In this document: piece by piece, positions 1-64,000 of the stretch
How positions within the stretch are numbered: position 1 is the stretch's first letter
Layout of the letters: each line of letters begins with the position of its first letter
From: an uncultured Thermoplasmatales archaeon
Lineage (GTDB): Archaea > Thermoplasmatota > SW-10-69-26
Length of the DNA stretch: 64,000 bases
Assembly (NCBI GenBank): GCA_964581775.1
Contig: CAZOQA010000004.1
Coordinates: 3,786-67,785, forward strand
Direction: 5' to 3'
Position numbers and translations under genes: made by a program
Notes under the pieces: generated by a model
The model's database searches: none
Told to the model about the DNA's origin: nothing
Seen by the model: the letters and a program-made list of their open reading frames with translations, nothing else

Positions 1-76
1 CGTCCGCTCATGCGGGGTCGAGCCCCTGGAGCGGGGTTTGTCGTTTCGCGATAGATCCTTGGAACGAGGCGCGGGG

Positions 77-352
77 TCACGCGATCTCGCTGGCGCCGTA
101 GCGGTCCTCCTGGGGCGGCTGGTTGCCCATGTTCCCCACGGAGTACGACGTGCCGGCCAGGCTCCCCACCGCCAGCAAGGCCGCGGACAGGGCGACGAAG
201 TCCGCGCTGGCCCCGGTCCCGGTCACGGTCTCCACGCCGAAGGAGACGATCCACGCGGTCACGATGAAGTACACAAGGCCCAGCACGATCCACACGAGCG
301 AGGAGACCGCGAGCCCGGCCAAGCCGCGGAGCACGGAGCGAAGCGTCGTCAT
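77..352 (-). CDS. small membrane protein (two hydrophobic helices), function unknown
   Basis: Only the last 91 codons of the 77..1534 minus ORF are plausible. There is an ATG at 350-352 and a TGA at 77-79. The product MTTLRSVLRGLAGLAVSSLVWIVLGLVYFIVTAWIV...ALLAVGSLAG has two hydrophobic segments. The rest of the long ORF is antisense to the 468..1880 gene. Confidence 0.4.
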   Translation of the reverse strand: MTTLRSVLRGLAGLAVSSLVWIVLGLVYFIVTAWIVSFGVETVTGTGASADFVALSAALLAVGSLAGTSYSVGNMGNQPPQEDRYGASEIA

Positions 353-467
353 GGCCTCGTGAGGCTCCAGCTGGGGGAAAAAGGCACCGTTCGGGCCGCG
401 CGGGTGCGCGTTGCCTCGCGGCCGGTGTGCAACAACGTTTTTAGGGACAGACGTCGCCCACGCGTTA

Positions 468-1880
468 ATGCGAGCGAGCGTGTGGATGGCTCTGCTGATG
501 GTCACGGCGGGGCTGGCAGGTTGCATCGGGCCAGGCGAGCAGGCAGGCGAACAATCCCTCGACCCCGGCGACGGGCTGGATCTTGCGCCCTCCGCGGCGC
601 AACTGTTCGAGGAGCCGGGCTCCCAGGTGCACCCCGCCTTCGGGCTGCCCACGTACACCACCATCCCGGAGGATCTGCCCGAGGGGGCGCCCGCGTTCTG
701 GGAGCCCATCGAGGCCAACGAGTTCTCCGTGGAGGAGATCGCGACCGAGCACCTGTCCGAGGACCCCGAGGAGGTCGTCGAGTACGGCACCGGCATCGCG
801 GTGTGGGGCGAGCTCGTCGTCATCCCCGGCCGCAGCACGGACAAGGCCTGGATCGTGAGCATCGAGGACCCGGCCAACCCCACGCTCGTCTCCGAGTTCG
901 ACGCGGGCGGGCGCGACGTGGACATCCTCGGCTTCCCGGACGGGGGCCTGTTCGCCGTGTTCGCGACGGACCGCGGCGAGGTGCCCATCTGGGACATCAC
1001 GGACCCCGAGGACCCCGTCGAGGCGGCCGTGCTCGAGCCCGATCGCGGATCGCACAACGTCGAGATCGTTCCCGGCACGCCGCTGGTGTACAACGCGGCC
1101 GGCGCGGCCGGTGGCGACACCGGGAACCTCCCCGGCGGAGGCACGGAGGGCACCGTGATCTGGAACCTCTCGGACCCGTACGAGCCCGAGCAGGTGCTCG
1201 ACTTCGAGAACGGGTACAGCTGCCACGACATCAAGTTCAGCCTGTGGCCCAGCGAGGACAAGTACCGTGCGTACTGCGCGGGGTACGAGGTCTCGCAGAT
1301 CTGGGACATCGAGGACCCGACGAACCCCGAGGTCATCGTGGACGTGCCCGTGCACCACGGCGTCCCGGATGCGCCCAGCAGCGCGGTCACGCCGGCCCGC
1401 TTTAGCCACCTGGCCATGTCCAACATGGACGGGACCGTGCTCATCGTGGGCGACGAGACCGGCGGCGGGGGCGCACCCGCGTGCGATGTCCAGGTCAGCG
1501 ATGGGCCCGTGACCGCCTCGGGCCCGTTGGGCAACCTGTACTTCTACGACATCAGCGACGAGGAGAACCCCCTGTTCATGGGTCAGATCAGCGCGGATGC
1601 CCCGGCCTTGAACCTGGACGCGATGATGGAAGACCCCGAGCATGCGACCTCGTCCTGCACCTCGCACTTCGGGCAGCTGATCCCGGCGGAGGACCGGGAC
1701 CTGCTCGCGGTCGCGTTCTACGGGCCCGGCATCGTCGTGGTGGACTTCACGAACCCGATGAACCCGCAGATCGTGGACGAGTGGAGCGACGGGACGAGCA
1801 CGTGGGACGTGTGGTTCTACAACGGGTACCTGATCACCGGCGACATCAACCGGGGCATGGACGTGCTTCAGCTGAACTAG
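468..1880 (+). CDS. secreted lipoprotein, LVIVD-type beta-propeller repeat protein
   Basis: ATG at 468 gives MRASVWMALLMVTAGLAGC, a signal peptide plus LAGC lipobox. The track start at 411 is a TTG. Repeated strand motifs end in acidic-Pro turns (WIVSIEDPANP, IWDITDPEDP, IWNLSDPYEP, IWDIEDPTNP, YFYDISDEENP, VVVDFTNPMNP, GMDVLQL), as in LVIVD repeat propellers. Confidence 0.7.
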   Translation: MRASVWMALLMVTAGLAGCIGPGEQAGEQSLDPGDGLDLAPSAAQLFEEPGSQVHPAFGLPTYTTIPEDLPEGAPAFWEPIEANEFSVEEIATEHLSEDPEEVVEYGTGIAVWGELVVIPGRSTDKAWIVSIEDPANPTLVSEFDAGGRDVDILGFPDGGLFAVFATDRGEVPIWDITDPEDPVEAAVLEPDRGSHNVEIVPGTPLVYNAAGAAGGDTGNLPGGGTEGTVIWNLSDPYEPEQVLDFENGYSCHDIKFSLWPSEDKYRAYCAGYEVSQIWDIEDPTNPEVIVDVPVHHGVPDAPSSAVTPARFSHLAMSNMDGTVLIVGDETGGGGAPACDVQVSDGPVTASGPLGNLYFYDISDEENPLFMGQISADAPALNLDAMMEDPEHATSSCTSHFGQLIPAEDRDLLAVAFYGPGIVVVDFTNPMNPQIVDEWSDGTSTWDVWFYNGYLITGDINRGMDVLQLN

Positions 1881-1975
1881 GTGCCCAAGGGTCAGGTGGA
1901 TCCCCATGTGGGAGGGACGTTCCGCCCTTCCCGTGGGAACCGTCAACGTGAGGACCGGTGTGCGCCGGAACCTAC

Positions 1976-2470
1976 ATGCCCTCCAAGGACGGTTCTCGCG
2001 TGATGCCCTGGGAGCCCGACCCCGACCGTGTGGTGCGGGTCCTGTGGATCGGCTCCGCGTTCTGGCTGTTGGTCGCCATCGTCTCCGCGATCGGCGAGAT
2101 TCGGGGATGGTGGGGCCTGGTGAGCCAGATCGGGATGACCGCAGGGACGGTCCTTTCAGCGATTGTGGCGCTGGCCGCGTACGTGTACGGGGCGGGCAAG
2201 GGCCAGGTCAACTCCGTGCACGAGGCCGTGGGCGAGAACGGTCGAACCCTCGTCTCCATCGATCAAGCCCTCTCGGGACATGAAGGCGTCTTGGAGGTGT
2301 TGGCGGGAAGCGAGGGGGTCGTGGACGAGCTCGATGGGATCAACGAGGCCATCACGGGAGAGGAGGGCATGATCCACGAGCTGGACGTGATCCAGCTGGA
2401 GCTCGATCGTCAAACGGGCGCGTTGGATCAGCAGATTCAGCTTCTGGGAGAGATCCGCGACCGACTCTAG
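1976..2470 (+). CDS. membrane protein with TM hairpin and C-terminal coiled-coil region; paralog of 24324..24821
   Basis: ATG at 1976 (the track start at 1958 is GTG). The hydrophobic hairpin is VLWIGSAFWLLVAIVSAIGEIRGWWGLVSQIGMTAGTVLSAIVALAAYVY. The C-terminal heptad-like region is GMIHELDVIQLELDRQTGALDQQIQLLGEIRDRL. There is clear sequence similarity to the 24324 product. Confidence 0.6.
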   Translation: MPSKDGSRVMPWEPDPDRVVRVLWIGSAFWLLVAIVSAIGEIRGWWGLVSQIGMTAGTVLSAIVALAAYVYGAGKGQVNSVHEAVGENGRTLVSIDQALSGHEGVLEVLAGSEGVVDELDGINEAITGEEGMIHELDVIQLELDRQTGALDQQIQLLGEIRDRL

Positions 2471-2481
2471 GCAGGGGAAGG

Positions 2482-2490
2482 TTTTTTATA
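2482..2490 (+). promoter_or_regulatory. TATA-box-like element upstream of the thermosome gene
   Basis: ttttttata is an isolated AT-rich block in otherwise GC-rich DNA. It lies about 56 nt upstream of the ATG at 2546, consistent with an archaeal TATA box plus a short 5' UTR. Confidence 0.5.
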
Positions 2491-2545
2491 GAACCTCTCG
2501 GCACCCCAACAGTTATGTAGAAGCACCATTTTGGTCGGGGTAGCT

Positions 2546-4228
2546 ATGCGCGGACAAGAAGGCCAACCGTTCATCGTCCTTGCTGAGGGCACAGACCGAA
2601 GCCAGGGCAAGAACGCCCAATCCAACAACATCCAAGCCGCCCGCGCCGTCGGGGACGCCGTGCGCTCCACGCTCGGCCCCCGCGGCATGGACAAGATGCT
2701 CGTCGACTCGATGGGCGACGTCGTCATCACGAACGACGGCGTCACCATCCTCAACGAGATCGACATCCAGCACCCCGCCGCCAAGATGATGGTCGAGGTC
2801 GCCAAAAGCCTCGACCAAGAGTGCGGGGACGGCACCACCAGCAGCGTCGTGCTCGCCAGCGAACTCCTGCACAAAAGCGAGGAGCTGCTCACCGACGTGC
2901 ACGCCACGCTGATCACGCGCGGGTACAACCTGGCCGCCGAGAAAGCCATCGAGATCCTCCAAGACCTCACCACGCAGGTCGACGTCGACGACGACGAGGT
3001 CCTCGAGAAGGTCGCCCGGACCAGCATGGCCTCCAAGCTCTCCGGCCAACACGTCGACACGCTGGCCCCCGTCGCCGTTCAGGCCATCCGCTCGGTCGCG
3101 CAACAAGACGGCGACACCTGGTGGATCGACACCGACGACATCGCCTTCTCCACCAAGACCGGCGGCAGCGTCGACGACACCGAAGTCATCGACGGCCTCC
3201 TGCTCGACAAGGACCGCGTGAACAGCGGCATGCCCGAGCGCGTCGACGACGCCCGCATCCTCCTGCTCAACAAAGCCATCGAGTTCGAGAAGACCGAGGT
3301 CGACAGCGAGATCCAGATCCAAGACCCCGACCAGCTGCAAGCGTTCCTCGACCAAGAGCAAGACGTGCTCGAGGAGATGGTCGACGCCATCGAGGCCTCC
3401 GGCGCGAACGTCGTCTTCTGCCAGAAGGGCATCGACGACGTCGCCCAGCACCTGCTGGCCCGCCGCGGCATCTTCGCCGTGCGCCGCGCCAAGAAGTCCG
3501 ACATGCAGCGCCTCGAGAAGGCCACCGGCGCCAACGTCCTCAACAGCCTCGACGACATCAGCGAGGACGACCTCGGCGAAGCCGGACGCGTCGAAGAGCG
3601 CATCATCGGCGACGACACCAGCACCTTCATCACCGGGTGCCCCGAAGCCGAAGCCGTCAGCATCCTCATCCGCGGCGGCACCGAGCACGTCGTCGACGAG
3701 GTCGAGCGCACCCTCGAGGACGCCATCGGCAGCGTCTCCGCCGCCGTCGAGCGCGGCTACGTCGTCCCCGGCGCGGGCTCCACCGAGACGGAGGTCGCGC
3801 TGCGCCTTCGCGAGTACGCGAACACGGTCGGCGGTCGCGAACAACTGGCCATCGAGGTCTTCGCCGACGCCATCGAAGTGATCCCCCGCACGCTCGCTGA
3901 GAACGCCGGCATGGACGCCATCCAAACCCTCGTGGACCTGCGAAGCGCCCACGAGAACGGCGACAAGACCACCGGCGTGCTCGTGGACACGGGCGAGATC
4001 ACGGACGCGCTCAAGGCCGGCGCCGTCGAGCCCCTGCGCGTCAAGGTCCAAAGCCTCAAGTCCGCCACGGAGGCCGCTACGATGGTGCTCCGCATCGACG
4101 ACGTCATCGCCAGCAAGGGCGCCTTCGACGAGGACGCAGGCCCCGACATGCCCGCCGGCGGACCCGGCGGCGGCATGGGCGGCATGGGTGGAATGGGCGG
4201 CATGGGCGGCGGCATGCCCCCCATGTAA
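2546..4228 (+). CDS. ths: thermosome subunit (group II chaperonin, Cpn60/TCP-1 family)
   Basis: Hallmark motifs are present: TLGPRGMDKMLVDSMGDVVITNDGVTIL, HPAAKMMVEVA, GDGTTSSVVLASELL, VVPGAGSTE and a GGMGGMGGMGGMGGGMPPM tail. The ATG is at 2546; the track ORF starts at TTG 2531. Confidence 0.95.
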   Translation: MRGQEGQPFIVLAEGTDRSQGKNAQSNNIQAARAVGDAVRSTLGPRGMDKMLVDSMGDVVITNDGVTILNEIDIQHPAAKMMVEVAKSLDQECGDGTTSSVVLASELLHKSEELLTDVHATLITRGYNLAAEKAIEILQDLTTQVDVDDDEVLEKVARTSMASKLSGQHVDTLAPVAVQAIRSVAQQDGDTWWIDTDDIAFSTKTGGSVDDTEVIDGLLLDKDRVNSGMPERVDDARILLLNKAIEFEKTEVDSEIQIQDPDQLQAFLDQEQDVLEEMVDAIEASGANVVFCQKGIDDVAQHLLARRGIFAVRRAKKSDMQRLEKATGANVLNSLDDISEDDLGEAGRVEERIIGDDTSTFITGCPEAEAVSILIRGGTEHVVDEVERTLEDAIGSVSAAVERGYVVPGAGSTETEVALRLREYANTVGGREQLAIEVFADAIEVIPRTLAENAGMDAIQTLVDLRSAHENGDKTTGVLVDTGEITDALKAGAVEPLRVKVQSLKSATEAATMVLRIDDVIASKGAFDEDAGPDMPAGGPGGGMGGMGGMGGMGGGMPPM

Positions 4229-4375
4229 GCAGGCCCCCACACCTGCCCGATCCCCCTAGACCGGCGCCCTGCTGGTCCTCCCTTCCGTTCCTCTCCTCTT
4301 CATCTGTGAACCCCTCAGCGTGTCCCACGTCGACCTACGTGCGTCGAAGCGGTGGATCAAAGAGAGAAGGGAGAA

Positions 4376-4397
4376 CCCCCCGGGACGAACCGGGGGG
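4376..4397. terminator. GC-rich hairpin between convergent genes
   Basis: ccccccgg-gacgaa-ccgggggg forms an 8-bp perfect stem with a 6-nt loop. It sits between the thermosome stop (4228) and the minus-strand gene stop (4424). On the minus strand it is followed by a T/C-rich run. Confidence 0.35.
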
Positions 4398-4423
4398 AAA
4401 GAATAGAGGGGGCGGGGGCGGGA

Positions 4424-6877
4424 CTAGTCCGGCGGCCAGCGGTAGACGTCCGAGATGTCCGTCTGCCCGGAGTCGCTGGTGGCTCGGAACTCGACGTCCA
4501 CGTCCTCGCCGACGTGCGTGTCTTTGGCCCAGGAACCCCAGTCGGTGCGCTCCAGCGCGAACCAGGACCCGCCGTCGACGCGCGCGTCCACGGCGACGAC
4601 CGGTTGGTTGGCTTCGACGTCCGTTTCCACCCACCACTCGTTGCCGCGTGGCTCGATGTACTCGGCGTCGAAGTCGCCGTCGCCGTCGTCTCCACCGTCG
4701 GACCCGTCGGGGCATGAGGTCTGGGAGGCGTGCGTCCACTCGTAGCAGGCCGACAGGGCTCGCGAGCCGTCGTCGGTGTGGGCTTGGAACTGCACGATGG
4801 AGCCCTCGGGCGCGTGGATGCTTTTGGCCCAGGAGCCCCAGTCTTGCTGTTCGAGCGCCGTCCAGGATCCGCCGTCGATGCGGGCGTCCACGCCGGTGAT
4901 GTGCCGCTCGCTCTGGACGTCGGTCTCGACCCACCATTCGTTGCCGCGTGGGTTCACGAAGTCCGCGTCGAACTCCCCGTCTCCGGTGTTGTCGCCGTCG
5001 CCGGGGCACTCGGTGGGGTTCGCGTCCGGCCATTCGTAACAGCCGGAGAGGGCCGTGTCTCCGTCGTGGTTGCGGGCTTGGAACTGCACGATGGACCCGT
5101 CGGGCACGTGGAAGCTTTTGGCCCAGGAGCCCCAGTCTTGCTCCTCGAGGGCTCGCCAGTCGCCGGCGTTGACGCGCGCGTGGACGCCTTGGAGCGGGTC
5201 GTTGGCGTTCACGTCGACCTCGACCCACCAGTCGTTGCCGCGGGGCTCGATGAACTCGGCGTCGAACTCGCCATCGTCGGGATCGTCGCCTCCGTCTCCG
5301 TCGTCGGGGGGTTGCGCGGCGGCGTCGTCCGCGTTGAGCATGTGGTTGTTGGGGTAGATGGGGTCCGCGTGGGAGGGGGTCGAGTAGATCTGCAGGGCGC
5401 CTTCTCTGCATCCGACGTCGCGTTCGGTCTCGCAGAAGTCGGCGTCGCGGTGCACGGGCAGGATCATCTCGAGCTGGTCGTCCCCGTCGAGGTCCACGAA
5501 GATGGGGCCTTTCGTGACGACCCACCCGTTGGGCGCGGAGACGAATCCCTTCTTCTCGCCCCAGGGGGTGTAGAGGCTGATGCCGTCGCCTTGGTCGACC
5601 TCGTTGGCGACGACCTCGATCTGCCCGTCGCCGGTGGCGTCGGTGACGGCCACGTTCTTGTTGGACCAGTAGTTGGGGAGCTCGGCTCGCCAGAGGAGGT
5701 TCCCGGTGTGGCCTTCCACGGCGAAGAGGTTGCTGGGGCCGGTGTGTTGCCAGTTGCCGGGTTTATGTCCGACCGTGTTCCAGTCTTGGAAGATCACGTC
5801 CAGATCCCCGTCCCCGTCGACGTCGAAGGGTACGGGGTGCATGTGCACGTGGGGGTTGCTCCAGGTCCACGTTTTGTGCCAGATCAGATCGCACCAGGCG
5901 TTCACGGCGAAGTAGTGGGCGTCCGAGTCGTCTTCCCATCCTTCGTATTGTTCTTCTTGCACGTTGCGGGCGCCGAACACGATCTCCAGGTTCCCGTCGT
6001 TGGTCACGTCCGCGAGGGTGGGGGAGACGCTGATGCTGGCGGGCCAGGTGCCGAAGTCGCGCGCGTTGAACGTGCACCGGTGCTGCATGCTGTCCCCTTC
6101 GTAGATGATGACTTGGCCACCGTCGCTGGGGTAGACGGCTTCGATGGAGCCGTCCCCGTCCAGGTCGCCAGCGAGCGGGCCTGCGTTCCCGTCCCCGTAG
6201 TCGGTCCAGGCTTCGACGTGCCCGTCGGGGTTGAGCTTGTAGTGGGAGGGTTGGTCGTCGAGTTGAGCGAAGACCTCGTCGCGCCCGTCGTTGTTCGTGT
6301 CCGCGAGGAACGCGGGCCCATCCATGCCGGGGTAGTCCCAGTCGCGGTTGGGGTCCTGCTCGTTGGGGTCGAGGAAGGTCTCCCAGGTGCGCACCATGTC
6401 GATCTTGCGGTGGTCGCTGGTGGGTTGGGCTTCGAACGCGGTCACCCAGCCGGCGCTGTTGGTGAGCACGATGTCTTTGAGGCCGTTGCCGCTGAGGTCC
6501 CCGATTGCGGGCCCTGCGAGCTCGCGGGCGTGCCACCCGTCGGGGTGGTTCGTGGTGAGCTCGGCGAGCAGATTCCCGTTGGTTCCGTCGAACACGTACG
6601 CGCGGTTGTTGTCGTTGTGCGTGACGATCTCTTTGACGCCGTCGCCGGTCAGGTCGACCGCTGCAAGCGTGACCGCGTCGAAGGCCTCGTAGGGCTTGTC
6701 GGGGTTGGTGTTGTGCAGCCCGATGCGGTGGTCTTGCTCGATGCCGTGATGCGAGGAGGCGCTGGCCTGCGTGGCCGCGAACGCTACGAGGAACAAGAAC
6801 GCAGCCACCGTGAGGGAGGCGATCAACCACCCTCGCCGTGCCTGGACGTCGGGCATGCTCATGAAGACGAACAGCAA
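4424..6877 (-). CDS. secreted FG-GAP/VCBS-type beta-propeller protein with three C-terminal tandem beta-sandwich (carbohydrate-binding-like) modules
   Basis: The N-terminal signal anchor is MLFVFMSMPDVQARRGWLIASLTVAAFLFLVAFAATQASA. There are eight Ca-binding-like loops: DLTGDGVKEIV, DLSGNGLKDIV, DTNNDGRDEVF, DLDGDGSIEAV, DVTNDGNLEIV, DVDGDGDLDVI, DATGDGQIEVV and DLDGDDQLEMI. The C-terminus carries three copies of GEFDAxFIxPRGNEWWVExDV...DWGSWAKS. Confidence 0.85.
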   Translation of the reverse strand: MLFVFMSMPDVQARRGWLIASLTVAAFLFLVAFAATQASASSHHGIEQDHRIGLHNTNPDKPYEAFDAVTLAAVDLTGDGVKEIVTHNDNNRAYVFDGTNGNLLAELTTNHPDGWHARELAGPAIGDLSGNGLKDIVLTNSAGWVTAFEAQPTSDHRKIDMVRTWETFLDPNEQDPNRDWDYPGMDGPAFLADTNNDGRDEVFAQLDDQPSHYKLNPDGHVEAWTDYGDGNAGPLAGDLDGDGSIEAVYPSDGGQVIIYEGDSMQHRCTFNARDFGTWPASISVSPTLADVTNDGNLEIVFGARNVQEEQYEGWEDDSDAHYFAVNAWCDLIWHKTWTWSNPHVHMHPVPFDVDGDGDLDVIFQDWNTVGHKPGNWQHTGPSNLFAVEGHTGNLLWRAELPNYWSNKNVAVTDATGDGQIEVVANEVDQGDGISLYTPWGEKKGFVSAPNGWVVTKGPIFVDLDGDDQLEMILPVHRDADFCETERDVGCREGALQIYSTPSHADPIYPNNHMLNADDAAAQPPDDGDGGDDPDDGEFDAEFIEPRGNDWWVEVDVNANDPLQGVHARVNAGDWRALEEQDWGSWAKSFHVPDGSIVQFQARNHDGDTALSGCYEWPDANPTECPGDGDNTGDGEFDADFVNPRGNEWWVETDVQSERHITGVDARIDGGSWTALEQQDWGSWAKSIHAPEGSIVQFQAHTDDGSRALSACYEWTHASQTSCPDGSDGGDDGDGDFDAEYIEPRGNEWWVETDVEANQPVVAVDARVDGGSWFALERTDWGSWAKDTHVGEDVDVEFRATSDSGQTDISDVYRWPPD
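4427..5272 (-). repeat. three in-frame tandem coding repeats (about 295 nt period)
   Basis: The units encode 98, 100 and 84 aa. DNA-level similarity is visible, for example ggcccaggaRcccca near 4530, 4825 and 5120. The units are separated by D/G-rich linkers. Confidence 0.85.
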
Positions 6878-7032
6878 GGCAGGCCCCTTACGGGCGTCGC
6901 TGGCCTAGAATCTCCGGGTCCCTACGCCGCCTGGGATAGGACGCTTTGAGCTAGACTTGAAGACGGCAAACCAGGAAACCGGTCATCCGGGTAGACCCGC
7001 GCCCGTCATGCTGGACGAATCGCGGTTTTCTC

Positions 7033-7056
7033 GGCGTTCGTCCCAGAACGCCTTTT
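7033..7056 (+). promoter_or_regulatory. hairpin followed by a T-tract in the 5' region of the 7095 gene
   Basis: ggcgttc-gtccca-gaacgcc forms a 7-bp stem followed by tttt. It lies about 40 nt upstream of the ATG at 7095 in a divergent intergenic region. Confidence 0.25.
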
Positions 7057-7094
7057 CCCGATGGGCCTGGGAGGCAAGCGGTCGGTGGAAAACC

Positions 7095-7916
7095 ATGAAC
7101 GCTCCCCGCACGATCGCTGCGCTTCTTGCCGCCGTGATGGCGTTTGGTGCCTTCACGGGCGGCGCGGCTGCGCACACAAGCGACGAGCACGGTGAGATAA
7201 CCTTCTACGACGGCCCGGACGCCGAAGGGCAACAAGCCCCCACGGAGGACGGGGAAGCCCCTGACGACTTCGTCGACCTAGAATGCGAGTTCTGGATCGA
7301 AGGCACCGACATCAGCCACCCCGAGGGGTCGATCGACGTCTGGCGCATCACGGGCCCTGGCACTAGCTTCGAGACGACGCTCGCCACATGGAACTTCACG
7401 CCCGAGGAGAACGCGACGTACGAGTTCGATAAGGGCCCCCTGACGCTCAACGAGTCCTGGGACCACTACTTCATCATCGCGGATATGGAGGATGAGGACC
7501 ACCACACGACCGAGGGCCACCACGTTGACTACACGGCCTGCGAGGACGATGAGGAACAGGAGCCCGAGACCCCCGTGTGCCCGGCCAACGTGGAGACGAC
7601 TGCTCACGAGGATGAGACGGTCGACCTGAGCTGGGATGCCTCCGCGGGCGCTGACTCGTACAACGTGTACCGCGCCACCGCGGGGGAGAGCTTCGAGCAC
7701 GTGGCCGAGGTGGAGTCCACCTCGTTCACGGACACGGAGACGGAAGCGGACGTGACCTACCAGTACCGCGTGACGGCCGCCAACGAAGCGGGTGAATCCG
7801 CGGAGTGTCCCGTCGCGGAGGTCACGGCGATCCCCGTGTTCGGCACGCCCGCCATCGCGGCCCTAGCCGCCGTGGGCGGCGTCGGCGCCATGACCGCGCT
7901 GCGCCGACGCGGCTGA
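7095..7916 (+). CDS. secreted acidic/His-rich protein with fibronectin type III domain and C-terminal anchor
   Basis: ATG at 7095 gives the signal peptide MNAPRTIAALLAAVMAFGAFTGGAAAH. The track start at 6957 adds an implausible basic leader. An FN3-like segment is present (VDLSWDASAGADSYNVYRA...YQYRVTAANEAGES). The C-terminus is IPVFGTPAIAALAAVGGVGAMTALRRRG. Confidence 0.75.
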   Translation: MNAPRTIAALLAAVMAFGAFTGGAAAHTSDEHGEITFYDGPDAEGQQAPTEDGEAPDDFVDLECEFWIEGTDISHPEGSIDVWRITGPGTSFETTLATWNFTPEENATYEFDKGPLTLNESWDHYFIIADMEDEDHHTTEGHHVDYTACEDDEEQEPETPVCPANVETTAHEDETVDLSWDASAGADSYNVYRATAGESFEHVAEVESTSFTDTETEADVTYQYRVTAANEAGESAECPVAEVTAIPVFGTPAIAALAAVGGVGAMTALRRRG

Positions 7917-7965
7917 CCGTAACGCTTCAGATGGCTTCCGCCCCCCCCGGGTCTTCCTTTCTCGC

Positions 7966-9045
7966 CTATTCTTCGCGTGTCACCTGTTCGAACTTCCACT
8001 CGTACGTGGCGCTGGCGTCGATCTCGATCGTGTTGATGCTGGCCGTCTCGTGTTCACCGTCCACGTACAGCTGCCAGGTCCATTCCCCGCCGCGGTTGGA
8101 GTGTCCGGTGACGGTGTCGACGGTCTCGAGGCGGTACCCGATGTCGCTGTACTCGCGCGCCTCGAACGAGGTGCTCGTCTGGTTGGACCAGTCCGAGATC
8201 AGATCGTGCATGATGTACGCGTCGGGGCGGCCCGCGTCCGAGTCCTCGTACCGGTACATCGTGGGCCGAGCATCCGGGTCGTACTCGACGGCGTGTTCGG
8301 TCTGTTGCGGGTCTTCGCTGCGGAACCCGTTGAAGTCGAACCGGATCGTTACCTCGAGCGTCTCGCCGCTGGCCTGGGATCCGCTGGAGCCGCCCGTGCC
8401 AGGGTCCGAGTCGCTCGAACCGTCGGAGGGGCTTGAGCCGGTGTCGCCCGATCCGCCTGAACCGGAGGCGCTCTCCTCGAGGCGGAACTCGTACTCGGTC
8501 CCCTCCTCGACCTCGACCGTGCCCATGCCGGCCGTCTCGCGCTCGCCGTCCACGTACAGGGCCCAGTAGGAGGATCCATCGGCTTGGACGCCGTCCACGG
8601 CGACGAGCTGGTGGCCAAGGTTCTCGTTGTGCTCGGTCTCGACGTCCATGCCGGTCTCGTCGCTCCAGTCGACGAGGAGATCGTGCACGGTGTAGTCGTC
8701 GGGCCGGTCCGTGCCGACGCCTTCGTACTGGTTCATCGAGGGCCGCTCTGTGGGGTCGTATTCGACCATGTCGCTGGTCTGCTGCGGGTCATCGGCCCGT
8801 TCTCCGTCGTAGTCGAACGAGAGCGTGGCCTCCTCCATGTCGTCTGCTTCCGCTTCGGCGCCCGTTTCGCCATCGTCCTGGGCGCACCCGGCCATCGCGG
8901 CCATCGCGATCACGGCGAGGAGGATCCACCACCTCGTCCCGAGCCGCGAACCGGAGGATCCGTTCCGTGCGACGCGGGATGAGGATAAGAGACCGTCTTC
9001 GGGCCCGTGCTCGTCTCGTCCACCGGTGGGGGGGGCTCGGGGCAT
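7966..9045 (-). CDS. lipoprotein with two DUF4430-like domains separated by a Ser/Gly linker
   Basis: The ATG at 9043-9045 avoids overlap with mutY. The signal plus lipobox is WWILLAVIAMAAMAGC. Two homologous halves end in SYWALYVDGERETAGMGTVEVEEGTEYEFRLEE and WTWQLYVDGEHETASINTIEIDASATYEWKFEQ, which fits the W-x-Y-x-V-N/D-G pattern of DUF4430. Confidence 0.65.
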   Translation of the reverse strand: MPRAPPTGGRDEHGPEDGLLSSSRVARNGSSGSRLGTRWWILLAVIAMAAMAGCAQDDGETGAEAEADDMEEATLSFDYDGERADDPQQTSDMVEYDPTERPSMNQYEGVGTDRPDDYTVHDLLVDWSDETGMDVETEHNENLGHQLVAVDGVQADGSSYWALYVDGERETAGMGTVEVEEGTEYEFRLEESASGSGGSGDTGSSPSDGSSDSDPGTGGSSGSQASGETLEVTIRFDFNGFRSEDPQQTEHAVEYDPDARPTMYRYEDSDAGRPDAYIMHDLISDWSNQTSTSFEAREYSDIGYRLETVDTVTGHSNRGGEWTWQLYVDGEHETASINTIEIDASATYEWKFEQVTREE

Positions 9046-9119
9046 ATGCGACGGAACCCCAGCCAGGAGGCAAAAAGGCGTGTAGAGGAGCACATGTTCG
9101 AGCGCTTGAACGCCGGAGG

Positions 9120-10259
9120 TCAGGAGAACCGGGCCAGCGTAGTCTGCGAGAGGGCGGAGAGGACCTTCTCGTCCAGCGCGGATGCGGCGGGCTCGCGGAG
9201 TGCCTCCCGCGGCCATCGGGCAAGCTCATCCCCCGTTGGCGTGTGCTCGAGGGAGGAGGCCTCGTGAACATGCACGCGCCACCGCTTGTGCGAGAACGTG
9301 TGCTCGACGCGCGCAACGGGCTCCTCCCCGAGCTGCATCGAGACCCCGTCGAGGATCCGGGAGGCTGTGTCTGCGGGGTCCTCCTCGGGGCGTCGTTCTC
9401 CCATGGGGAGCCCCCACAGGCCCCCCAGGAGCCCCTCGGTGGGCCGCTTGCGCAGGAGCACGCCGCGTTCGTTCTCATGCCAGACCGCGATCACCCGGCG
9501 AACAGGGATCGGGCCCTGGTCTTGGACGCGCGGGATCTCGTCCACGCGGTCCTGCTCGTGCGCGGTGCACCACGCGTGGATCGGGCAGGTCGGGCACAAG
9601 GGCGCCTGCGGCGTGCACACGGTGGCGCCCAGCTCGATGAACGCCTCGACGAGGCTTCCCGGGTCCTCGCCGTCGACGAGGGGCGCAAGGTGGTCCCGTG
9701 CCTGGGATTTGACCTTCCGCTGGGAAGGGTCCGCGCGGGTTCCCGTGAAGCGAGCCCAGACGCGCACCGTGTTCCCGTCTACGGCGGGCTTGGGCTCCCC
9801 GTGGGCGAACGCGAGGACGGCCGCGGCGGTGTAGGGGCCCACGCCGGGAAGCGATCGAAGCTCGTCCTCGGTGTCGGGAACGGCTCCCTCGTGCTGGTGC
9901 ACGATGCGCGTGGCGGCCTCGTGCAGGCGGCGTGCTCGGTTGTAGAAGCCCAGGCCCTGCCACGCCTCAAGGACGTCCTCCTCGTCGGCTTCGGAGAGGG
10001 CCTTCACCGTGGGCCATCGGTCCATCCAGTCCAGGAAGTAGGGGATCACGGTCTCGACGCGCGTCTGTTGCAGCATGACCTCGCTGACGAGCACCGCGTA
10101 CGCATCGTCCCGGTAGGGCGGCTTGCGCCAGGGGAGCTCGCGCTTTTGTTCAGCGAACCAGGCTCGGAGCTCCTCCTGGAAGCGTTCGATCTCGTCGGGG
10201 GCGGTGGGCAACGGCACGCCGACGGGTGAAGGGGACAGGGGTCGAGAAGGTTTGCCCAT
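9120..10259 (-). CDS. mutY: A/G-specific adenine DNA glycosylase (MutY family, HhH-GPD plus 4Fe-4S cluster loop plus NUDIX-like C-terminal domain)
   Basis: Diagnostic segments are LPWRKPPYRDDAYAVLVSEVMLQQTRVETV, GLGFYNRARRLH, LPGVGPYTAAAVLAFAHGEP and the cysteine cluster CTPQAPLCPTCPIHAWC. The ATG is at 10257-10259. The upstream 206 codons of the track ORF are R/G-rich shadow sequence. Confidence 0.9.
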   Translation of the reverse strand: MGKPSRPLSPSPVGVPLPTAPDEIERFQEELRAWFAEQKRELPWRKPPYRDDAYAVLVSEVMLQQTRVETVIPYFLDWMDRWPTVKALSEADEEDVLEAWQGLGFYNRARRLHEAATRIVHQHEGAVPDTEDELRSLPGVGPYTAAAVLAFAHGEPKPAVDGNTVRVWARFTGTRADPSQRKVKSQARDHLAPLVDGEDPGSLVEAFIELGATVCTPQAPLCPTCPIHAWCTAHEQDRVDEIPRVQDQGPIPVRRVIAVWHENERGVLLRKRPTEGLLGGLWGLPMGERRPEEDPADTASRILDGVSMQLGEEPVARVEHTFSHKRWRVHVHEASSLEHTPTGDELARWPREALREPAASALDEKVLSALSQTTLARFS

Positions 10260-10282
10260 GCGGGGCCGTGGAGGGTCGAACC

Positions 10283-10289
10283 TTAATAT
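10283..10289. promoter_or_regulatory. TATA-like box in a divergent intergenic region
   Basis: ttaatat is the only AT-rich block between mutY (start 10259, minus) and the 10347 gene. It lies 24-30 nt from the mutY ATG, which suggests a leaderless transcript. Confidence 0.4.
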
Positions 10290-10346
10290 GCTACGAGGCC
10301 GATACGGGGTCGTCAGGCTTGGAGGTCTGACGGGAGAGAGAAAACC

Positions 10347-10718
10347 ATGGACAAGATCGCGTTCCTCGTGAGTGTGAGTCTGATCACGTTCGGGTTCGGA
10401 GCGACCACGGTCGCCGCCGCCCCCGGTAGCTACGAATGCACGGTAAACGTCGGCACCGGTGTCCCCGGCGTCGGCACGGTCGGACTGTCGGCCGAGGGCA
10501 ACAACCTCGGGAGTTGTACGCTCGTCGACGCGACCGAGCAGAGCACCGTGGACAGCGTCCAACCGGCGGACAGTTGCAGCATCCAGGCGGACGTCGACGG
10601 CGACGGCCTGGCCGACCAGACGCTCGAAGAGGGTCAAGATGTCGGCGATGGCTGGACCGTCTCCGCCTTCTGCGACGTCGGAGCCGTCGACGCCGTGAAC
10701 ACGCTCGTGCTCGCGTAA
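10347..10718 (+). CDS. small secreted Cys-containing acidic protein, unknown function
   Basis: The signal peptide is MDKIAFLVSVSLITFGFGATTVAAAP. The product has four Cys residues and a DVDGDGLAD Ca-loop-like motif. GC3 is high in this frame. Confidence 0.55.
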   Translation: MDKIAFLVSVSLITFGFGATTVAAAPGSYECTVNVGTGVPGVGTVGLSAEGNNLGSCTLVDATEQSTVDSVQPADSCSIQADVDGDGLADQTLEEGQDVGDGWTVSAFCDVGAVDAVNTLVLA

Positions 10719-10731
10719 ACGCAAGCAGCGA

Positions 10732-10765
10732 CCCCCACGGGGGGATTCCCCCGTCTTCTTTTCTC
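10732..10765 (+). terminator. G/C hairpin followed by a T-rich tract
   Basis: The sequence is cccccacggggggattcccccgtcttcttttc. A GGGGG/CCCCC stem is followed by a ttcttttc run. It lies between convergent genes ending at 10718 and 10795. Confidence 0.35.
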
Positions 10766-10794
10766 CCATATTCTCGGATCGGTGAGCGTCGCCG

Positions 10795-11238
10795 TTAGAC
10801 CGTGACCAGGTCCACATCCGCGAAACCGGGGGCCGCCTCAAGGGAGCTTGTGGCCCCGTCGAGCACGTCCAAGGCATCCCGCCCAGCGTACACCGTCTCC
10901 ACCTCGCGGGCGCGGAGCGCGCTGGCGGCGGCCTCTTGGAGATCTCCCTCTAGGATGCGGGCCTGGATCCGGTCGCGCGGGTCGGGCGGGTCCTGCCCGA
11001 ACACGTCCGCAAGAGGCTTTTGGGTCCTCTGCGCGATGCGAGCGGCTCGCTTGAGCGCTCGGTCGCGAAGCAGCGTGGCGACCTCCAGGTAGCCCTCCTG
11101 GACCGCCTCTGCGGCGTGCGAGCCAAGAAGCTTCGGGTCCGCGGGGACCAGCAGCAAAAGCGAGTCGTCGTGGCCCCTGAGCGCTTCCTCGAGCGCGCTC
11201 GGGCACGAGCGGGTGCCTAGGTAGAGCACGCCCCGCAT
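10795..11238 (-). CDS. hypothetical protein, co-transcribed with the MBL-fold hydrolase
   Basis: Its ATG (11236-11238) directly abuts the upstream TGA (11239-11241). I recognised no family. Confidence 0.45.
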   Translation of the reverse strand: MRGVLYLGTRSCPSALEEALRGHDDSLLLLVPADPKLLGSHAAEAVQEGYLEVATLLRDRALKRAARIAQRTQKPLADVFGQDPPDPRDRIQARILEGDLQEAAASALRAREVETVYAGRDALDVLDGATSSLEAAPGFADVDLVTV

Positions 11239-12099
11239 TCAGGGTCCCCCCTCGGTTCGTGGCAGCTGCGTGGCCTGGTGTGGAGGGTCCTCGTGGCCGG
11301 GTTCGGGAGGGGGTCTGCGCAAGAGCTCGCGCACGAGGTTGGTCTTGCTGAACTCGCCCCGGGAGGCATAGAAGAGGGGCCCTTCGAGGCCTAGCAGCCG
11401 TCGTCGGATGCTGGGCAGGTCCCATCCGTCTTGGGCGAGCGCGTGGGCGCGAAGGGACAGATCGTCCAGGTGCTTGATCGCGCTCGAGAGGGCTTGGCTT
11501 GCATCGTCCCGGGCGGGGCCGTGGCCGGGGAAAAGCTGCTTGGCGTCCACGTGGAGGAGGGTCTCGAGGGAGGCGCGGACCTGGTCGATACGCTCGTGGA
11601 AGCGCACCTGGGAGCGCTTGCCCAGGTACGCGTCGCCGGTGAACAGCCAGTCCCGGTCGGTCTCGTGGAGGCTCACGTGGTGGGGCGTGTGGCCGGGCGT
11701 GGGGATCACGCGGAAGGTCCCGTCCGGCGTGGTCACCTCGTCGTGGATGGGCTGTGCGTGCACGGGGTCGGGGGTGCCCCAGGCCCAGCGGCGGTACGGG
11801 GGGAGCCCGGGCGGGTCGGCCAGCCGGGGCAGGCATGGTTGGGGGGCGAGCACGGTGGCGCCTTGGTGGGCCAGTCGGGAGGCGGCTCCGATGTGGTCTT
11901 CGTGGGCGTGGGTGATGAGCACGTGCGTGATATCGGTCTCGTCGAGGCGGTCGAGGAGCGCGTCCGCGGTCCGGGGGGGTCCCGCTTCGACGAGGGTGGA
12001 CCCGATGCGGTAGGCGTGGGCGTGCACGAGCGTGGTGCCGAGGATCGAGCGGCTGGAGGTGTACCGCTCGGGCCCGTGCTGGGTGGACGCGGACAGCAT
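11239..12099 (-). CDS. metallo-beta-lactamase fold hydrolase
   Basis: The HxHxDH motif is present (ITHVLITHAHEDHIG), followed by TPGHTPHHVS and FTGDAYLG. The ATG is at 12097-12099. Confidence 0.8.
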   Translation of the reverse strand: MLSASTQHGPERYTSSRSILGTTLVHAHAYRIGSTLVEAGPPRTADALLDRLDETDITHVLITHAHEDHIGAASRLAHQGATVLAPQPCLPRLADPPGLPPYRRWAWGTPDPVHAQPIHDEVTTPDGTFRVIPTPGHTPHHVSLHETDRDWLFTGDAYLGKRSQVRFHERIDQVRASLETLLHVDAKQLFPGHGPARDDASQALSSAIKHLDDLSLRAHALAQDGWDLPSIRRRLLGLEGPLFYASRGEFSKTNLVRELLRRPPPEPGHEDPPHQATQLPRTEGGP

Positions 12100-12260
12100 G
12101 CGCCCGGTGCAGGGGCGGGTGGAGGGTAGTGGTTTTCTGCGTCGCGTTCCCAGCTGAGGGGTCGAAACGGTCCAACAAGCCGCGCGGCTCGGGGGAGGGC
12201 TTGGGGGCCTCGTGGGCACGCGCGGGAAGGCTTTTTGGCCGGTGGCCGGGTGTGGGGGCG

Positions 12261-12893
12261 ATGGCCTCGGACCTGGTCTTCGAGCAGCTCAAGCTGGGAC
12301 CTATGGAGAACTTCCAGTACGTGTTCGGGAGCAGATCCCGGGGGCAAAGCGCCATCGTGGATCCAGGGTTCGAGCCTCGGCGCATGCTGGAGGCCGCCCA
12401 GAAGGGGGATCTGACGGTGTCCCACATCGTGCTCACGCACGCGCACCGGGACCACATCGCGGCCTTGTCGAAGGTGCGAAGCCAGGTGGATGCCAAGCTC
12501 GTGGCGCACCCTGGAAGCCAGCTGGACCCGGACATCCCGGCCGAGAACGAGGCCGAGCTCGAGATCGCGGGCGTAGACGTGAAGGCGTACCACACGCCGG
12601 GGCACGCCCCCGATCATGTCGCGTACGAGCTCGAGGGCGAGATCCTGCTGACGGGGGATGCCTTGTTCGTGGGGGACTGCGGGCGCGTGGACTTGCCCGG
12701 GTCCGACGTGGACGCGATGTGGGAGACGCTGATGGACGTGATCCCGTCCTTGGACCCGTCCCTGGAGGTGTACCCGGGGCACGATTACGGCCCCGAGCCG
12801 CATCGGTCGCTTGCGACGGAGCTGGAGGAGAACTTCACGCTCGAGAAGCGCGAGCTGGACGCGTTCCGATCCTTCATGGGCGTGGACGACTAG
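12261..12893 (+). CDS. metallo-beta-lactamase fold hydrolase (glyoxalase II-like)
   Basis: Motifs are VSHIVLTHAHRDHIAA, AYHTPGHAPDHVAY, LLTGDALFVGDCGRVD and VYPGHDY. The ATG is at 12261. Confidence 0.85.
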   Translation: MASDLVFEQLKLGPMENFQYVFGSRSRGQSAIVDPGFEPRRMLEAAQKGDLTVSHIVLTHAHRDHIAALSKVRSQVDAKLVAHPGSQLDPDIPAENEAELEIAGVDVKAYHTPGHAPDHVAYELEGEILLTGDALFVGDCGRVDLPGSDVDAMWETLMDVIPSLDPSLEVYPGHDYGPEPHRSLATELEENFTLEKRELDAFRSFMGVDD

Positions 12894-12936
12894 CGCTGCC
12901 CCCCAGGGGCGCATCGTCCCAGACCTGCGGTGGAGC

Positions 12937-14844
12937 CTAGGAGGCGACCGCGGGGTGGGCGTGCGCGTGGGAGTGGCTGTGTCCTGCGTGCGTGCTCAGG
13001 CCGGCTTGCTGGTTCGAGGCTTGGGCTCCGAGGGCCTCTTGCACGTCCTCGGGCCCGACCGCGGTGGGATCCGCGGGGTCGACGGCGATCACCATGCCCG
13101 TCATGCCCAGTTGCTGGTGCGGGATGCAGTAGTAGGGGTACACGCCGGCTTCGGTGAAGGCGTGCGTGACGGTTCCTCCGGACGGGAGGGCCTCGCTGAA
13201 CGTGTTCTCGTCCTCCTCGTCCGCGTTGGGCTGGCATGCCTCGTTGTCCCCTGGCGTGCAAAGCTGGTCGCTCGTGGTCACGGTGTGAAGCAGCGCGCCG
13301 CCGTTCCATTCGACGGGCACGCCCGTCGGGACGATCGTGATCTGCGGCAGGAAGGTGGCGCCGGCTGTTTGCACGGGCGCGTTGACGGTGCTAAGCGGCG
13401 TCTCCGTCCCGCTGGCCATGGTCGGGGCCACGCGCAGGAGCTTCTCGGCGTCCGCGATGTACATGGCTCCGTCGGGCCCGAACTCGACGTCCGTGGGCAG
13501 GGCCAGGCCCTCGATGAACTCGCGCACGTCCGTGGCCTCCCCGTCCTCGTCGAGCGCGACGCGTGTGACCTGGTGCGCGGTGTTGTGCGTGCTCGGGTGC
13601 TCAAGGTTCTTCTCCAGCCAGCTGTCGGCCGAGAAGACCGCGCACTCGCCCACGAACGCGCTCGAGCGCATCTCGTCGGGGAACGTGAAGTCCGGGTACC
13701 CGGGCTCAGCGAGGGTCGGGATGTCCAGGCCCGTGGCGCACACGTGCCATCCCAACAGGGCTTGAGCGGGGGGGCTCCTGTCGCAGTTGAAGTCCTCGTG
13801 CGGGGAGCCTTCCCAGGCTTCCTTGACGATGCCGTCCGTGGCGCCGGGGTCGCCCTGGCTCGCACAGAAGGGATACCCGTGGTGGGTGTCCTCTTGGACC
13901 TTGTAGAAGGTGTCCTGGCTGGCGGGCGTATCGCCCCCGTTGGTGCCGGTGTACATCTCCCCGGCGAAGGGCAGATGATCCGGGGCCCATGTGACGCCGT
14001 AGATGTTGCGGAAGCCGAAGGCGAACACGTCGACCTTCTCCGCGAAGTCCTGGTTGCGGTCGTGGTCGACGATGTCGTCGTCCGGGATGGGGTTCCCGTC
14101 CTCGTCCTCCCAATGCAAAACGGCGGGGTCGCCGCGGACCTCGTCCACGTCGACGCTGAGGAACGCGCCCGAGTAGGGGAAGATGTCCGTGTGCCCGGTG
14201 CCGGTCCCGTTCCCGCTGTCGTTGGGGTTCCCCACGGGGAGGTAGAGCCGGTCGTCGGGACCGAACTCGATCTGGTTGATGTGATGTTGCCCGGCGGGGA
14301 CGCCGTCGACGATGGCCTCGCGGTCGCCGGTGTCGGGGTCCACCGCGTACACGATGCCCACGGGCCGGTCGGCGGTCTCGTGCGTGTAGCTGTCGCTCAC
14401 GTAGAGCGTACCGTCCTCGCCGAACGTGAGGCCCAGGGGTTGCGTGAAGCCCTCCGCGAGGGTCTCTTGCCCCACGACGACGGGCCCCACGGGGCTCCAG
14501 AGGAGGTCCAGGTGGTTCACGTTCCCGGCCAGGTCCGTGTAGTAGAGGTCCTGGGTGGTCTCCTCGGTGCCCGGGACGGCCTCCAGGGGGCTTTCCCCGT
14601 CGTGGAACGTGACCGCGGTCGGGACCGTCGCGGGGGCGAGGTGTTGGACCAGGAACCCTTCCGCGACCTCGGGGACCGCCTGCGAGTTGTGCGACGCGGG
14701 CGTGTGCAGCATCTCGGTGGCGGGGTCGTCGAGCGCGTGGCTTTGCCCGGTGCCCGGCATGGCCAGGGTGAACGTGACGGTGAACAGGGCAAGCCCGACG
14801 ATCACGGGCGCTATCGTGGATTGGAAGGGGGCACCTCTCGCCAT
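12937..14844 (-). CDS. secreted PQQ-dependent (soluble glucose/sorbosone dehydrogenase-like) beta-propeller fused to a C-terminal type-1 copper (cupredoxin) domain with a His-rich tail
   Basis: ATG at 14842-14844 gives MARGAPFQSTIAPVIVGLALFTVTFTLAMPG. Propeller motifs are PLGLTFGEDGTLYVSD, IEFGPDDRLYLPVGNPND and FAFGFRNIYGVTW. Cupredoxin ligands are LLHTV...YYCIPHQQLGMTGM. The tail is HAGHSHSHAHAHP. Confidence 0.75.
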   Translation of the reverse strand: MARGAPFQSTIAPVIVGLALFTVTFTLAMPGTGQSHALDDPATEMLHTPASHNSQAVPEVAEGFLVQHLAPATVPTAVTFHDGESPLEAVPGTEETTQDLYYTDLAGNVNHLDLLWSPVGPVVVGQETLAEGFTQPLGLTFGEDGTLYVSDSYTHETADRPVGIVYAVDPDTGDREAIVDGVPAGQHHINQIEFGPDDRLYLPVGNPNDSGNGTGTGHTDIFPYSGAFLSVDVDEVRGDPAVLHWEDEDGNPIPDDDIVDHDRNQDFAEKVDVFAFGFRNIYGVTWAPDHLPFAGEMYTGTNGGDTPASQDTFYKVQEDTHHGYPFCASQGDPGATDGIVKEAWEGSPHEDFNCDRSPPAQALLGWHVCATGLDIPTLAEPGYPDFTFPDEMRSSAFVGECAVFSADSWLEKNLEHPSTHNTAHQVTRVALDEDGEATDVREFIEGLALPTDVEFGPDGAMYIADAEKLLRVAPTMASGTETPLSTVNAPVQTAGATFLPQITIVPTGVPVEWNGGALLHTVTTSDQLCTPGDNEACQPNADEEDENTFSEALPSGGTVTHAFTEAGVYPYYCIPHQQLGMTGMVIAVDPADPTAVGPEDVQEALGAQASNQQAGLSTHAGHSHSHAHAHPAVAS

Positions 14845-14927
14845 TCTCAAGCCTCCAGAACGACAACTCGTACCATGATGATAAGTGTTGTCTAGAACGT
14901 TGGCAGGACACCAACTTTCGACCGGTC

Positions 14928-15428
14928 CTAAAAGGGCCCTCGCGGCGCCTGCTGCTCCGGGTCCTCCTCCTCGTCGCCCCGCACGAACTCGTACCGAAGG
15001 GGCACCTCGTGCCGGGCCCCCGCCGAGTACGGGCACCGAGGGCACTCCACCCCGACCACCGTCTGGCCCCCCTCCAGCGTCCGGTTCCTCACCGCATCGA
15101 GCGAGGCCCCGCACACCGGGCACGCCTCCCGCGGCGCCTCGCCCGTGGTCCCCGTGCGCACCCGCACCCGCGCTAAGCCCTCCTCCACCGCCAACCGCCG
15201 AACGCGCGCATCGCTCACCCGGAACGCGTCGTCCTCCTCCTGCAACACGCTCCGCACCAACGAGCCCAGCGCCGACTGGCTCTCCACGAACGGGTGACGC
15301 ACCAACGTCTCCCGGATCGCCTCCACCACGCGCTCGTCGCTTGGAACCCGATAGCCCACACCCCCCCCAAACAAGCCCCGCGTTAAGGCTCCCACGGAAC
15401 CCGCCCCTTCGCGACCCGGTCCCCTCAT
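14928..15428 (-). CDS. hypothetical protein with C-terminal Zn-ribbon (CPVCG...CPRCPY)
   Basis: The internal ATG at 15428 was chosen to avoid overlap with the divergent 15454 gene. There are two CxxC pairs 26 residues apart, and the C-terminus is acidic. Confidence 0.45.
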   Translation of the reverse strand: MRGPGREGAGSVGALTRGLFGGGVGYRVPSDERVVEAIRETLVRHPFVESQSALGSLVRSVLQEEDDAFRVSDARVRRLAVEEGLARVRVRTGTTGEAPREACPVCGASLDAVRNRTLEGGQTVVGVECPRCPYSAGARHEVPLRYEFVRGDEEEDPEQQAPRGPF

Positions 15429-15453
15429 AAACCCGACCCGGCATGCCGGCCCC

Positions 15454-15978
15454 GTGTCGTCGTTCATCGTGCACCTGCTGATCCCGCTTCTCCTGCTCCT
15501 GGCCCTGCGCCTGGCGCCCCCGAAAGCGGCGATCCTCATGCTCCCCCTGGCCCTCGTGCACGACCTCGACTACTGGATCGGCGCACACCGAGCCCTCCTG
15601 CACAACGCGTTCGTGGTCGTGCCCGCGCTTGCCCTCTGGTGGCACTGGCGCCACGACGAACCGGCCCGCGCCACGTACGCCGGCGTCGCAGCGTACTACC
15701 TGGCCTCGCACCTGCTCATGGACCTCTTCGTCGGCGGCATCGTGCTCCTGTACCCCCTTCTCAACGTGACCCTGCGCATGAACTGCCGCGTCCTCGTGCG
15801 CACCGAGACCAACGAACTGATCCCCATGTGCAACCCCGAGACGCAAGCCGGGCCCCCCACGGTCGCAGAGATCTACACCTGGATCAGCCCGTTCGAGGTG
15901 TCCATGGTCGCGTGGACGCTCGCCGTGGCCCTCGCCGTGCTCGGCGCGCGATGGTGGAGAGGCCGCAAGGAACCCTAA
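15454..15978 (+). CDS. integral membrane protein, possibly YdjM/DUF457-like membrane-bound hydrolase
   Basis: There are four to five hydrophobic helices. His/Asp residues sit at the helix ends (VHLLIP, LVHDLDYW, ASHLLMD). The family assignment is tentative. Confidence 0.5.
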   Translation: MSSFIVHLLIPLLLLLALRLAPPKAAILMLPLALVHDLDYWIGAHRALLHNAFVVVPALALWWHWRHDEPARATYAGVAAYYLASHLLMDLFVGGIVLLYPLLNVTLRMNCRVLVRTETNELIPMCNPETQAGPPTVAEIYTWISPFEVSMVAWTLAVALAVLGARWWRGRKEP

Positions 15979-16536
15979 CTAGACCGTGATCTCCTGCGGA
16001 GCCGCAAGCCCATCCTCGAAGACCTCGTAGTACTGCTGGAGGAAATGATGCAACGGTCGCCCCTTCTCCCAGCGCAGCACGAACCGCTCCGAATCCGTGC
16101 GCGGAAGCGCCGGCGTCCGTCGCGCCAACAGCCGCCCGCGACCTTCCAGATCCTCGTTCGGCACCGTGAACAAGCGCCAGGGATCCTTCTTGCGGTGCCC
16201 CTTCAACCGGAACGCGTACACCGCGAACACGCCCGCCTGGCGAGCCTCCTGCTGGATCTCCTCGGCCTGCTCCTGCAACGCGCCCGAGGACTCCGAGAAA
16301 TGCACCGTGTCCCGCCCGGCCGCCTTCACCTCGATGAGGAACGCGAACCCGTTGCGCATCGCGACCAGATCCCCCTTCCCGAGGGACCCGGCCGCTCGAA
16401 CGACCAGGAACGGTTCCCGGCCGGTCTGGCGGTACGCGTGCACGATCTCGTCGCTGCCCGTCCGGGTCATCTTCTCGAGGACGCCGGGGTCTCCGCTGAG
16501 GATGCCCCGGAGCTCTCGTTCGTAAGCGTGTCCCAT
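15979..16536 (-). CDS. hjc: archaeal Holliday junction resolvase (Hjc-type nuclease fold) with a C-terminal extension
   Basis: The pattern YERELRGIL...FLVVRAAGSLGKGDLVAMRNGFAFLIEVKAAG matches the E...D...E-x-K arrangement of Hjc. About 60 extra C-terminal residues are present. Confidence 0.65.
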   Translation of the reverse strand: MGHAYERELRGILSGDPGVLEKMTRTGSDEIVHAYRQTGREPFLVVRAAGSLGKGDLVAMRNGFAFLIEVKAAGRDTVHFSESSGALQEQAEEIQQEARQAGVFAVYAFRLKGHRKKDPWRLFTVPNEDLEGRGRLLARRTPALPRTDSERFVLRWEKGRPLHHFLQQYYEVFEDGLAAPQEITV

Positions 16537-16733
16537 CCCGCCCCCCGCACACGCCCCCGGGTCTTTGGGTGTATCGGTTCACGAGCGCGATCTCCGGCGC
16601 GCCACCTGGGCCCCACCCCCGAAGGCCCGCCTCCGGCCCCGACTCGGAATCGACAAACGCTTAAACCCGGGGCCCGCTGAGCGGGTTGGATGCACTTCCC
16701 CCGACCGTCGGGGCGCGTACTAGGAGGGACGAC

Positions 16734-17381
16734 ATGCCAATCGGTCAAAAACTCAAGTCGGGAAAGCCAGGCTTCCTAAGCTGGCTGAACTCCGTCTTCG
16801 GCAAGGAACAAGCCAAGATCGGGATCTATGGCCCCCCCAACGCGGGCAAGACCACGCTCGCGAACCGGATCGTCCGCGACTGGGCGGGCGATGTGATGGG
16901 CGCGGCCAGCGAGGTCCCGCACGAGACGCGCCGAGCTCGGCGCAAAGCGAACATCCAGATGAGCCAGAACGGCTCGGGCCTCACGTTGGACATCGTGGAC
17001 ACGCCCGGCATCGCCACGAAGATCGACTTCGAGGAGTTCGTGGAAGACCACGAGATGGAGGAGGGCGAGGCCAAGGACCGGGCCAAGGAGGCCACGGAGG
17101 GCGTCGTGGAAGCCATCCGATGGCTCGACGACGTCGACGGCATCATCCTCGTCATGGACGCGACCATGGACCCGTTCAACCAGGTCAACGTGACCATCCT
17201 GGGCAACCTGGAAGCTCGTCGACTCCCCGTGGTCATCGCCGCGAACAAGATCGACCTGCCCGAGTCCTCGCCGGCGACGCTCAAGAACGCGTTCCCGCAG
17301 CACCCCGTCGTGCCCATCAGCGCGATCACCGGGTACAACGTGGACCAGCTGTACGAGACCATGATCGAGAACTTCAGCTAG
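16734..17381 (+). CDS. small GTP-binding protein (Era/Arf-like P-loop GTPase, archaeal conserved)
   Basis: The G1 motif is GPPNAGKTT, G3 is DTPG and G4 is ANKID. An AGGAGGG SD lies 5 nt upstream of the ATG at 16734. Confidence 0.85.
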   Translation: MPIGQKLKSGKPGFLSWLNSVFGKEQAKIGIYGPPNAGKTTLANRIVRDWAGDVMGAASEVPHETRRARRKANIQMSQNGSGLTLDIVDTPGIATKIDFEEFVEDHEMEEGEAKDRAKEATEGVVEAIRWLDDVDGIILVMDATMDPFNQVNVTILGNLEARRLPVVIAANKIDLPESSPATLKNAFPQHPVVPISAITGYNVDQLYETMIENFS

Positions 17382-17392
17382 AGGTGGCTTCA

Positions 17393-17806
17393 TTGACGAG
17401 CAACGGCTCCGGCGGCGTCAAGATCAACCTCGTGTCGAAAGCCAAGCTGGACGATATGTCCCTCCAGGAGAAGATCCGGTTCATCCTCGACGAGGTCCAA
17501 CAGGACGTGATCCTCGTCCTCGAGGAAGGCTTGGATCCGAACGAGGAGGCCAAGCTGATCGAGTCCACCATGGTCGAGATCGATCCCGACAGCTTCACAG
17601 GGATCGAGATGGAAAGCCAACGCAACCCCGAGGCCTCGGGCATCATCGGGAAGCTGTTCCGACGCTCCCCCTACGGGGACCGGGCCAGCATGACCGTGGT
17701 CGGGCCAGCGGACAAGCTGCGCACCGTGTACAAGGACGGGGACAGCATCGAAGCCATGGTCCTCTCCGAGACCGCGGAAGCCGCCAGCGGCACCCCGGCG
17801 GTGTGA
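17393..17806 (+). CDS. DUF2073-like protein (partner of the archaeal GTPase)
   Basis: It starts immediately after the GTPase stop. The start is TTG 17393, preceded by a GAGGTG SD; GTG 17384 is the alternative. The sequence is VKINLVSKAKLDDMSLQEKIRFILDEVQQDVILVLEEGLDPNEEAKLIE. The family call comes from gene-order memory plus sequence character. Confidence 0.6.
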   Translation: MTSNGSGGVKINLVSKAKLDDMSLQEKIRFILDEVQQDVILVLEEGLDPNEEAKLIESTMVEIDPDSFTGIEMESQRNPEASGIIGKLFRRSPYGDRASMTVVGPADKLRTVYKDGDSIEAMVLSETAEAASGTPAV

Positions 17807-17809
17807 CGC

Positions 17810-18445
17810 GTGCCCCACCAGTGCCTCTCCTGCGGGGAAACCTTCGAAGACGGGTCCAGCGACCTCCTCGACGGGTGCCCCGGGTGCGAGGGCACGCAGT
17901 TCTTCTTCACCGAGGAACCCCTCGACCCCAACGAGCGGGAAGAGCTCCAAGAGGAAGCCGACCAGCGCAACGTGAACGAGATGCTCCAGGAGGTCCTCGA
18001 CGGGGCGGACAAGAGCGACCTCGACGAGGACCTGTTCAGCCGGGACGCCTGGGAGGACTGGATCCGTCTGCGCAAGGACGAGGACGGCGAGGTCCACCAG
18101 GAGGACGTCGCCTTCGAGACGCTCACGCCCGAAGAAGAGAAGACCGAGCTGCGCGCCTCGGAAGCCGTGCAAGTCAGCCTCGAGGACGTCCAGGAAGCCG
18201 ACGCCCCCGAGCCCGCCGCCGAACCCGCTCCGCCCGCGGACGAGCACGTGCCCGCCGGTGACGTCGAACCCATAGCCCCGGACGCCCAGGAAGCCGAGCC
18301 CGGTCGGCCCTCCACGTTGAACATCGAGAACCCGGGCAAGTACGAGATCGACGTGGAACGCTTGATGGAGGACAGCCCCGTCATCGTGGAACGCGACGGG
18401 TCCTTCGTGATCCACCTACCCAGCGTGTTCGAGCGAAGCAAGTAG
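17810..18445 (+). CDS. Zn-ribbon-containing protein (DUF2072-like) with a long acidic linker
   Basis: GTG start. The N-terminus is CLSCG...CPGCEG. It is followed by about 130 aa of E/D/P-rich low-complexity sequence and a small C-terminal domain. Confidence 0.65.
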   Translation: MPHQCLSCGETFEDGSSDLLDGCPGCEGTQFFFTEEPLDPNEREELQEEADQRNVNEMLQEVLDGADKSDLDEDLFSRDAWEDWIRLRKDEDGEVHQEDVAFETLTPEEEKTELRASEAVQVSLEDVQEADAPEPAAEPAPPADEHVPAGDVEPIAPDAQEAEPGRPSTLNIENPGKYEIDVERLMEDSPVIVERDGSFVIHLPSVFERSK

Positions 18446-18452
18446 GCCCGGG

Positions 18453-18671
18453 TCAGTACGTCGTCAACAGGATCGTATCCTCGTCCCCCACCGGTGTCTT
18501 GGCTCCCTCCAAGCGCTCCGCGTCGACGCCGTCGATGAACACGCGCGGGTCCGCCTGCTCAAGCCAAGGGACGCGCTCTTGGATCTTCTCAAGGGCCTCG
18601 CCCAGGGTGACCGCATCCACCTCGACGGTCCCCGGCTCGTCCAACCCGTTCCCGAGGACGATACGGACCAC
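18453..18671 (-). CDS. small beta-grasp (MoaD/ThiS-like) protein lacking a C-terminal Gly-Gly
   Basis: The product is 72 aa. MVRIVLGN...VTLGEALEKIQERVPWL...VFIDGVDAE...TPVGDEDTILLTTY has the layout of a MoaD/ThiS ubiquitin-like fold but ends in TTY. Confidence 0.5.
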   Translation of the reverse strand: MVRIVLGNGLDEPGTVEVDAVTLGEALEKIQERVPWLEQADPRVFIDGVDAERLEGAKTPVGDEDTILLTTY

Positions 18672-18716
18672 GCGGGGACAACCAGCGCGGAAGGAAAAAC
18701 CGTTGCGCCCGAAGGC

Positions 18717-20153
18717 TCAGTACGTGCTCTTGTGGGGCTCGATCTCGCGGGCCCACGCATCCACGCCGCCCTCGAGGTTGTACGCGCTCAAGCCGACCGA
18801 TCGGAGGAACTGCGTGGCTTTGGCGCTGCGGGCCCCGCTTTTGCAGTACGCGACGATGTCCTTGTCGGGAGGCAGCTCGCTGACGCGGTCTGGCAGATCG
18901 TCCAGCGGCACGTGCTCGCTGTCCTCGATGCGCACGATGTCCCGTTCCCAGCCCTCGCGCACGTCCAAGACCACAAGGTCCTCCCGTGCGCGTTCCTCGG
19001 CGAGCTCCTCGACCGTGATCTCTTGTCCGTCCATCTCGTCCTCCTGGTCCCGCAGCCCGCAGAACGCTTCGTAATCGATCAGCTCGGTGATCTCGGGGTC
19101 GTCCCCGCAGACGGGGCACTCGGGGTCCTTCTGGATGTCGACCTCGTCGAAGCTTGCCTCCCGAGCACTGTAGAGGATCAACCGACCGGTCAGAGGAGAG
19201 CCTTCCCCGAGCAGGATCTTGAGGGTCTCCGTGGCTTGGAGCACGCCCAGCGTGCCGGGAAGCACACCCAGGACGCCTCCTTCGGCGCAGCTGGGAACCA
19301 GGCCCGGGGGCGGGGGTTGCGGGTAAAGGCACCGGTAGCAGGGTCCCTGCTCGTTGGGCCAGAACACGCTGGCTTGTCCTTCGAAGCGGAAGATGCTTGC
19401 GTGCACGTTGGGCGTGTCCGTGATCACGCAGGCGTCGTTGGTGAGGTAGCGCGTGGGGAAGTTATCGGTCCCGTCCACGACCACGTCGTACTCGTCGACG
19501 AGGTCGAGCGCGTTCTCGCTGGTCAAGCGCGTGTCGTGGGCCTCGATGGTGACGTGGGGGTTCAGGCTCTCCAGGCGGCGCTTGGCCGCGTGGACCTTCT
19601 TGTCCCCTTCGTCTTCGTGCGCGTAGAGGATCTGCCGGTGGAGGTTGCTTGCGTTCACGATGTCTGGGTCCACGATGCCGATGCGGCCTACGCCTGCTGC
19701 GGCCAGGTAGAGGAGCGTGGGCGCGCCGAGGCCTCCGGCGCCGACGACGAGCGCGCTGGAGGCTTTGAGCCGTCGTTGTCCTTCCTGTCCGACGTCTGGG
19801 AGGATCAGGTGGCGTCCGTAGAACCGGAGCTCTTCCTGGTCGAGCTCGGGGAGGCCTTGGGCCCCGTTGGTGCCGCCGGGGGCTCCGCCGGCGACGGCGG
19901 GGAGCACGAGCACGGTGTCTGTGTCCCCTAGCTCGGTTTGGGGGCCGTCGAGTTCCTTGATGTTGGTCCCGTTGACGAAGAAGTTCACGAACCGTTGGAG
20001 CTCGTCTTCTTCGTCGAGGAGGTTCTCCCGGAGGTCCGGGTAGGTTTCGACGAGCTGGTGTACGGCTTCGTCGACGCGGTCTGCGGGCACGTCGATTTCG
20101 CTGTTGTCGTCGGCTTTGGGTCGAAGCGGGGCGGGGATCCGGACCTTCACCAT
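18717..20153 (-). CDS. fusion protein: MoaD/CysO-like Ubl domain (ending AVAGG), MoeB/ThiF-type E1 adenylyltransferase and rhodanese
   Basis: ATG at 20151-20153. Residues 1-90 are MVKVRIP...FVNGTNIKELDGPQTELGDTDTVLVLPAVAGG, with the GG codons at 19884-19889. The E1 part has ALVVGAGGLGAPTLLYLAAAGVG, SNLHRQ, DGTDNFPTRYLTNDA, CYRCLYP and CPVCG. The rhodanese part has AYCKSGARS. Confidence 0.85.
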   Translation of the reverse strand: MVKVRIPAPLRPKADDNSEIDVPADRVDEAVHQLVETYPDLRENLLDEEDELQRFVNFFVNGTNIKELDGPQTELGDTDTVLVLPAVAGGAPGGTNGAQGLPELDQEELRFYGRHLILPDVGQEGQRRLKASSALVVGAGGLGAPTLLYLAAAGVGRIGIVDPDIVNASNLHRQILYAHEDEGDKKVHAAKRRLESLNPHVTIEAHDTRLTSENALDLVDEYDVVVDGTDNFPTRYLTNDACVITDTPNVHASIFRFEGQASVFWPNEQGPCYRCLYPQPPPPGLVPSCAEGGVLGVLPGTLGVLQATETLKILLGEGSPLTGRLILYSAREASFDEVDIQKDPECPVCGDDPEITELIDYEAFCGLRDQEDEMDGQEITVEELAEERAREDLVVLDVREGWERDIVRIEDSEHVPLDDLPDRVSELPPDKDIVAYCKSGARSAKATQFLRSVGLSAYNLEGGVDAWAREIEPHKSTY

Positions 20154-20226
20154 CGCGGCTTGATGCACGCCTGCTCGGGGAAAAACGTTCCGCTCAAGGC
20201 AACAAGGGGTTGCCGAAGGTCTTGGC

Positions 20227-20640
20227 CTAGGCGTCGTGGCGTGCGTGGAGCGTGATGGGTTGGAAGCGTTGGCCGTCCCAGCGGCCGGCGTGGAAGGTCA
20301 GCGGGTCGAGGCTGAGGATGATGTACGCGGTATCGGGCCAGCTTGCGCGGGCGTGGTCCGTGGTGGAGAACCGGGCGGGGCCTTGGGGGTGGGAGTGGTA
20401 GAAGGCGACGATCTCGTGGGCGTCGTCTTGGGTGTCCGTGACGGCTTGGTGCAGGGCGTGGGGGTCGATCTCGTATTCGGTTCGGGGGTTCTCGTGCACG
20501 TTCTTAACGGGGTGGGCGTGGGCGGCTTTGCCGGCGTGGGGGCCGGTGAGGATGCCGCAGCATTCCAGGGGGGCTTCGTCGAGAGCGTGCTGCGTGATGG
20601 TCTCGACGACGGAGGGGTCAAGGTGGAGGGTCTTCGTCAT
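20227..20640 (-). CDS. JAMM/MPN+ metalloprotease (Mec/CysO-peptidase-like)
   Basis: Motifs are EAPLECCGIL, AFYHSHPQGPARFSTTD (H-S-H-x7-S-x2-D). Its ATG overlaps the cysM stop (ATGA at 20637-20640) and a GGGGGAG SD lies upstream. Only the last 137 codons of track ORF 20227..21945 are real. Confidence 0.85.
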   Translation of the reverse strand: MTKTLHLDPSVVETITQHALDEAPLECCGILTGPHAGKAAHAHPVKNVHENPRTEYEIDPHALHQAVTDTQDDAHEIVAFYHSHPQGPARFSTTDHARASWPDTAYIILSLDPLTFHAGRWDGQRFQPITLHARHDA

Positions 20641-21572
20641 GGGGTCTCCCCCGTGGCGTGGCGGACGTGCTCGGCGTAGAGCGTGGAGGCGTATCGGTCG
20701 AACCCGTCGGGGAGGATCGTCACGATGCGGCCTTCGCCGAGTTCGCGGGCGAGGGCTTGGCTCCCGGCGAGGGCGGCGCCGGCGCTGGGGCCCAGCGCGA
20801 GCCCTGCCTCGTCGACGAGGCGGACGCTGGCATCCCAGGCGTCGTGCGTGTCCACGGTGCGCTGGTCGTCGAGGAGGGAGGCATCCAAGACGCGGGGGGT
20901 CTTGTTCGTGTCCAGGTGCTTCCAGCCTTCCATCCCGTGGAGGGCGCGTGCGGGTTGGAGCCCGATGATGTCGACGTGGGGGGCGGCTTCGTCGAGGAAG
21001 CGGGCGGTGCCGGTGATGGTGCCGCCGGTCCCGATGCCGGCGACCAGGTGCGTGACGTGGGGGGCTTGGTCGAGGATCTCGGGACCGGTGGTCTCCTGGT
21101 GGGAGCGGGGGTTCTCGGGGTTGGAGTACTGGTCGACGTATTCGACGGCGTGGGGGTCTTGGTCGACGTGGGCTTGGCAGGCGTCGATGGCCCCGTCTTG
21201 GCCGTCTTCGCCGGGGGTGAGCGTGACGTCGGCGCCGTACAGGGAGAAGAGGTCCTTGCGCTCTTGGCTGGCGTTCTCGGGCATGAAAAGGTGCACGTCG
21301 AACCCGAACGCGCGCCCCATCAGGGCGTACGCGATGCCCGTGTTCCCGCTGGTGGCGTCCACGAGGGTGCGTCCTTTCTCCAGGCGGGGCCAGGCCTCGC
21401 GGGCGATGAACAGGGCGGGGCGGTCTTTGACGGAGCCCCCAGGGTTGGCGGCTTCGAGCTTCCCGTGGATGGCGACGCTCGGGTTGGGGGAGAGCGCGGA
21501 CAGGTCCACGAGGGGCGTATCGCCGACCAGGCCGGCCACGGGCGGGTCCGGGCCGGGGGGTCCATCGTCCAC
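20637..21572 (-). CDS. cysM: PLP-dependent cysteine synthase family enzyme (CysM/CysK-like)
   Basis: Motifs are TPLVDLS, KLEAANPGGSVKDRPA (PLP lysine), TSGNTGIAYA and GIGTGGTITG. GTG start at 21572. Confidence 0.85.
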   Translation of the reverse strand: MDDGPPGPDPPVAGLVGDTPLVDLSALSPNPSVAIHGKLEAANPGGSVKDRPALFIAREAWPRLEKGRTLVDATSGNTGIAYALMGRAFGFDVHLFMPENASQERKDLFSLYGADVTLTPGEDGQDGAIDACQAHVDQDPHAVEYVDQYSNPENPRSHQETTGPEILDQAPHVTHLVAGIGTGGTITGTARFLDEAAPHVDIIGLQPARALHGMEGWKHLDTNKTPRVLDASLLDDQRTVDTHDAWDASVRLVDEAGLALGPSAGAALAGSQALARELGEGRIVTILPDGFDRYASTLYAEHVRHATGETP

Positions 21573-21694
21573 GGTGCGTGGGAGAGGGGGCGGGTTGATG
21601 AGGGTTTGGTTCGCGGCGAGGCGGGGTCGCGCGTGGGACCCACCAGCCCTTGTTATGTAGTACCGTGGACGTACCGTACCGGCGGGTGAAGATC

Positions 21695-21991
21695 ATGCAC
21701 CCGACCCCCCGAACGCGCATCGTCCGAGACAGCCACGGAGACATCGTCGGCCTCTCCCAAGGGTTCCGCCCCGACCCCCTCACGGGACGCTTGGGCCTCC
21801 AGATTGAGCTCCTCCCCGACCCGGGAGACGCCATCGGCACCGGGGACCGGACCCTGCGAATCGACGACAGGAACCTCACCGCGCTCCGCCGGGACGAGAT
21901 CGTGATCGACCTCTCCCTCGACGAACTCAAACGCCTCGGACCCACCGGGCCCGCAGGACCTCCGAAGCGACAGCCCCCCCAACACGCCTAA
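21695..21991 (+). CDS. hypothetical small protein
   Basis: ATG at 21695. There is a strong C/G third-position bias in this frame. I recognised no family. An equally long antisense ORF also exists. Confidence 0.35.
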   Translation: MHPTPRTRIVRDSHGDIVGLSQGFRPDPLTGRLGLQIELLPDPGDAIGTGDRTLRIDDRNLTALRRDEIVIDLSLDELKRLGPTGPAGPPKRQPPQHA

Positions 21992-22090
21992 CACCGCTCA
22001 CCTGGGCCGCGGGACGCCCGGCGCGTCCCGCCCCTTGTTTCAACGACCTGACCACACGCTTCACGTACCCCCTCGCCACCCCCTCTCCTG

Positions 22091-23260
22091 ATGCACCTGC
22101 GCTGGTCCCTGCTCATCGCTCTCGCCGCCGCTCTCGCCCTCGCCGGATGCCTGGGCGCCACCGGCGACGACGGCGACGCGACACCCCCCGCGCACGAGGC
22201 CACCCCTGCGGAGGACCTCGATGCCTCCCCCTCCAGCCAGAACCTCACCCCCCTCGAGTTCTCTCTCGAGGAACCCTATCACGAGGTCCTCTGGGCCAAC
22301 GGATCCTACCAACCCCACGAATCCTGCAACACCGGCGGATGCGTCACCGGGGACGCCTACCGCCAGATCCCGCTCGACGGGCTCCCCGACCAAGCCCCCG
22401 TCCGCATCGACGCCACGCTCACCTACGACACCGGGACCGGGTCCCTCTTCGCGGGCCCCATGACCGTCACGCTCGGCGCAGAGGACGCCACCGTGTACGC
22501 CTACCAAGAATCAGACGACACGGGCAAGCACACCCTCCAAGCCACCCTGCTCACCGGGACCAGCTCGCCCGTCCTCGAGATCGCCTCCTGGTGGCCCAGC
22601 GGGAACCCCGACGGCACCTACTCCCTGAAAGCCACCCTCACAGCGGGCCCCGCCACCGTCCCCGCAGGCGTGCCCGTCGCCCTCGAACTCGAACCCGGTG
22701 ACACGCTCCACGCCGCCCCCGTGGAGGGCTCCGCCACCATCGACCTGCACGACGCCGAAGACACCCTCCTCGACCGGATCAGCCTCGACGACGACGCCCC
22801 GCCCCTCGAGATCCCCCAGCACGCCGAACCCGGCGAACACGTGCTCCGCCCCCACGGGGGAAGCATCGAGATCCGGGCCAACGCCACCGATTCCGACCTG
22901 CGCCCTCTGCCGATCACGCAAACGCTCGGCGACGCCCACGAGGCCCAAGCCGACCAGCCGCTTGAGTTCACGTTCGACGCGCCCAAGAACCTGATCAACG
23001 TCGGCGTCTACGCGACCGACCAAGGGGACCAGGGCGCCTCCGCGTCGCAAGGCACCGTCTCGATGGCGGGCCCGAACGGATCCATCGTCGAGCAAGAAGG
23101 CTTCGGCTGCACGATCTGCATCACGAACGGGTACGAGGCCATCCTCACGGGCTCTTCTTCCGATCCCAGCATCGTGCCCGGGACGTACGAGGTCGCGTAC
23201 GAGCCGGGCGCCGAGGAAGGCTACGCGATCGGGGGCCTCGTCGTCACGTACGAACGCTGA
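22091..23260 (+). CDS. acidic lipoprotein, unknown function
   Basis: MHLRWSLLIALAAALALAGC is a signal peptide plus lipobox. The remainder is D/E/T-rich and looks like beta-rich sequence. Confidence 0.7.
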   Translation: MHLRWSLLIALAAALALAGCLGATGDDGDATPPAHEATPAEDLDASPSSQNLTPLEFSLEEPYHEVLWANGSYQPHESCNTGGCVTGDAYRQIPLDGLPDQAPVRIDATLTYDTGTGSLFAGPMTVTLGAEDATVYAYQESDDTGKHTLQATLLTGTSSPVLEIASWWPSGNPDGTYSLKATLTAGPATVPAGVPVALELEPGDTLHAAPVEGSATIDLHDAEDTLLDRISLDDDAPPLEIPQHAEPGEHVLRPHGGSIEIRANATDSDLRPLPITQTLGDAHEAQADQPLEFTFDAPKNLINVGVYATDQGDQGASASQGTVSMAGPNGSIVEQEGFGCTICITNGYEAILTGSSSDPSIVPGTYEVAYEPGAEEGYAIGGLVVTYER

Positions 23261-23278
23261 GAACGCGGACCGTCGAGC

Positions 23279-24202
23279 TTACGCGTGCGCGGGGGCGTCG
23301 TTCGTGCCGAACACGGACCCGTGGCTGCTCTTCAACAGCTCCATGTACTCGTCGAGGTTCGGCCCGCGGCTTTTGAACCGGGCCAGGACCTCGTCCCAGT
23401 CCGGCTGATAAGCCACGTGCCAGCCCCCTCGCTCGTCCTCGTCCTCGTGCGCGTCGATCTCCAAGCCCAGGTCCTTGACGCGGGGGATGACCTGGTCGTA
23501 CCACTCGTACCGCATCTCGTCGTTCGTCATCGAGCGCAGCCCGTAGTCGATGATGTCCTGCACGTGCGTGGATTGCCGGTTCTCGGGCCCGAACCACTCC
23601 ACGCCGTGCGGCCACAAGCGATCGACCGCGTCTTGCAGCATCTGGCGCGTCGTCGCGGTCCCATTGGCCAGGCGCTTCATCCAAAGATCGCCGTGGCGCT
23701 GGTGAAACTTCTCCTCGATGTCGATCTTCTTCAATGCGCGCCGCCAGGGGCCGTACGAGCAGTGCTTGCTGATGTCGCCCAGTTGCACCGCGCCGGCCCG
23801 GTCGAAGAACGCGTTCGCGACGGCCAACTCGGCCCAGTTGTTCAACCGGTAGTCGAAGAAGTGCATGTTCTTGTACTCGTGCTTGTCGCGGCCGTACACG
23901 AGCTGGTCCTTGTCCTCGCCCAGGTCCTCCAAGAGCCGGTACATGATGTTCGCGTGCCCGGCCTCGTCCTGCACGACGGCGCTGGCGCTGATGCGCATAT
24001 CCAGCGTGGGCGCCGTGTTCGCCACGGGCTGGTAGCAGAGCACGCTCATCAGCTCCGTGTCGGCTTGCACGAGCATCAACCGCTTGAGCGCCTTCAGGTA
24101 CCCGGGGCTCATCTCTTCGATGCTCTCGATGGTCTCGCCCCGCGCGACGGCTTGTTTGACCTCGTCGTCGGTGCGCTGGGGTTCGGGGAGGTCCTCGGGC
24201 AT
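23279..24202 (-). CDS. paaA: ferritin-like diiron oxygenase subunit, PaaA (1,2-phenylacetyl-CoA epoxidase subunit A)-like
   Basis: The sequence contains LKALKRLMLVQADTELMS...VVQDEAGHANIMYRLLEDLG...EEKFHQRHG, with E-x-x-H type diiron motifs in PaaA-like spacing. Confidence 0.7.
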   Translation of the reverse strand: MPEDLPEPQRTDDEVKQAVARGETIESIEEMSPGYLKALKRLMLVQADTELMSVLCYQPVANTAPTLDMRISASAVVQDEAGHANIMYRLLEDLGEDKDQLVYGRDKHEYKNMHFFDYRLNNWAELAVANAFFDRAGAVQLGDISKHCSYGPWRRALKKIDIEEKFHQRHGDLWMKRLANGTATTRQMLQDAVDRLWPHGVEWFGPENRQSTHVQDIIDYGLRSMTNDEMRYEWYDQVIPRVKDLGLEIDAHEDEDERGGWHVAYQPDWDEVLARFKSRGPNLDEYMELLKSSHGSVFGTNDAPAHA

Positions 24203-24225
24203 CAGGGTCCCTTACGCCAGGACGG

Positions 24226-24235
24226 TTTGATATAC
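24226..24235 (-). promoter_or_regulatory. TATA-like box upstream of the paaA-like gene
   Basis: tttgatatac is the only AT-rich block in this region. It lies 24-33 nt upstream of the ATG at 24202 on the minus strand. Confidence 0.35.
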
Positions 24236-24323
24236 GTTCCCTTGGCCGGGGGCCAGCAAGGGTGCGCGTGCTTGTGTGCGCGGAGGAGAACCTTTTTGCT
24301 CGATCACGTCGAAGAGGGGAGCG

Positions 24324-24821
24324 ATGAAGCCAGACAACTTCATCCGGTTGGGATGGACCCTCACGGCGCTGGGCATCCTCATCTTCGTGGTGTCCGCCAT
24401 CGGGGAGTACCGGGGATGGTGGGGGCTTCTCGGGCTGATCGGGATGGGCCTGGGCGGCCTGCTCACGGTGGTCGCGGCCGTCGGGACGGCGTCCTACTCC
24501 GCGACGCGCGAGCAGGCGGATCAACTGTTGGAGAACACGGACGCTCTCCGAGCCGGTCAGGCAAGCCAGGATCGGACCCTGTCGTCGATGGATGGGAAGC
24601 TGGACCGGCTGGAAGGGTTAGACGAGCTCGAGAAGCTGGAGAAGCTGGAGAAGCTGGACGAACTGGACGAGCTGGACCGGCTGGCGGCCATCGAGGACGC
24701 GATCCAAGGGGACGACGGCATGGTGCGAGAGCTCGACGCGATCCAGCTTGAGCTTGATGCGCAAACGGACGTGCTCGAAGAGCAGCTCGCCGTGCTGCGC
24801 CGGATCCAAACCGACGGGTGA
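24324..24821 (+). CDS. membrane protein with TM hairpin and coiled-coil region; paralog of 1976..2470
   Basis: ATG at 24324 (the track start at 24276 is GTG). The segments LGILIFVVSAIGEYRGWWGLLGLIGMGLGGLLTVVAAVG and GMVRELDAIQLELDAQTDVLEEQLAVLRRIQ align with the 1976 product. Confidence 0.6.
   Translation: MKPDNFIRLGWTLTALGILIFVVSAIGEYRGWWGLLGLIGMGLGGLLTVVAAVGTASYSATREQADQLLENTDALRAGQASQDRTLSSMDGKLDRLEGLDELEKLEKLEKLDELDELDRLAAIEDAIQGDDGMVRELDAIQLELDAQTDVLEEQLAVLRRIQTDG
24603..24683 (+). repeat. 9-bp periodic coding microrepeat (GAnnnnCTG)n
   Basis: The units are gaccggctg gaagggtta gacgagctc gagaagctg gagaagctg gagaagctg gacgaactg gacgagctg gaccggctg. They encode DRLEGLDELEKLEKLEKLDELDELDRL. 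This array is absent from the paralog at 1976. Confidence 0.7.
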
Positions 24822-24879
24822 CGCCCCGAAGGTTCGCGCCCGTTGAGCTTAAACGAGAGGCGGCACGTGCCCGCGGTGG

Positions 24880-25158
24880 ATGGGCAAGCGCCACCGGGTC
24901 CACTTCGTCCACGAAGACGTGACCCTCCACGTCGACGAGGACGACTACATCCTCGCCCAAGCCGAACAGGCCGGCCTGGATCTGCCCTACAGCTGCCGCA
25001 TGGGCACCTGCTCGGTTTGCGCCGCCCGCGTGGAAGGCGACGTGGACCAATCCGAGGGCATGATCCTCTCCGAGCAAGAAAAACAGGACGGGTACTGCCT
25101 GTTGTGCATCGCCAAGCCCCGCGGCGACGTCGACGTCGACACCGAAGACGTGCCCTGA
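24880..25158 (+). CDS. fdx: plant-type [2Fe-2S] ferredoxin
   Basis: The cysteine pattern is CRMGTCSVC...C, set in YSCRMGTCSVCAARVEGDVDQSEG...GYCLLCIAKP. Confidence 0.9.
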   Translation: MGKRHRVHFVHEDVTLHVDEDDYILAQAEQAGLDLPYSCRMGTCSVCAARVEGDVDQSEGMILSEQEKQDGYCLLCIAKPRGDVDVDTEDVP

Positions 25159-25159
25159 C

Positions 25160-25510
25160 CTACACGCTCACGCCGGCCACGCGCAACACATCCCGCGCCG
25201 TCTGGCTCAACCGTTCCGTCGTCCACGGCGGATCCCACACCGTCTCCACGTGCACGCTTGCGACGCCCTCCATGCCCTGCACGGCCTGCTTCACATCGCT
25301 CGTAAGCATGCCCATCGCGGGGCACCCCATGCTCGTGAACGTCATCTCGACCACGACGCGAGCCCCCGCCTGTCCAGGCTCCACGCGGACCCCGTAGATC
25401 AACCCCATGTCCACGATGGACACCGGCAGCTCAGGGTCCTCAACCGTCTTCAACGCCTCCACAACGCTGTCCTCGGAGACCACAACCCCAAGTAGGAGCG
25501 GGTCCGACAA
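25160..25510 (-). CDS. DUF59/MIP18-family Fe-S assembly-type protein (PaaD-like)
   Basis: The sequence is VVEALKTVEDPELPVSIVDMGLIYGVRV...VEMTFTSMGCPAMGMLTSDVKQAV...VHVETVWDPPW. The start is set at TTG 25510, just downstream of the pdxT stop. The exact start is uncertain. Confidence 0.7.
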   Translation of the reverse strand: MSDPLLLGVVVSEDSVVEALKTVEDPELPVSIVDMGLIYGVRVEPGQAGARVVVEMTFTSMGCPAMGMLTSDVKQAVQGMEGVASVHVETVWDPPWTTERLSQTARDVLRVAGVSV

Positions 25511-25515
25511 GACGC

Positions 25516-26127
25516 TTACGGCGCATCCCCCAGGACGCGGTCCACGAAGAACGCATGCACACGCGGGTTCCCCGAGAGCTCCGGATGGAACGCTAACGCC
25601 AACACGGGACCCTGCTCGACGCCCACGATCTGCCCCCCCAACCTCGCCCAAGGGCGCGCCCGGCCCCAGACCTCATCGAACGCGGGAGCCCGGATGAACA
25701 CGCCCGGGAACCCCCCGCCCTCCAACGACGGAACCTCCACGCTCGCCTCGAACGACTCCCGCTGACGCCCGAACGCGTTCCGCTCGACGCTGGCATCCAC
25801 CAGGCCCAGAAGCTCCGTGCCCGTGCGCCGCACCTGCTCGTCCCCCCCGCTCGATACCAGGATCGCCCCCGCGCACGTCGCCAACACCGGGACCCCCTCC
25901 CCGACGCGCTCCCGCAACACCCCCCTCAACCCGCCCGAACGAAGCAGCTTGTCGATGGTCGTCGACTCCCCCCCCGGAAGCACGAACCCATCGCACGCCC
26001 GAGCCTGCTCCACCGTGCGAACCTGACGAACCACCCCCCCCGCGCTGGTCCCGGCCAGCACCCGGTCCAGCATGGCCTCGTGCTCCTGGAAGGCCCCCTG
26101 CACCGCGAGCACACCGATCTCGACCAC
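25516..26127 (-). CDS. pdxT: pyridoxal 5'-phosphate synthase glutaminase subunit PdxT
   Basis: Motifs are IGVLAVQGAFQEH, FVLPGGESTT, LATCAGAILV (catalytic Cys), FIRAP and LAFHPEL. GTG start. Confidence 0.9.
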   Translation of the reverse strand: MVEIGVLAVQGAFQEHEAMLDRVLAGTSAGGVVRQVRTVEQARACDGFVLPGGESTTIDKLLRSGGLRGVLRERVGEGVPVLATCAGAILVSSGGDEQVRRTGTELLGLVDASVERNAFGRQRESFEASVEVPSLEGGGFPGVFIRAPAFDEVWGRARPWARLGGQIVGVEQGPVLALAFHPELSGNPRVHAFFVDRVLGDAP

Positions 26128-26248
26128 GGCCCGCCAGGCCCCATGCCGTCCAAAAACGTTCCCCCCAGCCCCGCTCCTCCCGTCCCGATGACTCTCCCCC
26201 CCGTGACAACACGGGATTCAAGCCCCGCCACCGGCACACCCGACCCGC

Positions 26249-26872
26249 ATGCGGAGGACGGCGATGCTCGTCGCAGCGAGCCTGTTGGCCTTCACGCTTC
26301 TCCCAGCAGCGCCCGCCTCGGCCGCCTCCTGCGTGAACCTCCTTGGAGAACCCACGCCCGTGACGCCCACGCCCGGGTCCCTGGCCAAGATCGAACTCTG
26401 CGATACGACCCACGACGGGGACTGGGACACCGTGAACACCCAAACCTACCCCGTCTACTCGGACGCGCACGTCACCGTCGCCCAAGAAGACCGACCCACG
26501 CCCAGCGGGACGCACGAGCACGCCTACGCCAACACGATGCTCACGCTCGGCATCCCCACCGACCCCGTGGTCTGGGCCAACGTGCAAGCCGACGACCACC
26601 ATGGCCACGGCGACATCGACCAGGTCATCGCCGAAGGCGGCCTCCACGTCGGCGGCCCCACCGGGTACGCCATGGAGACCTTCATCGGAGCCTGGGATGT
26701 CGACGGTGACGGCACCCCCGACGCGTACGGCTTCATCGTCTGCGACACCCTGCTCGGGTGCCTGGCCCCCAGCGAACCCCTGCTCATGGACGTGGTCGAC
26801 GAGATCGTCAACCTCGTCGAGAACCCCCCCGACGTCGTCGTCTTCATCCCGGGCGTCGGATGGATCCCCTGA
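26249..26872 (+). CDS. secreted protein, unknown function
   Basis: The signal peptide is MRRTAMLVAASLLAFTLLPAAPASAAS. The product is His/Asp-rich (DDHHGHGDID, DVDGDGTPD). Confidence 0.6.
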   Translation: MRRTAMLVAASLLAFTLLPAAPASAASCVNLLGEPTPVTPTPGSLAKIELCDTTHDGDWDTVNTQTYPVYSDAHVTVAQEDRPTPSGTHEHAYANTMLTLGIPTDPVVWANVQADDHHGHGDIDQVIAEGGLHVGGPTGYAMETFIGAWDVDGDGTPDAYGFIVCDTLLGCLAPSEPLLMDVVDEIVNLVENPPDVVVFIPGVGWIP

Positions 26873-26927
26873 CCCCGCCAGACCCGTCGAAGGACTCAAC
26901 TAGGCCATCCACCCTAGCCCCGCCAGC

Positions 26928-27515
26928 ATGACCCGCACCCCCTCCACCATGACCTCCCTGGGGATGTCCGCCCCCGGCTTCACCCTCGACGACCACAACC
27001 CCCGCACGGACACAGGAAGCACCTCCCTGAAGGATCTGCAAGGGCCTGAAGGCACGCTTGTGGTATTCCTGTGCAACCACTGTCCCTACGTCAAGCACAT
27101 CGAGGACGAGCTCGCCCGCCTCGCCGACCGCTTCCAAGCCGACGGCATCCACGTCATCGGGATTGCCAGCAACGACACGGACCAATACCCCGACGACGGG
27201 CCCGACGGCATCGCAGAGCAATGCGAACGCGCCGGCTTCACCTTCCCCTACCTCCTCGACGAGACGCAAGACGTCGCCAAAGCCTACAGCGCCGCGTGCA
27301 CCCCCGACTTCTTCCTCTTCGACGAGAACCTGGAGCTGTACTACCGGGGCCAGTTCGACGACGCACGCCCCGGCAACGACGAACCCGTGACGGGCGAGGA
27401 CCTCGAAGACTCCGCGGACCGCCTCTTGGAGGACCAAGACCCACCCAGCGAGCAGCACCCCAGCCACGGCTGCAACATCAAGTGGACCCCCGGCAACGAA
27501 CCCGAGTACGCGTAA
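26928..27515 (+). CDS. thioredoxin-fold thiol-disulfide oxidoreductase (AhpC/TSA-like)
   Basis: The sequence APGFTLDD...LVVFLCNHCPYVKH contains a CxxC motif, followed by YLLDETQDVAKAY and TPDFFLFD. Confidence 0.8.
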   Translation: MTRTPSTMTSLGMSAPGFTLDDHNPRTDTGSTSLKDLQGPEGTLVVFLCNHCPYVKHIEDELARLADRFQADGIHVIGIASNDTDQYPDDGPDGIAEQCERAGFTFPYLLDETQDVAKAYSAACTPDFFLFDENLELYYRGQFDDARPGNDEPVTGEDLEDSADRLLEDQDPPSEQHPSHGCNIKWTPGNEPEYA

Positions 27516-27582
27516 GGCCCCAAGCGCAACGGACCCACCGGCGGCCCCCCCGCGAGAGGGACCGCGGCGATCTAAAGGCGCG

Positions 27583-29814
27583 TCAGCTCGACCGGCGGCT
27601 GCGGGCCACCGAAGCCCCGATCAGGGCGGCCACGGCCAACCCTACCGGCAGCGGGACCTCGCTCTCGTCCAGGCCCTCCTCGTTCGCGTCGTCCTCGCTG
27701 GCGGGGAGCGCGATTTCGCCGTCTTGGGCGCGCGGGATCGTCTCGGACTCCAGCGTCCAATCGAGCGCGTTCCGGAACACCTGATCGCCCGAGTGGGTGA
27801 CGGCGTACGGTGCGACGCCGTAGGGGGTGTAGAACTCGTCGCTGGGATCGGGGAGAAGCGCGCCGAGCATCGTGATCGAGCCCTCGCCGAGGGGGATCTC
27901 GCCCACGTTGGTGGCGTCGTCGCCGAAGGTGCCCACGGTGGTTCCGCCGGCATCTTCGAACGCCGCCTGGTCGACGGTCCAGATGGGGCTGGTGCCGCCG
28001 TCTTCGATCGAGTAGCCAAGCGGCACGGGTTCGTAGAGCTGGCGAGCCATCACGGAGAGCCCGTCGGTGAGGGCGTGGTCGCGGTCTTGCCAGTCCGTGT
28101 ACCCGGCGTAGGCGGTCTCTTCGGTGATGGAGCTTTCCGCGAGGAGGCCGAGCTCGGCGAGCAGGGTGAGGGCTTGGTCGGTGACGACGAGCTGGCCGCC
28201 CGCGTCGACGTAGGCTTCGATGGCGGCGGTGGCGTCCTCGTCGAGGCGTTCGACGGCGCTGCCGGGGACGACGAGCGTGTCGGTCGTGTCGGGGTCGAGC
28301 TCGTCGCTGAGTTGGTCGGGGTCGAGCGGGGTGAACGCGCCGGGGTCGGTGAGGGCGTCGCGGCGGTCTTCGAGGTATTGGTTGAGGCTGGCTTCGTACC
28401 CGTCGGAGGTGGCCCAGTGGTAGGCGTCGTCGGCGGGGTTGTCGAGGGCCCAACCTTGGGGTTCGGCGCCGTCGTCGGTGACGGTGGTGTCGGTGGGGAT
28501 GTAGGCGGCGGTGGAGTCGGGTTGGACTTCCACGTCGACCTGTTGCGCGGCGAGGTCCATGAACGTGGCGACGATGGTGCGCGTGCTGTGGACGTGGTAG
28601 TCGTTGAGGCGTTGGGCGAGGCCTGGGTAGTAGTTGTCGAACGTGATGTGGTTGTAGCTGAACTCGAAGTTGATGCCGGGCGCGTCGAAGGTTTGGGCGA
28701 ACCAGTCGCCGCTGAACCCGCTGTCGGTGTACCCGATGGTGTCCCACACGGTGCCCCAGCCGTGGTAGTCGTCGCCCCAGGCTCCGACGCCGGGGAGGGT
28801 TTGCCATTCGGTGTAGTAGTCGTCGCTGTTCATGCGGTCGTCGAGCATGCGGGCCAGCTCCGTGTTGGCGTGGAGCGTGGCGGGGTCGAAGGCGCCGCTT
28901 GGCATCATGGAGAGCACGAAGTTGCCTTCGTGGTGGCAGACCTCGCCTTGGCCGGGCACGTCTTGGCAGATGATCTCGGGGCTGGATTCGGATTCCATGT
29001 TGGCGGGGTAGAGCATGCCGTGGATGTCGGTGGCGTAGTGGATGTCTGCGAAGGTGTCTTCGAGCCAGGGCACGTACGCGCGGGGTTCGGGTTCCTTGAG
29101 CGTGGCGTGGTCTTCCTCGTTGGTGTCGCCCCGGTTCCATCCGGTGGTGGGGCTTTGCCGGTTCAGGTCCGTGCCGTTCCCGTTGCCTCGGACGTAGTTC
29201 TGGGTTTCGACGCCGTTGACGGCGAGGGCGCCTCCGTCGTTGTGGCGGTATTCGAGCATCTCGTGGGCCCACCCGTCGGGGTTGGGGAACAGGAAGATCA
29301 GCCGCATGTAGTCGAGCATCTGGACGTGCTCGTCGGTGACGAGGCCGGTGTCTGCGTCCCCGGCGGCGGCTTTCGTGAAGTCCTCGATCACGCGCATGCC
29401 GCCCTCGCGGGCGCCTTTCTCGTTGGCGTGGATGGACAGCATGAAGAGCACGTTGATCTTCTCGTCGGGCGCCACGGCGCTGTCTTCGTTCGTGACGGTC
29501 ACGGCGAACACGGGCAGCTCGTCGTGCTCTCCCGAGACGACGTTCTCCCATCCGTAGCTGGACCCGATCTCGTGGTACGTCAACAGGTCCGGGTTCTCGT
29601 CGACGAGGAGCTCAAGGTTCTCGACGCCCTCGTCGAACCGGATGAAGTCGTTCGTCTGCATGGCTTCCGGGAAGATCCGGTCGGTGACCTCCCGTGCTTC
29701 CTCCCCGTTGAACCCGGGGGTGGGGAGCGCGCTCGCGCTCGGCGCCACCGCGAGAAGTCCGACAAGCAGGCCCGCGGCGAGCGCGGCCGTCACGATCCAA
29801 CCCTTCCTTCGCAT
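27583..29814 (-). CDS. secreted M14-family zinc carboxypeptidase with a large C-terminal extension and C-terminal anchor
   Basis: ATG at 29812-29814 gives MRRKGWIVTAALAAGLLVGLLAVAPSASA. M14 motifs are LFMLSIHANEKGAREG and FPNPDGWAHE. The C-terminus is EVPLPVGLAVAALIGASVARSRRSS. Confidence 0.75.
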   Translation of the reverse strand: MRRKGWIVTAALAAGLLVGLLAVAPSASALPTPGFNGEEAREVTDRIFPEAMQTNDFIRFDEGVENLELLVDENPDLLTYHEIGSSYGWENVVSGEHDELPVFAVTVTNEDSAVAPDEKINVLFMLSIHANEKGAREGGMRVIEDFTKAAAGDADTGLVTDEHVQMLDYMRLIFLFPNPDGWAHEMLEYRHNDGGALAVNGVETQNYVRGNGNGTDLNRQSPTTGWNRGDTNEEDHATLKEPEPRAYVPWLEDTFADIHYATDIHGMLYPANMESESSPEIICQDVPGQGEVCHHEGNFVLSMMPSGAFDPATLHANTELARMLDDRMNSDDYYTEWQTLPGVGAWGDDYHGWGTVWDTIGYTDSGFSGDWFAQTFDAPGINFEFSYNHITFDNYYPGLAQRLNDYHVHSTRTIVATFMDLAAQQVDVEVQPDSTAAYIPTDTTVTDDGAEPQGWALDNPADDAYHWATSDGYEASLNQYLEDRRDALTDPGAFTPLDPDQLSDELDPDTTDTLVVPGSAVERLDEDATAAIEAYVDAGGQLVVTDQALTLLAELGLLAESSITEETAYAGYTDWQDRDHALTDGLSVMARQLYEPVPLGYSIEDGGTSPIWTVDQAAFEDAGGTTVGTFGDDATNVGEIPLGEGSITMLGALLPDPSDEFYTPYGVAPYAVTHSGDQVFRNALDWTLESETIPRAQDGEIALPASEDDANEEGLDESEVPLPVGLAVAALIGASVARSRRSS

Positions 29815-29920
29815 GCCTCCTGAGTCTTCATGAGGGTACTTAGTCGTTGTTGGGGAACGGCGGGGCGGCCGGCAAGCCGCAAGCGCAACACCGAAACGCT
29901 CGGGGCTTGCTTCAGGGAGC

Positions 29921-30640
29921 GTGCGTTCGAGCTTCGAGACGAAGCAGACGGCCCGCCAGGCGGTGTGGGACGCGTTGGAGGAGCAGGGCGTGGCCCGGTT
30001 CCCGTTCCCGCCGCACGGGCGCATCCCGAACTTCGAGGGAGCTCAGCAGGCGGCCGGGCGGCTAGTCGCGCATGATCTGCTCCGCGATGCTCGCGCGGTC
30101 AAGGTGAACCCGGATGCGCCCCAGCGGCCCGTGCGCGAGGCGTTGTTGGAGCAGGGCACGAGGGTGCTCGTCCCCACGCCTCGGCTCAAGGGAGGCTTCC
30201 ACCTGTTGGACCCGGAGGAGATCCCGACCGAGCATCGGGGGGATGCGGCGGCGTTGTCCAAGATGGATGCATGGTCGAGCCCGTGCCCGCTTGAAACGCT
30301 GCCTCGCCTGGACGCGATCGTCGCGGGGAGCGTGGCCGTCACACGCTCGGGCAGACGCGTGGGCAAGGGGGAGGGTTACTCCGACCTGGAGTATGCGATC
30401 CATCGAGAGCTGGGCCATCCCCACGTGCCCGTCGCGACGAGTGTGCACCCGCTTCAGATCGTGAGCAAGGTGCCCCGCACCCCGACGGACGTTCCCTTGT
30501 CCGTGATCGCCACGCCGGAGGCGGTGCACGAGGTCGAGGACCCGCCCTCGCCGCCGGATGGCATCGACTGGGAGGCGCTCTCGACGGAACGCATCGAAGA
30601 GATGCCCCTTCTCGCCCAACTGGCCCCGGACGAGGGGTAA
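29921..30640 (+). CDS. 5-formyltetrahydrofolate cyclo-ligase family protein
   Basis: Family-typical segments are RIPNFEGA, VKVNPDAPQRPVR, DAIVAGSVAVTRSGRRVGKGEGYSDLEY and PVATSVHPLQIV. GTG start. Confidence 0.7.
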   Translation: MRSSFETKQTARQAVWDALEEQGVARFPFPPHGRIPNFEGAQQAAGRLVAHDLLRDARAVKVNPDAPQRPVREALLEQGTRVLVPTPRLKGGFHLLDPEEIPTEHRGDAAALSKMDAWSSPCPLETLPRLDAIVAGSVAVTRSGRRVGKGEGYSDLEYAIHRELGHPHVPVATSVHPLQIVSKVPRTPTDVPLSVIATPEAVHEVEDPPSPPDGIDWEALSTERIEEMPLLAQLAPDEG

Positions 30641-30699
30641 GCCGCGCTCGAACGGCGGGCCTTTCGGAAGAAAGGGGGCCCCGAGCGGGCTGGTGGAAT

Positions 30700-30900
30700 C
30701 TACTCTGTGAAGCGCGTCACGTTCTTGGCGCGGGGGCCACGGGGAGCGTCCTCGATGTCGAACTCGAGCTCCTCGCCCTCCTGGGGTTCCGGGCCCTCCA
30801 CGTCGTCCACGTGGAAGAAGATGTCCTCGTCGCTGGCGGGCGTCTCGATGAAGCCGTAGCCCTTCCGGTCATGGAAGAACGAAACCTTCCCGGTCGGCAT
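30700..30900 (-). CDS. cspA: cold-shock domain protein
   Basis: MPTGKVSFFHDRKGYGFIE...DIFFHV carries RNP1/RNP2-like motifs. ATG at 30898-30900; the track start at 30912 is GTG. Confidence 0.85.
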   Translation of the reverse strand: MPTGKVSFFHDRKGYGFIETPASDEDIFFHVDDVEGPEPQEGEELEFDIEDAPRGPRAKNVTRFTE

Positions 30901-30973
30901 GGTAGCCGGCACGAGAAAATACTACCTAAGCCTTTGGGTTCCGCGCGAGAGCCTCCCGCGGGGCAACCGTGTC

Positions 30974-31408
30974 TCACGGGGCCATCGGGTCCAGGGCCTG
31001 GCGCATCGCGTCCTCGCGCACCTCCAGGGACGCCACGCGCTCTTGCTCGTGGACCACCACGGGAACCTCGGTCCCGTAGGTTTCCTCGAGGTCCTCGTCG
31101 CCGGTGATGTCCACCTCCCAGAGATCGAACCCAATCTGGTCCTGAAGGTGCTTCAGAATCGCGCGCGCTTCGTCGCAGTGCGGGCACGCCTCACGCGTGA
31201 AAAGCAGAACAGGCGAGGGATCCTCGAGCCCCTCAAGCTCGAGCGAGAGGACCCCTGCCGCGACGAGGAACCCCACGAGCGTGGAGCCTACGCCCAGGGC
31301 AAGGGACCCGGACAGGGAGCGATCGATGCCGAGCGCGAGCAGGCCCGTGGCGAGGACAAGCCCCAAGGCGGTGGTTTGCCGGTAGCGGGTGGGGGAGAGT
31401 TCGAGCAT
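30974..31408 (-). CDS. membrane-anchored glutaredoxin/thioredoxin-like protein (CPHC)
   Basis: Two N-terminal TM helices are followed by VLLFTREACPHCDEARAIL...VPVVV. It is the last gene of the bc-type operon, with a 3-nt gap to the upstream stop. Confidence 0.65.
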   Translation of the reverse strand: MLELSPTRYRQTTALGLVLATGLLALGIDRSLSGSLALGVGSTLVGFLVAAGVLSLELEGLEDPSPVLLFTREACPHCDEARAILKHLQDQIGFDLWEVDITGDEDLEETYGTEVPVVVHEQERVASLEVREDAMRQALDPMAP

Positions 31409-31411
31409 GGG

Positions 31412-32242
31412 TCAGCGGACGCGATGGTAGTTGCGGTTGAGGCTGTACACGCGGTCGCCCTCCTCCATCATGCGCTCTCGCCACACGCGGATGCTCACGT
31501 AGGTCCCGACGGTCAATGCGATCGGGATCCACACGCAAAGCCAGCTTAACAGGTCCCACTGGAGGAACTGGATGAAGGGGGAGATCTGCTCGCGGAGGAT
31601 GGGCACGGCTAACACGGGCCATCGGTCGTAGAGCACGTTGTTGATGGAGTAAATCGTCGCCGTGCTCAACAGGGAAAGCAGGCCCACGCCCAGGGAGGCC
31701 ATCAGGGGCTGCTCTTGGGGACGTTGGGCCTTGCCGCGGTCCAGGAAGGGCAGCGCGAAGATGAAGATGATAAGCGGCGTGTGCAACCCGATCAGGCCCA
31801 TGGTCTCGGCGTTGATCTGCCCCAGGATGGGCATCTGCACCGTCGCCGTGTCCGGGCCCATCGCCCAGGGGGTCCACCACTCGCGGTCCCAGAAGTGCCA
31901 GGGTTCCGCCACCCAGGCTCCATCCGGCCCGTTGAGCAGTTGCAGATCGTTGCCCCACTTGAGCAGCCCGTACGACCAGAGGAGGTACCAGTCGGGGAGG
32001 ATCACCTCGGGTTGCCCCGCGGGGTCGGCCGGGTTCTCCAAGTAGTAGGGCATCACGGAGGTGACGTACAGCATGGCCGCCGTGAAGAAGCAAAGCACGA
32101 CGATGTTACGGATCATCTCGTGCGGCCAGAAGGGGAACCCCTCAACGGGGCGCAGGCTCTTGTCAGCCCGGCGCTCCTGGTCCATCCGCTCGGCTTCTTC
32201 GACGTATTCCTGCGTGAGGAGTTTGAGGCTCACTTTCTCCAC
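31412..32242 (-). CDS. petD: cytochrome b C-terminal domain protein (subunit IV/PetD-like) of a split cytochrome b
   Basis: PFWPHEMIRN...ILPDWYLLWSYGLLKW matches the PDWY signature. Multiple TM helices are present. The GTG start lies 1 nt after the cytochrome b stop. Confidence 0.8.
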   Translation of the reverse strand: MEKVSLKLLTQEYVEEAERMDQERRADKSLRPVEGFPFWPHEMIRNIVVLCFFTAAMLYVTSVMPYYLENPADPAGQPEVILPDWYLLWSYGLLKWGNDLQLLNGPDGAWVAEPWHFWDREWWTPWAMGPDTATVQMPILGQINAETMGLIGLHTPLIIFIFALPFLDRGKAQRPQEQPLMASLGVGLLSLLSTATIYSINNVLYDRWPVLAVPILREQISPFIQFLQWDLLSWLCVWIPIALTVGTYVSIRVWRERMMEEGDRVYSLNRNYHRVR

Positions 32243-32243
32243 C

Positions 32244-33053
32244 TCAGTGCGGTTCCGCGATGCCTTGCCACCATACGATCACCACGTGCAGGATCGCAGC
32301 GCCGAACGTGAGAAGCGGGAGCAGGATCACGTGCAGCACGTACATCCGGGTCACGGTCTGTTGGCCTAGCTCGACCCCCCCGAACAGCAACCCCGCCAGG
32401 TACTGGCCCAGGATGGGGGTCGCGATCGACATCTCCAACCCGATGATGGCGGCCCAGTAGGACAGCTGGCTCCAGGGGAGGATGTACCCCGTGTATCCAA
32501 GGCCTAGGGTGAGCAGGAAGAGCACGACCCCGAGAAGCCAGTTGAGCTCTCGGGGCTTCTTGTACGCTTGCGTGAAGTACACGCGGAACATGTGCAGGAC
32601 CACGGCCCACACCATGACCATCCCGCTCCAGAAGTGCAACCCGCGAATCGCGAACCCGAGCGGGACCTCGGTCATGATGACCGTCATCGACTCCCAGGCC
32701 TCCGTGGCCTGGAACCCGTTCACGGTCGCATCGGCCGTGCTGGGCACGTAGTAGAAAGTCAGAAGGATGCCGCTTATGGAGGCGAACACGAGCGCCAGGA
32801 ACGCGATGCTTCCCAGCGTGTACAGAGGGTACCAGTACCAAATCACGCGCAGGCTGTACTTCTCGGTGTGCGTGCGCGGGAGCTCGAGGTTGATCTGGTA
32901 GTAGAAGTGCTTGAACTCGTCCGCGTAGTTGCGAAGGCGGTAGCGTTCATCCAGCCACGCGAACGCGGCCAACAGGAGCTTGGCGACGGGACCGGGTCGC
33001 GTGAACCCGTCCCTGCGAGCCTCCGTGGTCTCGGTGGCGTCCGGGCTCATCAC
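32244..33053 (-). CDS. petB: cytochrome b N-terminal domain protein (PetB-like, di-haem)
   Basis: The sequence is GILLTFYYVPS...RGLHFWSGMVMVWAVVLHMFRVYFTQAYKKPRELNWLLGVVLFLLTLGLGYTGYILPW. The start (GTG 33053 or ATG 33050) overlaps the Rieske stop. Confidence 0.9.
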   Translation of the reverse strand: MMSPDATETTEARRDGFTRPGPVAKLLLAAFAWLDERYRLRNYADEFKHFYYQINLELPRTHTEKYSLRVIWYWYPLYTLGSIAFLALVFASISGILLTFYYVPSTADATVNGFQATEAWESMTVIMTEVPLGFAIRGLHFWSGMVMVWAVVLHMFRVYFTQAYKKPRELNWLLGVVLFLLTLGLGYTGYILPWSQLSYWAAIIGLEMSIATPILGQYLAGLLFGGVELGQQTVTRMYVLHVILLPLLTFGAAILHVVIVWWQGIAEPH

Positions 33054-33910
33054 TGGCCTCCTCCAGCCTCAGCCTCGGCGCCTTCCTCCTCTACCATCGT
33101 CTCCGGGTATCGGAAGATGGTGCGGTTGTACGCGTCGACGGTGAACGGGTCGTACCGGGAAAGATGGCACGTGCAGAAGATCCGGTCCCCGTACCCGCTT
33201 TGCACGGCGAGGCTGTCCTCATGGAAGCGCGCGATGCAGCAAAAGTGCGTGCATCGGGACATGCAGGCAAGGAACACGGAGTCAGGGTCCTCGGGGTGCT
33301 CGGGCATCCACTGCCGAAGGTCGTCCTGTTGCGGCGGCGGGACGGACCCGGTGAACTCGAGGATCTCTGCCGGGGCCCTGAGCACGATGCCCGTGAGGGT
33401 GCGCTCGGGAGCCATGCCCTCGGATCGCCATCGGAACGGCGCGCCCGCTCCGGGGAACTCGTCGAACAGCGGGTCGGGGGTGTCCTCGGGGAAGTCCTGC
33501 CATCGGACGGCGTCGTTGATGCTGTCCGCGTACCAGGTGTCCAGGCCCCCTGCTTGGCGCTCCTCGGTCACGTGGAACCGGATCATATCGTCGCCGTCCC
33601 AGTCGGGGAGCGCGCCGGGGGTCCGCTCGTGCCCGCAGTAGCGGTACCACTGAAGTTGATCGTCGAACGCGTCGGGGACGCCTCGAAGCTCCCCGTCGCC
33701 TGTGATCTCCAACGGGATGATCGGGAGCCCGTAGGGAGCGGGGGATCCCTCTAGGACCTGCACGCCAGGGTACGAGATGGGGACGATCTCCACGTCGACG
33801 TCGCTTAGCGGTAGAAGCATCCCGGCGCCGGCGGCTGCCGCGGCACCGGTGGCTCCCACACCCACGCAGGTTTTGATGAAGCTTCGTCGGTCGAACCCTT
33901 CGTTGGCCAT
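33050..33910 (-). CDS. petA: Rieske [2Fe-2S] protein with Tat signal
   Basis: The twin-arginine signal is FDRRSFIKTCVGVGATGAAAAAGAG. The Rieske boxes are CTHFCC and CTCHLSRYD. Confidence 0.85.
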   Translation of the reverse strand: MANEGFDRRSFIKTCVGVGATGAAAAAGAGMLLPLSDVDVEIVPISYPGVQVLEGSPAPYGLPIIPLEITGDGELRGVPDAFDDQLQWYRYCGHERTPGALPDWDGDDMIRFHVTEERQAGGLDTWYADSINDAVRWQDFPEDTPDPLFDEFPGAGAPFRWRSEGMAPERTLTGIVLRAPAEILEFTGSVPPPQQDDLRQWMPEHPEDPDSVFLACMSRCTHFCCIARFHEDSLAVQSGYGDRIFCTCHLSRYDPFTVDAYNRTIFRYPETMVEEEGAEAEAGGGQ

Positions 33911-33938
33911 GGTTTTCAGAGTCCCGTTGCTGTGTCTG

Positions 33939-34226
33939 CTATAGGAGGTCTTCCCATTTCGGCTTCCGCTGTTTCACGATGATGATGTCGTCCAGGAAGA
34001 ACCGCCTGTAAAGGGTGAGGATGAGGCCGAGCAGGAGGAACGCGGTGGCGAGCCAGAACAGCATGACCTGTTGAGCGGCTGGGCTGTTCCATCCTAGGAT
34101 CAGGCCCGCGAGGAACAGTCCGATGAACAGGAGCTCGATGAGGGTGAGCAGGCCGATGGCGATGGCGACGCTGAGGGGTTGTTCGGCGGGGTCGTGCCGG
34201 ACCACGTCTCCCGGTTCTTTGGCCAT
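33939..34226 (-). CDS. small two-TM membrane protein of the respiratory operon
   Basis: The product is 95 aa with helices LSVAIAIGLLTLIELLFIGLFLAGLILGW and VMLFWLATAFLLLGLILTLY. It lies between the cupredoxin and Rieske genes. Confidence 0.6.
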   Translation of the reverse strand: MAKEPGDVVRHDPAEQPLSVAIAIGLLTLIELLFIGLFLAGLILGWNSPAAQQVMLFWLATAFLLLGLILTLYRRFFLDDIIIVKQRKPKWEDLL

Positions 34227-34234
34227 CGTTCACC

Positions 34235-35017
34235 TCAGATCAGGAAGTAGAAGATCGCTCCCAGCGCGGCGAGGACGACGAGGACGATGGTCACGCTCCG
34301 GGGGGAGGGCAGGATGGGTTCCACCATCTCTTGCTCCTCGCCTGTGGCCCCGGCGGCCACCGTGATCGTCTCGGGCCCGCCGGTGCGGTGGTCGACAGCT
34401 TGTCGCGTCTCGCCGTAGCGGAACAGGAAGAACGTGCCGACGAGCACCAGGACCATGACGATGAGGCCGATGACGCCGACCCAGTAGGCCAGGTAGTGCA
34501 CGCCCAGGTCCACGATCTCCTCTTCCCCGTCGTCGCCGGCGGCGGCGCCCACGTGGAGCTCGCCTTGCATGCCCATGTCCGCGTGCCCGGGCACGGTACA
34601 AATGAACGTGACCGAGCCTTCCGCGTCCGCGGGGACGGTCACGTTGAGCTCGTAGGTTTCCCCTTGGTTGAGGAGGGGGGTCTTGATCATCTGGCCTTGA
34701 CCGTCCTCGCCTTCGCGAAGCTCCTCTTCGTCGGCCTCGAAGAGCTCGTCGCTTAGGAAGCCGAAGTCGTGCTCGGTCGCCTGAAGGTTGGTGACATGGA
34801 ACGTGACCTCCGCGTTGGCGGGCACGTTGATCTCGGCAGGCTGGATGTCGAAGGGATCGTCCTCGCCTCCGCCTAGGTACACGTTGATGCGCATCTCGGC
34901 GGGCTGGTCGGCTGGCACGGTGCCTTCCTCTTGCGCCGCCACGATCCCGAGGATGGGCATCGTGAAGAGGAGGGCGACGATCCCGATAAGGAACGGTCGT
35001 GAGCCCTGGAGTCCCAT
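34235..35017 (-). CDS. membrane-anchored type-1 copper protein (plastocyanin/halocyanin-like cupredoxin)
   Basis: ATG at 35015-35017. The signal is FLIGIVALLFTMPILGIVAAQ. Copper ligands are TEHDF...FICTVPGHADMGM. Two C-terminal TM helices are present. Confidence 0.8.
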   Translation of the reverse strand: MGLQGSRPFLIGIVALLFTMPILGIVAAQEEGTVPADQPAEMRINVYLGGGEDDPFDIQPAEINVPANAEVTFHVTNLQATEHDFGFLSDELFEADEEELREGEDGQGQMIKTPLLNQGETYELNVTVPADAEGSVTFICTVPGHADMGMQGELHVGAAAGDDGEEEIVDLGVHYLAYWVGVIGLIVMVLVLVGTFFLFRYGETRQAVDHRTGGPETITVAAGATGEEQEMVEPILPSPRSVTIVLVVLAALGAIFYFLI

Positions 35018-35046
35018 GTCGCCTCGGCGGCCGAAACAGGTCGGGG

Positions 35047-35053
35047 TATTAAA
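35047..35053 (-). promoter_or_regulatory. TATA-like box upstream of the respiratory operon
   Basis: tattaaa (TTTAATA on the minus strand) lies 30-36 nt upstream of the ATG at 35017. Confidence 0.4.
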
Positions 35054-35150
35054 CTGTTGCTTCCCCCGATACGAGGCTCCCACAGAGCAAACGGCCAGGG
35101 GGCACACGTCGGGCCGTCCTCGTGTGACGCGGCTCCCGAGCAGGGGAACC

Positions 35151-35157
35151 TTTATGG
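35151..35157 (+). promoter_or_regulatory. TATA-like box upstream of the 35182 gene
   Basis: tttatgg lies 25-31 nt upstream of the ATG at 35182, which suggests a leaderless mRNA. Confidence 0.4.
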
Positions 35158-35181
35158 CGCTCTCCGCTGGCTGTGGACCCG

Positions 35182-36516
35182 ATGCGTCCCATCCTGGCGA
35201 TCCTGATGGCGGGGCTCTTGATGATTCCGATGCCCACCGCGCAGGCGCTCCACGAGGACGAGGACCCGCTCGTCCCGGCCGAGGAACCCTCGCACACCTT
35301 CCGCGAGGCTATCTATGATCTGAACCGGACCATCCGGGACACGGAGGAGCGCCACGGGGACCACCCGAAGATTGACGAGGCCAAGAACAAGCGCGCCCTC
35401 GCGGCGCAAGCCTTCGTCGCCGGGAACCACTGGTTGACGCTGCACCACCTGCTCGAATCCACCGCCATCATCGAGCACCACAACGCCTGGCAAGAGAAGC
35501 AATCCGCCAGCGACCGCGAGGCCGCATACTACAGCGAGATGCAAGACACTTGGCAGGAAGCCCACAGCTGGATCGAGAACACGCACGACCGCCTCGAGGA
35601 CCTCGAGGCTCAAGGCGTGGACCTCTGGATGCTCGACCACGCCCTGTTGGCGGGAAGCGTGCTCACCAAAGGCGAACGCCTCAACAACATGTGGGGAACG
35701 GTCAAGGAAGCCTGGGACCGCGGCGAGCGCGGCGACCAGATGCGCAACATGCTCGCCGCCTCCTCCCACGGCGCCATCATGCACGCCGAGATCGCCGAAG
35801 GCATCCTGGACCGCGCGGAACGCAACGCCACCGACGAGCCCGTGGGCCCCATCGTGGGCTCGCACACGCTGCGTGGCATCATGGACTCCCTGGAGCCCAT
35901 GCTCGCGAACGGGTCCATGAGCCTCGACCGGGACTTCAACCGCCTGATCGCCACGCACATGGGCGAGGAGAAGTGGCTGGCCGCCATGGGCGGCACGGTC
36001 GCCTGGAGCGAGCAGCAAGCCCCCGCCGCCGTGCAGCACGCCATGCAAGCCGACGGCGAGCCCCCCTTCCAACCGGAGGACGTGATCGAGCACCTGTTCA
36101 ACTTGGACGCCGAGGACGAGACCGTTCAAAGCCTCGACGAGCTCAGCGTCCCCGGGGCCTCCGCCAAGTACAGCCTGGCCCAGGTCAAAGGAACCGCGCA
36201 GGTCATGGAGGAACGCACGCAGGAGGAGGATGAGATCACGTGGAACCACGCGCTGCAAGCCTCCGAAGGCCTCGGCGCGCTCTCCGCCGCGCACACGAGC
36301 CTGGCCATCCTGCAAGTGGCCAACGGGGACGCGCCGCCCGATCGCGTGATCCACCTGCCCACGCACAGCCCCGGCGCGCTGGACCTCGACGAGAGCACCC
36401 TCGAGGACGCAAGCGAGGACGACACCCTCTTCGCCGTGCCCACCTGGGGCTGGCTGGCCCCCCTTGCAGCCGGGCTTTTGATCGCGTTCGGATACACGCG
36501 CCACCGACGACGCTGA
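35182..36516 (+). CDS. secreted His/Glu-rich all-alpha-looking protein with C-terminal anchor, unknown function
   Basis: ATG at 35182 gives MRPILAILMAGLLMIPMPTAQA. The sequence is helix-prone and His-rich (HWLTLHHLLESTAIIEHHNAW). The C-terminus is FAVPTWGWLAPLAAGLLIAFGYTRHRRR. Confidence 0.7.
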   Translation: MRPILAILMAGLLMIPMPTAQALHEDEDPLVPAEEPSHTFREAIYDLNRTIRDTEERHGDHPKIDEAKNKRALAAQAFVAGNHWLTLHHLLESTAIIEHHNAWQEKQSASDREAAYYSEMQDTWQEAHSWIENTHDRLEDLEAQGVDLWMLDHALLAGSVLTKGERLNNMWGTVKEAWDRGERGDQMRNMLAASSHGAIMHAEIAEGILDRAERNATDEPVGPIVGSHTLRGIMDSLEPMLANGSMSLDRDFNRLIATHMGEEKWLAAMGGTVAWSEQQAPAAVQHAMQADGEPPFQPEDVIEHLFNLDAEDETVQSLDELSVPGASAKYSLAQVKGTAQVMEERTQEEDEITWNHALQASEGLGALSAAHTSLAILQVANGDAPPDRVIHLPTHSPGALDLDESTLEDASEDDTLFAVPTWGWLAPLAAGLLIAFGYTRHRRR

Positions 36517-36604
36517 GCCCTCCAGGCACCCCGGGCGAGCGCCCACCAGCCGCGAGGATCAAGCCTTGCGGACCCCGCGCGCACGGACCCCGATAGACGG
36601 TCAG

Positions 36605-36617
36605 GATAATGCTTAAG
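36605..36617 (+). promoter_or_regulatory. AT-rich TATA-like element upstream of the giant surface-protein operon
   Basis: gataatgcttaag lies 26-38 nt upstream of the ATG at 36643. No SD precedes this first gene, whereas all downstream genes in the operon have one. Confidence 0.4.
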
Positions 36618-36642
36618 AGGGGCTCGATGGGCTGGCGTCCTG

Positions 36643-38313
36643 ATGAGGTCGCTTCCCACAGCCATCCTGCTCGCCGTTGGCAGCTTAGCTGCCATGGCGC
36701 TCGTCTTCGCGGGAGCGGCCAGCGCCCAAAGCTACGGGCCCGACCCCTGGGAGATCGGGATGGAATGGTCGTGGGGAAGCGACGACACCTCCCAGCGGTC
36801 CTACATCGACGACCACACGAAGCTCGCTACGTCCACCGGGAAGTACGACGTCTGGCGAACGCAGACCTCCTACGAAGGCGAGACCACCTCCGCGCACCGG
36901 GTCACGATGTGGGTGGAGGACAACCACCGGCGCGCCTACGACGAGGTCAACATGCGGCAAGCAGCCGGCGACCCCATCACGTCCATGACCGAGTACTCGC
37001 CCCCCGCGCCCTTCCCCATGTGGGAGGGCATCGGGCCCGGCGCGGACATCCAGCTCGAGGTCACCGAGTACACCTCCTACCGCAGCGGTCTCCAATACCT
37101 GGGAAGCGAGGAGACCACGTGGGACTGGTACGCGGTGGCCAGCCACGACGTGCACGAGGTCGACACGCCCGCCGGCACGTTCGAAGGGTTCAACGTGACC
37201 GTGTACAAGGAGGAGGTCGACGGGGACGACGCGGCCCTCTACCGCTACTTCTACGCGCACGAAGCGCGCCACTGGGTCGCCACGTACGACAGCGACGAAG
37301 AGCTCGACCTCAAGCTCAACCAGCTCCAACTGGACCCCCCGCCCATCGCACGCGGGTTCGCCGCGCCCAACATTGCCCAGCTCGGGGACGAGGTCACCCT
37401 CTACGGGCACGAAAGCCACACGTACGACGGCGAGATCGCCTCGCACGCCTGGAGCATCCCCGCCGGCGTCACCGTGGACAACGCGACGCTCACCGAAGAG
37501 ACCACGATCGAGGCCACGAACGTGACGGTGCGCTTCGGCGACGCCGAGCAAGACCGCTACCGGTTCGTGCTCACCGTCACGGGCACCAACGGGCAAACCG
37601 CCACGGACCCCGTCACGGTGCGCGTGGTCGAACCCGACGAGCGCTACCAGCTCGAGGGACCCGGCTGGTCCACCGTCGGCGAACCCACTCAGCTTCGCCT
37701 GGTCCCCCCCGAGAACCGCACCGTGCAAGAGGCCCGCTGGGCCGTGGACGGCCCCGGAGACGTCGACCCGGACGAGGACCAGGGTCTCGACCCCGAGATC
37801 GTGTTCCCCCAGCCCGGCGGTTACACCGTCTCTGTCACGTACACCGACAACGAGGGGACGACAGGCACCCTCTCCCACGACGTGTTCGTGATCGGGGGAG
37901 ACGGATTCTCGATTCGAGGGGACCCTGACCAGGACACGGTGCAAGCCGGGGACGACGCGGTCGGCCCCGCCATCATCAACCCCGAGAACGGCACGCGCAT
38001 GGGCTCCTCGAACGCGGACATCGTCGTCCACACCACGGGGCTCGAGGACCCCAAGCTCGTGCTCCCCAACGGGCTGCGCGTACCCCTTCAAACGGCCGAA
38101 CCCATCGACATCGCGACCGTCCCGCTTTCCCCGCCCGAATCCACCATCCGACTCGTGGACGGGAACCAGACGCTCGACCAGGTCACGCTCCTGTACGAGG
38201 ACCCCGCCAACCCCGGGACGACCGGATCCCAAGACACGGGCACGAACCAGGCGCCGTTCCCGTGGCTTCCCGCTCTCTTGCTCGCGCCGCTTCTACAGAG
38301 GAGGACCCCATGA
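36643..38313 (+). CDS. secreted anchored surface protein (556 aa) with PKD-like Ig domains
   Basis: The signal is MRSLPTAILLAVGSLAAMALVFAGAASAQS. PKD-like segments are HESHTYDGEIASHAWSI...YRFVLTVTGTNGQTATDPVTVRV and WAVDG...GGYTVSVTYTDNEG. The C-terminus is APFPWLPALLLAPLLQRRTP. Confidence 0.85.
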   Translation: MRSLPTAILLAVGSLAAMALVFAGAASAQSYGPDPWEIGMEWSWGSDDTSQRSYIDDHTKLATSTGKYDVWRTQTSYEGETTSAHRVTMWVEDNHRRAYDEVNMRQAAGDPITSMTEYSPPAPFPMWEGIGPGADIQLEVTEYTSYRSGLQYLGSEETTWDWYAVASHDVHEVDTPAGTFEGFNVTVYKEEVDGDDAALYRYFYAHEARHWVATYDSDEELDLKLNQLQLDPPPIARGFAAPNIAQLGDEVTLYGHESHTYDGEIASHAWSIPAGVTVDNATLTEETTIEATNVTVRFGDAEQDRYRFVLTVTGTNGQTATDPVTVRVVEPDERYQLEGPGWSTVGEPTQLRLVPPENRTVQEARWAVDGPGDVDPDEDQGLDPEIVFPQPGGYTVSVTYTDNEGTTGTLSHDVFVIGGDGFSIRGDPDQDTVQAGDDAVGPAIINPENGTRMGSSNADIVVHTTGLEDPKLVLPNGLRVPLQTAEPIDIATVPLSPPESTIRLVDGNQTLDQVTLLYEDPANPGTTGSQDTGTNQAPFPWLPALLLAPLLQRRTP

Positions 38314-41300
38314 ACAAGAAGACCGTCGCCGTGCTAGCCAGCCTCCTTGCCATCGGAGGCATCACCGTCGCCGTGACCGCCCTCCAGCCCAGCCTCACGG
38401 ACGCTCTCCACGAGCACCTGGGCTCCAGCGGGGACGACGCCACGGACGAGCATGCTAGCCAAGGCGCCGACGCGAGCGACAGCCAAGGCGACGCCCAGGA
38501 CGAGGCCCCGGGCTCCTCCTCCCCCGAAGCCTCCACCCTGAACCCCCAAGACGACCCCCCGCTCGTGAACGCGCCCATGCGCGGCGCATCCCCCATGCAG
38601 ATGACCGAGGACCTTCTGGGCCCCACGCCCGAGGACCTGCGCACGGTCGACCCCGAGATGACGCTCGCCGAGGCGCTTCGCCAACATCCCTCCTTCCCCA
38701 GCGACGAACCCATCGAGACGCCCGGCATCCCCACGGAAGGACCCCTCGAGAACGCGCTCGCACGGCTGCTGCAAGCCCACGGCATCATGACGGAGCTGCA
38801 AACCGCCGCCAGCGAGGGCGACCCCGTCGCCAAGGACCTGCTCCCCCACGCGGCCGCTCAACTCGCCGAGGAAGCCGACCGCTCCGCGCCCACCTTCAAC
38901 GCGGCCAGCGACCTCTACACGCTCGGCGAGGACGCCCAGTTGCGTCTGAACGGCCAGCCCGTGCCCGTCGAGCACGTCGCCTCCTACCAGCAAGAGGTCG
39001 ACCGGTTGTACTCCCTGATCGGGCTCCCCCAAACCGCCGCCGACCCGGGCGCGCACGACCCCACCGAACTGGCCCGCCTCGTGCACGCGACCGCAGACGT
39101 CGTCGAAGCCACAAAGGAAGCCCAACAAGCCGCGCAGCGCGCAGACGAGATCCAAGACGACCTGGAACGCGTGGACGCCGCGCTGCAAGACGGCGCCCTG
39201 ACCGAAGAGGACGCCCAGCTTCTCGTGACCGTCGCGCGCACCGTGCACGAGGTCACCCTGGAACCGATCCAGCAACGCCTGGACGCCCTCGACACCCTGT
39301 ACGCGACCACGGAAGCCTTGGCCCCCTCCCTGACCACGACGGCAGGCAGCACGCCGATCCAGGACGCGGGCATGCCCATGGACGAGCATGAGCTCGCCAC
39401 GGTCGAGGAGCTTTTGGGCATGATCGGGGGCGACGGGGATGAGACCGTGAACAACGTGCAAGACGGTCTTGAGGAAGGCGTCCAAGGCCTCGAGGAGCTG
39501 GCCAACCAGACCGAGGAAGGCGTCGAAGAGATCACCCGCGGTGGAGAGGAAACCTACAACGAGACCGAGGAACAGGTCGAGGAGACGATCCAGCCCGTCA
39601 ACGACCAGCTCGCCGAGAACTTCGTGGACCCGTTCGGTGCCATCATGATCCTCGGGGACGGGAACGATCACGTCAACGGCACCGGGGCCCCCGTGCCCGT
39701 GAACGTGCCCGGCGTCGGCGCCGTGGGGAGCCTGTTCCCTCGCGCACCGCTCCTGGTCGTCGATCAAGGTGGCGAGGAGACGTACGAACAGATCCCCCGG
39801 TCGACCGCGGCGGACGAGACCGTGCAGGGCACCGGCGAACCGCTCGTCCCCGAGGACGAGATCCGGGAAGGGACCCCCGTGGACCCGCGCGAGCCCATGC
39901 CCCCCCTGGGCGGTCTCTTCGAGCCCGTGGAGCTGTTCGTGAACGCCCTCGCGTCCGTCGTGTACGATTCCGCGACGGCTCCCGTGGAGGACCAGCAGGG
40001 CGTCGAGGTCGCCGTCACGGCGGATACCCCCATCCAGGTGGTCGTCGACCTGGACGGGGACGACGCGTATACGGGCGAGATCGGTGCCGCGTACGCCGCT
40101 GGCGGCGGTACCGCTGCCGTGTACGACGCCGCCGGGAACGACACGTACGACGTCGGGAAGGGCATAGGCCTGATCGAGGAGGACGGGCTCGCCATCGTGA
40201 AGGACTACGCGGGCAACGACACGATCCGCGCCGAGCGCGGTGTGGGAAGCGTCCTGGAGCCCTTCACCGTGGGAGAGTTCGACCGCGCCGAGTTCGAGGA
40301 TGATTTCCGCTACCGCGTCGGGGGTCTTGGCGGGTTCGTGAACTTCGCGGGCGATAACATGTACGAGGTCGAGGAGGCTGGCATCGGGCTGGCCTTCGGC
40401 CGCTCTCTAAACTTTGACTCCCAGATGGGAGGCTTGGTCCCCGTGGTGGCGCCCGTCGCGTTGGATCTGGCCGGCGGAGCCGAGGACTTCGCGCCCACGC
40501 TGCTTGGCGACACCTTCGACCCCACCAACGAGGTCGAACGGGACGACGGGGGAGCCCTGGCGGCCTGGGCGGAAGAACAAGACGGGTTCCGCTACGCTTT
40601 CACGCCTGACTCCTTGGGGAACCCCATGGTCCGCCTTCAGGCCGCATACCGGACCTACGAGGCGGACCTGGCGGAGCCTAGCGAGGGCACGATCCACGTC
40701 CAAGACCACAACGTGACGCTGGGCATCCCCTCCAGCTCCATGATTGAGCTCCCCTCGAGCTCGATGACCCTACAGAACGAGATTCTCATCCACCTCGACG
40801 ACGAGCCTCGGGAGTACGAGCCCGATTATCCCCTGATCCTCATCGACGCGGGTGACACCAACGATGTGTACCGCAACGCGACGCCGCCTGGCATGATCGC
40901 GAACGCGACCGATGCCCCCCAGTCGGCCGGGCAACTCGCAACGGTTGGTCAAGGCATCTTTGGGGACGATGTGACCGTCGCCCCGAACCTCGTGCTCGAT
41001 ACACGCGGCAACGACCGATACGAGGGCCAAACCGCCCACCTGAACACGTCGAGGCTGGCGCAAGAGCTGCGAAGCGAGAACGAGGATTCTGAGGGTCTGC
41101 GCGCACCGGTTGCGGGCACCGTGGTCGCGGACTTGGGCGGGGACGACGCGTTCGACGGGGATGTGGCCAGCGTGGACGTGAACATGACGCTTTACTCGTC
41201 CACGATGACGAGCCTCGTCTACAGCGCAGGCGGCTCCGACACCATCACCGGGGGCCACGTCGGAGGCATCACGGTCTCCCACGCCATGGACGCGGAGACG

Positions 41301-44300
41301 TTCCTGGACAGCCAAGTGGGCCACTCCGTGACGAGCCTCTTATTGATGGGTACGCAGGATCCAGAAACGGAGCGCAACCGGATCGAGGCAGCCGAGGGGA
41401 GCATGGGTTCGATCCTCGTCCAGGAGCCGGGGGAAGAGGAGGAGGCGATCGTCCAGCCCAACACGAAGCTCACCGCGGCCAGCATCGTCGCCGGGCCCAG
41501 CGACTTCATCTCCACAGAACACAGCTTCGGGTCCGTGCGCTGGTGCGACGCCGGGGAGCGGTGCCCCGACTCGGAAGGCGGGTCCGATGTGTCCGTCGAC
41601 CTGATCAGCGACTCGGAGCGCCCCGAGTTGCGCGCGCTGTTCGTCGGCGGGAACACGCCGAACACGTACACGTTGGACAGCCCGGATGCGATCGGGCACG
41701 TCACCATCGACCCCGAAGCGGATCTCTGCACGAGCCAAGAGGTCTCCCTTGGAGACCCGCCCTCGCGCGTGTCCGAGACCCCGCCCTCGATCCTGACGCG
41801 GTTCGTCGAAACCGGCGGGCCCACGGTCTACGAGATGACGGACCGCACCGAGGAGTCACCCGCCTGGAGGAACGACCACTCCTGGAGGCCCTTCGGAGAA
41901 GACGAGGACGAACAATGCCCTGAGACCCAGCTCGGCCACCCGGCCGTCATGGACGCGCTCGGCCAGGATTACGTCCGCCCGTCCGAGACGCCCGCGGGGG
42001 ACGTGGCCACGGTCCAAACCATCGACACGCTCGCCATCGACAACCTCGGCCAGTTCGTGCTCGGCACGGCCGGCGAGGCCACAGGCGGGCAGATCGAGGA
42101 GCAAACCGGGCTCACGTTCGAGCCCCCGCGCCTGTGCGCGGCCCCCTTCGCGGTGGCCGAGGACGGGTCCACGCTTCGCGGGTTCAACCAGCCCACGCAC
42201 CGATGCGCGGACGCCAGCGACCCGCGCACCCTCTCCGAGGACGCGTTGCAGGCTCACGAGCGCATGCTCATCACCACCGAGACGCGAGGCACCGTCCCCG
42301 CGAACGCGTTCGCCGCCCTGAACCCCTGCGACACCGGGAACACCGGCGACCGCTTCCTGGACCTGGACGCGCTCGAGGAGAACGTCCCCGGCGGGAACCC
42401 GCTGGCGCAAGGGACAAGCGGATGCTGGGCCACGCTCGAGGTCAAAAAGCAAACAAGCAGCTCCACCACGAGCCCCACCTGGAGCCCCCTGGCCCCCAAC
42501 GGGGAAGGATGGCTCCCCGTGATGGCCTCCCCGCTCTACTGCGGGTACACCGACGACGACGGCATGCCCGTCAAGTGCGCCACGGACGCCGCACCCGTCC
42601 CGTACACCGTGGACGGCAGCGACGGGTACAACCTCGAACGATGGTTCCTCGCCGAAGGCGACTACGACTACCGCGTCACCCTCAACGGCCCCATCAGCAC
42701 GCTCATGGGCGAAGAGACCATGTTCGAGGGGCAGCTCACGCTCGACCGCGAACCCCTCAAACAAGCCCAACCCGTGCCCGGATACGAGGTCCCCGTCGAG
42801 ACCCAGGAGAAACCCGGCCTCCTGACGTGGCTCGAGGACGCCTCGCCCGACGAGATCCCGGGCGCGCTGGAAGGCTTCGACGTGCGCGTCGTGCACCAAG
42901 ACGAACAAGGACCCCCCGAGCACGTGGAGGTCTGGAGCCCCCTGATCCTCCCCTCTTACCGGGACATCGTGCCCGGCGTGTGCCTGGACGGGACCCCCTA
43001 CCGAGGCATCGCTAGCGACGCGAGCACCGGTTGGCGAGGCGACCGCGGCCACTGGGTCACCACGTACCCCCTGGACGCCTGGGACGCGGACGAGGCCCCC
43101 CAGGACTGTCAAGACGCGACCCCGTCGGCCGCGCTCGACGCCAAGCACGAGCCCCTGCCCGTCGACACCGGCCTCTGGCATGCCCCCTTCGGAGACGAAC
43201 CCCGCCGCCTGCAGCTCCCCGAGGACGCCACGACCGAAACCGTGCTCGTCGACGAGACCGAGCCCGAGCTCACGCTCACGCCGCTTCCCGGGCCCGATGG
43301 AGAACCGCTCAAGCAGCTCGACGCGGACGCCACCGGCACGGTCGGGATCGGGATCCAGGACCTCTCCGCGCCCCAGATCAGCGGGAACATGGACGAGGAC
43401 GACCTCACCGACGGTCCCCTCTACATCCAGCTTCCCCTCAACGTGACCAGCCACAGCCCCATGCAACAGATCCGGTTCGCGGGCGTCACCGACGACCCCC
43501 TCCAAGAGAACGTGATCGAATCCCACGAGGACGAGGGGCAAATCATGCAGGGCATCCAGATCACGTACGATCACGACGACCACGCGGGCACCCTCCCATG
43601 CAGCCCCTCAGACAGCCAGGACCATGTCGCCTGCCAAGCCCGCCTGAACCTCACCCGCGCCGGGCAAGCCCCCGACGGGACCTGGTACCGCCACGCCCAC
43701 CTCAACCTCACCCTCCACACCAGCGACGAAGCCGGAACCGACCAAGCCGAGCTCCGGGACGCGCTCGAACGATCCATCCGCGACGACGAAGACATCACCT
43801 TCGAGGTCGTGCAAGACGGGGACGTCGAGGTCGAAGACGAAGCCGGGAACCAGCTCTCCAAGGACCTGGACGAGATCGTGCTCAACCTGTACCGCCCCTC
43901 GGATCTGGCCGTCCCCTGCGAAGGAGACGGGCTCGAGGTCGTCACGCGCGAGGGAACCGTGACCGTACGAACCTACACCGAAGACGAGGACACGCTGCTT
44001 GGGCTCCTCGTCGAAGCCCGCCAAGGCGACGAATGGACCGTGCAAGACTGGATCTGGATGGACGAACTCGACCCCGTGGACGGGGACTGCACCCCCGACG
44101 CGGACGGGGACTGGCTCGGCTTCGACTACGCCGTGCAACACGCCGCCCCCAACGAGACCGTCCGCCAGGAGCTGCGCACCGTGCCCGTGGACGAGGTCGG
44201 CAACCGAGCCCTCAGCTTCGGGCCCTTCGAGTTCGCCGTGATCGCGGACCAACAAGCGCCCACCCTCCGCCTCGACCAGCACGCCGCCACGCCCAGCTCC

Positions 44301-46334
44301 GTGACCGTGAACGTGACCGCGGACGAGCCCGTCGCCCTCGACACCGACCTCGCCCTCCAAGCCCCCGACGGTGACGCGCACAAGCCCCTGAGCGTCTCCG
44401 AAGAACGCGACAGGCACCACCAGCTCGTCTTCCCCGCCCTCGACGTGAACACCACGTACGAGCTTCCGGTGGACGCCGTCGACGAAGCCGGGAATGCCGC
44501 GAACGCGAACACGCACGTCGAGACCGCTCGCACCCTCGACGTGAGCCTCGAGACCCGCCCCGACGTCGTCGGGGACGCCGTCGAGATCGCGTTCACCGCC
44601 GGCGCCCTCGCCCCCGACCAGCAAGGAGCCCCCATGACGCGCATCCAAGCCACCGCGACGACCCAAGACCAAGAATGCGCCTCGCCCCGCAGCACGACCC
44701 AGTACATCGACGCGCCCATCGACGACCCCCGCACGTACACGGTCACGCTGCCCCTTACGGAATGCCCCGGCGGGGAGCTCACCCTCGAACTCCACCTCGA
44801 GAACGGGCCCGAGGACGAGCCCATCGAATCGCTCACGCTCACCACGGACACGATCCGCGACACCGAGACCCCCACGCCCCGCATCGACGTGCAAGGCGAG
44901 AAAGCCGCCACCGGCTGGTACACCAGCCCCGTCAGCATCACGCCCACCGGCGAGGACGACACAGGCATCCAGCACGCCCGGCTCGAGACCCGCGATGGCC
45001 CCGTCAGCCAACGCATGATCGACCAACCCGGCGTCCACGAGGTCACCGTCACCGCCGTCGACCACGCCAACCGCACCGCCACGCGCACCCTGGACGTGCC
45101 CATCGACCTGGCCCCGCCCGAGGTGCACCTGGTCAGCCAAGACCCGCTGCCCACCGAACGCAGCACCATCACCGTCGAAGCCGCCGGCGCAGACGACGCC
45201 AGCGGGCTCGACAGCATCCGAACCCTCGACGCGGACGGCTCGTTCACCGACTGGTCCCCCGTCGTGGAAGGCATGCAGCTACGCCTGGACATCCAAGGGC
45301 TCGACGAGATCGTGGCCGAGGTCCGCGACCGGGCCGGGCACGTCACGCAAACCGTCCTACCTGTGACCTCCCTGGCCAACCCGCCCACCGTGGAAGACGG
45401 CGGCCTCGTCGCCGTGTCCCCCTCCACCATCGAGGTGCACGCCGAACTGGACCGCCCCCTCGAACTGGACGCCCTCGCCGAACAAGACGGCACCCTCGTC
45501 TCCAAAACCACGAGCCCGCAAGCCGACGAACACCGGTTCACCCTCGAAGGGCTCCGACCCGCCACGGAGACCCTCGTCACCGTGCGCGCGCAACTCACCG
45601 ACGGATCTGCCGTCACGCTCGAGGAGGTCTCCGGCACCGTGCAACTGCCCGCCTCGCAAGGGCCACCCACCGTACCGGAAAACCTAAGCGCGGAGGTTCT
45701 CAGCGATGGGACCGTGACGGTCTCCTGGGACGCCGCCAGGGACGATGCCGGCATCGACCGGTACCTGGTCGAGCGAAGCACCGGCGGGCAGCTCTCCGAT
45801 CAGCGAAGCGTCACGGACACGAAGATCCTCGACGATCCCGCGCCCGGCGCCACGCACGAGTACCGCGTGCAAGCCGTCGATTTGGCCGGCCGCTCGGGCG
45901 GCTGGACGATGCCCGTCGCGGTCACGCCTCAAGCACCCCTGGAGGTCGTCTCCTACGAGATCACGCCCCAGATCGCACCCGCCGGGACGCCCGTCGAGAT
46001 CACGGTCGTCGCGGAAGGCGACGGCGCGCCCGGCACGGCGGCCGTCACGTTCGGGGACGAGAGGATCCCCCTGGCGCTTGAGGAAGGCGAGGACGGACGA
46101 TGGGTCTATTCCGCGAACGTGGACCTCCCCGCGACGGACACGTTCTTCCCCGAGGGCATCACCGTGCACCTGGACGATGCCACGTTCCCCGAGGAGGGAA
46201 GCTACCCCGGGCCCGTGGTGAAGGCGCTCGAGGACGAGCAGATCGCCACCACCGAGGACGTGCCCGCTCCCAGCCTCGCCGTGTTGCTCACCGTGTTGAC
46301 CCTGATCCCGCTTGCTAGGAGGTGGACCGCTTGA
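38310..46334 (+). CDS. giant anchored surface protein (about 2674 aa): signal anchor, acidic/alpha-helical region, GxD Ca-binding-like repeats, Ig-like modules, FN3 domain
   Basis: ATG at 38310 overlaps the upstream stop (ATGA), and a GGAGGA SD lies at 38299-38304. The N-terminus is MNKKTVAVLASLLAIGGITVAVTA. Motifs include AGNDTYDV, AGNDTIRA, RGNDRYEG, GGDDAFDG and GGSDTITGG. An FN3 segment is LSAEVLSDGTVTVSWDAARDDAGIDRYLVERS...YRVQAVDLAGRSGGW. The C-terminus is VPAPSLAVLLTVLTLIPLARRWTA. Confidence 0.9.
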   Translation: MNKKTVAVLASLLAIGGITVAVTALQPSLTDALHEHLGSSGDDATDEHASQGADASDSQGDAQDEAPGSSSPEASTLNPQDDPPLVNAPMRGASPMQMTEDLLGPTPEDLRTVDPEMTLAEALRQHPSFPSDEPIETPGIPTEGPLENALARLLQAHGIMTELQTAASEGDPVAKDLLPHAAAQLAEEADRSAPTFNAASDLYTLGEDAQLRLNGQPVPVEHVASYQQEVDRLYSLIGLPQTAADPGAHDPTELARLVHATADVVEATKEAQQAAQRADEIQDDLERVDAALQDGALTEEDAQLLVTVARTVHEVTLEPIQQRLDALDTLYATTEALAPSLTTTAGSTPIQDAGMPMDEHELATVEELLGMIGGDGDETVNNVQDGLEEGVQGLEELANQTEEGVEEITRGGEETYNETEEQVEETIQPVNDQLAENFVDPFGAIMILGDGNDHVNGTGAPVPVNVPGVGAVGSLFPRAPLLVVDQGGEETYEQIPRSTAADETVQGTGEPLVPEDEIREGTPVDPREPMPPLGGLFEPVELFVNALASVVYDSATAPVEDQQGVEVAVTADTPIQVVVDLDGDDAYTGEIGAAYAAGGGTAAVYDAAGNDTYDVGKGIGLIEEDGLAIVKDYAGNDTIRAERGVGSVLEPFTVGEFDRAEFEDDFRYRVGGLGGFVNFAGDNMYEVEEAGIGLAFGRSLNFDSQMGGLVPVVAPVALDLAGGAEDFAPTLLGDTFDPTNEVERDDGGALAAWAEEQDGFRYAFTPDSLGNPMVRLQAAYRTYEADLAEPSEGTIHVQDHNVTLGIPSSSMIELPSSSMTLQNEILIHLDDEPREYEPDYPLILIDAGDTNDVYRNATPPGMIANATDAPQSAGQLATVGQGIFGDDVTVAPNLVLDTRGNDRYEGQTAHLNTSRLAQELRSENEDSEGLRAPVAGTVVADLGGDDAFDGDVASVDVNMTLYSSTMTSLVYSAGGSDTITGGHVGGITVSHAMDAETFLDSQVGHSVTSLLLMGTQDPETERNRIEAAEGSMGSILVQEPGEEEEAIVQPNTKLTAASIVAGPSDFISTEHSFGSVRWCDAGERCPDSEGGSDVSVDLISDSERPELRALFVGGNTPNTYTLDSPDAIGHVTIDPEADLCTSQEVSLGDPPSRVSETPPSILTRFVETGGPTVYEMTDRTEESPAWRNDHSWRPFGEDEDEQCPETQLGHPAVMDALGQDYVRPSETPAGDVATVQTIDTLAIDNLGQFVLGTAGEATGGQIEEQTGLTFEPPRLCAAPFAVAEDGSTLRGFNQPTHRCADASDPRTLSEDALQAHERMLITTETRGTVPANAFAALNPCDTGNTGDRFLDLDALEENVPGGNPLAQGTSGCWATLEVKKQTSSSTTSPTWSPLAPNGEGWLPVMASPLYCGYTDDDGMPVKCATDAAPVPYTVDGSDGYNLERWFLAEGDYDYRVTLNGPISTLMGEETMFEGQLTLDREPLKQAQPVPGYEVPVETQEKPGLLTWLEDASPDEIPGALEGFDVRVVHQDEQGPPEHVEVWSPLILPSYRDIVPGVCLDGTPYRGIASDASTGWRGDRGHWVTTYPLDAWDADEAPQDCQDATPSAALDAKHEPLPVDTGLWHAPFGDEPRRLQLPEDATTETVLVDETEPELTLTPLPGPDGEPLKQLDADATGTVGIGIQDLSAPQISGNMDEDDLTDGPLYIQLPLNVTSHSPMQQIRFAGVTDDPLQENVIESHEDEGQIMQGIQITYDHDDHAGTLPCSPSDSQDHVACQARLNLTRAGQAPDGTWYRHAHLNLTLHTSDEAGTDQAELRDALERSIRDDEDITFEVVQDGDVEVEDEAGNQLSKDLDEIVLNLYRPSDLAVPCEGDGLEVVTREGTVTVRTYTEDEDTLLGLLVEARQGDEWTVQDWIWMDELDPVDGDCTPDADGDWLGFDYAVQHAAPNETVRQELRTVPVDEVGNRALSFGPFEFAVIADQQAPTLRLDQHAATPSSVTVNVTADEPVALDTDLALQAPDGDAHKPLSVSEERDRHHQLVFPALDVNTTYELPVDAVDEAGNAANANTHVETARTLDVSLETRPDVVGDAVEIAFTAGALAPDQQGAPMTRIQATATTQDQECASPRSTTQYIDAPIDDPRTYTVTLPLTECPGGELTLELHLENGPEDEPIESLTLTTDTIRDTETPTPRIDVQGEKAATGWYTSPVSITPTGEDDTGIQHARLETRDGPVSQRMIDQPGVHEVTVTAVDHANRTATRTLDVPIDLAPPEVHLVSQDPLPTERSTITVEAAGADDASGLDSIRTLDADGSFTDWSPVVEGMQLRLDIQGLDEIVAEVRDRAGHVTQTVLPVTSLANPPTVEDGGLVAVSPSTIEVHAELDRPLELDALAEQDGTLVSKTTSPQADEHRFTLEGLRPATETLVTVRAQLTDGSAVTLEEVSGTVQLPASQGPPTVPENLSAEVLSDGTVTVSWDAARDDAGIDRYLVERSTGGQLSDQRSVTDTKILDDPAPGATHEYRVQAVDLAGRSGGWTMPVAVTPQAPLEVVSYEITPQIAPAGTPVEITVVAEGDGAPGTAAVTFGDERIPLALEEGEDGRWVYSANVDLPATDTFFPEGITVHLDDATFPEEGSYPGPVVKALEDEQIATTEDVPAPSLAVLLTVLTLIPLARRWTA

Positions 46335-49300
46335 ACGCTCGCTTGCTCGTAGCCGCTCTCGTCGTCGTCGGGCTCCCCATGATCGCGATCGCGTCCGCGC
46401 AGGACACGCCCGACCCGGGCCTGCCGGACGTAGGCGAGGTCCCCGATCCCGGAGAGGACGCCGCCTTCGACGAGGTGTTCGTGGTGCTCGACGAGAACGC
46501 CTGCCCCATCGAGGACGGGTTCGAGGCGGACCTCCTCGAGGGGACCACCGCATGGTCCTCCGAGCACCACCCGCGAGCCAGCCAAGACTGCGTCGCGCAA
46601 TGGGGCGATGGAACCTACGAGCGAGGCAGCAAGGCCGCGCTGGAGGCCACCGAGATGCCCACGCGGCACCTGGCCGCCTCGAACGCGCCCTCCCAGCTCG
46701 TCAACGACGCCGCGCAGACCCTCATCGACAACGGCGTGGACCCGCGCATCGCGGCGCCCGTGCTGGCCGGGTTCGCGGACGGGTGCGAGGCCGCGTACGC
46801 CGTGGGCGATACCACCGCGGAGTCTGCGATGAACCCGGCAGGCGACTTCTGCCGGGAGGTGATCCAGGGGTCCACCATGTTCCTGGAGGTCCCCGAGGTG
46901 CCAAGCGGCGTGGGCGCCCTCTACCTGGACGTCTCCCACGCGTACCAGTTCAGCCAACCGGACGACAACCAGATCGCGCCCGACGGCGCCTGGGTCGAGG
47001 CGAGGGTCCCCGGTGAGGACTACCAACGGCTGGACCCCGTGGCTCTCTACGGGCCCAGCGAGGACGGCCAAGGCACGCTGTGCGGGACAAGCGGCCCCGT
47101 CACGGTCATCCTCGACAACTACATCCGCAACTACGACGGCGGAGCCATCGAGGAATCCATCTCGTCCCTCGAGGAGCTCTACCGCCCCGAGCTCCCGCCC
47201 GAGATGGCCGACGCGACGCCGTCCATCCTGGACCCGATCCCCGAAAGCGAGCACGAGTGGCGAGAGAACTGCGGCGGCATCGTGGACCAAACCTACGATC
47301 AAACCCTGCAAACCAGCCAGGACACCGGCGAGGACGAGACGAGCTCCTCCTCGAACCAGCCCCCGCTGCAGCGGATCTCCCCCTACCCGGGCACGATCCG
47401 AGGCGAGGGCTCCGGGTTCGTGGGATCCACCGTGGACGAGACGGGCGAGCCGCGGTTCATCAAGCACTGGTTCGATCTGTCTCCGTATGCGGGCGAGACC
47501 GTGGAGGTCCGCTTCCTCGCCACCGGCGGCGCTGGGCTTGGCACGCAAGAGGGCGGCTGGTGGATCGACCACGCCAACCTGCGCTACTCGGGCCCCGCGG
47601 ACGATCTAAGCGTCCGCGTGGACACGCCCCAGGACGGCGACGTGCTCCCCTCGGGCCGGTCTCAGATCACGCCCGGCGGCGTGCTGCCCGTCGAGTTCGT
47701 GGTCGAGAACCTGGGACGCACCCCAGCCGGCCCCGCCACCGTGGAGGTCTCGATGGCCGGCGCCATGCAGAACGTCACGGTCCCCGAGCTCCAGCCGCTG
47801 GACGCGTACCGCGCCTTCGCCATCCTTCCCGTCCCCACCGCGGGGGACGGGGAGATCAGCGCCGCGCTGGCCCAGCGCGTCCCGCTCGAGGAGAACGCCC
47901 AGAACGTCCCCTACGCGGACAGCTTCCCCGCCAACAACGAGGACACGATCGAGGTCTCCTTCGACGCCGTACAGGACGTCGAGCTGGACATCGTGGAGGT
48001 CCAACAGGACGGGTCCGAGTTCAACGTGACCGTGGACGTGGAGAACCAGGGCAACCAGCCCGCGATGGTTCCCCTGGAAGCCACGCTCACGCCCGTGGAC
48101 CTGTCCACGCGCAGCCCGCGAACCGTCGACGCTCAACCCCAAGGCATCGTCGCCTCCGTGATGGTCCCCCACAGCGACGAGGTCAACTCGTACGGGGTCA
48201 GCGACCCCACGCGGTCCGCGAACGTGGACTTGGAGGTCCCCAACGAGGGCGTCTGGGAGATCAAGCTCTCCAGCATCGCCCACGACGACGCGGACGCCAC
48301 CACGATCGTGCCCTTCGGGGAAGCCACGCCCACGGCCATCTCGAACTCCTTGGGAAGGGTTCTGACGGGTCCCACCGAGGAGATCCCGCGCGGCGGGTTC
48401 GAGCTCGTCGGCGAGACCGACGACTTGGACGAGCAGGCCGCGTTCCTCGAGGACCTGCGCCACCCCATCGACGGGCCCGAGACCCGGTTCGTCCCCATCG
48501 GGCAAGCCGCCATGGGAAGCGCCGGCGAGATGCTGCCCGAGGAATGGAGCCCCGTGCGGGGCGAGAACGCCGCCGCGTGGGGCAACGCGAGCATCGGCGG
48601 AGAGGACCGGGACAGTTGCGAGGTCGATGCGGAACTGGCCGACAACACGAACATCGGCGGCCAGGTGCTCAACCAGCAACTCGGGACCGTCGCGGGCTCG
48701 CTCGAGACGGTGCTCTGCACCGCCAACGATCTCAACGAGACGGTTGGCGGAGCTTGCGATCAGCTAAGAGGACAGAACGAGACCGTAGGCGACGCGTGCG
48801 CCTCCACCCTACCGACCGACTCCATCCCGGAGGACCTCTTCGGCGATCTCGAGAACGAGGCAGGGATTCGGAGCCCGACCGACCTGCGCGTGCCCGCGTC
48901 CTTGCAAGCGTGGAACGTCCGCCAGAACCACGTCGCCATCTACGGCGTGGGCACGGACGCCAGCGATGCAGAGAGCCTGGACGCCAGCGACGAAGAAAGC
49001 CTGCGCATCCAGGAGGACGACGATCGCGTCTACATCGACTTCCGGCACGCAGGGAAGCTGCACTGGGAGAACGAGCGCGGCGCCAAGGCGCAACTCGCGA
49101 TCGTGCCCGGCGGGCAGGTCAACCTCGTCGAGGAGATGCGCTCGGTCGAGAACCAGACCCGGCAACTCACGCACGATCTGGGCCTCCCGCCCGAGGGTCA
49201 GGCCCTCGTGAACACGCTGCTGATGGACGTGTTCTTCCAGAACGTGATCCAGAACACCCCGGACACGCGGCTGCCCCAGGACGTGTGCAACGGGTTGAAC

Positions 49301-52300
49301 CCGGGCGAGGACGACGGCGGGGACGACGGCGTGGGCCTCGTCACGCAGACGCTTTTGACCTTCTGCGGGGACACGCAGGTCGTCGAGAACGTCGAGCCGG
49401 CCTGCGACCAAGCGGACATCGTCGCGGCGGAGTGCGACCTCACCGAGCACGTGGACTCCACGATCCTGCACCAGTCCGGGCAAACAGAGGAGGACGGTGT
49501 CGTGGTCGAATGGACCCAGCCGGTCGGATGGCAGACCGAGCGCGTGGACATCACGCGCATCGTGGAGGAGACCACGCGCGAGGACGGGCTCGACGAGGGC
49601 TTCTACGTGATGTTCAACCTCGTCACGACCTCGGACCTCGACACCTTCCTCACCAGCGCAAGCGCGGACGCCCCCGGCGAGGGCGACAAGGCCGGCGCGC
49701 AGACCGCAGACACCGACGCCGCGCTCACCAAGGCCGAGGCCACCTTCGGGTGGGAGCGCGGGACCGTGCCCGTGTGGACCGTGAACGAACCCCGGCTTGA
49801 GCGCGCAGCCGAGGACAGCGACGAACCCCGGGCGCGCTGGTGCCTGAGCCCCAACCCTGATACCGAAGACATCTCCGAGTGCGAGACCGAGAAGACGCTC
49901 CAACCCAGCGACATGCGAGGCTGGGAGACCTTCTGGCTCGAGGACAGCGCCCGCACCGCTTGGTCCTACGAGCAACGGGGTGGCGACCCGCAAAGCACCT
50001 CCCCCGGCGCGCTCGTGTGGGAGGGCGGATCGGGCGAGCTGATCCAAACGCACGACGGGCTTAGCGTCGCCATCGACCAAGACGAACGGGACCCGTACAG
50101 CGTGCTCAAAAGCCCCGTCGTGGACGTCTCCGGGTACGACCAACCCGTGGCCCAGATGAACGTGCAATGGGGCCAAAGCGAGGCCGGAACGGCCTATTAC
50201 GGGGACGATCAAGAGCTGGCAAGTCTCGAGAGCCGCTGCGATAGCGAAAGCGACGCCGCCCAAGACAGCCACGTGTGGGCCTGGACCGGGTGGAACGTGC
50301 GCGTTCGACCCGTGAACGCGGACGGGAGCCTGGGCGAGGCCCAGACCGTGGAACCCGTCGGCGGGTACCACGCGTGCGAGACGGACACGGACGCGCGCGT
50401 CTCCGTGCTCTTCAACGGGGAGGCCATCTACCGCTCCCCCAACACGTACGAGTCCACGATCGTCTGGGAGGGGTCCCCCGTTGGGGTCCCGGGTTCCGAT
50501 CTGGGCAGCACGTGCGGGACGGGCTTGGAGGAGGCCACGGACCCGACGCAGTTCTGCCGGGACGCCGAGCTGGCGTTCGGGCACGAGGAGCCCGTGTTCG
50601 CGTTCCCGATGCCCGGCTGGAATGAGGTCGCCTTCGACCTGTCCGAGTTCCGGGGCCAACAGGTGCAGATCGAGGTCCACGCATTTGGCCTGATGGCAGA
50701 GGAGCCAGGGTCTTTGCCGCGCGACCCGGTCCCGCGGGGCGAGCTCCGCGTCGACGCGTTCGAGGTCTCCGAGGGCAACCCGCCCTACGATGCGAGCCTC
50801 GATCACGAGGACCGGTCCCTGATCGCGCCCGCGACCGAGGAGCGCTTCGAGCTCGACATCACGAACCGAGGCTCCGACCCGATCGACCGCGTCGATCTGC
50901 GACGCACGGTCGTGGGCCCGGACGGGTGCCAGGCCGTGGACCCCGTCGTGGAGCCGTGGACGCTTCTGGACCCCCAGACGGGGGAACCCGGCCTCCCCCC
51001 CGGCGAGGAGGCCACGATCCGCAACCCGCAGCTGGCCTGGAACGTGCCCGACGACGAGGGCGAGATCTACGAGCGCCGCCTGACCGTGGAGACCGGCGGG
51101 TCGCTGGCACCCAGCCTTGCCCCCGAGGCCATCCTGCACCCCGGCGAGGACGGGTCCGTGACGGCCGTGTTCGTGGACGGGGACGACTGCGCGGACGACG
51201 TCGAGCTCACCGTGGACGAGCTGGCCGGCGACGCGAACGTGGACGAGGACGCGAACACGGTCACCGTGGACCACGAGGACGAGGAGGACATCGAGACCCG
51301 GAGCAGCATCAAGGTGCACGCCACGGACGCGCACGGCGTCGAGAGCCTGCCCGCGTACCTCACACCCGTGCCCCCCACCGGGCTCCAGGACCCCGTGCCC
51401 GGGTTCGAGGCCACGTGCGACCCGCTCCCGGACGACCCTAACCACGTGGCCGAGTGCACCTTCGACGCGAGCGAGCTCACCCAAGACCCGAGCGACGTGA
51501 TCGAAGAGTACCGCTGGGACTTCGACGATGCAGACGAAGGTGCCGGCGAGAACGTCACGCACCGGTACGAGGACGCAGGCACGTACAACGTGGAGCTCAC
51601 CGTCGCGTGGGACATCGACGAGGACGAAGAGGAAACGGCCTCCGTGGACGAATGGGTCACCGTGAATGAGGACGACCCGTACCAGCAGCTCGTCCGAACG
51701 GTCGTCGAAGGGACGAACATCCAGGGGCTTTTGGGCCTCTCCGACGACGAAGACGACGAGCTAGAACAGCTGCCCGACGAGGGCGAGACCGAGGTCGAGG
51801 TGCTCCAGTCCGCCACCCGCGAGGACGGGACCGGTTCCGCCGTGCGCATCGCCGTAGACAAACCGGAAGACTCGATGGCGACCCGCCTGGTTTTGCCATG
51901 CGAGACGGGCGCCCAGTGCGAGGGGAACATGATCGGCGTCACCGGGTTCGACGACGTGCTCCTGCAGGGTTTGGCCCCGGGCCACTACATCGGGTACGTC
52001 ATGTTCGGGGACCAGTTCGCCTTCTCGCCCGTCGAGTTCACGGTCGAACTCGAGCCCGACACGGGAACGGATGCGCGCCCCAGCGACAACACGATCACGC
52101 TGAAGAGCGAGATCCGAGAGGACCCCAGCGTGCGCGTGGAAAGCATCGACGTGCCCAAGCTTTTGCCGGTCGGAGAGGAGGTCCAGCTGGACATCCAGGT
52201 CACCAACGACGGGAACGTGCCCCTCGAGGACGTGACCACGGACGTCCGCATCTCCCCGTTCGACCTGAGCGTGGAAGCCGACCGCATCCAACGCTTGGAC

Positions 52301-55300
52301 CCCGGTCGCACGCTCACCGCGCAGGCCACGGTGGACCTGCCCCGGCCCGGGCCCGCCACGGTCAGCGTCGCGACCACGGCCGCGGCCGAGGACCGAGGCA
52401 CCGTCGCCGACGAGAAAGGCTCCGGCACCGTCGTCGTGGACCGACACGTGCTCTCCCCCGAACCCGGAGACCACGACCACTGGGACGTGGACGAGGTCAT
52501 CCAGTTCGGCGACGGGAACCGCCTGCCCAGCAACGTGAACACCACTCTCCCGCTGGCCGGCCAGATGGACACCGCAAGCTCCCCCTTCAGCATCTTCGAG
52601 ATCAACGTGAGCGGGACCCTCGAGCAAGCCTACGACGGGCTCAGCGTCGAATGGCGACCCGCCGACGCCGAGCTCAACGCCCAAAGCCGCGTGCCCTACA
52701 AGGATCTCATCCGTACGGAAGGCTACCGCGTGCCCGGCTCGAACCTCCAAGCCCTCTTCGACGAGGACGCGGACCGGGACCGGTTGGGCATCGACTGCGA
52801 CCCGTTCATCGACACCAGCGACATCGCGAACCAGGAGGTCCCCATCGCGGAGCTCTCCAACCCCGAAACGTACGCCTGCCACGAGCTCCCGCTAGGATCC
52901 AACATCACCGCAAGCCACAAAGGCGGCACGCCCGGCAACCTCACCAGCGCCATCACGGGCACCCCCACCCTGGACCTGCCCGGCATCGAGACCCAGCAGA
53001 TCCGCACCAGCGCCGCGGATATACCCAGCACGCAGCGCACCGTGGACACGATCTCCGCCAGCGACTGGGAAGAGAAGGACCAGATGGGCGGGTTCACGTT
53101 CGAGGAGGATCGGTCCTCCCTGGACAGCAGCAGCGCCTTCTACCTGCCCACCGGCACCATCGCGGAGAACGCCGAGCACTACTCGCACGAGCTCCGCGTG
53201 CCCCTTACGGTCGGCGAATGGTGCCAGTTGACCACGGAGATGGTCCCCGATCGAACACCCTTCCGCATCGTCACCGAGGAACGCCGGCTCTTCGCGAACC
53301 AGGAGGCCGGCACGAGCGGATGGGACGTGAACGTGCGCTTCGAGACCGGTGACGTCGGCCTGGCCACGTCCACCGTGATCGGGGACACGATCGTGGACCT
53401 CGAGGATCCGACCACGACGGGATGGGAGAGCCTGGAGTACGATCTTCCCCTGGGCCCCCTCTTCGCGGTCGCCACGGAGGACCCCGTGCCCATCCCCGGC
53501 TCGCTCAGCGGCACAGACGAGGACAACTGCCAGGTCCTCGAGGAGGAAGCCGCCGACCAGAAGGACAGGCTCTCCGAGGCCGAGATCATCCTGGAGTTGA
53601 CCAGCGAGCAGGGCCCCAACGAGGACGCGCTCGACGTGGGCTGGTTCGTCGGGTCCCTCGAAGCGCCCGAGCTGGGCATCGACATCGGAGCCTCCGAATC
53701 CAACCACGAGGCTCGGACCTGCCAGGAGCAAGCGCCTCCCGAGACGTGGCCCCCCGGCAACGGTCAAGGGTACCGGACCGTGTACGGGTGCAGCGAGTTC
53801 GCGACCAGCGGCGAACCCAAACGAGGATCCCTCGAACCAGGGGACGAATGGGTCAGCGATCCTCTGGGCTCGACCGAGCGCATCCAAAGCATCGCGTTCA
53901 GCGGCTCCACAGTCGTCAACGACGCGTCCGAGAACGTCGTCCTCCTCGAGGCTCTCCGTAGCGAGCGCCCCCTTGAGATCGACGAACCCACCGAGAACGG
54001 CCTGTACAGCGATCTGGACGACGACGAGACGCCTGAGGTGCTCACCACGCACCCCAGCGGGTACGAGTTCGGCGAGTTCGGCGACACCGATGGCGAAGAC
54101 TGGTTCCGGTACGTGGACGCGGTCGCGCTCGTGGACCTGCGCGCGGGCCTCGATGGCGAGGTGCTCTTCGACATGCACGCCGAGAACGGGGACGACATCG
54201 TGGCGCAGGTCGTCGCGGCACCCCTCGAACCCGGGGAAGCCTTCGGCGAGGAGGCGCCCACGCGCGTCGAGTGGACACCCCTGCAGGTGTGCGAGGCGGA
54301 CGCGGTGAGCCTCACGTACCCGCCCACGCCCCTTGGGGCAGGCCCCGGCGAGATCGTCGGCCCCCTGGACGCGTACAACACGACCCTCGAGGACGTGGAG
54401 TACACCAGCGAGGACGACAAGCAGCCCCTGTGCGCGGACGTCTCCCCCGTCGGCGGCGAAGTGGCCCTGATCGGGATCCGGTTGTGGATGCCCACCCAGG
54501 ACGCGAGCGTCGAGATCGGCGACGCCGAGGTCAACATGGACGTGCCCGACCCGCAGCAGCTTCGCCCCCAGCTTCGCGCCATGACGGACGACACCGTGCA
54601 CGAGGGCACGCTCACCATCCACGACGTCTCCATCCTCTCCATGCCTCCCGCGTTCAGCCACAACGCGGACGTTGCCTTCGACGAGCCCGTCAAATGGAAG
54701 GGCGACGAGGTGCTCGAGTCCAACAGCACCCCCTCGTTCACCATCCACGTCGACCAACCCGCCCGCCAGAGCACCTGGGACATCCAGGCCAACGTCTCCT
54801 TCGACGTGACCGTGTCAAGCGACGCGAACACGGACGTCGAAAGCGGCACGTACGCGGGGTTCGTGGACCTTCCCCAGTCCAGCTACGAAGGCTCCCAAAA
54901 GCTCGACGTCACGTGGGAGATGATGCGCGAGAGCGTCGAATCGTACCAGCACACGAACGGGACCTGGGACGACGAGGTGGACTACCTGGACTGGCTGGCG
55001 GACGAACCCGTTCTCCCGTCCGGGGACATCGCCGTGGACGCGATCGACGTCCGCGTCGAGACCGAGCTCGACGCCCTCGTGGACCCCGTCTCCGACTGCC
55101 CATCCAGCCTCGAGGACTTGGCCAAGAGCACGGATGTCACCTGCCGCCAACTGGCCACGATTGTGGACGAGGGACGCCAAGCCACGACGTCCATCGACAC
55201 CGAGCGCGCCCTCCCGGACGATCCCGGCGTGCGCCACGTGGCCGTCACGCCCGACCGGGACAGCCCCGTCGCGGTCCGAACGGCTCACCTGGAGCTGACC

Positions 55301-58300
55301 AACCCCTCCTCGCTGCCCGTGTCCCTCTCCGGCACGCTCACCCTGTCCTCCCCCGGCGGCGCGCTCCTTGAGGAGATCCCCTTCCCGGAACGCACCCTGG
55401 AGGCCTGGAGCGACGACACCGCCACCATGGAGCTGCCCCCCGTCGACGGCGAGCACGATCGCATCGTCGTGGAAGCCACCATCGAGGACACCAACGCCCG
55501 CGACGACTACCGGAGGACCACGCTGCACGAGGCCTCCAACATGGTCCCGTTCTTCTTCAACGACGAAGCAAGCGGCGTCACGCAGACGCTCGAGGCCGCC
55601 AAACCGGATCTGCCCGGCGCGTCCGGGGACGGTGTAGGCTGGATGATCGAGTCCGGCGGCGGCGACCGGGACATCACGCCGCTGGCGACGGACAGCCTCG
55701 ATGCACAAGGGCTCTACGACATGCTGCAAGAGGACGAGGACCCCCTGCTCGTCTTCCAGCACCAGCGCGACCTCGTCGGGGACGCCAGCGAGGACTCCGA
55801 CGGCGACTACAGCTACCTGGGAGCCGCCCTATGCTCCGGGTTCGAAAACTCAGAGCCGGACGAGGAAGACCCCTGCGTGCTGCTTGAAAGCGCCTGGGCC
55901 CCCGACCCCGCGGACGCGATGGCTTCGTCGACGGAAACCGACCCAAACACCGGGGAATCCTGGGACGAGTGCACCGAGGAGGGCCAAGACGAACCCGACC
56001 CGAACCTCGTCGCGTACGGGATCAACGGGCCCGGCCACGGCGTGCTCGGAGACAGCACGGGCGTGATCCGCCCCAGCGTCCTCGGCGCGTGGGAGACCGC
56101 CGCGTTCGAGATCCCGGAAAGCGCCGTGGACACCGTCGCACCCAGCGGGGACTGGCCCGTGCACTTCCGCATCTTCCTGGGCGAGTGCAGCACCGAGAAG
56201 CCCAGCACGGTCGTCGTGGACGACGTGGGCCTGGCAAGCGCCCGCCCCGTCTTGGACATCGGAGCCCAGGACGTGCCCATCTGGCCGGGAAGCGAGAAAC
56301 GGTACCCGTTCACGCTGGAGAACCGCGGCGCCGGAAGCGACATCTTCCGCGTGGTCCCCTCCCAAGAGGTCCCCGACGGCTGGCACGTCAGCATCGACGT
56401 TGACGGAGACACCGTGTACGACACGCGCACCGGTCAAGCCCGCCCCGTCGAGGTGGCCCAAGACGAGACCCTGGAAGGCGTCGCGCGCGTGCAAGCCCCC
56501 TCGGACGCGCGAGGCACGATTCAGGACCTGGCCCTGACCGCGTACGCCACGAACGCGCCCGGGTTGATGTCCTCCGGCGCCCTCAAGGCAAGCATCGAGC
56601 GCGTAAGCCCCTCCCAGCTCGAAGAAGACCCGCTCGCCGTCGCCGACCCCGGAGCCATCACGCTTCGCACCGAGCGCGTCGAGCTGCCCAACCTCGTCGT
56701 GCAAGACGACTCGATCACGGTCGAGAACGCCGAGATCGGACGCGAGACGAACATCCAGTTCCAGGTCGCCAACGAAGGCCTCCAACGCGCCGAGGACGTG
56801 CCCATCGCGGTCGCGATGCGAGGACCTAGCGGGTTCGAGACGCTGGCCAGCCCCAGCGGGGAAGACCCCGTACGGGAGACCGTGCAACCCGGCGCCACGA
56901 CCACGCTCACGTACACCTGGACGCCCCGAGAGGCCGGGGAGCACACGCTGCGCATCGTCGCCGACCCGGACCCCGGCGACGTGAACCTCCTGCTGGACGA
57001 CGAGGTCGAGCGCTTCTTCGGCGTCGCCCAAGAAAGCGCCGAGTGCAGCCCGCGCGAGGCCTGCCCCAACCTCCTCGACCACGCCTTCCAAGTCGAACCC
57101 CTCCAACAACCCGATCTGCGCCTGGACGTGCAAGGCGTGCCCGAGCGCATCGGCATCGGGGACGAGACCGAGCTCACCGTGATCGTCGAGAACGTGGGCG
57201 GACGCGCCGCCACGGACGCCACGCTCCGCTTGAGCGAGAACGGGCTGTTGCCCATCCTCGACAGCATGACCGTGGACCTTCCCCGCATCGAGCCCGGCGG
57301 CCAGGAGACCATCACGACCACGTGGGCCCCCGTCTCGCCGGGCGAGGGCCTCGTCATCGGCAGCGTGGAAGGCCCCGACGTGTACACCGGGCAACGGCCC
57401 GACGGGTCCAGCGCCAGCGAAGACAGCGACGTGGCCCTCCCCGTCGTCATCGACCGCCCCGACGTGGACGCCAGCCTCTCCGAGCCCATCCGCACCGAGC
57501 CCGGCACTTCGCACGCCGTGCTCCTCAACGTCACCAACGACGGCACCGCGCCCGTCGAGATCCTTCCCGAGACGGTGCACCGGGACGGCGTGTACCTGAG
57601 CCCCGTCGTGAACGCGCCCGTCGAGGTCCCGCCCGGCCAGTGGGAGACCGTGCCCGTGCTCGGGTTCGCCGAGATCGGCACGCCCCCCACGACGAGGGAG
57701 CTGCCCGTCCCGCTGAGCCAAGGCGACGCCACCGCGACCGTGACCGTGCTCGGCGCCGCCGACGCGCGCGTCGTCCTCGACGAGACCCCGCTCGAGCCCG
57801 GCACCGCGGACCTCCAAGCCCTCGTCACGAACCACGGCAACGTGCCCCTGGACGGGGAGATAAGGGTCCGAGGCGACGGGATCCGCGGGACCGCGAGCGT
57901 GGACATCGCGCCCGGGGACGCCGCGAACGTGACCGTGCCCGTCACGGTGCAACCCCGCGTGGAACCCGGCACCGTGAACGTGGCCACGCACGTGACGACG
58001 GACGACGAGGACCGCGTCACGCAGATCGACCGCTTGACGGTCGACGCGGCGCCCGCCGTCGACTTCGACCTGCGCGCCGACGAGGTGCCCTTGACCGGGT
58101 CCGCCCAGGGGCAGCTTGTGATCCGCAACGTGGGCAACATGCCCCTGGACGGTCGCGCCGTCCTCGACGGGCCGGTCTCCTTGAGCGGGTCCCCCATGCT
58201 GGACCTGGACCCGGCCGCGTCCACCGTGCTCCCGGTGACCTGGGTCTCCGGCACGGACCGCAACGGGACCGCCAGCGTGGAAACGCTCGACGGGGACACC

Positions 58301-58747
58301 GTCGGGACCACGCAGCTCTCCCCGAGCGATGTCAGCCCCCGCTTGGAGGTCAGCAACGTGGGCACCAGCCCCAGCGTGAACCTCGCCGAAGGCATGATCG
58401 TGCAAGTCGTGGGCACCGTCGAGAACACCGGCGTCGTGCCCCTGGAGAACCACACGCTGGGCGTCACCGTGGACGGCGAGCTCTACCAGACGTTCGAGAT
58501 CGACGACGTGCGTCCGGGCGAGGTCACGACCGCCAGCCACGAGCTCGAGCTCCCGAAAAGCGGCGAGATCACGCTGGGCCTGGTGGACCTGGCCGCCTTC
58601 CAACGCGGCGAGACCGCGGGCGCAGCCACCACCATCACCGCGGACGAGGCCTCGCTGGGCCTTGGCACCATGCTCGAGATCCCGAACCTTCCCGTCCTCG
58701 GCGTCGTCTCCATCGTCGGCGTCGCCGCGGGGGTGAAGCGCCGGTGA
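46331..58747 (+). CDS. giant anchored surface protein (about 4138 aa): signal peptide, three jelly-roll (MAM/choice-of-anchor-J-like) modules, PKD domain, many CARDB/NEW3-like Ig modules
   Basis: The start is TTG 46331, with AGGAGG at 46316-46321 and a TTGA overlap with the upstream stop. The alternative is GTG 46322 as in the track. The signal is NARLLVAALVVVGLPMIAIASAQD. A PKD segment is YRWDFDDADEGAGENVTHRYEDAGTYNVELTV. CARDB-like segments include PNLVVQDDSITVENAEIGRETNIQFQVANEG and PDLRLDVQGVPERIGIGDETELTVIVENVGG. The C-terminus is IPNLPVLGVVSIVGVAAGVKRR. Confidence 0.9.
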   Translation: MNARLLVAALVVVGLPMIAIASAQDTPDPGLPDVGEVPDPGEDAAFDEVFVVLDENACPIEDGFEADLLEGTTAWSSEHHPRASQDCVAQWGDGTYERGSKAALEATEMPTRHLAASNAPSQLVNDAAQTLIDNGVDPRIAAPVLAGFADGCEAAYAVGDTTAESAMNPAGDFCREVIQGSTMFLEVPEVPSGVGALYLDVSHAYQFSQPDDNQIAPDGAWVEARVPGEDYQRLDPVALYGPSEDGQGTLCGTSGPVTVILDNYIRNYDGGAIEESISSLEELYRPELPPEMADATPSILDPIPESEHEWRENCGGIVDQTYDQTLQTSQDTGEDETSSSSNQPPLQRISPYPGTIRGEGSGFVGSTVDETGEPRFIKHWFDLSPYAGETVEVRFLATGGAGLGTQEGGWWIDHANLRYSGPADDLSVRVDTPQDGDVLPSGRSQITPGGVLPVEFVVENLGRTPAGPATVEVSMAGAMQNVTVPELQPLDAYRAFAILPVPTAGDGEISAALAQRVPLEENAQNVPYADSFPANNEDTIEVSFDAVQDVELDIVEVQQDGSEFNVTVDVENQGNQPAMVPLEATLTPVDLSTRSPRTVDAQPQGIVASVMVPHSDEVNSYGVSDPTRSANVDLEVPNEGVWEIKLSSIAHDDADATTIVPFGEATPTAISNSLGRVLTGPTEEIPRGGFELVGETDDLDEQAAFLEDLRHPIDGPETRFVPIGQAAMGSAGEMLPEEWSPVRGENAAAWGNASIGGEDRDSCEVDAELADNTNIGGQVLNQQLGTVAGSLETVLCTANDLNETVGGACDQLRGQNETVGDACASTLPTDSIPEDLFGDLENEAGIRSPTDLRVPASLQAWNVRQNHVAIYGVGTDASDAESLDASDEESLRIQEDDDRVYIDFRHAGKLHWENERGAKAQLAIVPGGQVNLVEEMRSVENQTRQLTHDLGLPPEGQALVNTLLMDVFFQNVIQNTPDTRLPQDVCNGLNPGEDDGGDDGVGLVTQTLLTFCGDTQVVENVEPACDQADIVAAECDLTEHVDSTILHQSGQTEEDGVVVEWTQPVGWQTERVDITRIVEETTREDGLDEGFYVMFNLVTTSDLDTFLTSASADAPGEGDKAGAQTADTDAALTKAEATFGWERGTVPVWTVNEPRLERAAEDSDEPRARWCLSPNPDTEDISECETEKTLQPSDMRGWETFWLEDSARTAWSYEQRGGDPQSTSPGALVWEGGSGELIQTHDGLSVAIDQDERDPYSVLKSPVVDVSGYDQPVAQMNVQWGQSEAGTAYYGDDQELASLESRCDSESDAAQDSHVWAWTGWNVRVRPVNADGSLGEAQTVEPVGGYHACETDTDARVSVLFNGEAIYRSPNTYESTIVWEGSPVGVPGSDLGSTCGTGLEEATDPTQFCRDAELAFGHEEPVFAFPMPGWNEVAFDLSEFRGQQVQIEVHAFGLMAEEPGSLPRDPVPRGELRVDAFEVSEGNPPYDASLDHEDRSLIAPATEERFELDITNRGSDPIDRVDLRRTVVGPDGCQAVDPVVEPWTLLDPQTGEPGLPPGEEATIRNPQLAWNVPDDEGEIYERRLTVETGGSLAPSLAPEAILHPGEDGSVTAVFVDGDDCADDVELTVDELAGDANVDEDANTVTVDHEDEEDIETRSSIKVHATDAHGVESLPAYLTPVPPTGLQDPVPGFEATCDPLPDDPNHVAECTFDASELTQDPSDVIEEYRWDFDDADEGAGENVTHRYEDAGTYNVELTVAWDIDEDEEETASVDEWVTVNEDDPYQQLVRTVVEGTNIQGLLGLSDDEDDELEQLPDEGETEVEVLQSATREDGTGSAVRIAVDKPEDSMATRLVLPCETGAQCEGNMIGVTGFDDVLLQGLAPGHYIGYVMFGDQFAFSPVEFTVELEPDTGTDARPSDNTITLKSEIREDPSVRVESIDVPKLLPVGEEVQLDIQVTNDGNVPLEDVTTDVRISPFDLSVEADRIQRLDPGRTLTAQATVDLPRPGPATVSVATTAAAEDRGTVADEKGSGTVVVDRHVLSPEPGDHDHWDVDEVIQFGDGNRLPSNVNTTLPLAGQMDTASSPFSIFEINVSGTLEQAYDGLSVEWRPADAELNAQSRVPYKDLIRTEGYRVPGSNLQALFDEDADRDRLGIDCDPFIDTSDIANQEVPIAELSNPETYACHELPLGSNITASHKGGTPGNLTSAITGTPTLDLPGIETQQIRTSAADIPSTQRTVDTISASDWEEKDQMGGFTFEEDRSSLDSSSAFYLPTGTIAENAEHYSHELRVPLTVGEWCQLTTEMVPDRTPFRIVTEERRLFANQEAGTSGWDVNVRFETGDVGLATSTVIGDTIVDLEDPTTTGWESLEYDLPLGPLFAVATEDPVPIPGSLSGTDEDNCQVLEEEAADQKDRLSEAEIILELTSEQGPNEDALDVGWFVGSLEAPELGIDIGASESNHEARTCQEQAPPETWPPGNGQGYRTVYGCSEFATSGEPKRGSLEPGDEWVSDPLGSTERIQSIAFSGSTVVNDASENVVLLEALRSERPLEIDEPTENGLYSDLDDDETPEVLTTHPSGYEFGEFGDTDGEDWFRYVDAVALVDLRAGLDGEVLFDMHAENGDDIVAQVVAAPLEPGEAFGEEAPTRVEWTPLQVCEADAVSLTYPPTPLGAGPGEIVGPLDAYNTTLEDVEYTSEDDKQPLCADVSPVGGEVALIGIRLWMPTQDASVEIGDAEVNMDVPDPQQLRPQLRAMTDDTVHEGTLTIHDVSILSMPPAFSHNADVAFDEPVKWKGDEVLESNSTPSFTIHVDQPARQSTWDIQANVSFDVTVSSDANTDVESGTYAGFVDLPQSSYEGSQKLDVTWEMMRESVESYQHTNGTWDDEVDYLDWLADEPVLPSGDIAVDAIDVRVETELDALVDPVSDCPSSLEDLAKSTDVTCRQLATIVDEGRQATTSIDTERALPDDPGVRHVAVTPDRDSPVAVRTAHLELTNPSSLPVSLSGTLTLSSPGGALLEEIPFPERTLEAWSDDTATMELPPVDGEHDRIVVEATIEDTNARDDYRRTTLHEASNMVPFFFNDEASGVTQTLEAAKPDLPGASGDGVGWMIESGGGDRDITPLATDSLDAQGLYDMLQEDEDPLLVFQHQRDLVGDASEDSDGDYSYLGAALCSGFENSEPDEEDPCVLLESAWAPDPADAMASSTETDPNTGESWDECTEEGQDEPDPNLVAYGINGPGHGVLGDSTGVIRPSVLGAWETAAFEIPESAVDTVAPSGDWPVHFRIFLGECSTEKPSTVVVDDVGLASARPVLDIGAQDVPIWPGSEKRYPFTLENRGAGSDIFRVVPSQEVPDGWHVSIDVDGDTVYDTRTGQARPVEVAQDETLEGVARVQAPSDARGTIQDLALTAYATNAPGLMSSGALKASIERVSPSQLEEDPLAVADPGAITLRTERVELPNLVVQDDSITVENAEIGRETNIQFQVANEGLQRAEDVPIAVAMRGPSGFETLASPSGEDPVRETVQPGATTTLTYTWTPREAGEHTLRIVADPDPGDVNLLLDDEVERFFGVAQESAECSPREACPNLLDHAFQVEPLQQPDLRLDVQGVPERIGIGDETELTVIVENVGGRAATDATLRLSENGLLPILDSMTVDLPRIEPGGQETITTTWAPVSPGEGLVIGSVEGPDVYTGQRPDGSSASEDSDVALPVVIDRPDVDASLSEPIRTEPGTSHAVLLNVTNDGTAPVEILPETVHRDGVYLSPVVNAPVEVPPGQWETVPVLGFAEIGTPPTTRELPVPLSQGDATATVTVLGAADARVVLDETPLEPGTADLQALVTNHGNVPLDGEIRVRGDGIRGTASVDIAPGDAANVTVPVTVQPRVEPGTVNVATHVTTDDEDRVTQIDRLTVDAAPAVDFDLRADEVPLTGSAQGQLVIRNVGNMPLDGRAVLDGPVSLSGSPMLDLDPAASTVLPVTWVSGTDRNGTASVETLDGDTVGTTQLSPSDVSPRLEVSNVGTSPSVNLAEGMIVQVVGTVENTGVVPLENHTLGVTVDGELYQTFEIDDVRPGEVTTASHELELPKSGEITLGLVDLAAFQRGETAGAATTITADEASLGLGTMLEIPNLPVLGVVSIVGVAAGVKRR

Positions 58748-61700
58748 GACAAGGCGCCATCGTGCTCTTGGGCCTGCTCATCACGCTTCCCCTCGCCATG
58801 CCGGGCGCGATCGCGCAAGAAGCCCCCGGCACGGGCCCCCCCGACGACTGGGAACCCTGGCTGGACGAGGACCTGATCACGCGCGTGCCCCTCGAGGTCA
58901 CCACGGGCCAGCACTACCCGCCCGACTGGGACGGGCCCCGCCTGATCGCGTACGAGCTGGACGTCAACCAGGTCCTCGCCGACGCGGGCTGGCCCACCGA
59001 CCGCGGCCAACCCGTCGACTTCACGCTCGACCCGGATAGCATCCGCGTGGTCCCCCAAGGCGTCGCGGACCCCCAGCCCGTGCCCATGGTCACCTGGCAA
59101 GGGTCCCTGCTGACCGAGGGAGCCTTGGGCCCCACCGTCACGATCGCGTTCCTGGCCGAGCCCGGCCTGGACGCGTACCACGTGTACTTCGACCGGACCG
59201 AGGACGGGGACGAGCACGAGCCCGTGGCCCGCGACGCCGTCGAAGAGCAACGCATCCTTCAACTGCTCGCCGGGCACGGCAGCGGGCACGAGCTCGTCGC
59301 GCCCCTGGCCACGGAGGAGGAAGCCACCGTCGCGATCACCAGCGAGCACGCCACGCCCCTCCAGGTCGAGCACGTGACGCCCCAGGGGTCCAGCATCGTC
59401 TCCTGCAGCTCCACCCACGTAGGCCCCGGCACCTGGTCCGAGTGCGAGATCGGGACCGGCGGGGACGTGCACGCCGTGCGCGTCACCGCGGAAGCCCCCG
59501 TCACCGCGTACGCCTGGACGGGGAGCCCCGACTCGGGCACCGAGCACGCGATGGTGCCCCTCTCGGGCAGCCAGGGCACCCCGAACGGCGCGATCCTTCA
59601 CGCGCCCGCCCTCCGCAGTGGCACCACGCCCGTGAACCTGATCAGCGTGCAAGGCACCTGCGAGGCGACCGTGGGCTCCACGACCCTGCAAGTGGGCCCC
59701 GATACGCCCACGAGCGTGTCCATCCAGGATCACGAGACCGTGGACGCCGAGTGCCCCCTGCTCGGATGGATCCCCGGCCGCGGCCCCGCCACGCCGCCGG
59801 TCAGCGTGAACCAGACCCTCACCAAGAGCGCCGTCACGAGCACCGGGCACGCGCCCGGGTCCTGCGGCATCCAGCAGACCGTCGCCGCCGTGGGCGACCG
59901 CCACGCGAACGTGGTCCGCGTCGACACGAGCGTGCAAGAGGAGGACGTGCGCTCGCTGTCCCGCCCCACCGACGCGGTCCCCCACCGCTTGGACCACGAG
60001 CAGATGCGCGCGGCGGACTGGCCCGCGCTCGAGGACGCCCAAGGCACCGGGTACACCGTGCTCAACCAAGGCGACACCGCCTGGCCCAGCCTGTGGGACC
60101 CCGAGGAGGGCGCCTTCCAGCTGGCCCCCACGCGCACCGGCAGCATCGGCTGGATCGGCGCCGCCAACGCGGAGGAGTGCGACGTTGAGCTTCGGTTGGC
60201 CGCCGTTCCCTTCTCGGGGAACCCCCGCGTCGAGTTCGCCGCGCACGGCGAGCGCCTCCCCCCCGACGTGATGGGCCCCTTCACCGTGAGCCAAGCCTTC
60301 ACCCACCAGGAGGAACCCAACGACCCGACCGAGATCCCCGACACGGGGAGCCTCGTCGAGACGGGCCTTCGGGGGGACGTGGCCCTCACGGCCGGGTTCG
60401 CCCTCGTGGGCGACCAGGCCATCCCCACCGCGTTCGCCTCGCACCTTCGCCCCATGACCGTGGACGAGGGCCAGGCCGACGTGATCGGGCCCCTGTTCGA
60501 CCTGCAGCTTGAACCCACGGCCCGCATCTCGCCCCCCGGCGAGGTGCAAACCTTCACCCTCACCGGGCAAGGCCAACACCTGGCCCCCACCGGCGAGGTC
60601 ACACCGCTCGAGGTCAACCTGAACGCGGAGAGCATCACGCAAACCGAGGGCGTCCCGGACGTCGAGCACGACCTGGGGACCATCCAAGCCCAGCTCCCCC
60701 TCGACGAGCCTGGGGAGGTGACCACGCTCACCGTGACCGCGCCCAACGACGTGCCCCACGACACGACGCCCACGTACGAGCTGCTCATCACGGGCGAACC
60801 CGTGGACGGCGGGGACGCCGTGCCCGCGCGCGCCACGCTGCAAGTCGTGCCCGACCGCGAGCTCAGCCTCACCTTCTCCGACGGGAGCCAGCTTCAAGAC
60901 CTGACCACCGAGGACGGCGAAGCCTCGGCCTCGCTCGTGCTCTCGAACGAAGGCACCGCCGTCGAGGACGTGGACCTGTCCACCGTCGTGCCCGGGGACC
61001 TTGCCTGGGAGGTGGACGTGCGCGACCCGTCCACGGGCGAACCGTTCCCCAACGACGTCGTCACGGAGCTCCCGCCCGGCGAGGAGCAACAGCTGGACCT
61101 GGAGGTGACCGTCCCCGGGGAGGCCTCTCGCGTCGTGGACGTGACCGTCGTCGCGCAAAGCCTCGAGGATGCAAGCGTCACGAGCGAGGCCACCGCGCGC
61201 GTCGCGCACGGCATCGACGTGAACGTGGACGGGCTCGTGGACCCGGACCTGATCACGCTTCGACCCGGCTCCAGCGAGCAAGCCAACCTGACGCTCGAGA
61301 ACCGAGGAAGCGAGGTCTCCGTCCAGGTGAGCCCTGAGGCAGAGGGCGCCCTCGTCGTCGAGGCCGCGGACGATCGCGTGAACCTTGGACCCGAGGGCAC
61401 GCCGCGCGCCAACGCGACGGTGCCGCTGAACGTGACCGCTGCCAGCGATGCCCCCATCGGGGCCGTCGTCGTGGCCACGATCACGCTGAACGTGCACGTG
61501 GGCGACTTGGACCCCATCGAGCAACTGTTGAGCCTGCGCCTTCGCGTGGTCCCCGACCACGGCCTGACCGCCGTGGAACCCATCGAGGTGCTGCCCGGGC
61601 TCAAGGAGCCCACGAACGTGACCGTGCGCGCCACCGGCGACGCGGACGAGCGCGTGGACCTGTCTCTTCTATCCGCGCCCCGCGGCTGGACCATCGAGCA

Positions 61701-62535
61701 CCCCGCGAACGTGACCGTGCCCCACAACACGACCGCGCCGGTCGAGCTGAACATCACCACGCCCGAGGCCACCGAGCCTGGCACGTACGATGTGGGGTTC
61801 AGGGGCCTGCCCGGGGACGGCACCGAGCCCTTCTCGTTCCGCACGCAGGTCATCGTGCCCGAGACGCCCGCGTTCGAGCTCAGGCTCCCCTCACCGCCTC
61901 CCTTGGGCGTGGGGGCCGAAGAGACCTTCCCGATGACGATCCGCAACGTCGGCAACGTGCCCGGGAACGCGACCATCGAGACCAACGCGAGCATCGTGGA
62001 CGCTGTCCCGCGACCCGCCACGCCCTCCCAACTGGCCCCCGGGCACGAGGAGCGCCTGCAGCTCGTGCTCCGCGCTCAAAGCCCCGGGAACGACACGGTC
62101 CAGTTCGACCTCACGCCCGGGCAAGACGCGACCCTGCCCGTGGACGTGGGCCTCGTGGACCTGTCCCTGGAGCTGGTCAGCGTCACGCCCAACCCCCCCA
62201 GCGAAGGCGAGCCCGTGCAAGCCGTGGTCAGCCTCTCCAACGAGGGCACGGTGCAAGCGCGCAACGTGAACGTGAGCGTCATGAGCGGGACGCAAGCCCT
62301 GCACACGGAGAACGTGGCCCGCCTGGACCCCGGCTCCCAGGTGTCGATGACGCTCGCCATGAACGAGCTCCCCACCACGCAAGGCTTAAGCGTGCACGCC
62401 GACCCTGACGGCGTCTACGACCAGGAGGATCCCACGAGCCGCGAGGCCGCCCTGTCCCCGGACGAAGCGCCCAGCCTCCCCCTGGCGCTTGTCGTCCTGA
62501 CGGGCACCCTGGCGGCGATCCTACGGAGGACGTGA
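58744..62535 (+). CDS. large anchored surface protein (1263 aa) with CARDB/NEW3-like Ig modules
   Basis: The GTG at 58744 overlaps the upstream stop (GTGA). The signal is RQGAIVLLGLLITLPLAMPGAIAQE. Modules include LTLENRGSEVSVQVSP, LSAPRGWTIEHPANVTVPHNTTAPVELNITTPEATEPGTYDV and VDLSLELVSVTPNPPSEGEPVQAVVSLSNEG. The C-terminus is APSLPLALVVLTGTLAAILRRT. The part of the track ORF upstream of 58744 is out-of-frame overlap. Confidence 0.85.
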   Translation: MRQGAIVLLGLLITLPLAMPGAIAQEAPGTGPPDDWEPWLDEDLITRVPLEVTTGQHYPPDWDGPRLIAYELDVNQVLADAGWPTDRGQPVDFTLDPDSIRVVPQGVADPQPVPMVTWQGSLLTEGALGPTVTIAFLAEPGLDAYHVYFDRTEDGDEHEPVARDAVEEQRILQLLAGHGSGHELVAPLATEEEATVAITSEHATPLQVEHVTPQGSSIVSCSSTHVGPGTWSECEIGTGGDVHAVRVTAEAPVTAYAWTGSPDSGTEHAMVPLSGSQGTPNGAILHAPALRSGTTPVNLISVQGTCEATVGSTTLQVGPDTPTSVSIQDHETVDAECPLLGWIPGRGPATPPVSVNQTLTKSAVTSTGHAPGSCGIQQTVAAVGDRHANVVRVDTSVQEEDVRSLSRPTDAVPHRLDHEQMRAADWPALEDAQGTGYTVLNQGDTAWPSLWDPEEGAFQLAPTRTGSIGWIGAANAEECDVELRLAAVPFSGNPRVEFAAHGERLPPDVMGPFTVSQAFTHQEEPNDPTEIPDTGSLVETGLRGDVALTAGFALVGDQAIPTAFASHLRPMTVDEGQADVIGPLFDLQLEPTARISPPGEVQTFTLTGQGQHLAPTGEVTPLEVNLNAESITQTEGVPDVEHDLGTIQAQLPLDEPGEVTTLTVTAPNDVPHDTTPTYELLITGEPVDGGDAVPARATLQVVPDRELSLTFSDGSQLQDLTTEDGEASASLVLSNEGTAVEDVDLSTVVPGDLAWEVDVRDPSTGEPFPNDVVTELPPGEEQQLDLEVTVPGEASRVVDVTVVAQSLEDASVTSEATARVAHGIDVNVDGLVDPDLITLRPGSSEQANLTLENRGSEVSVQVSPEAEGALVVEAADDRVNLGPEGTPRANATVPLNVTAASDAPIGAVVVATITLNVHVGDLDPIEQLLSLRLRVVPDHGLTAVEPIEVLPGLKEPTNVTVRATGDADERVDLSLLSAPRGWTIEHPANVTVPHNTTAPVELNITTPEATEPGTYDVGFRGLPGDGTEPFSFRTQVIVPETPAFELRLPSPPPLGVGAEETFPMTIRNVGNVPGNATIETNASIVDAVPRPATPSQLAPGHEERLQLVLRAQSPGNDTVQFDLTPGQDATLPVDVGLVDLSLELVSVTPNPPSEGEPVQAVVSLSNEGTVQARNVNVSVMSGTQALHTENVARLDPGSQVSMTLAMNELPTTQGLSVHADPDGVYDQEDPTSREAALSPDEAPSLPLALVVLTGTLAAILRRT

Positions 62536-62536
62536 G

Positions 62537-64000: not shown

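What the first reader, a model, noticed from the sequence alone, without database searches (positions are those of the whole stretch)
7095..62535. Seven secreted proteins share a C-terminal hydrophobic-Pro..Pro, TM helix and Arg-Arg signature, a candidate sortase-type sorting signal
The seven C-termini are as follows. IPVFGTPAIAALAAVGGVGAMTALRRRG ends at 7916. VPLPVGLAVAALIGASVARSRRSS is from the M14 peptidase, whose minus-strand gene ends at 27583. VPTWGWLAPLAAGLLIAFGYTRHRRR ends at 36516. APFPWLPALLLAPLLQRRTP ends at 38313. VPAPSLAVLLTVLTLIPLARRWTA ends at 46334. IPNLPVLGVVSIVGVAAGVKRR ends at 58747. APSLPLALVVLTGTLAAILRRT ends at 62535. All have [V/A/I]-P, a second Pro or Gly/Trp within a few residues, a helix of about 15-18 hydrophobic residues, then a basic cluster at the extreme C-terminus. 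This is the tripartite architecture of PGF-CTERM, VPXXXP-CTERM and PEF-CTERM archaeosortase substrates, but the motif itself does not match PGF exactly. No archaeosortase gene is visible in this window.
Basis: partly seen in the sequence, partly recalled or inferred. Interest (0 to 1): 0.7.

Follow-up and report, generated by a model that had tools for sequence, protein, structure and literature searches.

The report
Diverged PGF-type C-terminal sorting tails
Seven exported surface proteins of an uncultured salt-adapted Thermoplasmata archaeon end in the same conserved Pro-motif, hydrophobic stretch and Arg-Arg tail, which looks like a lineage-specific, degenerate form of the known archaeal PGF-CTERM sorting signal; the enzyme that would process it could not be looked for.

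Summary
All seven C-termini read exactly as reported. Each protein has a Sec-type signal peptide and extracellular domains (fn3, PKD, CARDB, M14 peptidase).

The tails are under selection. Orthologues of all seven families keep a [V/I/A/T]-Pro at a fixed place in front of the hydrophobic stretch, although the linkers before it diverge. In 113 of 115 M14-peptidase orthologues from Thermoplasmatota the tail carries [VTSAI]P, and 114 of 115 have RR in the last eight residues.

Most of those orthologue tails read VPG(F/L/P)(G/E). Two of the ten tails examined individually pass NCBIfam's curated PGF-CTERM cut-off. None of the seven window tails contains Pro-Gly. None matches any curated C-terminal sorting model, apart from one sub-threshold MYXO-CTERM hit for protein C.

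The best reading is a relaxed variant of the PGF-CTERM signal, with a phi-P-x-x-(P/G/W) motif, in a high-GC, acidic-proteome Thermoplasmata lineage. It probably directs cleavage and lipid anchoring by an archaeosortase-like enzyme.

No archaeosortase is encoded in the window or among the polytopic membrane proteins screened from 53 related archaeal loci (24 of 31 candidates; none Pfam-labelled in five further loci). Whole genomes could not be searched. A plain uncleaved membrane anchor therefore remains a serious rival.

Verdict: a new variant of a known kind, of moderate interest.

The parts
7095..7916 (+). Protein A: 273 aa, signal peptide, fn3 domain. Its tail IPVFGTPAIAALAAVGGVGAMTALRRRG lies at 7830-7913.
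   Evidence: Orthologues P0256, P0197 and P0283 keep VEVTAIP(V/F)F(G/D)xP, a hydrophobic stretch and R..R.
27583..29793 (-). Protein B: M14 zinc carboxypeptidase, 736 aa, signal peptide. Its tail VPLPVGLAVAALIGASVARSRRSS lies at 27586-27657.
   Evidence: Of 115 orthologue tails, 113 have [VTSAI]P, 77 have [VTSAI]PG, 13 have PGF and 114 have RR. The Pro is an invariant column, P714, in alignment A2.
35182..36516 (+). Protein C: about 445 aa, signal peptide, no Pfam domain. Its tail VPTWGWLAPLAAGLLIAFGYTRHRRR lies at 36436-36513.
   Evidence: The L063 orthologue tail is APVGSWWLWVGAMGALAIGAFAVRRRRRR. In L001 the tail IPLWGW...RYRDSRR is conserved behind an in-frame TAG.
36643..38313 (+). Protein D: 556 aa, signal peptide, PKD domains. 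Its tail APFPWLPALLLAPLLQRRTP lies at 38251-38310.
   Evidence: All seven full-length orthologues among the eight found (36-81% identity) keep the tail. Six read [AV]PFP[WGL]...PLLRR; the most distant, P0128, reads IPLGILPAVLTLTFIAVLRRRDP. The distance from Pro to the first basic residue is a constant 14 residues (17 in P0128). The eighth hit, P0122, is truncated.
38310..46334 (+). Protein E: 2674 aa, signal peptide or signal anchor, fn3 domain. Its tail VPAPSLAVLLTVLTLIPLARRWTA lies at 46260-46331.
   Evidence: Orthologues in L062 and L063 end in VPGPG...RRRW.
46322..58747 (+). Protein F: 4141 aa, signal peptide, CARDB, PKD and NPCBM_assoc domains. Its tail IPNLPVLGVVSIVGVAAGVKRR lies at 58679-58744.
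   Evidence: Orthologue tails are SIPSVPWAGVVGVLGLAAGVSRR in L067 and AIPTIPWYALLGLVVLAAGVKRR in L068. The L070 orthologue has no hydrophobic tail.
58744..62535 (+). Protein G: 1263 aa, signal peptide, CARDB, NPCBM_assoc and Ig_VWA7 domains. Its tail APSLPLALVVLTGTLAAILRRT lies at 62467-62532.
   Evidence: Five orthologues (39-75% identity) keep (D/E)[AVT]Px[LPG][PSA] followed by a hydrophobic stretch; four of them keep RR, and P0132 ends in GGRS.
35182..64000 (+). Conserved, translationally coupled operon C-D-E-F-G followed by a TSP3-repeat protein (62537 onwards, which runs off the window). It encodes five consecutive tail-bearing surface proteins.
   Evidence: Stop and start codons overlap, and GGAGG sits upstream of E and F. 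The same gene order occurs in L062, L063-L066, L067, L068 and L070.

Best explanation
The seven tails are copies of one C-terminal protein-sorting signal. It is used by a high-GC, acidic-proteome (probably halophilic) Thermoplasmata lineage and is a relaxed derivative of the archaeal PGF-CTERM signal.

Proposed mechanism:
1. The proteins are exported by Sec through their N-terminal signal peptides. This is shown by sequence.
2. The C-terminal hydrophobic stretch and the Arg/Lys cluster arrest the C-terminus in the membrane, with the conserved phi-Pro-x-x-(Pro/Gly/Trp) motif at the outer face. This is inferred from the architecture and the fixed Pro-to-Arg spacing.
3. A membrane-embedded archaeosortase-type transpeptidase, ArtA-like, recognises the motif, removes the hydrophobic and basic tail, and joins the new C-terminus to an archaeal membrane lipid. 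This leaves the large ectodomains lipid-anchored on the cell surface. It is inferred by analogy with Haloferax volcanii ArtA and was not tested here.

In this clade the Gly and Phe of PGF are no longer required. Only the Pro and its hydrophobic predecessor are kept, so the enzyme's specificity must differ from that of Haloferax ArtA.
For: (1) All seven strings are present in exported proteins with unrelated ectodomains.

(2) The tail is conserved across orthologues in every family while the acidic linkers diverge.
- M14: [VTSAI]P in 113 of 115, RR in 114 of 115, and the Pro is an invariant column in A2.
- D: all seven full-length orthologues keep the tail, six of them as PFP(W/G/L).
- E, C and F.
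- G.
- A.

(3) The distance from Pro to the first basic residue peaks sharply at 18-19 residues, in 69 of 115 M14 orthologues. In the window tails it is 15-23.

(4) There is continuity with PGF-CTERM.
- 31 of 122 tails hit TIGR04126 at E<=1, with a best E-value of 5e-7.
- The VPGFG tail of P0026 scores 27.2 bits and the TPGLE tail of P0095 scores 28.0 bits, against a curated cut-off of 24.5.
- Within the nearest clade the M14 tail runs VPGFG (L019), VPGIG, VPGAG, VPAPG, VPFPG, IPFPAS and VPLP.

(5) The hydrophobic part of the D family is only about 11-14 residues with two or three prolines, and its length is conserved. That is too short for a stable transmembrane helix. It fits a transient signal that is removed.

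(6) Seven substrates lie in 64 kb, five of them in one operon. In the same window, lipobox proteins (LAGC; 411-1880 and 22091-23260) lack the tail. This fits two alternative lipid-anchoring routes.

(7) The ArtA mechanism is established in H. volcanii: a PGF motif, a hydrophobic domain and basic residues, with cleavage and lipid attachment (PMC7157517).
Against: - No archaeosortase or exosortase domain (PF09721) was found in any window ORF. None was found in the 24 polytopic membrane proteins screened (of 31 candidates) from 53 related archaeal loci. None appears among the Pfam-labelled neighbours in five further loci.
- Whole genomes could not be searched.
- None of the seven tails reaches any curated CTERM model.
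- None of the ten tails from the nearest clade passes the PGF-CTERM cut-off.
- From my own knowledge of the literature (Abdul Halim et al. 2016, J Bacteriol 198:808, not readable here), permuting PGF blocks processing in H. volcanii. A canonical ArtA would therefore not be expected to accept VPLP, APFPW or IPNLP.
- A conserved Pro before a membrane helix also occurs in a protein that is probably just anchored: the plastocyanin-like tail EP(I/V)LPSP.
- In one related MAG (CSSed11_322R1) the tails of the C, F and M14 orthologues are interrupted, lost or lack RR. The tail is therefore dispensable in at least some genomes.
Confidence: 0.55

Rival explanations
1. Plain type I membrane anchors. The hydrophobic stretch is a permanent stop-transfer helix and the Arg cluster follows the positive-inside rule. 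The conserved Pro is only a helix N-cap or linker boundary, and nothing is cleaved.
For: - A hydrophobic stretch followed by basic residues is generic.
- The curated models for MYXO-CTERM, LPXTG, GVDTG and others all give promiscuous weak hits to these tails. This shows how little information such a tail carries.
- The plastocyanin-like protein has a conserved EP(I/V)LPSP in front of a C-terminal helix with no basic cluster. It looks like a simple anchor.
- No sorting enzyme was found nearby.
Against: - The same phi-Pro feature recurs in seven unrelated families, against a 14% background.
- It is near-invariant over orthologues at 33-64% identity.
- The D-family hydrophobic part is about 11-14 residues with prolines, too short to be a stable helix.
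- The tails grade into ones that pass the PGF-CTERM cut-off.
Confidence: 0.27
2. The signal is cleaved by a membrane protease that is not an archaeosortase. Candidates are a rhomboid (as rhombosortase does for GlyGly-CTERM), a CPBP/Rce1-like protease (as myxosortase does for MYXO-CTERM), or an enzyme not yet described. The result would be shedding or a different kind of anchoring.
For: - Helix-breaking Pro and Gly at the outer end of the hydrophobic stretch suit intramembrane proteases.
- A rhomboid gene lies in L016. DUF3267 zincin-like membrane proteins lie in L039 and L046. An Rce1-like CPBP gene lies 3 kb from the M14 gene in L072.
- The VPGPG tails of the E orthologues score above the MYXO-CTERM cut-off, 22-22.5 bits against 20.
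Against: - Each of these neighbours occurs in only one or two distant loci, and the families are common housekeeping membrane proteases.
- The tails lack the invariant Cys of MYXO-CTERM. 0 of 7 window tails and 3 of 115 orthologue tails contain Cys.
- The tails lack the Gly/Ser-rich motif of GlyGly-CTERM.
- The closest specific models are PGF-CTERM and Heimdall-CTERM.
Confidence: 0.15
3. Chance resemblance among unrelated hydrophobic C-termini in GC-rich DNA, where Ala, Pro, Gly, Arg and Leu are over-represented.
For: The window is 65-71% G+C, which enriches for Ala, Pro, Gly and Arg codons.
Against: - Among 517 six-frame ORF C-termini, only real tail-bearing genes score with an independently built HMM.
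- The tails are conserved across orthologues in every family.
- The background frequency of the motif is 14%.
Confidence: 0.02

Closest known systems
PGF-CTERM / archaeosortase A (ArtA); TIGR04126 and TIGR04125
   Same: - It has the same tripartite layout at the extreme C-terminus of Sec- or Tat-exported surface proteins: a Pro-containing motif, a hydrophobic stretch and an Arg cluster.
- Many substrates occur per genome.
- Orthologues of the window's M14 peptidase in other Thermoplasmatota carry tails that pass the curated PGF-CTERM cut-off.
   Different: - The window tails have no Pro-Gly and no Pro-Gly-Phe (0 of 7).
- They do not hit TIGR04126 even at E<=10.
- The motif is phi-P-x-x-(P/G/W), sometimes with the aromatic residue and Gly in another order (PVFG, PFPW, PTWGW).
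- No ArtA gene was seen. The host is a Thermoplasmata lineage, and the paper searches found no publication linking archaeosortases to it.
Heimdall-CTERM (NF045529) and Loki-CTERM (NF033507)
   Same: These are archaeal C-terminal sorting domains. Their models give the next-best specific sub-threshold hits to VPGFG and TPGFE tails of Thermoplasmatota orthologues: best E-value 6e-7, and 16-20 bits against a cut-off of 24.
   Different: The window tails do not hit them at all, and none of the orthologue tails examined individually reached the cut-off.
VPXXXP-CTERM / ArtB and PEF-CTERM / ArtC
   Same: - Both are archaeosortase-dependent tripartite signals (PMC9723798).
- Several window tails start with V-P and have a second Pro.
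   Different: - The spacing between the two prolines varies from 1 to 6 residues and is not fixed at three.
- TIGR04143 is not among the 25 families listed for the 122 tails and does not hit the seven window tails.
- There is no P-E-F.
MYXO-CTERM / myxosortase and GlyGly-CTERM / rhombosortase
   Same: - Both have a short motif, a hydrophobic stretch and an RRR-type tail.
- The MYXO-CTERM and GC_trans_RRR models hit 78 and 49 of the 122 tails at E<=1. JGI names one orthologue (P0097) a 'MYXO-CTERM domain-containing protein'.
   Different: - The tails have no invariant Cys and no Gly/Ser-rich motif.
- The hits rest on the hydrophobic-plus-Arg part only, so they are false positives of short models.

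Membership tests
PGF-CTERM sorting domain (TIGR04126), substrates of ArtA | Tripartite C-terminal domain: a signature motif, a hydrophobic helix and a basic cluster at the very end of an exported protein. | tested here: met
   This holds for all seven proteins. All seven have signal peptides, and six have extracellular domains.
PGF-CTERM sorting domain (TIGR04126), substrates of ArtA | A Pro-Gly-Phe signature motif. | tested here: not met
   0 of 7 tails contain PG or PGF. Among M14 orthologue tails, 13 of 115 have PGF and 77 of 115 have [VTSAI]PG.
PGF-CTERM sorting domain (TIGR04126), substrates of ArtA | A score at or above the curated model cut-off of 24.5 bits. | tested here: not met
   TIGR04126 gives no hit to the seven tails at E<=10. 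Ten tails from the nearest clade are all below the cut-off. More distant orthologues pass: P0026 with 27.2 bits and P0095 with 28.0 bits.
PGF-CTERM sorting domain (TIGR04126), substrates of ArtA | An archaeosortase A gene in the same genome. | not testable with these tools
   - There is no PF09721 domain in the window or in the neighbours screened in related loci.
- The source contig is not retrievable.
- No ArtA seed sequence was available.
PGF-CTERM sorting domain (TIGR04126), substrates of ArtA | C-terminal cleavage and lipid attachment. | not testable with these tools
   This needs an experiment. The mechanism is established only for H. volcanii (PMC7157517).
VPXXXP-CTERM (TIGR04143), substrates of ArtB | A V-P-x-x-x-P motif with fixed spacing, and a model hit. 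| tested here: not met
   The Pro-Pro spacing is 1, 2, 4 or 6 residues. There is no model hit to the seven tails, and the model is not among the 25 families listed for the 122 tails.
PEF-CTERM (TIGR03024), substrates of ArtC | A Pro-Glu-Phe motif and a model hit. | tested here: not met
   No tail contains PEF. Only one orthologue tail gave a weak hit, 12.9 bits against a cut-off of 23.
MYXO-CTERM (TIGR03901), substrates of myxosortase | An invariant Cys in the signature motif. | tested here: not met
   No window tail contains Cys (0 of 7), and only 3 of 115 orthologue tails do. The only hit among the seven is C, at 13.7 bits, below the cut-off of 20.
GlyGly-CTERM (TIGR03501), substrates of rhombosortase | A Gly/Ser-rich motif before the helix and a rhombosortase gene. 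| tested here: not met
   The seven tails have no Gly-Gly motif and no model hit. One VPGAG orthologue tail scores 16.7 bits. A rhomboid gene was seen in only one distant locus, L016.

The most novel reading that the evidence does not exclude
Salt-adapted Thermoplasmata use a sorting system of their own. It would be a 'phi-P-x-x-P' C-terminal signal that has dispensed with the Gly and Phe that Haloferax ArtA needs. It would be read either by a re-specialised archaeosortase paralogue or by a non-homologous membrane protease, and it would anchor giant adhesin-like proteins of 2,700-4,100 aa encoded in one conserved operon. If these genomes have no exosortase-family gene at all, the processing enzyme would be new.
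Probability: 0.2. Interest if true: 0.65.

Novelty: new variant of a known kind. Interest (0 to 1): 0.42.

Why it matters
C-terminal sorting signals decide which proteins are displayed on the surface of an archaeon. The archaeosortase system has been studied experimentally almost only in Haloferax.

This case shows, through orthologues, how a PGF-type signal can relax to little more than a Pro in an independently salt-adapted lineage. It marks a set of surface proteins, including a conserved operon of giant adhesin-like proteins, that current curated models leave unlabelled or mislabel as MYXO-CTERM.

It gives a concrete test set for archaeosortase specificity. It also provides a seed alignment for a new model that would improve annotation of Thermoplasmatota MAGs.

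Tried and rejected
- Retrieving the source contig to look beyond the window. Exact-protein look-ups failed for four proteins, and the cluster look-up gave no accession or name.
- Finding an archaeosortase.
  - No seed sequence could be obtained. The Haft 2012 and Abdul Halim 2016 papers are not held, and the papers that mention HVO_0915 seemed unlikely to hold its sequence and were not opened.
  - A Pfam scan of 24 polytopic proteins from 53 related archaeal loci found no PF09721.
  - Walking downstream of the operon in relatives found TSP3/DUF4129, DUF4350, DUF58 and a 1177-aa membrane protein, but no sortase.
  - A metagenome scan to walk further found nothing.
- Literature searches found no paper linking archaeosortase with Thermoplasmatota (0 papers hold both terms) and none among those listed for MGII, Poseidoniales or related groups.
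- I considered the ORF ending at 15978 (SPFE...RWWRGRK) as an eighth member. I rejected it because it is the last helix of a polytopic YdjM-like protein.
- I considered the plastocyanin-like tail as a member. I rejected it because it has no basic cluster and carries a different conserved motif.
- I rejected the MYXO-CTERM, LPXTG and GVDTG hits as artefacts of the hydrophobic-plus-Arg part.
Full report
**What the window is**

The 64-kb window is 65-71% G+C and is archaeal. It encodes:
- a thermosome at 2531-4228;
- an Hjc resolvase at 15979-16536;
- OapC;
- a Rieske/cytochrome b complex with a plastocyanin-like protein.

Its proteins are strongly acidic, with pI 4.0-5.0 and Asp+Glu of 15-21%, cytoplasmic proteins included.

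The M14 peptidase gene is 100% identical to a database protein from an unnamed 96,142-bp NCBI contig. Its named homologues are nearly all called Thermoplasmatota, Thermoplasmata, Methanobacteriota or Euryarchaeota archaeon MAGs. The nearest species representatives are:
- 'Thermoplasmata archaeon isolate CSSed11_322R1', 64% identity, syntenic over the plastocyanin - Rieske - cytochrome b - glutaredoxin - 5-FTHF ligase - M14 - peroxiredoxin stretch;
- 'Thermoplasmatales archaeon SW_10_69_26', 55% identity.

A halophilic order, Haloplasmatales, has been described within Thermoplasmatota (bioRxiv 10.1101/2023.07.03.547478). The acidic proteome fits such a lineage, but I did not establish membership.

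All seven C-terminal strings are in the sequence as quoted. After correcting the start codons, the genes are:
- A 7095-7916
- B 27583-29793 (-)
- C 35182-36516
- D 36643-38313
- E 38310-46334
- F 46322-58747
- G 58744-62535

Each protein starts with a Sec-type signal peptide without twin arginines. Six carry extracellular domains: fn3, M14 peptidase, PKD, CARDB, NPCBM_assoc and Ig-like. Protein C has no Pfam hit.

Two other exported proteins in the window use a lipobox (LAGC) instead and have no tail.

The motif [VIAT]P lies in the first nine residues of only 14% (47 of 326) of internal uncharged hydrophobic runs in the window and related loci. It lies there in all seven tails. The motif was chosen after seeing the tails, so this number is indicative only.

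An HMM made only from tails of M14 orthologues ranks E, A, G and B first among 517 six-frame ORF C-termini. F and D rank 9th and 10th, and C is missed.

**The tails are conserved, not incidental**

- **M14 family.** 115 full-length orthologues at 33-64% identity end with a hypervariable linker and then the tail. [VTSAI]P occurs in 113, RR within the last eight residues in 114, [VTSAI]PG in 77 and PGF in 13. In a 27-sequence full-length alignment the Pro is one of the invariant columns (P714), while the preceding roughly 40 columns have no consensus. The distance from that Pro to the first basic residue is 18 or 19 residues in 69 of 115.
- **D family.** All seven full-length orthologues (36-81% identity) keep the tail. 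Six read [AV]PFP[WGL]L..LL.PLLRR, and the most distant (P0128) reads IPLGILPAVLTLTFIAVLRRRDP. The Pro-to-Arg distance is a constant 14 residues, or 17 in P0128. A hydrophobic part of 11-14 residues with two or three prolines is too short and too kinked to be a stable membrane helix. It fits a transient signal.
- **E family.** Orthologues end in VPGPG...RRRW.
- **C family.** One orthologue ends in APVGSWW...RRRRRR.
- **F family.** Orthologues end in IPSVPW.../IPTIPW...(S/K)RR.
- **G family.** Orthologues end in (D/E)[AVT]Px[LPG][PSA]...RR.
- **A family.** Orthologues end in VEVTAIP(V/F)F(G/D)xP...R..R.

All seven unrelated families therefore keep the same feature.

**Relation to known signals**

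The seven tails themselves hit no curated C-terminal sorting model in NCBIfam release 20 at E<=10. The one exception is a sub-threshold MYXO-CTERM hit for C.

Scanning all 122 tails gives many weak, promiscuous hits that rest on the hydrophobic-plus-Arg part: MYXO-CTERM in 78, GC_trans_RRR in 49, GVDTG in 48 and LPXTG in 30. The specific archaeal models also appear, PGF-CTERM in 31 (best E 5e-7) and Heimdall-CTERM in 20.

Looked at one by one, the VPGFG tail of P0026 (27.2 bits) and the TPGLE tail of P0095 (28.0 bits) pass the curated PGF-CTERM cut-off of 24.5.

In the clade nearest the window the M14 tail runs VPGFG, VPGIG, VPGAG, VPAPG, VPFPG, IPFPAS and VPLP. None of ten tails from that clade passes any specific cut-off.

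The window tails are therefore the degenerate end of a series that starts at PGF-like. The Pro and its hydrophobic predecessor stay. Gly and the aromatic residue become optional or change order (PVFG, PFPW, PTWGW).

VPXXXP-CTERM and PEF-CTERM, the ArtB and ArtC signals (PMC9723798), do not fit. The Pro-Pro spacing is variable and there are no model hits.

**Mechanism proposed**

In Haloferax volcanii, ArtA recognises a C-terminal PGF motif, hydrophobic domain and basic stretch. It cleaves the protein, and the processed C-terminus becomes lipid-anchored with the help of PssA and PssD (PMC7157517).

By analogy I propose three steps: export by Sec, arrest by the tail, and then cleavage near the phi-Pro motif with lipid attachment by an archaeosortase-like enzyme. 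Only the first step and the architecture are shown by sequence. The rest is inference.

The main weakness is that the enzyme was not found.
- No window ORF has an exosortase/archaeosortase domain.
- Neither do the 24 polytopic proteins screened from 53 related archaeal loci.
- Neither do the Pfam-labelled genes around orthologues in five further loci.

ArtA is not normally encoded next to its substrates, so this absence is weak evidence. Whole genomes could not be searched.

From my own knowledge of the literature (a paper that could not be read here), permuting PGF abolishes processing in Haloferax. Any archaeosortase here would therefore need a different specificity.

**Rivals**

- **A plain, uncleaved type I anchor (0.27).** This is the main rival. 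Hydrophobic-plus-Arg tails are generic, and the plastocyanin-like protein shows a conserved Pro motif (EP(I/V)LPSP) before what looks like a simple anchor. Against it stand the recurrence of one feature across seven families, the fixed spacing, the very short D-family hydrophobic part and the continuity with PGF-CTERM.
- **A different membrane protease, such as a rhomboid, a CPBP/Rce1-like enzyme or an unknown one (0.15).** This is possible. Such genes were seen near M14 orthologues only sporadically, in L016, L072, L039 and L046.
- **Chance (0.02).** The conservation across orthologues excludes it.

**Context**

C, D, E, F, G and a following TSP3-repeat protein form a tight operon. Stop and start codons overlap, and Shine-Dalgarno-like GGAGG sequences are present. 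The operon is conserved in at least four other assemblies. Downstream of it in relatives lie DUF4350, DUF58 and a large membrane protein.

In the MAG CSSed11_322R1 three of the tails are impaired:
- an in-frame TAG sits just before the conserved C tail;
- the F orthologue ends without a hydrophobic stretch in any frame;
- the M14 tail ends in REQEA instead of RR.

Whether this is assembly error, decay or a switch to secreted forms is open.

**Verdict**

This is a new, relaxed variant of the PGF-CTERM type of archaeal sorting signal in a lineage where, as far as the held literature shows, it has not been described. The processing enzyme and the processing itself are untested.

- Interest: 0.42.
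- Novelty: new variant of a known kind.

Noticed in passing
L001 323-325 (minus strand) and the about 100 nt downstream of it: The orthologue of protein C in MAG CSSed11_322R1 has an in-frame TAG directly before a conserved in-frame tail, AVLAAIPLWGWAIALALLIVVAIAGVRYRDSRR. This could be a nonsense mutation, an assembly error, or read-through that gives secreted and anchored forms.
   Followed up: partly
L070 about 9940-10004; P0002 C-terminus: In the same MAG (GCA_003561665.1) the F orthologue ends in NLPWLSTMAPDGALGEVRLG, with no hydrophobic tail in any frame. The M14 tail ends in REQEA instead of RR. Together with the TAG in the C orthologue, three tails are impaired in one genome.
   Followed up: partly
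window 35182-64000; L062, L063, L067, L068, L070: There is a conserved, translationally coupled operon of giant surface proteins: C, D, E (2674 aa), F (4141 aa), G, then a TSP3/DUF4129 protein of about 2000 aa. In relatives it is followed by DUF4350, DUF58 and a 1177-aa membrane protein. This gene set resembles MoxR/DUF58-type clusters. That comparison is from memory and was not tested.
   Followed up: partly
window 29700-29793 (-); alignment A2 columns A22, P24, P26: The mature N-terminus of the M14 peptidase and its orthologues is a near-invariant ALPTPGF(N/F)GEE directly after the signal peptide. This is a PGF-like string at the N-terminus.
   Followed up: no
E-orthologue tails in L062 and L063; P0097: VPGPG...RRRW tails score 22-22.5 bits on MYXO-CTERM, above its cut-off of 20, although they lack the invariant Cys. 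JGI names one M14 orthologue a 'MYXO-CTERM domain-containing protein'. Short CTERM models mislabel these archaeal tails.
   Followed up: yes
window 34235-35107 (-); L001 1705-2487; L019 4045-4824: A plastocyanin-like copper protein sits next to the Rieske/cytochrome b genes. It has a conserved EP(I/V)LPSP motif followed by a C-terminal helix, with no basic cluster. This is a different, probably uncleaved, anchor class.
   Followed up: partly
window 1958-2470 (+) and 24276-24821 (+): Two paralogous small proteins of 170-181 aa have two hydrophobic helices (motif GE(I/Y)RGWWGL) and a C-terminal coiled-coil-like region. Neither has a Pfam match.
   Followed up: no
window 18717-20168 (-): One ORF fuses ThiS, ThiF and rhodanese domains. 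This joins a ubiquitin-like domain, an E1-like domain and a sulfurtransferase domain in a single polypeptide.
   Followed up: no
window 411-1880 (+) and 22091-23260 (+): Two exported proteins have a lipobox (LAGC) and no Pfam domains. They are candidate archaeal N-terminal lipoproteins encoded alongside the C-terminally tailed set.
   Followed up: no
L072 5466-6326; L016 808-1476; L039 15339-16325; L046 14611-15588: Membrane proteases lie within a few kb of M14 orthologues in single distant genomes: Rce1-like CPBP in L072, rhomboid in L016, and DUF3267 zincin-like proteins in L039 and L046. They are probably coincidental, but they are the only candidate processing enzymes seen.
   Followed up: partly
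window 12937-about 14700 (-) and 14885-15978 (+): The long minus-strand ORF 12937-15846 is real only up to about 14700. It encodes a secreted GSDH/NHL plus cupredoxin protein that ends in a His-rich HSHSHAHAHP. The region from 14885 to 15978 is coding on the plus strand (third-position GC about 0.9) and includes a YdjM-like membrane protein.
   Followed up: partly

What the first reader, a model, noticed from the sequence alone, without database searches (positions are those of the whole stretch)
18453..21572. cysM-JAMM-(CysO-like Ubl::E1::rhodanese fusion) cluster: a sulfur-carrier pathway with the carrier fused to its own activating enzyme
The gene order on the minus strand is a cysteine synthase-family enzyme, a JAMM/MPN+ protease (ATGA-coupled), and then one ORF with three parts. 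The first 90 residues of that ORF are a MoaD/CysO-like beta-grasp ending LPAVAGG (GG codons at 19884-19889). A short APGGTNGAQG linker follows, then a MoeB/ThiF E1 domain and a rhodanese (CKSGARS). In Mycobacterium tuberculosis, cysM, cysO and mec(JAMM) form an operon, and a separate MoeZ (E1-rhodanese) thiocarboxylates CysO. Here the carrier's reactive Gly-Gly is buried inside the fusion. It must therefore be released, presumably by the adjacent JAMM protease, before it can be adenylated. JAMM trimming of residues after the GG is known for QbsE/QbsD. Cleavage of a Ubl from its own E1 would be an unusual self-priming arrangement. An alternative reading is a SAMP/UbaA-like protein-conjugation system.
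Basis: partly seen in the sequence, partly recalled or inferred. Interest (0 to 1): 0.75.

Follow-up and report, generated by a model that had tools for sequence, protein, structure and literature searches.

The report
Cysteine-synthesis operon with carrier fused to activator
This archaeal gene cluster encodes a cysteine-making pathway in which the small sulfur-carrier protein is made as one chain with the enzyme that activates it and probably has to be cut free by the neighbouring protease; the layout is real but common across many microbial phyla, so it is interesting to test rather than surprising.

Summary
On the minus strand lie a CysM-family PLP enzyme (20637-21572), a complete MPN+ JAMM protease (20227-20640, ATGA-coupled), and one ORF (18717-20153) made of a CysO-like beta-grasp, an E1 domain and a rhodanese domain, with Gly-Gly at 19884-19889.

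The fusion is not an artefact. The identical protein occurs in an independent assembly. All 119 aligned homologues share the architecture, with AGG invariant and a following linker of very variable length and sequence.

All 80 species-level genomes kept from a genome scan carry the fusion, across at least 14 phylum-level groups in bacteria and archaea. Of the 78 loci with enough upstream DNA, 74 have a JAMM gene directly upstream and 66 have cysM-JAMM-fusion. No stand-alone carrier was found nearby.

The best reading is the M. tuberculosis-type thiocarboxylate route to cysteine (CysO/MoeZ/CysM/Mec+), with JAMM first releasing the carrier from its E1. The cleavage is inferred, not shown.

The operon type was catalogued in 2006 and the Ubl-E1 fusion was noted in 2010. 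JAMM cleavage of linear MoaD-MoaE fusions has been demonstrated. This window is therefore a new member of a known kind that has not been tested biochemically. Interest is about 0.35.

The parts
20637..21572 (-). cysM-like PLP-dependent cysteine synthase family enzyme (311 aa)
   Evidence: Pfam PALP E 7.6e-66. NCBIfam cysM TIGR01138 scores 278 bits, below its equivalog cut-off of 394. PDB sequence hits are CysM/CysK enzymes, including M. tuberculosis CysM 3dwg_A at 161 bits. A homologue was found in the same upstream position in 66 of 78 informative loci and in 73 of 83 loci by ORF clustering.
20227..20640 (-). JAMM/MPN+ metalloprotease (137 aa), translationally coupled to cysM by an ATGA overlap
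   Evidence: Prok-JAB E 6e-20 and JAB E 5e-8. NCBIfam desampylase NF041370 scores 121 bits against a cut-off of 130. The motifs E26 and H-S-H-P-x7-S-x2-D are visible in the sequence. PDB sequence hits are 2kcq, 2kks and PfJAMM1 5lda. A JAMM gene is immediately upstream of the fusion in 74 of 78 loci.
18717..20153 (-). Fusion gene: CysO-like Ubl, linker, MoeB/MoeZ-type E1 and rhodanese (478 aa from ATG 20153; an alternative GTG at 20168 gives 483 aa)
   Evidence: Pfam ThiS + ThiF + Rhodanese. The identical 478-aa protein P0001 occurs in NCBI and in an independent Logan assembly. AlphaFold2 gives mean pLDDT 88.7. Foldseek finds Uba4 and ThiF/MoeB, the latter at TM 0.96-0.97.
19884..20153 (-). 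CysO-like beta-grasp carrier domain ending LPAVAGG
   Evidence: ThiS profile 1-76 of 76. NCBIfam SAMP1 61.8 bits (cut-off 60) and moaD_arch 50.1 bits (cut-off 49.5). Best PDB sequence hit is M. tuberculosis CysO 3dwg_C, E 4.6e-11, end to end. The model has beta-grasp secondary structure with pLDDT about 90.
19884..19889 (-). Gly-Gly codons: predicted JAMM cleavage site and future site of adenylation and thiocarboxylation
   Evidence: A88, G89 and G90 are invariant in all 119 fused homologues. The residue after GG was S, A, V, T, G, R, L or M in the 102 sequences the motif script parsed, mostly S or A.
19854..19883 (-). Linker APGGTNGAQG
   Evidence: pLDDT is below 50 for residues 88-99. In the 102 parsed homologues the distance from GG to the E1 RYxRH motif runs from 8 to 62 residues, with no sequence conservation.
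19110..19820 (-). E1 adenylation domain (GxGxxG, DGTDN, two CxxC zinc motifs, PSCAEGG cysteine)
   Evidence: Pfam ThiF E 1.1e-78. Invariant columns G138, G140, G141, D230, C272, C275, C289, C346 and C349. Foldseek matches ThiF/MoeB at about 1.3 A rmsd.
18747..19016 (-). Rhodanese domain with active-site Cys in CKSGARS (Cys codon 18843-18845)
   Evidence: Pfam Rhodanese E 1.9e-15. C437 and R442 are invariant.
18453..18671 (-). orf72: tail-less paralogue of the carrier domain (a beta-grasp with no PxxxGG tail, ending ...ILLTTY)
   Evidence: Weak Pfam ThiS hit, E 0.0027. Conserved in close relatives, always ending two residues after the last strand. AlphaFold2 pLDDT 88. Foldseek matches MoaD, SAMP1 and CysO folds at TMq 0.75-0.81. 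It is 28% identical to the fused Ubl domain, E 1e-6, with hhalign probability 94%.
20179..20189 (-). AACGTTTTTCC: putative archaeal TATA-like promoter element about 30 nt upstream of the fusion ATG
   Evidence: The pattern AACGNTTTTYC occurs only twice in 64 kb, against 0.05 expected. L003 has an A/T-rich box at the equivalent distance. A promoter function is inferred.
18694..18704 (-). AACGGTTTTTC: putative TATA-like element about 27 nt upstream of the orf72 GTG
   Evidence: L003 has the equivalent ACGTTTATGG about 30 nt upstream of its orf67. A promoter function is inferred.

Best explanation
The cluster encodes a protein-thiocarboxylate route to cysteine of the M. tuberculosis CysO/MoeZ/CysM/Mec+ type. 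Here the carrier (CysO-like Ubl) is translated as the N-terminal domain of its own activating enzyme (MoeZ-like E1 plus rhodanese).

Proposed sequence of events:
1. The JAMM protease hydrolyses the peptide bond after the invariant Gly-Gly. This releases a carrier of about 9.5 kDa with a free C-terminal glycine and an E1-rhodanese enzyme of about 42 kDa.
2. The E1 adenylates the carrier's glycine.
3. The persulfide on the rhodanese cysteine converts the acyl-adenylate to a thiocarboxylate.
4. The CysM-like PLP enzyme forms an aminoacrylate from O-phosphoserine or O-acetylserine. The thiocarboxylate attacks it, giving a carrier-cysteine adduct after S-to-N acyl shift.
5. The same JAMM hydrolyses the Gly-Cys amide, releasing cysteine and recycling the carrier.

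Both JAMM reactions cut an amide bond directly after Gly-Gly. The fusion therefore needs no extra enzyme, and it fixes carrier and E1 at a 1:1 ratio.

Shown here: domain identities, intact catalytic motifs, the invariant GG, the variable and disordered linker, and the conserved three-gene operon. Inferred: the cleavage itself, the acceptor substrate, and the sulfur source.
For: - Domain calls and motifs.
- The N-terminal domain matches M. tuberculosis CysO best among all solved structures, E 4.6e-11, end to end including LPAVAGG.
- AGG is invariant in 119 fused homologues, while the linker varies from 8 to 62 residues measured to the E1 RYxRH motif. The linker is predicted disordered, pLDDT below 50.
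- All 80 species-level genomes kept from the scan carry the full-length fusion. JAMM is immediately upstream in 74 of 78 informative loci, and cysM-JAMM-fusion in 66 of 78.
- Only these three genes are conserved around the fusion, and no second Ubl hit lies nearby.
- The same operon occurs in a Marinimicrobia genome and in the closest named relative, a Thermoplasmatales archaeon.
- Literature: the Mtb pathway, in which Mec+ hydrolyses CysO-Cys (PMC3227635). Capped carriers need a JAMM such as QbsD to expose GG (PMC6006322). DR0402 cleaves a MoaD-MoaE linear fusion to give a C-terminal Gly, and HvJAMM1 cleaves linear SAMP1 fusions (PMC8832034). JAB release of fused ThiS/MoaD was proposed in 2006 (PMC1779556).
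Against: - No experiment or proteomic datum shows cleavage of any Ubl-E1 fusion.
- The NCBIfam equivalog scores for cysM, MoeZ and desampylase are all below their cut-offs, so orthology to the characterised enzymes is not established at that level.
- PDB matches of the PALP enzyme are generic CysM/CysK enzymes, not specifically Mtb CysM. The acceptor (O-phosphoserine or O-acetylserine) is unknown.
- A few fused genes lack an adjacent JAMM: L001, L061, L063, L084.
- The model gives no reliable information on whether the Ubl docks in cis.
Confidence: 0.65

Rival explanations
1. The Ubl domain is never cleaved. It is a built-in docking or regulatory domain of the E1, and a separate stand-alone carrier encoded elsewhere is the true substrate.
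For: ThiF proteins with a fused N-terminal Ubl that co-occur with stand-alone ThiS are described in PMC1779556. Stand-alone CysO-like proteins of about 90 aa are numerous in the databases. A non-activatable Ubl (orf72) does exist in this cluster.
Against: AGG is invariant in all 119 fused proteins although the sequence after it is free to vary. A purely regulatory Ubl can lose the tail, as orf72 has. No stand-alone Ubl hit was found within several kb of the fusion in 80 genomes. No GG-terminated small ORF with a protein-like sequence exists in the 64-kb window. The tight JAMM linkage is otherwise explained only in part.
Confidence: 0.1
2. The module is mainly a protein-conjugation (SAMPylation-like) system. 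The released Ubl is attached to lysines of target proteins by the E1, and the JAMM is the deconjugating enzyme.
For: The N-terminal domain passes the NCBIfam SAMP1 model (61.8 bits, cut-off 60). The JAMM is closest to the haloarchaeal desampylase model (121 bits, cut-off 130). The E1 hits the UbaA model at 348 bits. The host is an archaeon, a domain in which E1-dependent Ubl conjugation is known (PMC2948915, PMC4443979).
Against: Across bacteria and archaea the conserved partner is a cysteine synthase (66 of 78 loci). The E1 carries a rhodanese domain and scores below the UbaA cut-off of 450. The carrier's closest characterised relative is CysO. A secondary conjugation role cannot be excluded.
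Confidence: 0.1
3. The fusion is cleaved, but by another protease or by itself. The adjacent JAMM serves only the Mec+-like step of releasing cysteine from the carrier-cysteine adduct.
For: The JAMM next to cysM is already explained by the Mec+ role in M. tuberculosis, where CysO is not fused (PMC3227635). Some fused genes lack an adjacent JAMM.
Against: JAMM enzymes of this clade cleave linear fusions directly after GG (PMC8832034, PMC6006322). The two reactions are chemically the same. No other protease is conserved in the neighbourhood.
Confidence: 0.1
4. The fusion is an artefact of a sequencing or assembly frameshift that joins a cysO gene to a moeZ gene.
For: None found.
Against: The identical 478-aa protein occurs in an independent Logan assembly. 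There are 119 homologous protein clusters and 80 species-level genomes with the same continuous reading frame. The intact frame was read directly.
Confidence: 0.01

Closest known systems
M. tuberculosis CysO / MoeZ(R) / CysM / Mec+ thiocarboxylate-dependent cysteine biosynthesis
   Same: It has the same four activities: a CysO-type beta-grasp carrier ending LPAVAGG, an E1 with a C-terminal rhodanese, a CysM-family PLP enzyme and a JAMM protease. Carrier, cysM and JAMM are clustered. The carrier domain's best solved-structure match is CysO itself.
   Different: Here the carrier is fused to the N-terminus of the E1, so GG is internal. In M. tuberculosis, CysO is a separate 93-aa protein and moeZ is unlinked. 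The gene order also differs. The host is a halophilic archaeon. Acceptor specificity (O-phosphoserine in Mtb) is unknown. NCBIfam equivalog cut-offs are not reached.
JAMM-processed linear Ubl fusions and capped carriers (D. radiodurans MoaD-MoaE/DR0402, H. volcanii SAMP1-MoaE/HvJAMM1, QbsE/QbsD)
   Same: A sulfur-carrier Ubl whose Gly-Gly is followed by more polypeptide, together with a cognate JAMM/MPN+ protease that exposes the C-terminal glycine (PMC8832034, PMC6006322).
   Different: The C-terminal partner here is the activating E1 itself, not the downstream sulfur-acceptor enzyme (MoaE) or a one- or two-residue cap. Cleavage has not been demonstrated for this architecture.
Operon type 4c of Iyer, Burroughs and Aravind 2006 (ThiS/MoaD, E1-rhodanese, JAB, cysteine synthase), and the 'Ubl-E1-TBP' fusion noted by Makarova and Koonin 2010
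   Same: It has the same gene set. It occurs in some of the same groups named in those papers: Salinibacter, Solibacter-type Acidobacteria, the Rubrobacter lineage, Chloroflexi, and Thaumarchaeota for the fusion.
   Different: Those papers catalogue the association and propose in general terms that JAB frees fused Ubls. The text available here does not single out the Ubl-E1-rhodanese fusion within operon 4c or quantify it. The halophilic Thermoplasmatota members carry an extra tail-less Ubl gene.
Eukaryotic Uba4/MOCS3-Urm1 and haloarchaeal UbaA-SAMP systems
   Same: E1 (with rhodanese in Uba4/MOCS3) acting on a MoaD/ThiS-like Ubl. The full model's best structural match is Uba4.
   Different: In those systems the Ubl is a separate protein and no cysteine synthase is involved. 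UbaA lacks the rhodanese domain.

Membership tests
CysO/MoeZ/CysM/Mec+ thiocarboxylate-dependent cysteine pathway | CysO-type beta-grasp sulfur carrier with a Gly-Gly that becomes the C-terminus | tested here: met
   Full-length Pfam ThiS match. Best PDB sequence hit is Mtb CysO 3dwg_C, E 4.6e-11, aligned to the terminal LPAVAGG. Beta-grasp in the model. GG is internal as encoded, so it needs processing.
CysO/MoeZ/CysM/Mec+ thiocarboxylate-dependent cysteine pathway | MoeZ-type E1 with a C-terminal rhodanese domain and its catalytic residues | tested here: met
   ThiF plus Rhodanese. Invariant GxGxxG, DGTDN, CxxC twice, PSCAEGG Cys and rhodanese Cys. The NCBIfam MoeZ model scores 444 bits against an equivalog cut-off of 647, so the architecture and motifs are met but equivalog-level orthology is not.
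CysO/MoeZ/CysM/Mec+ thiocarboxylate-dependent cysteine pathway | CysM-type PLP enzyme that accepts the carrier thiocarboxylate and O-phosphoserine | tested here: inconclusive
   It is a PALP-fold cysteine-synthase family member. The cysM model scores 278 bits against a cut-off of 394. It is no closer to Mtb CysM than to E. coli CysM. Substrate use cannot be tested with these tools.
CysO/MoeZ/CysM/Mec+ thiocarboxylate-dependent cysteine pathway | JAMM/MPN+ hydrolase (Mec+) with an intact zinc site, clustered with cysM and the carrier | tested here: met
   Prok-JAB hit and the E...HSHP-x7-S-x2-D motif. ATGA coupling to cysM. The cluster is conserved in 66 of 78 loci.
CysO/MoeZ/CysM/Mec+ thiocarboxylate-dependent cysteine pathway | Formation of the carrier thiocarboxylate and carrier-dependent cysteine synthesis | not testable with these tools
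   Needs biochemistry.
JAMM-processed linear Ubl fusions / capped sulfur carriers | Ubl Gly-Gly followed by further residues in the same polypeptide | tested here: met
   GG at residues 89-90 of 478, followed by the linker and the E1. This holds in all 119 homologues.
JAMM-processed linear Ubl fusions / capped sulfur carriers | A cognate JAMM encoded with the capped carrier | tested here: met
   JAMM is adjacent here and in 74 of 78 informative loci.
JAMM-processed linear Ubl fusions / capped sulfur carriers | Demonstrated cleavage after Gly-Gly | not testable with these tools
   No paper testing a Ubl-E1 fusion was found in six literature searches.
Archaeal SAMP/UbaA/HvJAMM1 sampylation system | UbaA-type E1 (about 270 aa, no rhodanese) at equivalog level | tested here: not met
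   The UbaA model NF047750 scores 348 bits against a cut-off of 450, and a rhodanese domain is present.
Archaeal SAMP/UbaA/HvJAMM1 sampylation system | SAMP-type Ubl and a desampylase | tested here: inconclusive
   The SAMP1 model scores 61.8 bits, just above its cut-off of 60. The desampylase model scores 121 bits, just below its cut-off of 130.
Archaeal SAMP/UbaA/HvJAMM1 sampylation system | Isopeptide-linked Ubl-protein conjugates | not testable with these tools
   Needs proteomics.

The most novel reading that the evidence does not exclude
In this halophilic Thermoplasmatota lineage the module may be a regulated, zymogen-like switch. JAMM cleavage of the CysO::E1 fusion would be the controlled activation step. 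The lineage-specific tail-less Ubl paralogue (orf72), apparently with its own promoter, would act as a non-activatable decoy. It would compete for the Ubl-binding surfaces of the E1, JAMM or CysM, either to tune flux or to divert the released carrier between sulfur transfer and protein modification.
Probability: 0.1. Interest if true: 0.6.

Novelty: new member of a known kind. Interest (0 to 1): 0.35.

Why it matters
The survey suggests that the fused CysO::MoeZ form, always paired with a JAMM, is a standard way to build the thiocarboxylate route to cysteine in Acidobacteriota, Gemmatimonadota, ammonia-oxidising archaea, Salinibacter and halophilic Thermoplasmatota. This route has been characterised mainly in mycobacteria.

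The fusion is a clean natural test case for an idea that has never been tested on an E1 fusion: that prokaryotic JAMM proteases prime Ubl carriers as well as recycle them. The same enzyme would first free the carrier from its activator and then release the product in each cycle.

For genome annotation, these genes are currently labelled 'MoeB' or 'SAMP1'. They would be better described as a carrier-E1 fusion of a cysteine biosynthesis operon.

Tried and rejected
- **Frameshift or assembly artefact:** rejected.
- **Separate GG-terminated carrier in the window:** I scanned all six frames for ORFs ending GG plus 0-6 residues. The only real protein among the matches was a 578-aa thermosome-like ORF, and no small carrier-like ORF was found.
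- **Stand-alone Ubl near the fusion:** tblastn with the Ubl domain against 80 loci found none. Sensitivity is limited to relatives detectable at E 1e-3.
- **orf72 as the real substrate:** rejected. It lacks the whole PxxxGG tail in all five homologues.
- **Read-through of the orf72 stop:** considered because a VGG lies 13 codons downstream. Rejected because the stop position is conserved in the homologues and that region belongs to the convergent gene.
- **Rfam scan of 18300-22100:** only a sub-threshold miRNA hit, which is noise.
- **Placing the PALP enzyme with Mtb CysM by PDB sequence ranking:** uninformative.
- **Burroughs et al. 2009 (E1-like superfamily):** not held in the library. Figures of PMC1779556 are not held either, so I could not see whether the fusion is drawn there.

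Full report
**1. The observation**

ORF listing and direct reading of the minus strand show four consecutive genes:
- A 311-aa ORF at 20637-21572.
- A 137-aa ORF at 20227-20640. Its ATG overlaps the preceding TGA as ATGA.
- A long ORF at 18717-20168. The ATG at 20153 is the likely start, giving 478 aa.
- A 72-aa ORF at 18453-18671.

Pfam assigns PALP to the first (E 7.6e-66) and Prok-JAB/JAB to the second (E 6e-20). The third gets ThiS (residues 9-95, the full profile 1-76), ThiF (117-353, E 1e-78) and Rhodanese (385-474, E 2e-15). The fourth gets a weak ThiS hit (E 0.0027).

The linker APGGTNGAQG follows, and the rhodanese carries CKSGARS. The JAMM has the complete E...HSHP-x7-S-x2-D motif.

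Base composition (66-70% G+C), the acidic proteins and the closest named relative (Thermoplasmatales archaeon SW_10_69_26; fusion 69% identical, full synteny) point to a halophilic Thermoplasmatota archaeon.

**2. The fusion is real and conserved**

- The identical 478-aa protein exists in NCBI and in an independent Logan read assembly. That assembly also has the JAMM upstream and the 72-aa gene downstream.
- The best 120 protein clusters returned by the homology search all carry ThiS+ThiF+Rhodanese, apart from one 408-aa entry (P0017) without a ThiS call. They come from Thermoplasmatota, Nitrososphaerales, Acidobacteriota, Marinimicrobia, Elusimicrobia, Salinibacter and other groups.
- In an alignment of 119 of them, A88-G89-G90 are invariant.
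- In the 102 sequences that the motif script parsed, the stretch between GG and the E1 N-terminal helix varies from almost nothing to more than 50 residues, with no sequence conservation. The residue after GG is mostly S or A.
- AlphaFold2 with this alignment gives a confident model (mean pLDDT 88.7). Residues 1-87 have beta-grasp secondary structure at pLDDT about 90, and residues 88-99 are disordered (pLDDT below 50).
- Foldseek matches the whole model to Uba4. It matches the E1 core to ThiF/MoeB at TM 0.96-0.97.
- By sequence, the N-terminal domain's best match among all solved structures is M. tuberculosis CysO (3dwg_C, E 4.6e-11). The alignment runs end to end and shares the terminal LPAVAGG.

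**3. Genomic context elsewhere**

A scan of one genome per species returned at least 598 relatives. The best 80 were kept, and all of them encode the full-length fusion. They span:
- Acidobacteriota (many orders), Gemmatimonadota, Nitrososphaerales and Thermoplasmata
- Cyanobacteriota, Chloroflexota, Bacteroidota, and Salinibacter/Salinivenus
- Armatimonadota, Elusimicrobia and Rubrobacteraceae
- Kryptoniota, Eisenbacteria and Proteobacteria (Moritella sp. PE36)

I ran tblastn with the window's proteins against these loci. Of the 78 loci with enough upstream DNA:

| Upstream, same strand | Loci |
|---|---|
| CysM and JAMM | 66 |
| JAMM only | 8 |
| CysM only | 1 |
| Neither | 3 |

Clustering all ORFs around the fusion in 83 loci shows that only three genes are conserved: the fusion (83), the JAMM (77) and CysM (73). 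An Rrf2 regulator and a cysteine desulfurase lie downstream in a minority (15 and 13 loci). No second Ubl hit lies near the fusion in any locus.

The three-gene operon cysM-JAMM-(cysO::moeZ) is therefore a widespread unit that crosses both prokaryotic domains.

**4. Mechanism**

Established knowledge from M. tuberculosis (PMC3227635):
- MoeZR adenylates and thiocarboxylates CysO.
- CysM adds O-phosphoserine-derived aminoacrylate to the CysO thiocarboxylate.
- Mec+ (a JAMM) hydrolyses the CysO-cysteine adduct.

Carriers whose GG is capped need a JAMM such as QbsD to expose it (PMC6006322). JAMM enzymes also cleave linear fusions after the Ubl: DR0402 cleaves MoaD-MoaE, and HvJAMM1 cleaves SAMP1 fusions (PMC8832034).

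In the present architecture the GG cannot be adenylated until the bond after it is cut. Four observations point to JAMM as the enzyme that releases the carrier:
- the invariant GG
- the free-to-vary, disordered linker
- the near-obligate JAMM neighbour
- the absence of any other carrier nearby

The priming cut (Gly-Ala here) and the recycling cut (Gly-Cys) are the same kind of reaction. One JAMM therefore suffices, which probably explains why the fusion is tolerated so widely. The fusion also fixes carrier and E1 at a 1:1 ratio.

The cleavage, the acceptor substrate and the sulfur donor are inferences. I put the whole scheme at about 0.65.

**5. Rivals**

- **An uncleaved, purely regulatory Ubl with a carrier elsewhere (0.1).** The invariant GG argues against this. 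So does orf72, which shows that a non-activated Ubl can lose its tail.
- **A SAMPylation-like conjugation role (0.1 as the main function).** The SAMP1 and desampylase model scores sit close to their cut-offs, which hints at this. The universal cysteine-synthase partner, the rhodanese domain and the closest match being CysO favour sulfur transfer. A secondary conjugation role is not excluded.
- **Cleavage by another protease (0.1).** This cannot be excluded for the few loci without an adjacent JAMM.
- **Artefact.** Refuted.

**6. The fourth gene**

orf72 is conserved in the close relatives (59-67% identity). In every homologue it ends two residues after the last beta-strand.

Its model (pLDDT 88) matches MoaD, SAMP1 and CysO folds at TMq 0.75-0.81. 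It is a detectable paralogue of the fused carrier domain (28% identity, E 1e-6; hhalign probability 94%).

It lacks the PxxxGG tail, so it cannot be activated. Its role is unknown; a decoy or adaptor is a speculation. It was found only in the halophilic Thermoplasmatota relatives.

**7. Comparison with what is known, and novelty**

[quoted passage not shown] Their examples are Solibacter, Salinibacter, Rubrobacter, Chloroflexus, P. aeruginosa and R. palustris. They also suggest that JAB may cleave off ThiS or MoaD fused to other proteins to generate a free C-terminus.
- Makarova and Koonin (2010, PMC2948915) mention a Ubl-E1 fusion in Thaumarchaeota that is shared with bacteria.
- Public annotation already labels these proteins 'MoeB', 'adenylyltransferase/sulfurtransferase' or 'SAMP1'.
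- I found no paper that tests cleavage of a Ubl-E1 fusion.

The window therefore holds a new member of a catalogued, widespread kind that has not been tested biochemically. It is not an unusual arrangement. A specialist would not be surprised, but the self-priming step is an experiment worth doing. Interest 0.35.

**8. Side observations**

- The pattern AACGNTTTTYC occurs only twice in the window (0.05 expected). One copy lies 27 nt upstream of the orf72 start and the other 31 nt upstream of the fusion start. The Thermoplasmatales relative has A/T-rich boxes at the same distances. This fits archaeal TATA boxes with leaderless or short-leader transcripts, and it suggests the cluster is not a single transcription unit here.
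- The exhaustive search with the carrier domain found 3134 representative proteins at E 0.001 or better, and 285 at 1e-10 or better. Besides stand-alone CysO-like proteins of about 90 aa, it turned up other architectures with an internal GG: tandem di-Ubls, a permuted Ubl-rhodanese-E1, and Ubl fused to other domains. These fit a general JAMM-release logic.

Noticed in passing
window 18453-18671 (-): A 72-aa gene directly downstream of the fusion encodes a beta-grasp paralogue of the carrier domain. It lacks the whole PxxxGG tail and ends ...ILLTTY. It is conserved only in close halophilic Thermoplasmatota relatives, and its function is unknown.
   Followed up: yes
window 18694-18704 and 20179-20189 (-): AACG(N)TTTTYC occurs only twice in 64 kb (0.05 expected). 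One copy lies 27 nt upstream of the orf72 start and the other 31 nt upstream of the fusion start. L003 has A/T-rich boxes at equivalent distances (4966-4979 and 6491-6500). These are probably archaeal TATA-like promoters, which would mean separate transcription of the fusion gene and orf72.
   Followed up: partly
proteins P0127, P0243, P0181, P0166, P0186: Other architectures built on CysO-like domains with an internal Gly-Gly. P0127 and P0243 are tandem di-Ubls, each repeat ending in GG. P0181 is a permuted Ubl-rhodanese-E1. P0166 has a Ubl followed by a domain I did not scan, which looks NIL-like by eye. P0186 has a Ubl fused to an uncharacterised domain of about 280 aa.
   Followed up: no
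L049 7843-8301, L080 8078-9298 and about a dozen other loci: In 13-15 of 83 loci an Rrf2-family regulator and an IscS/NifS-type cysteine desulfurase lie just downstream of the fusion; in Luteitalea (L001) they lie about 2.5 kb downstream. The desulfurase is a plausible sulfur donor for the rhodanese domain.
   Followed up: no
L001 (Luteitalea sp. TBR-22), L061, L063, L084: The fusion gene occurs without an adjacent JAMM or cysM. Whether these genomes encode the JAMM elsewhere could not be checked.
   Followed up: no
PDB 2kcq_A: The best solved-structure sequence match of the window's JAMM is an uncharacterised 'Mov34/MPN/PAD-1 family' NMR structure. If I recall correctly it comes from Salinibacter ruber, a species that carries the same operon type. 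I did not verify its source.
   Followed up: no
window 2492-4228 (+): A 578-aa ORF ends in a GGMGGMGGM... repeat, which is typical of archaeal thermosome subunits and fits an archaeal host. I saw it only in the ORF scan.
   Followed up: no
window 16686-18445 (+) and 15979-16536 (-): The flanking genes match the Thermoplasmatales relative L003 in type and order: a GTPase, OapB-like and OapC-like proteins, then an Hjc resolvase. On the other side lie a PaaA/PaaC-like protein (23279-24202) and a 2Fe-2S ferredoxin (24880-25158). The synteny suggests the cluster is a stable chromosomal feature of this lineage.
   Followed up: partly
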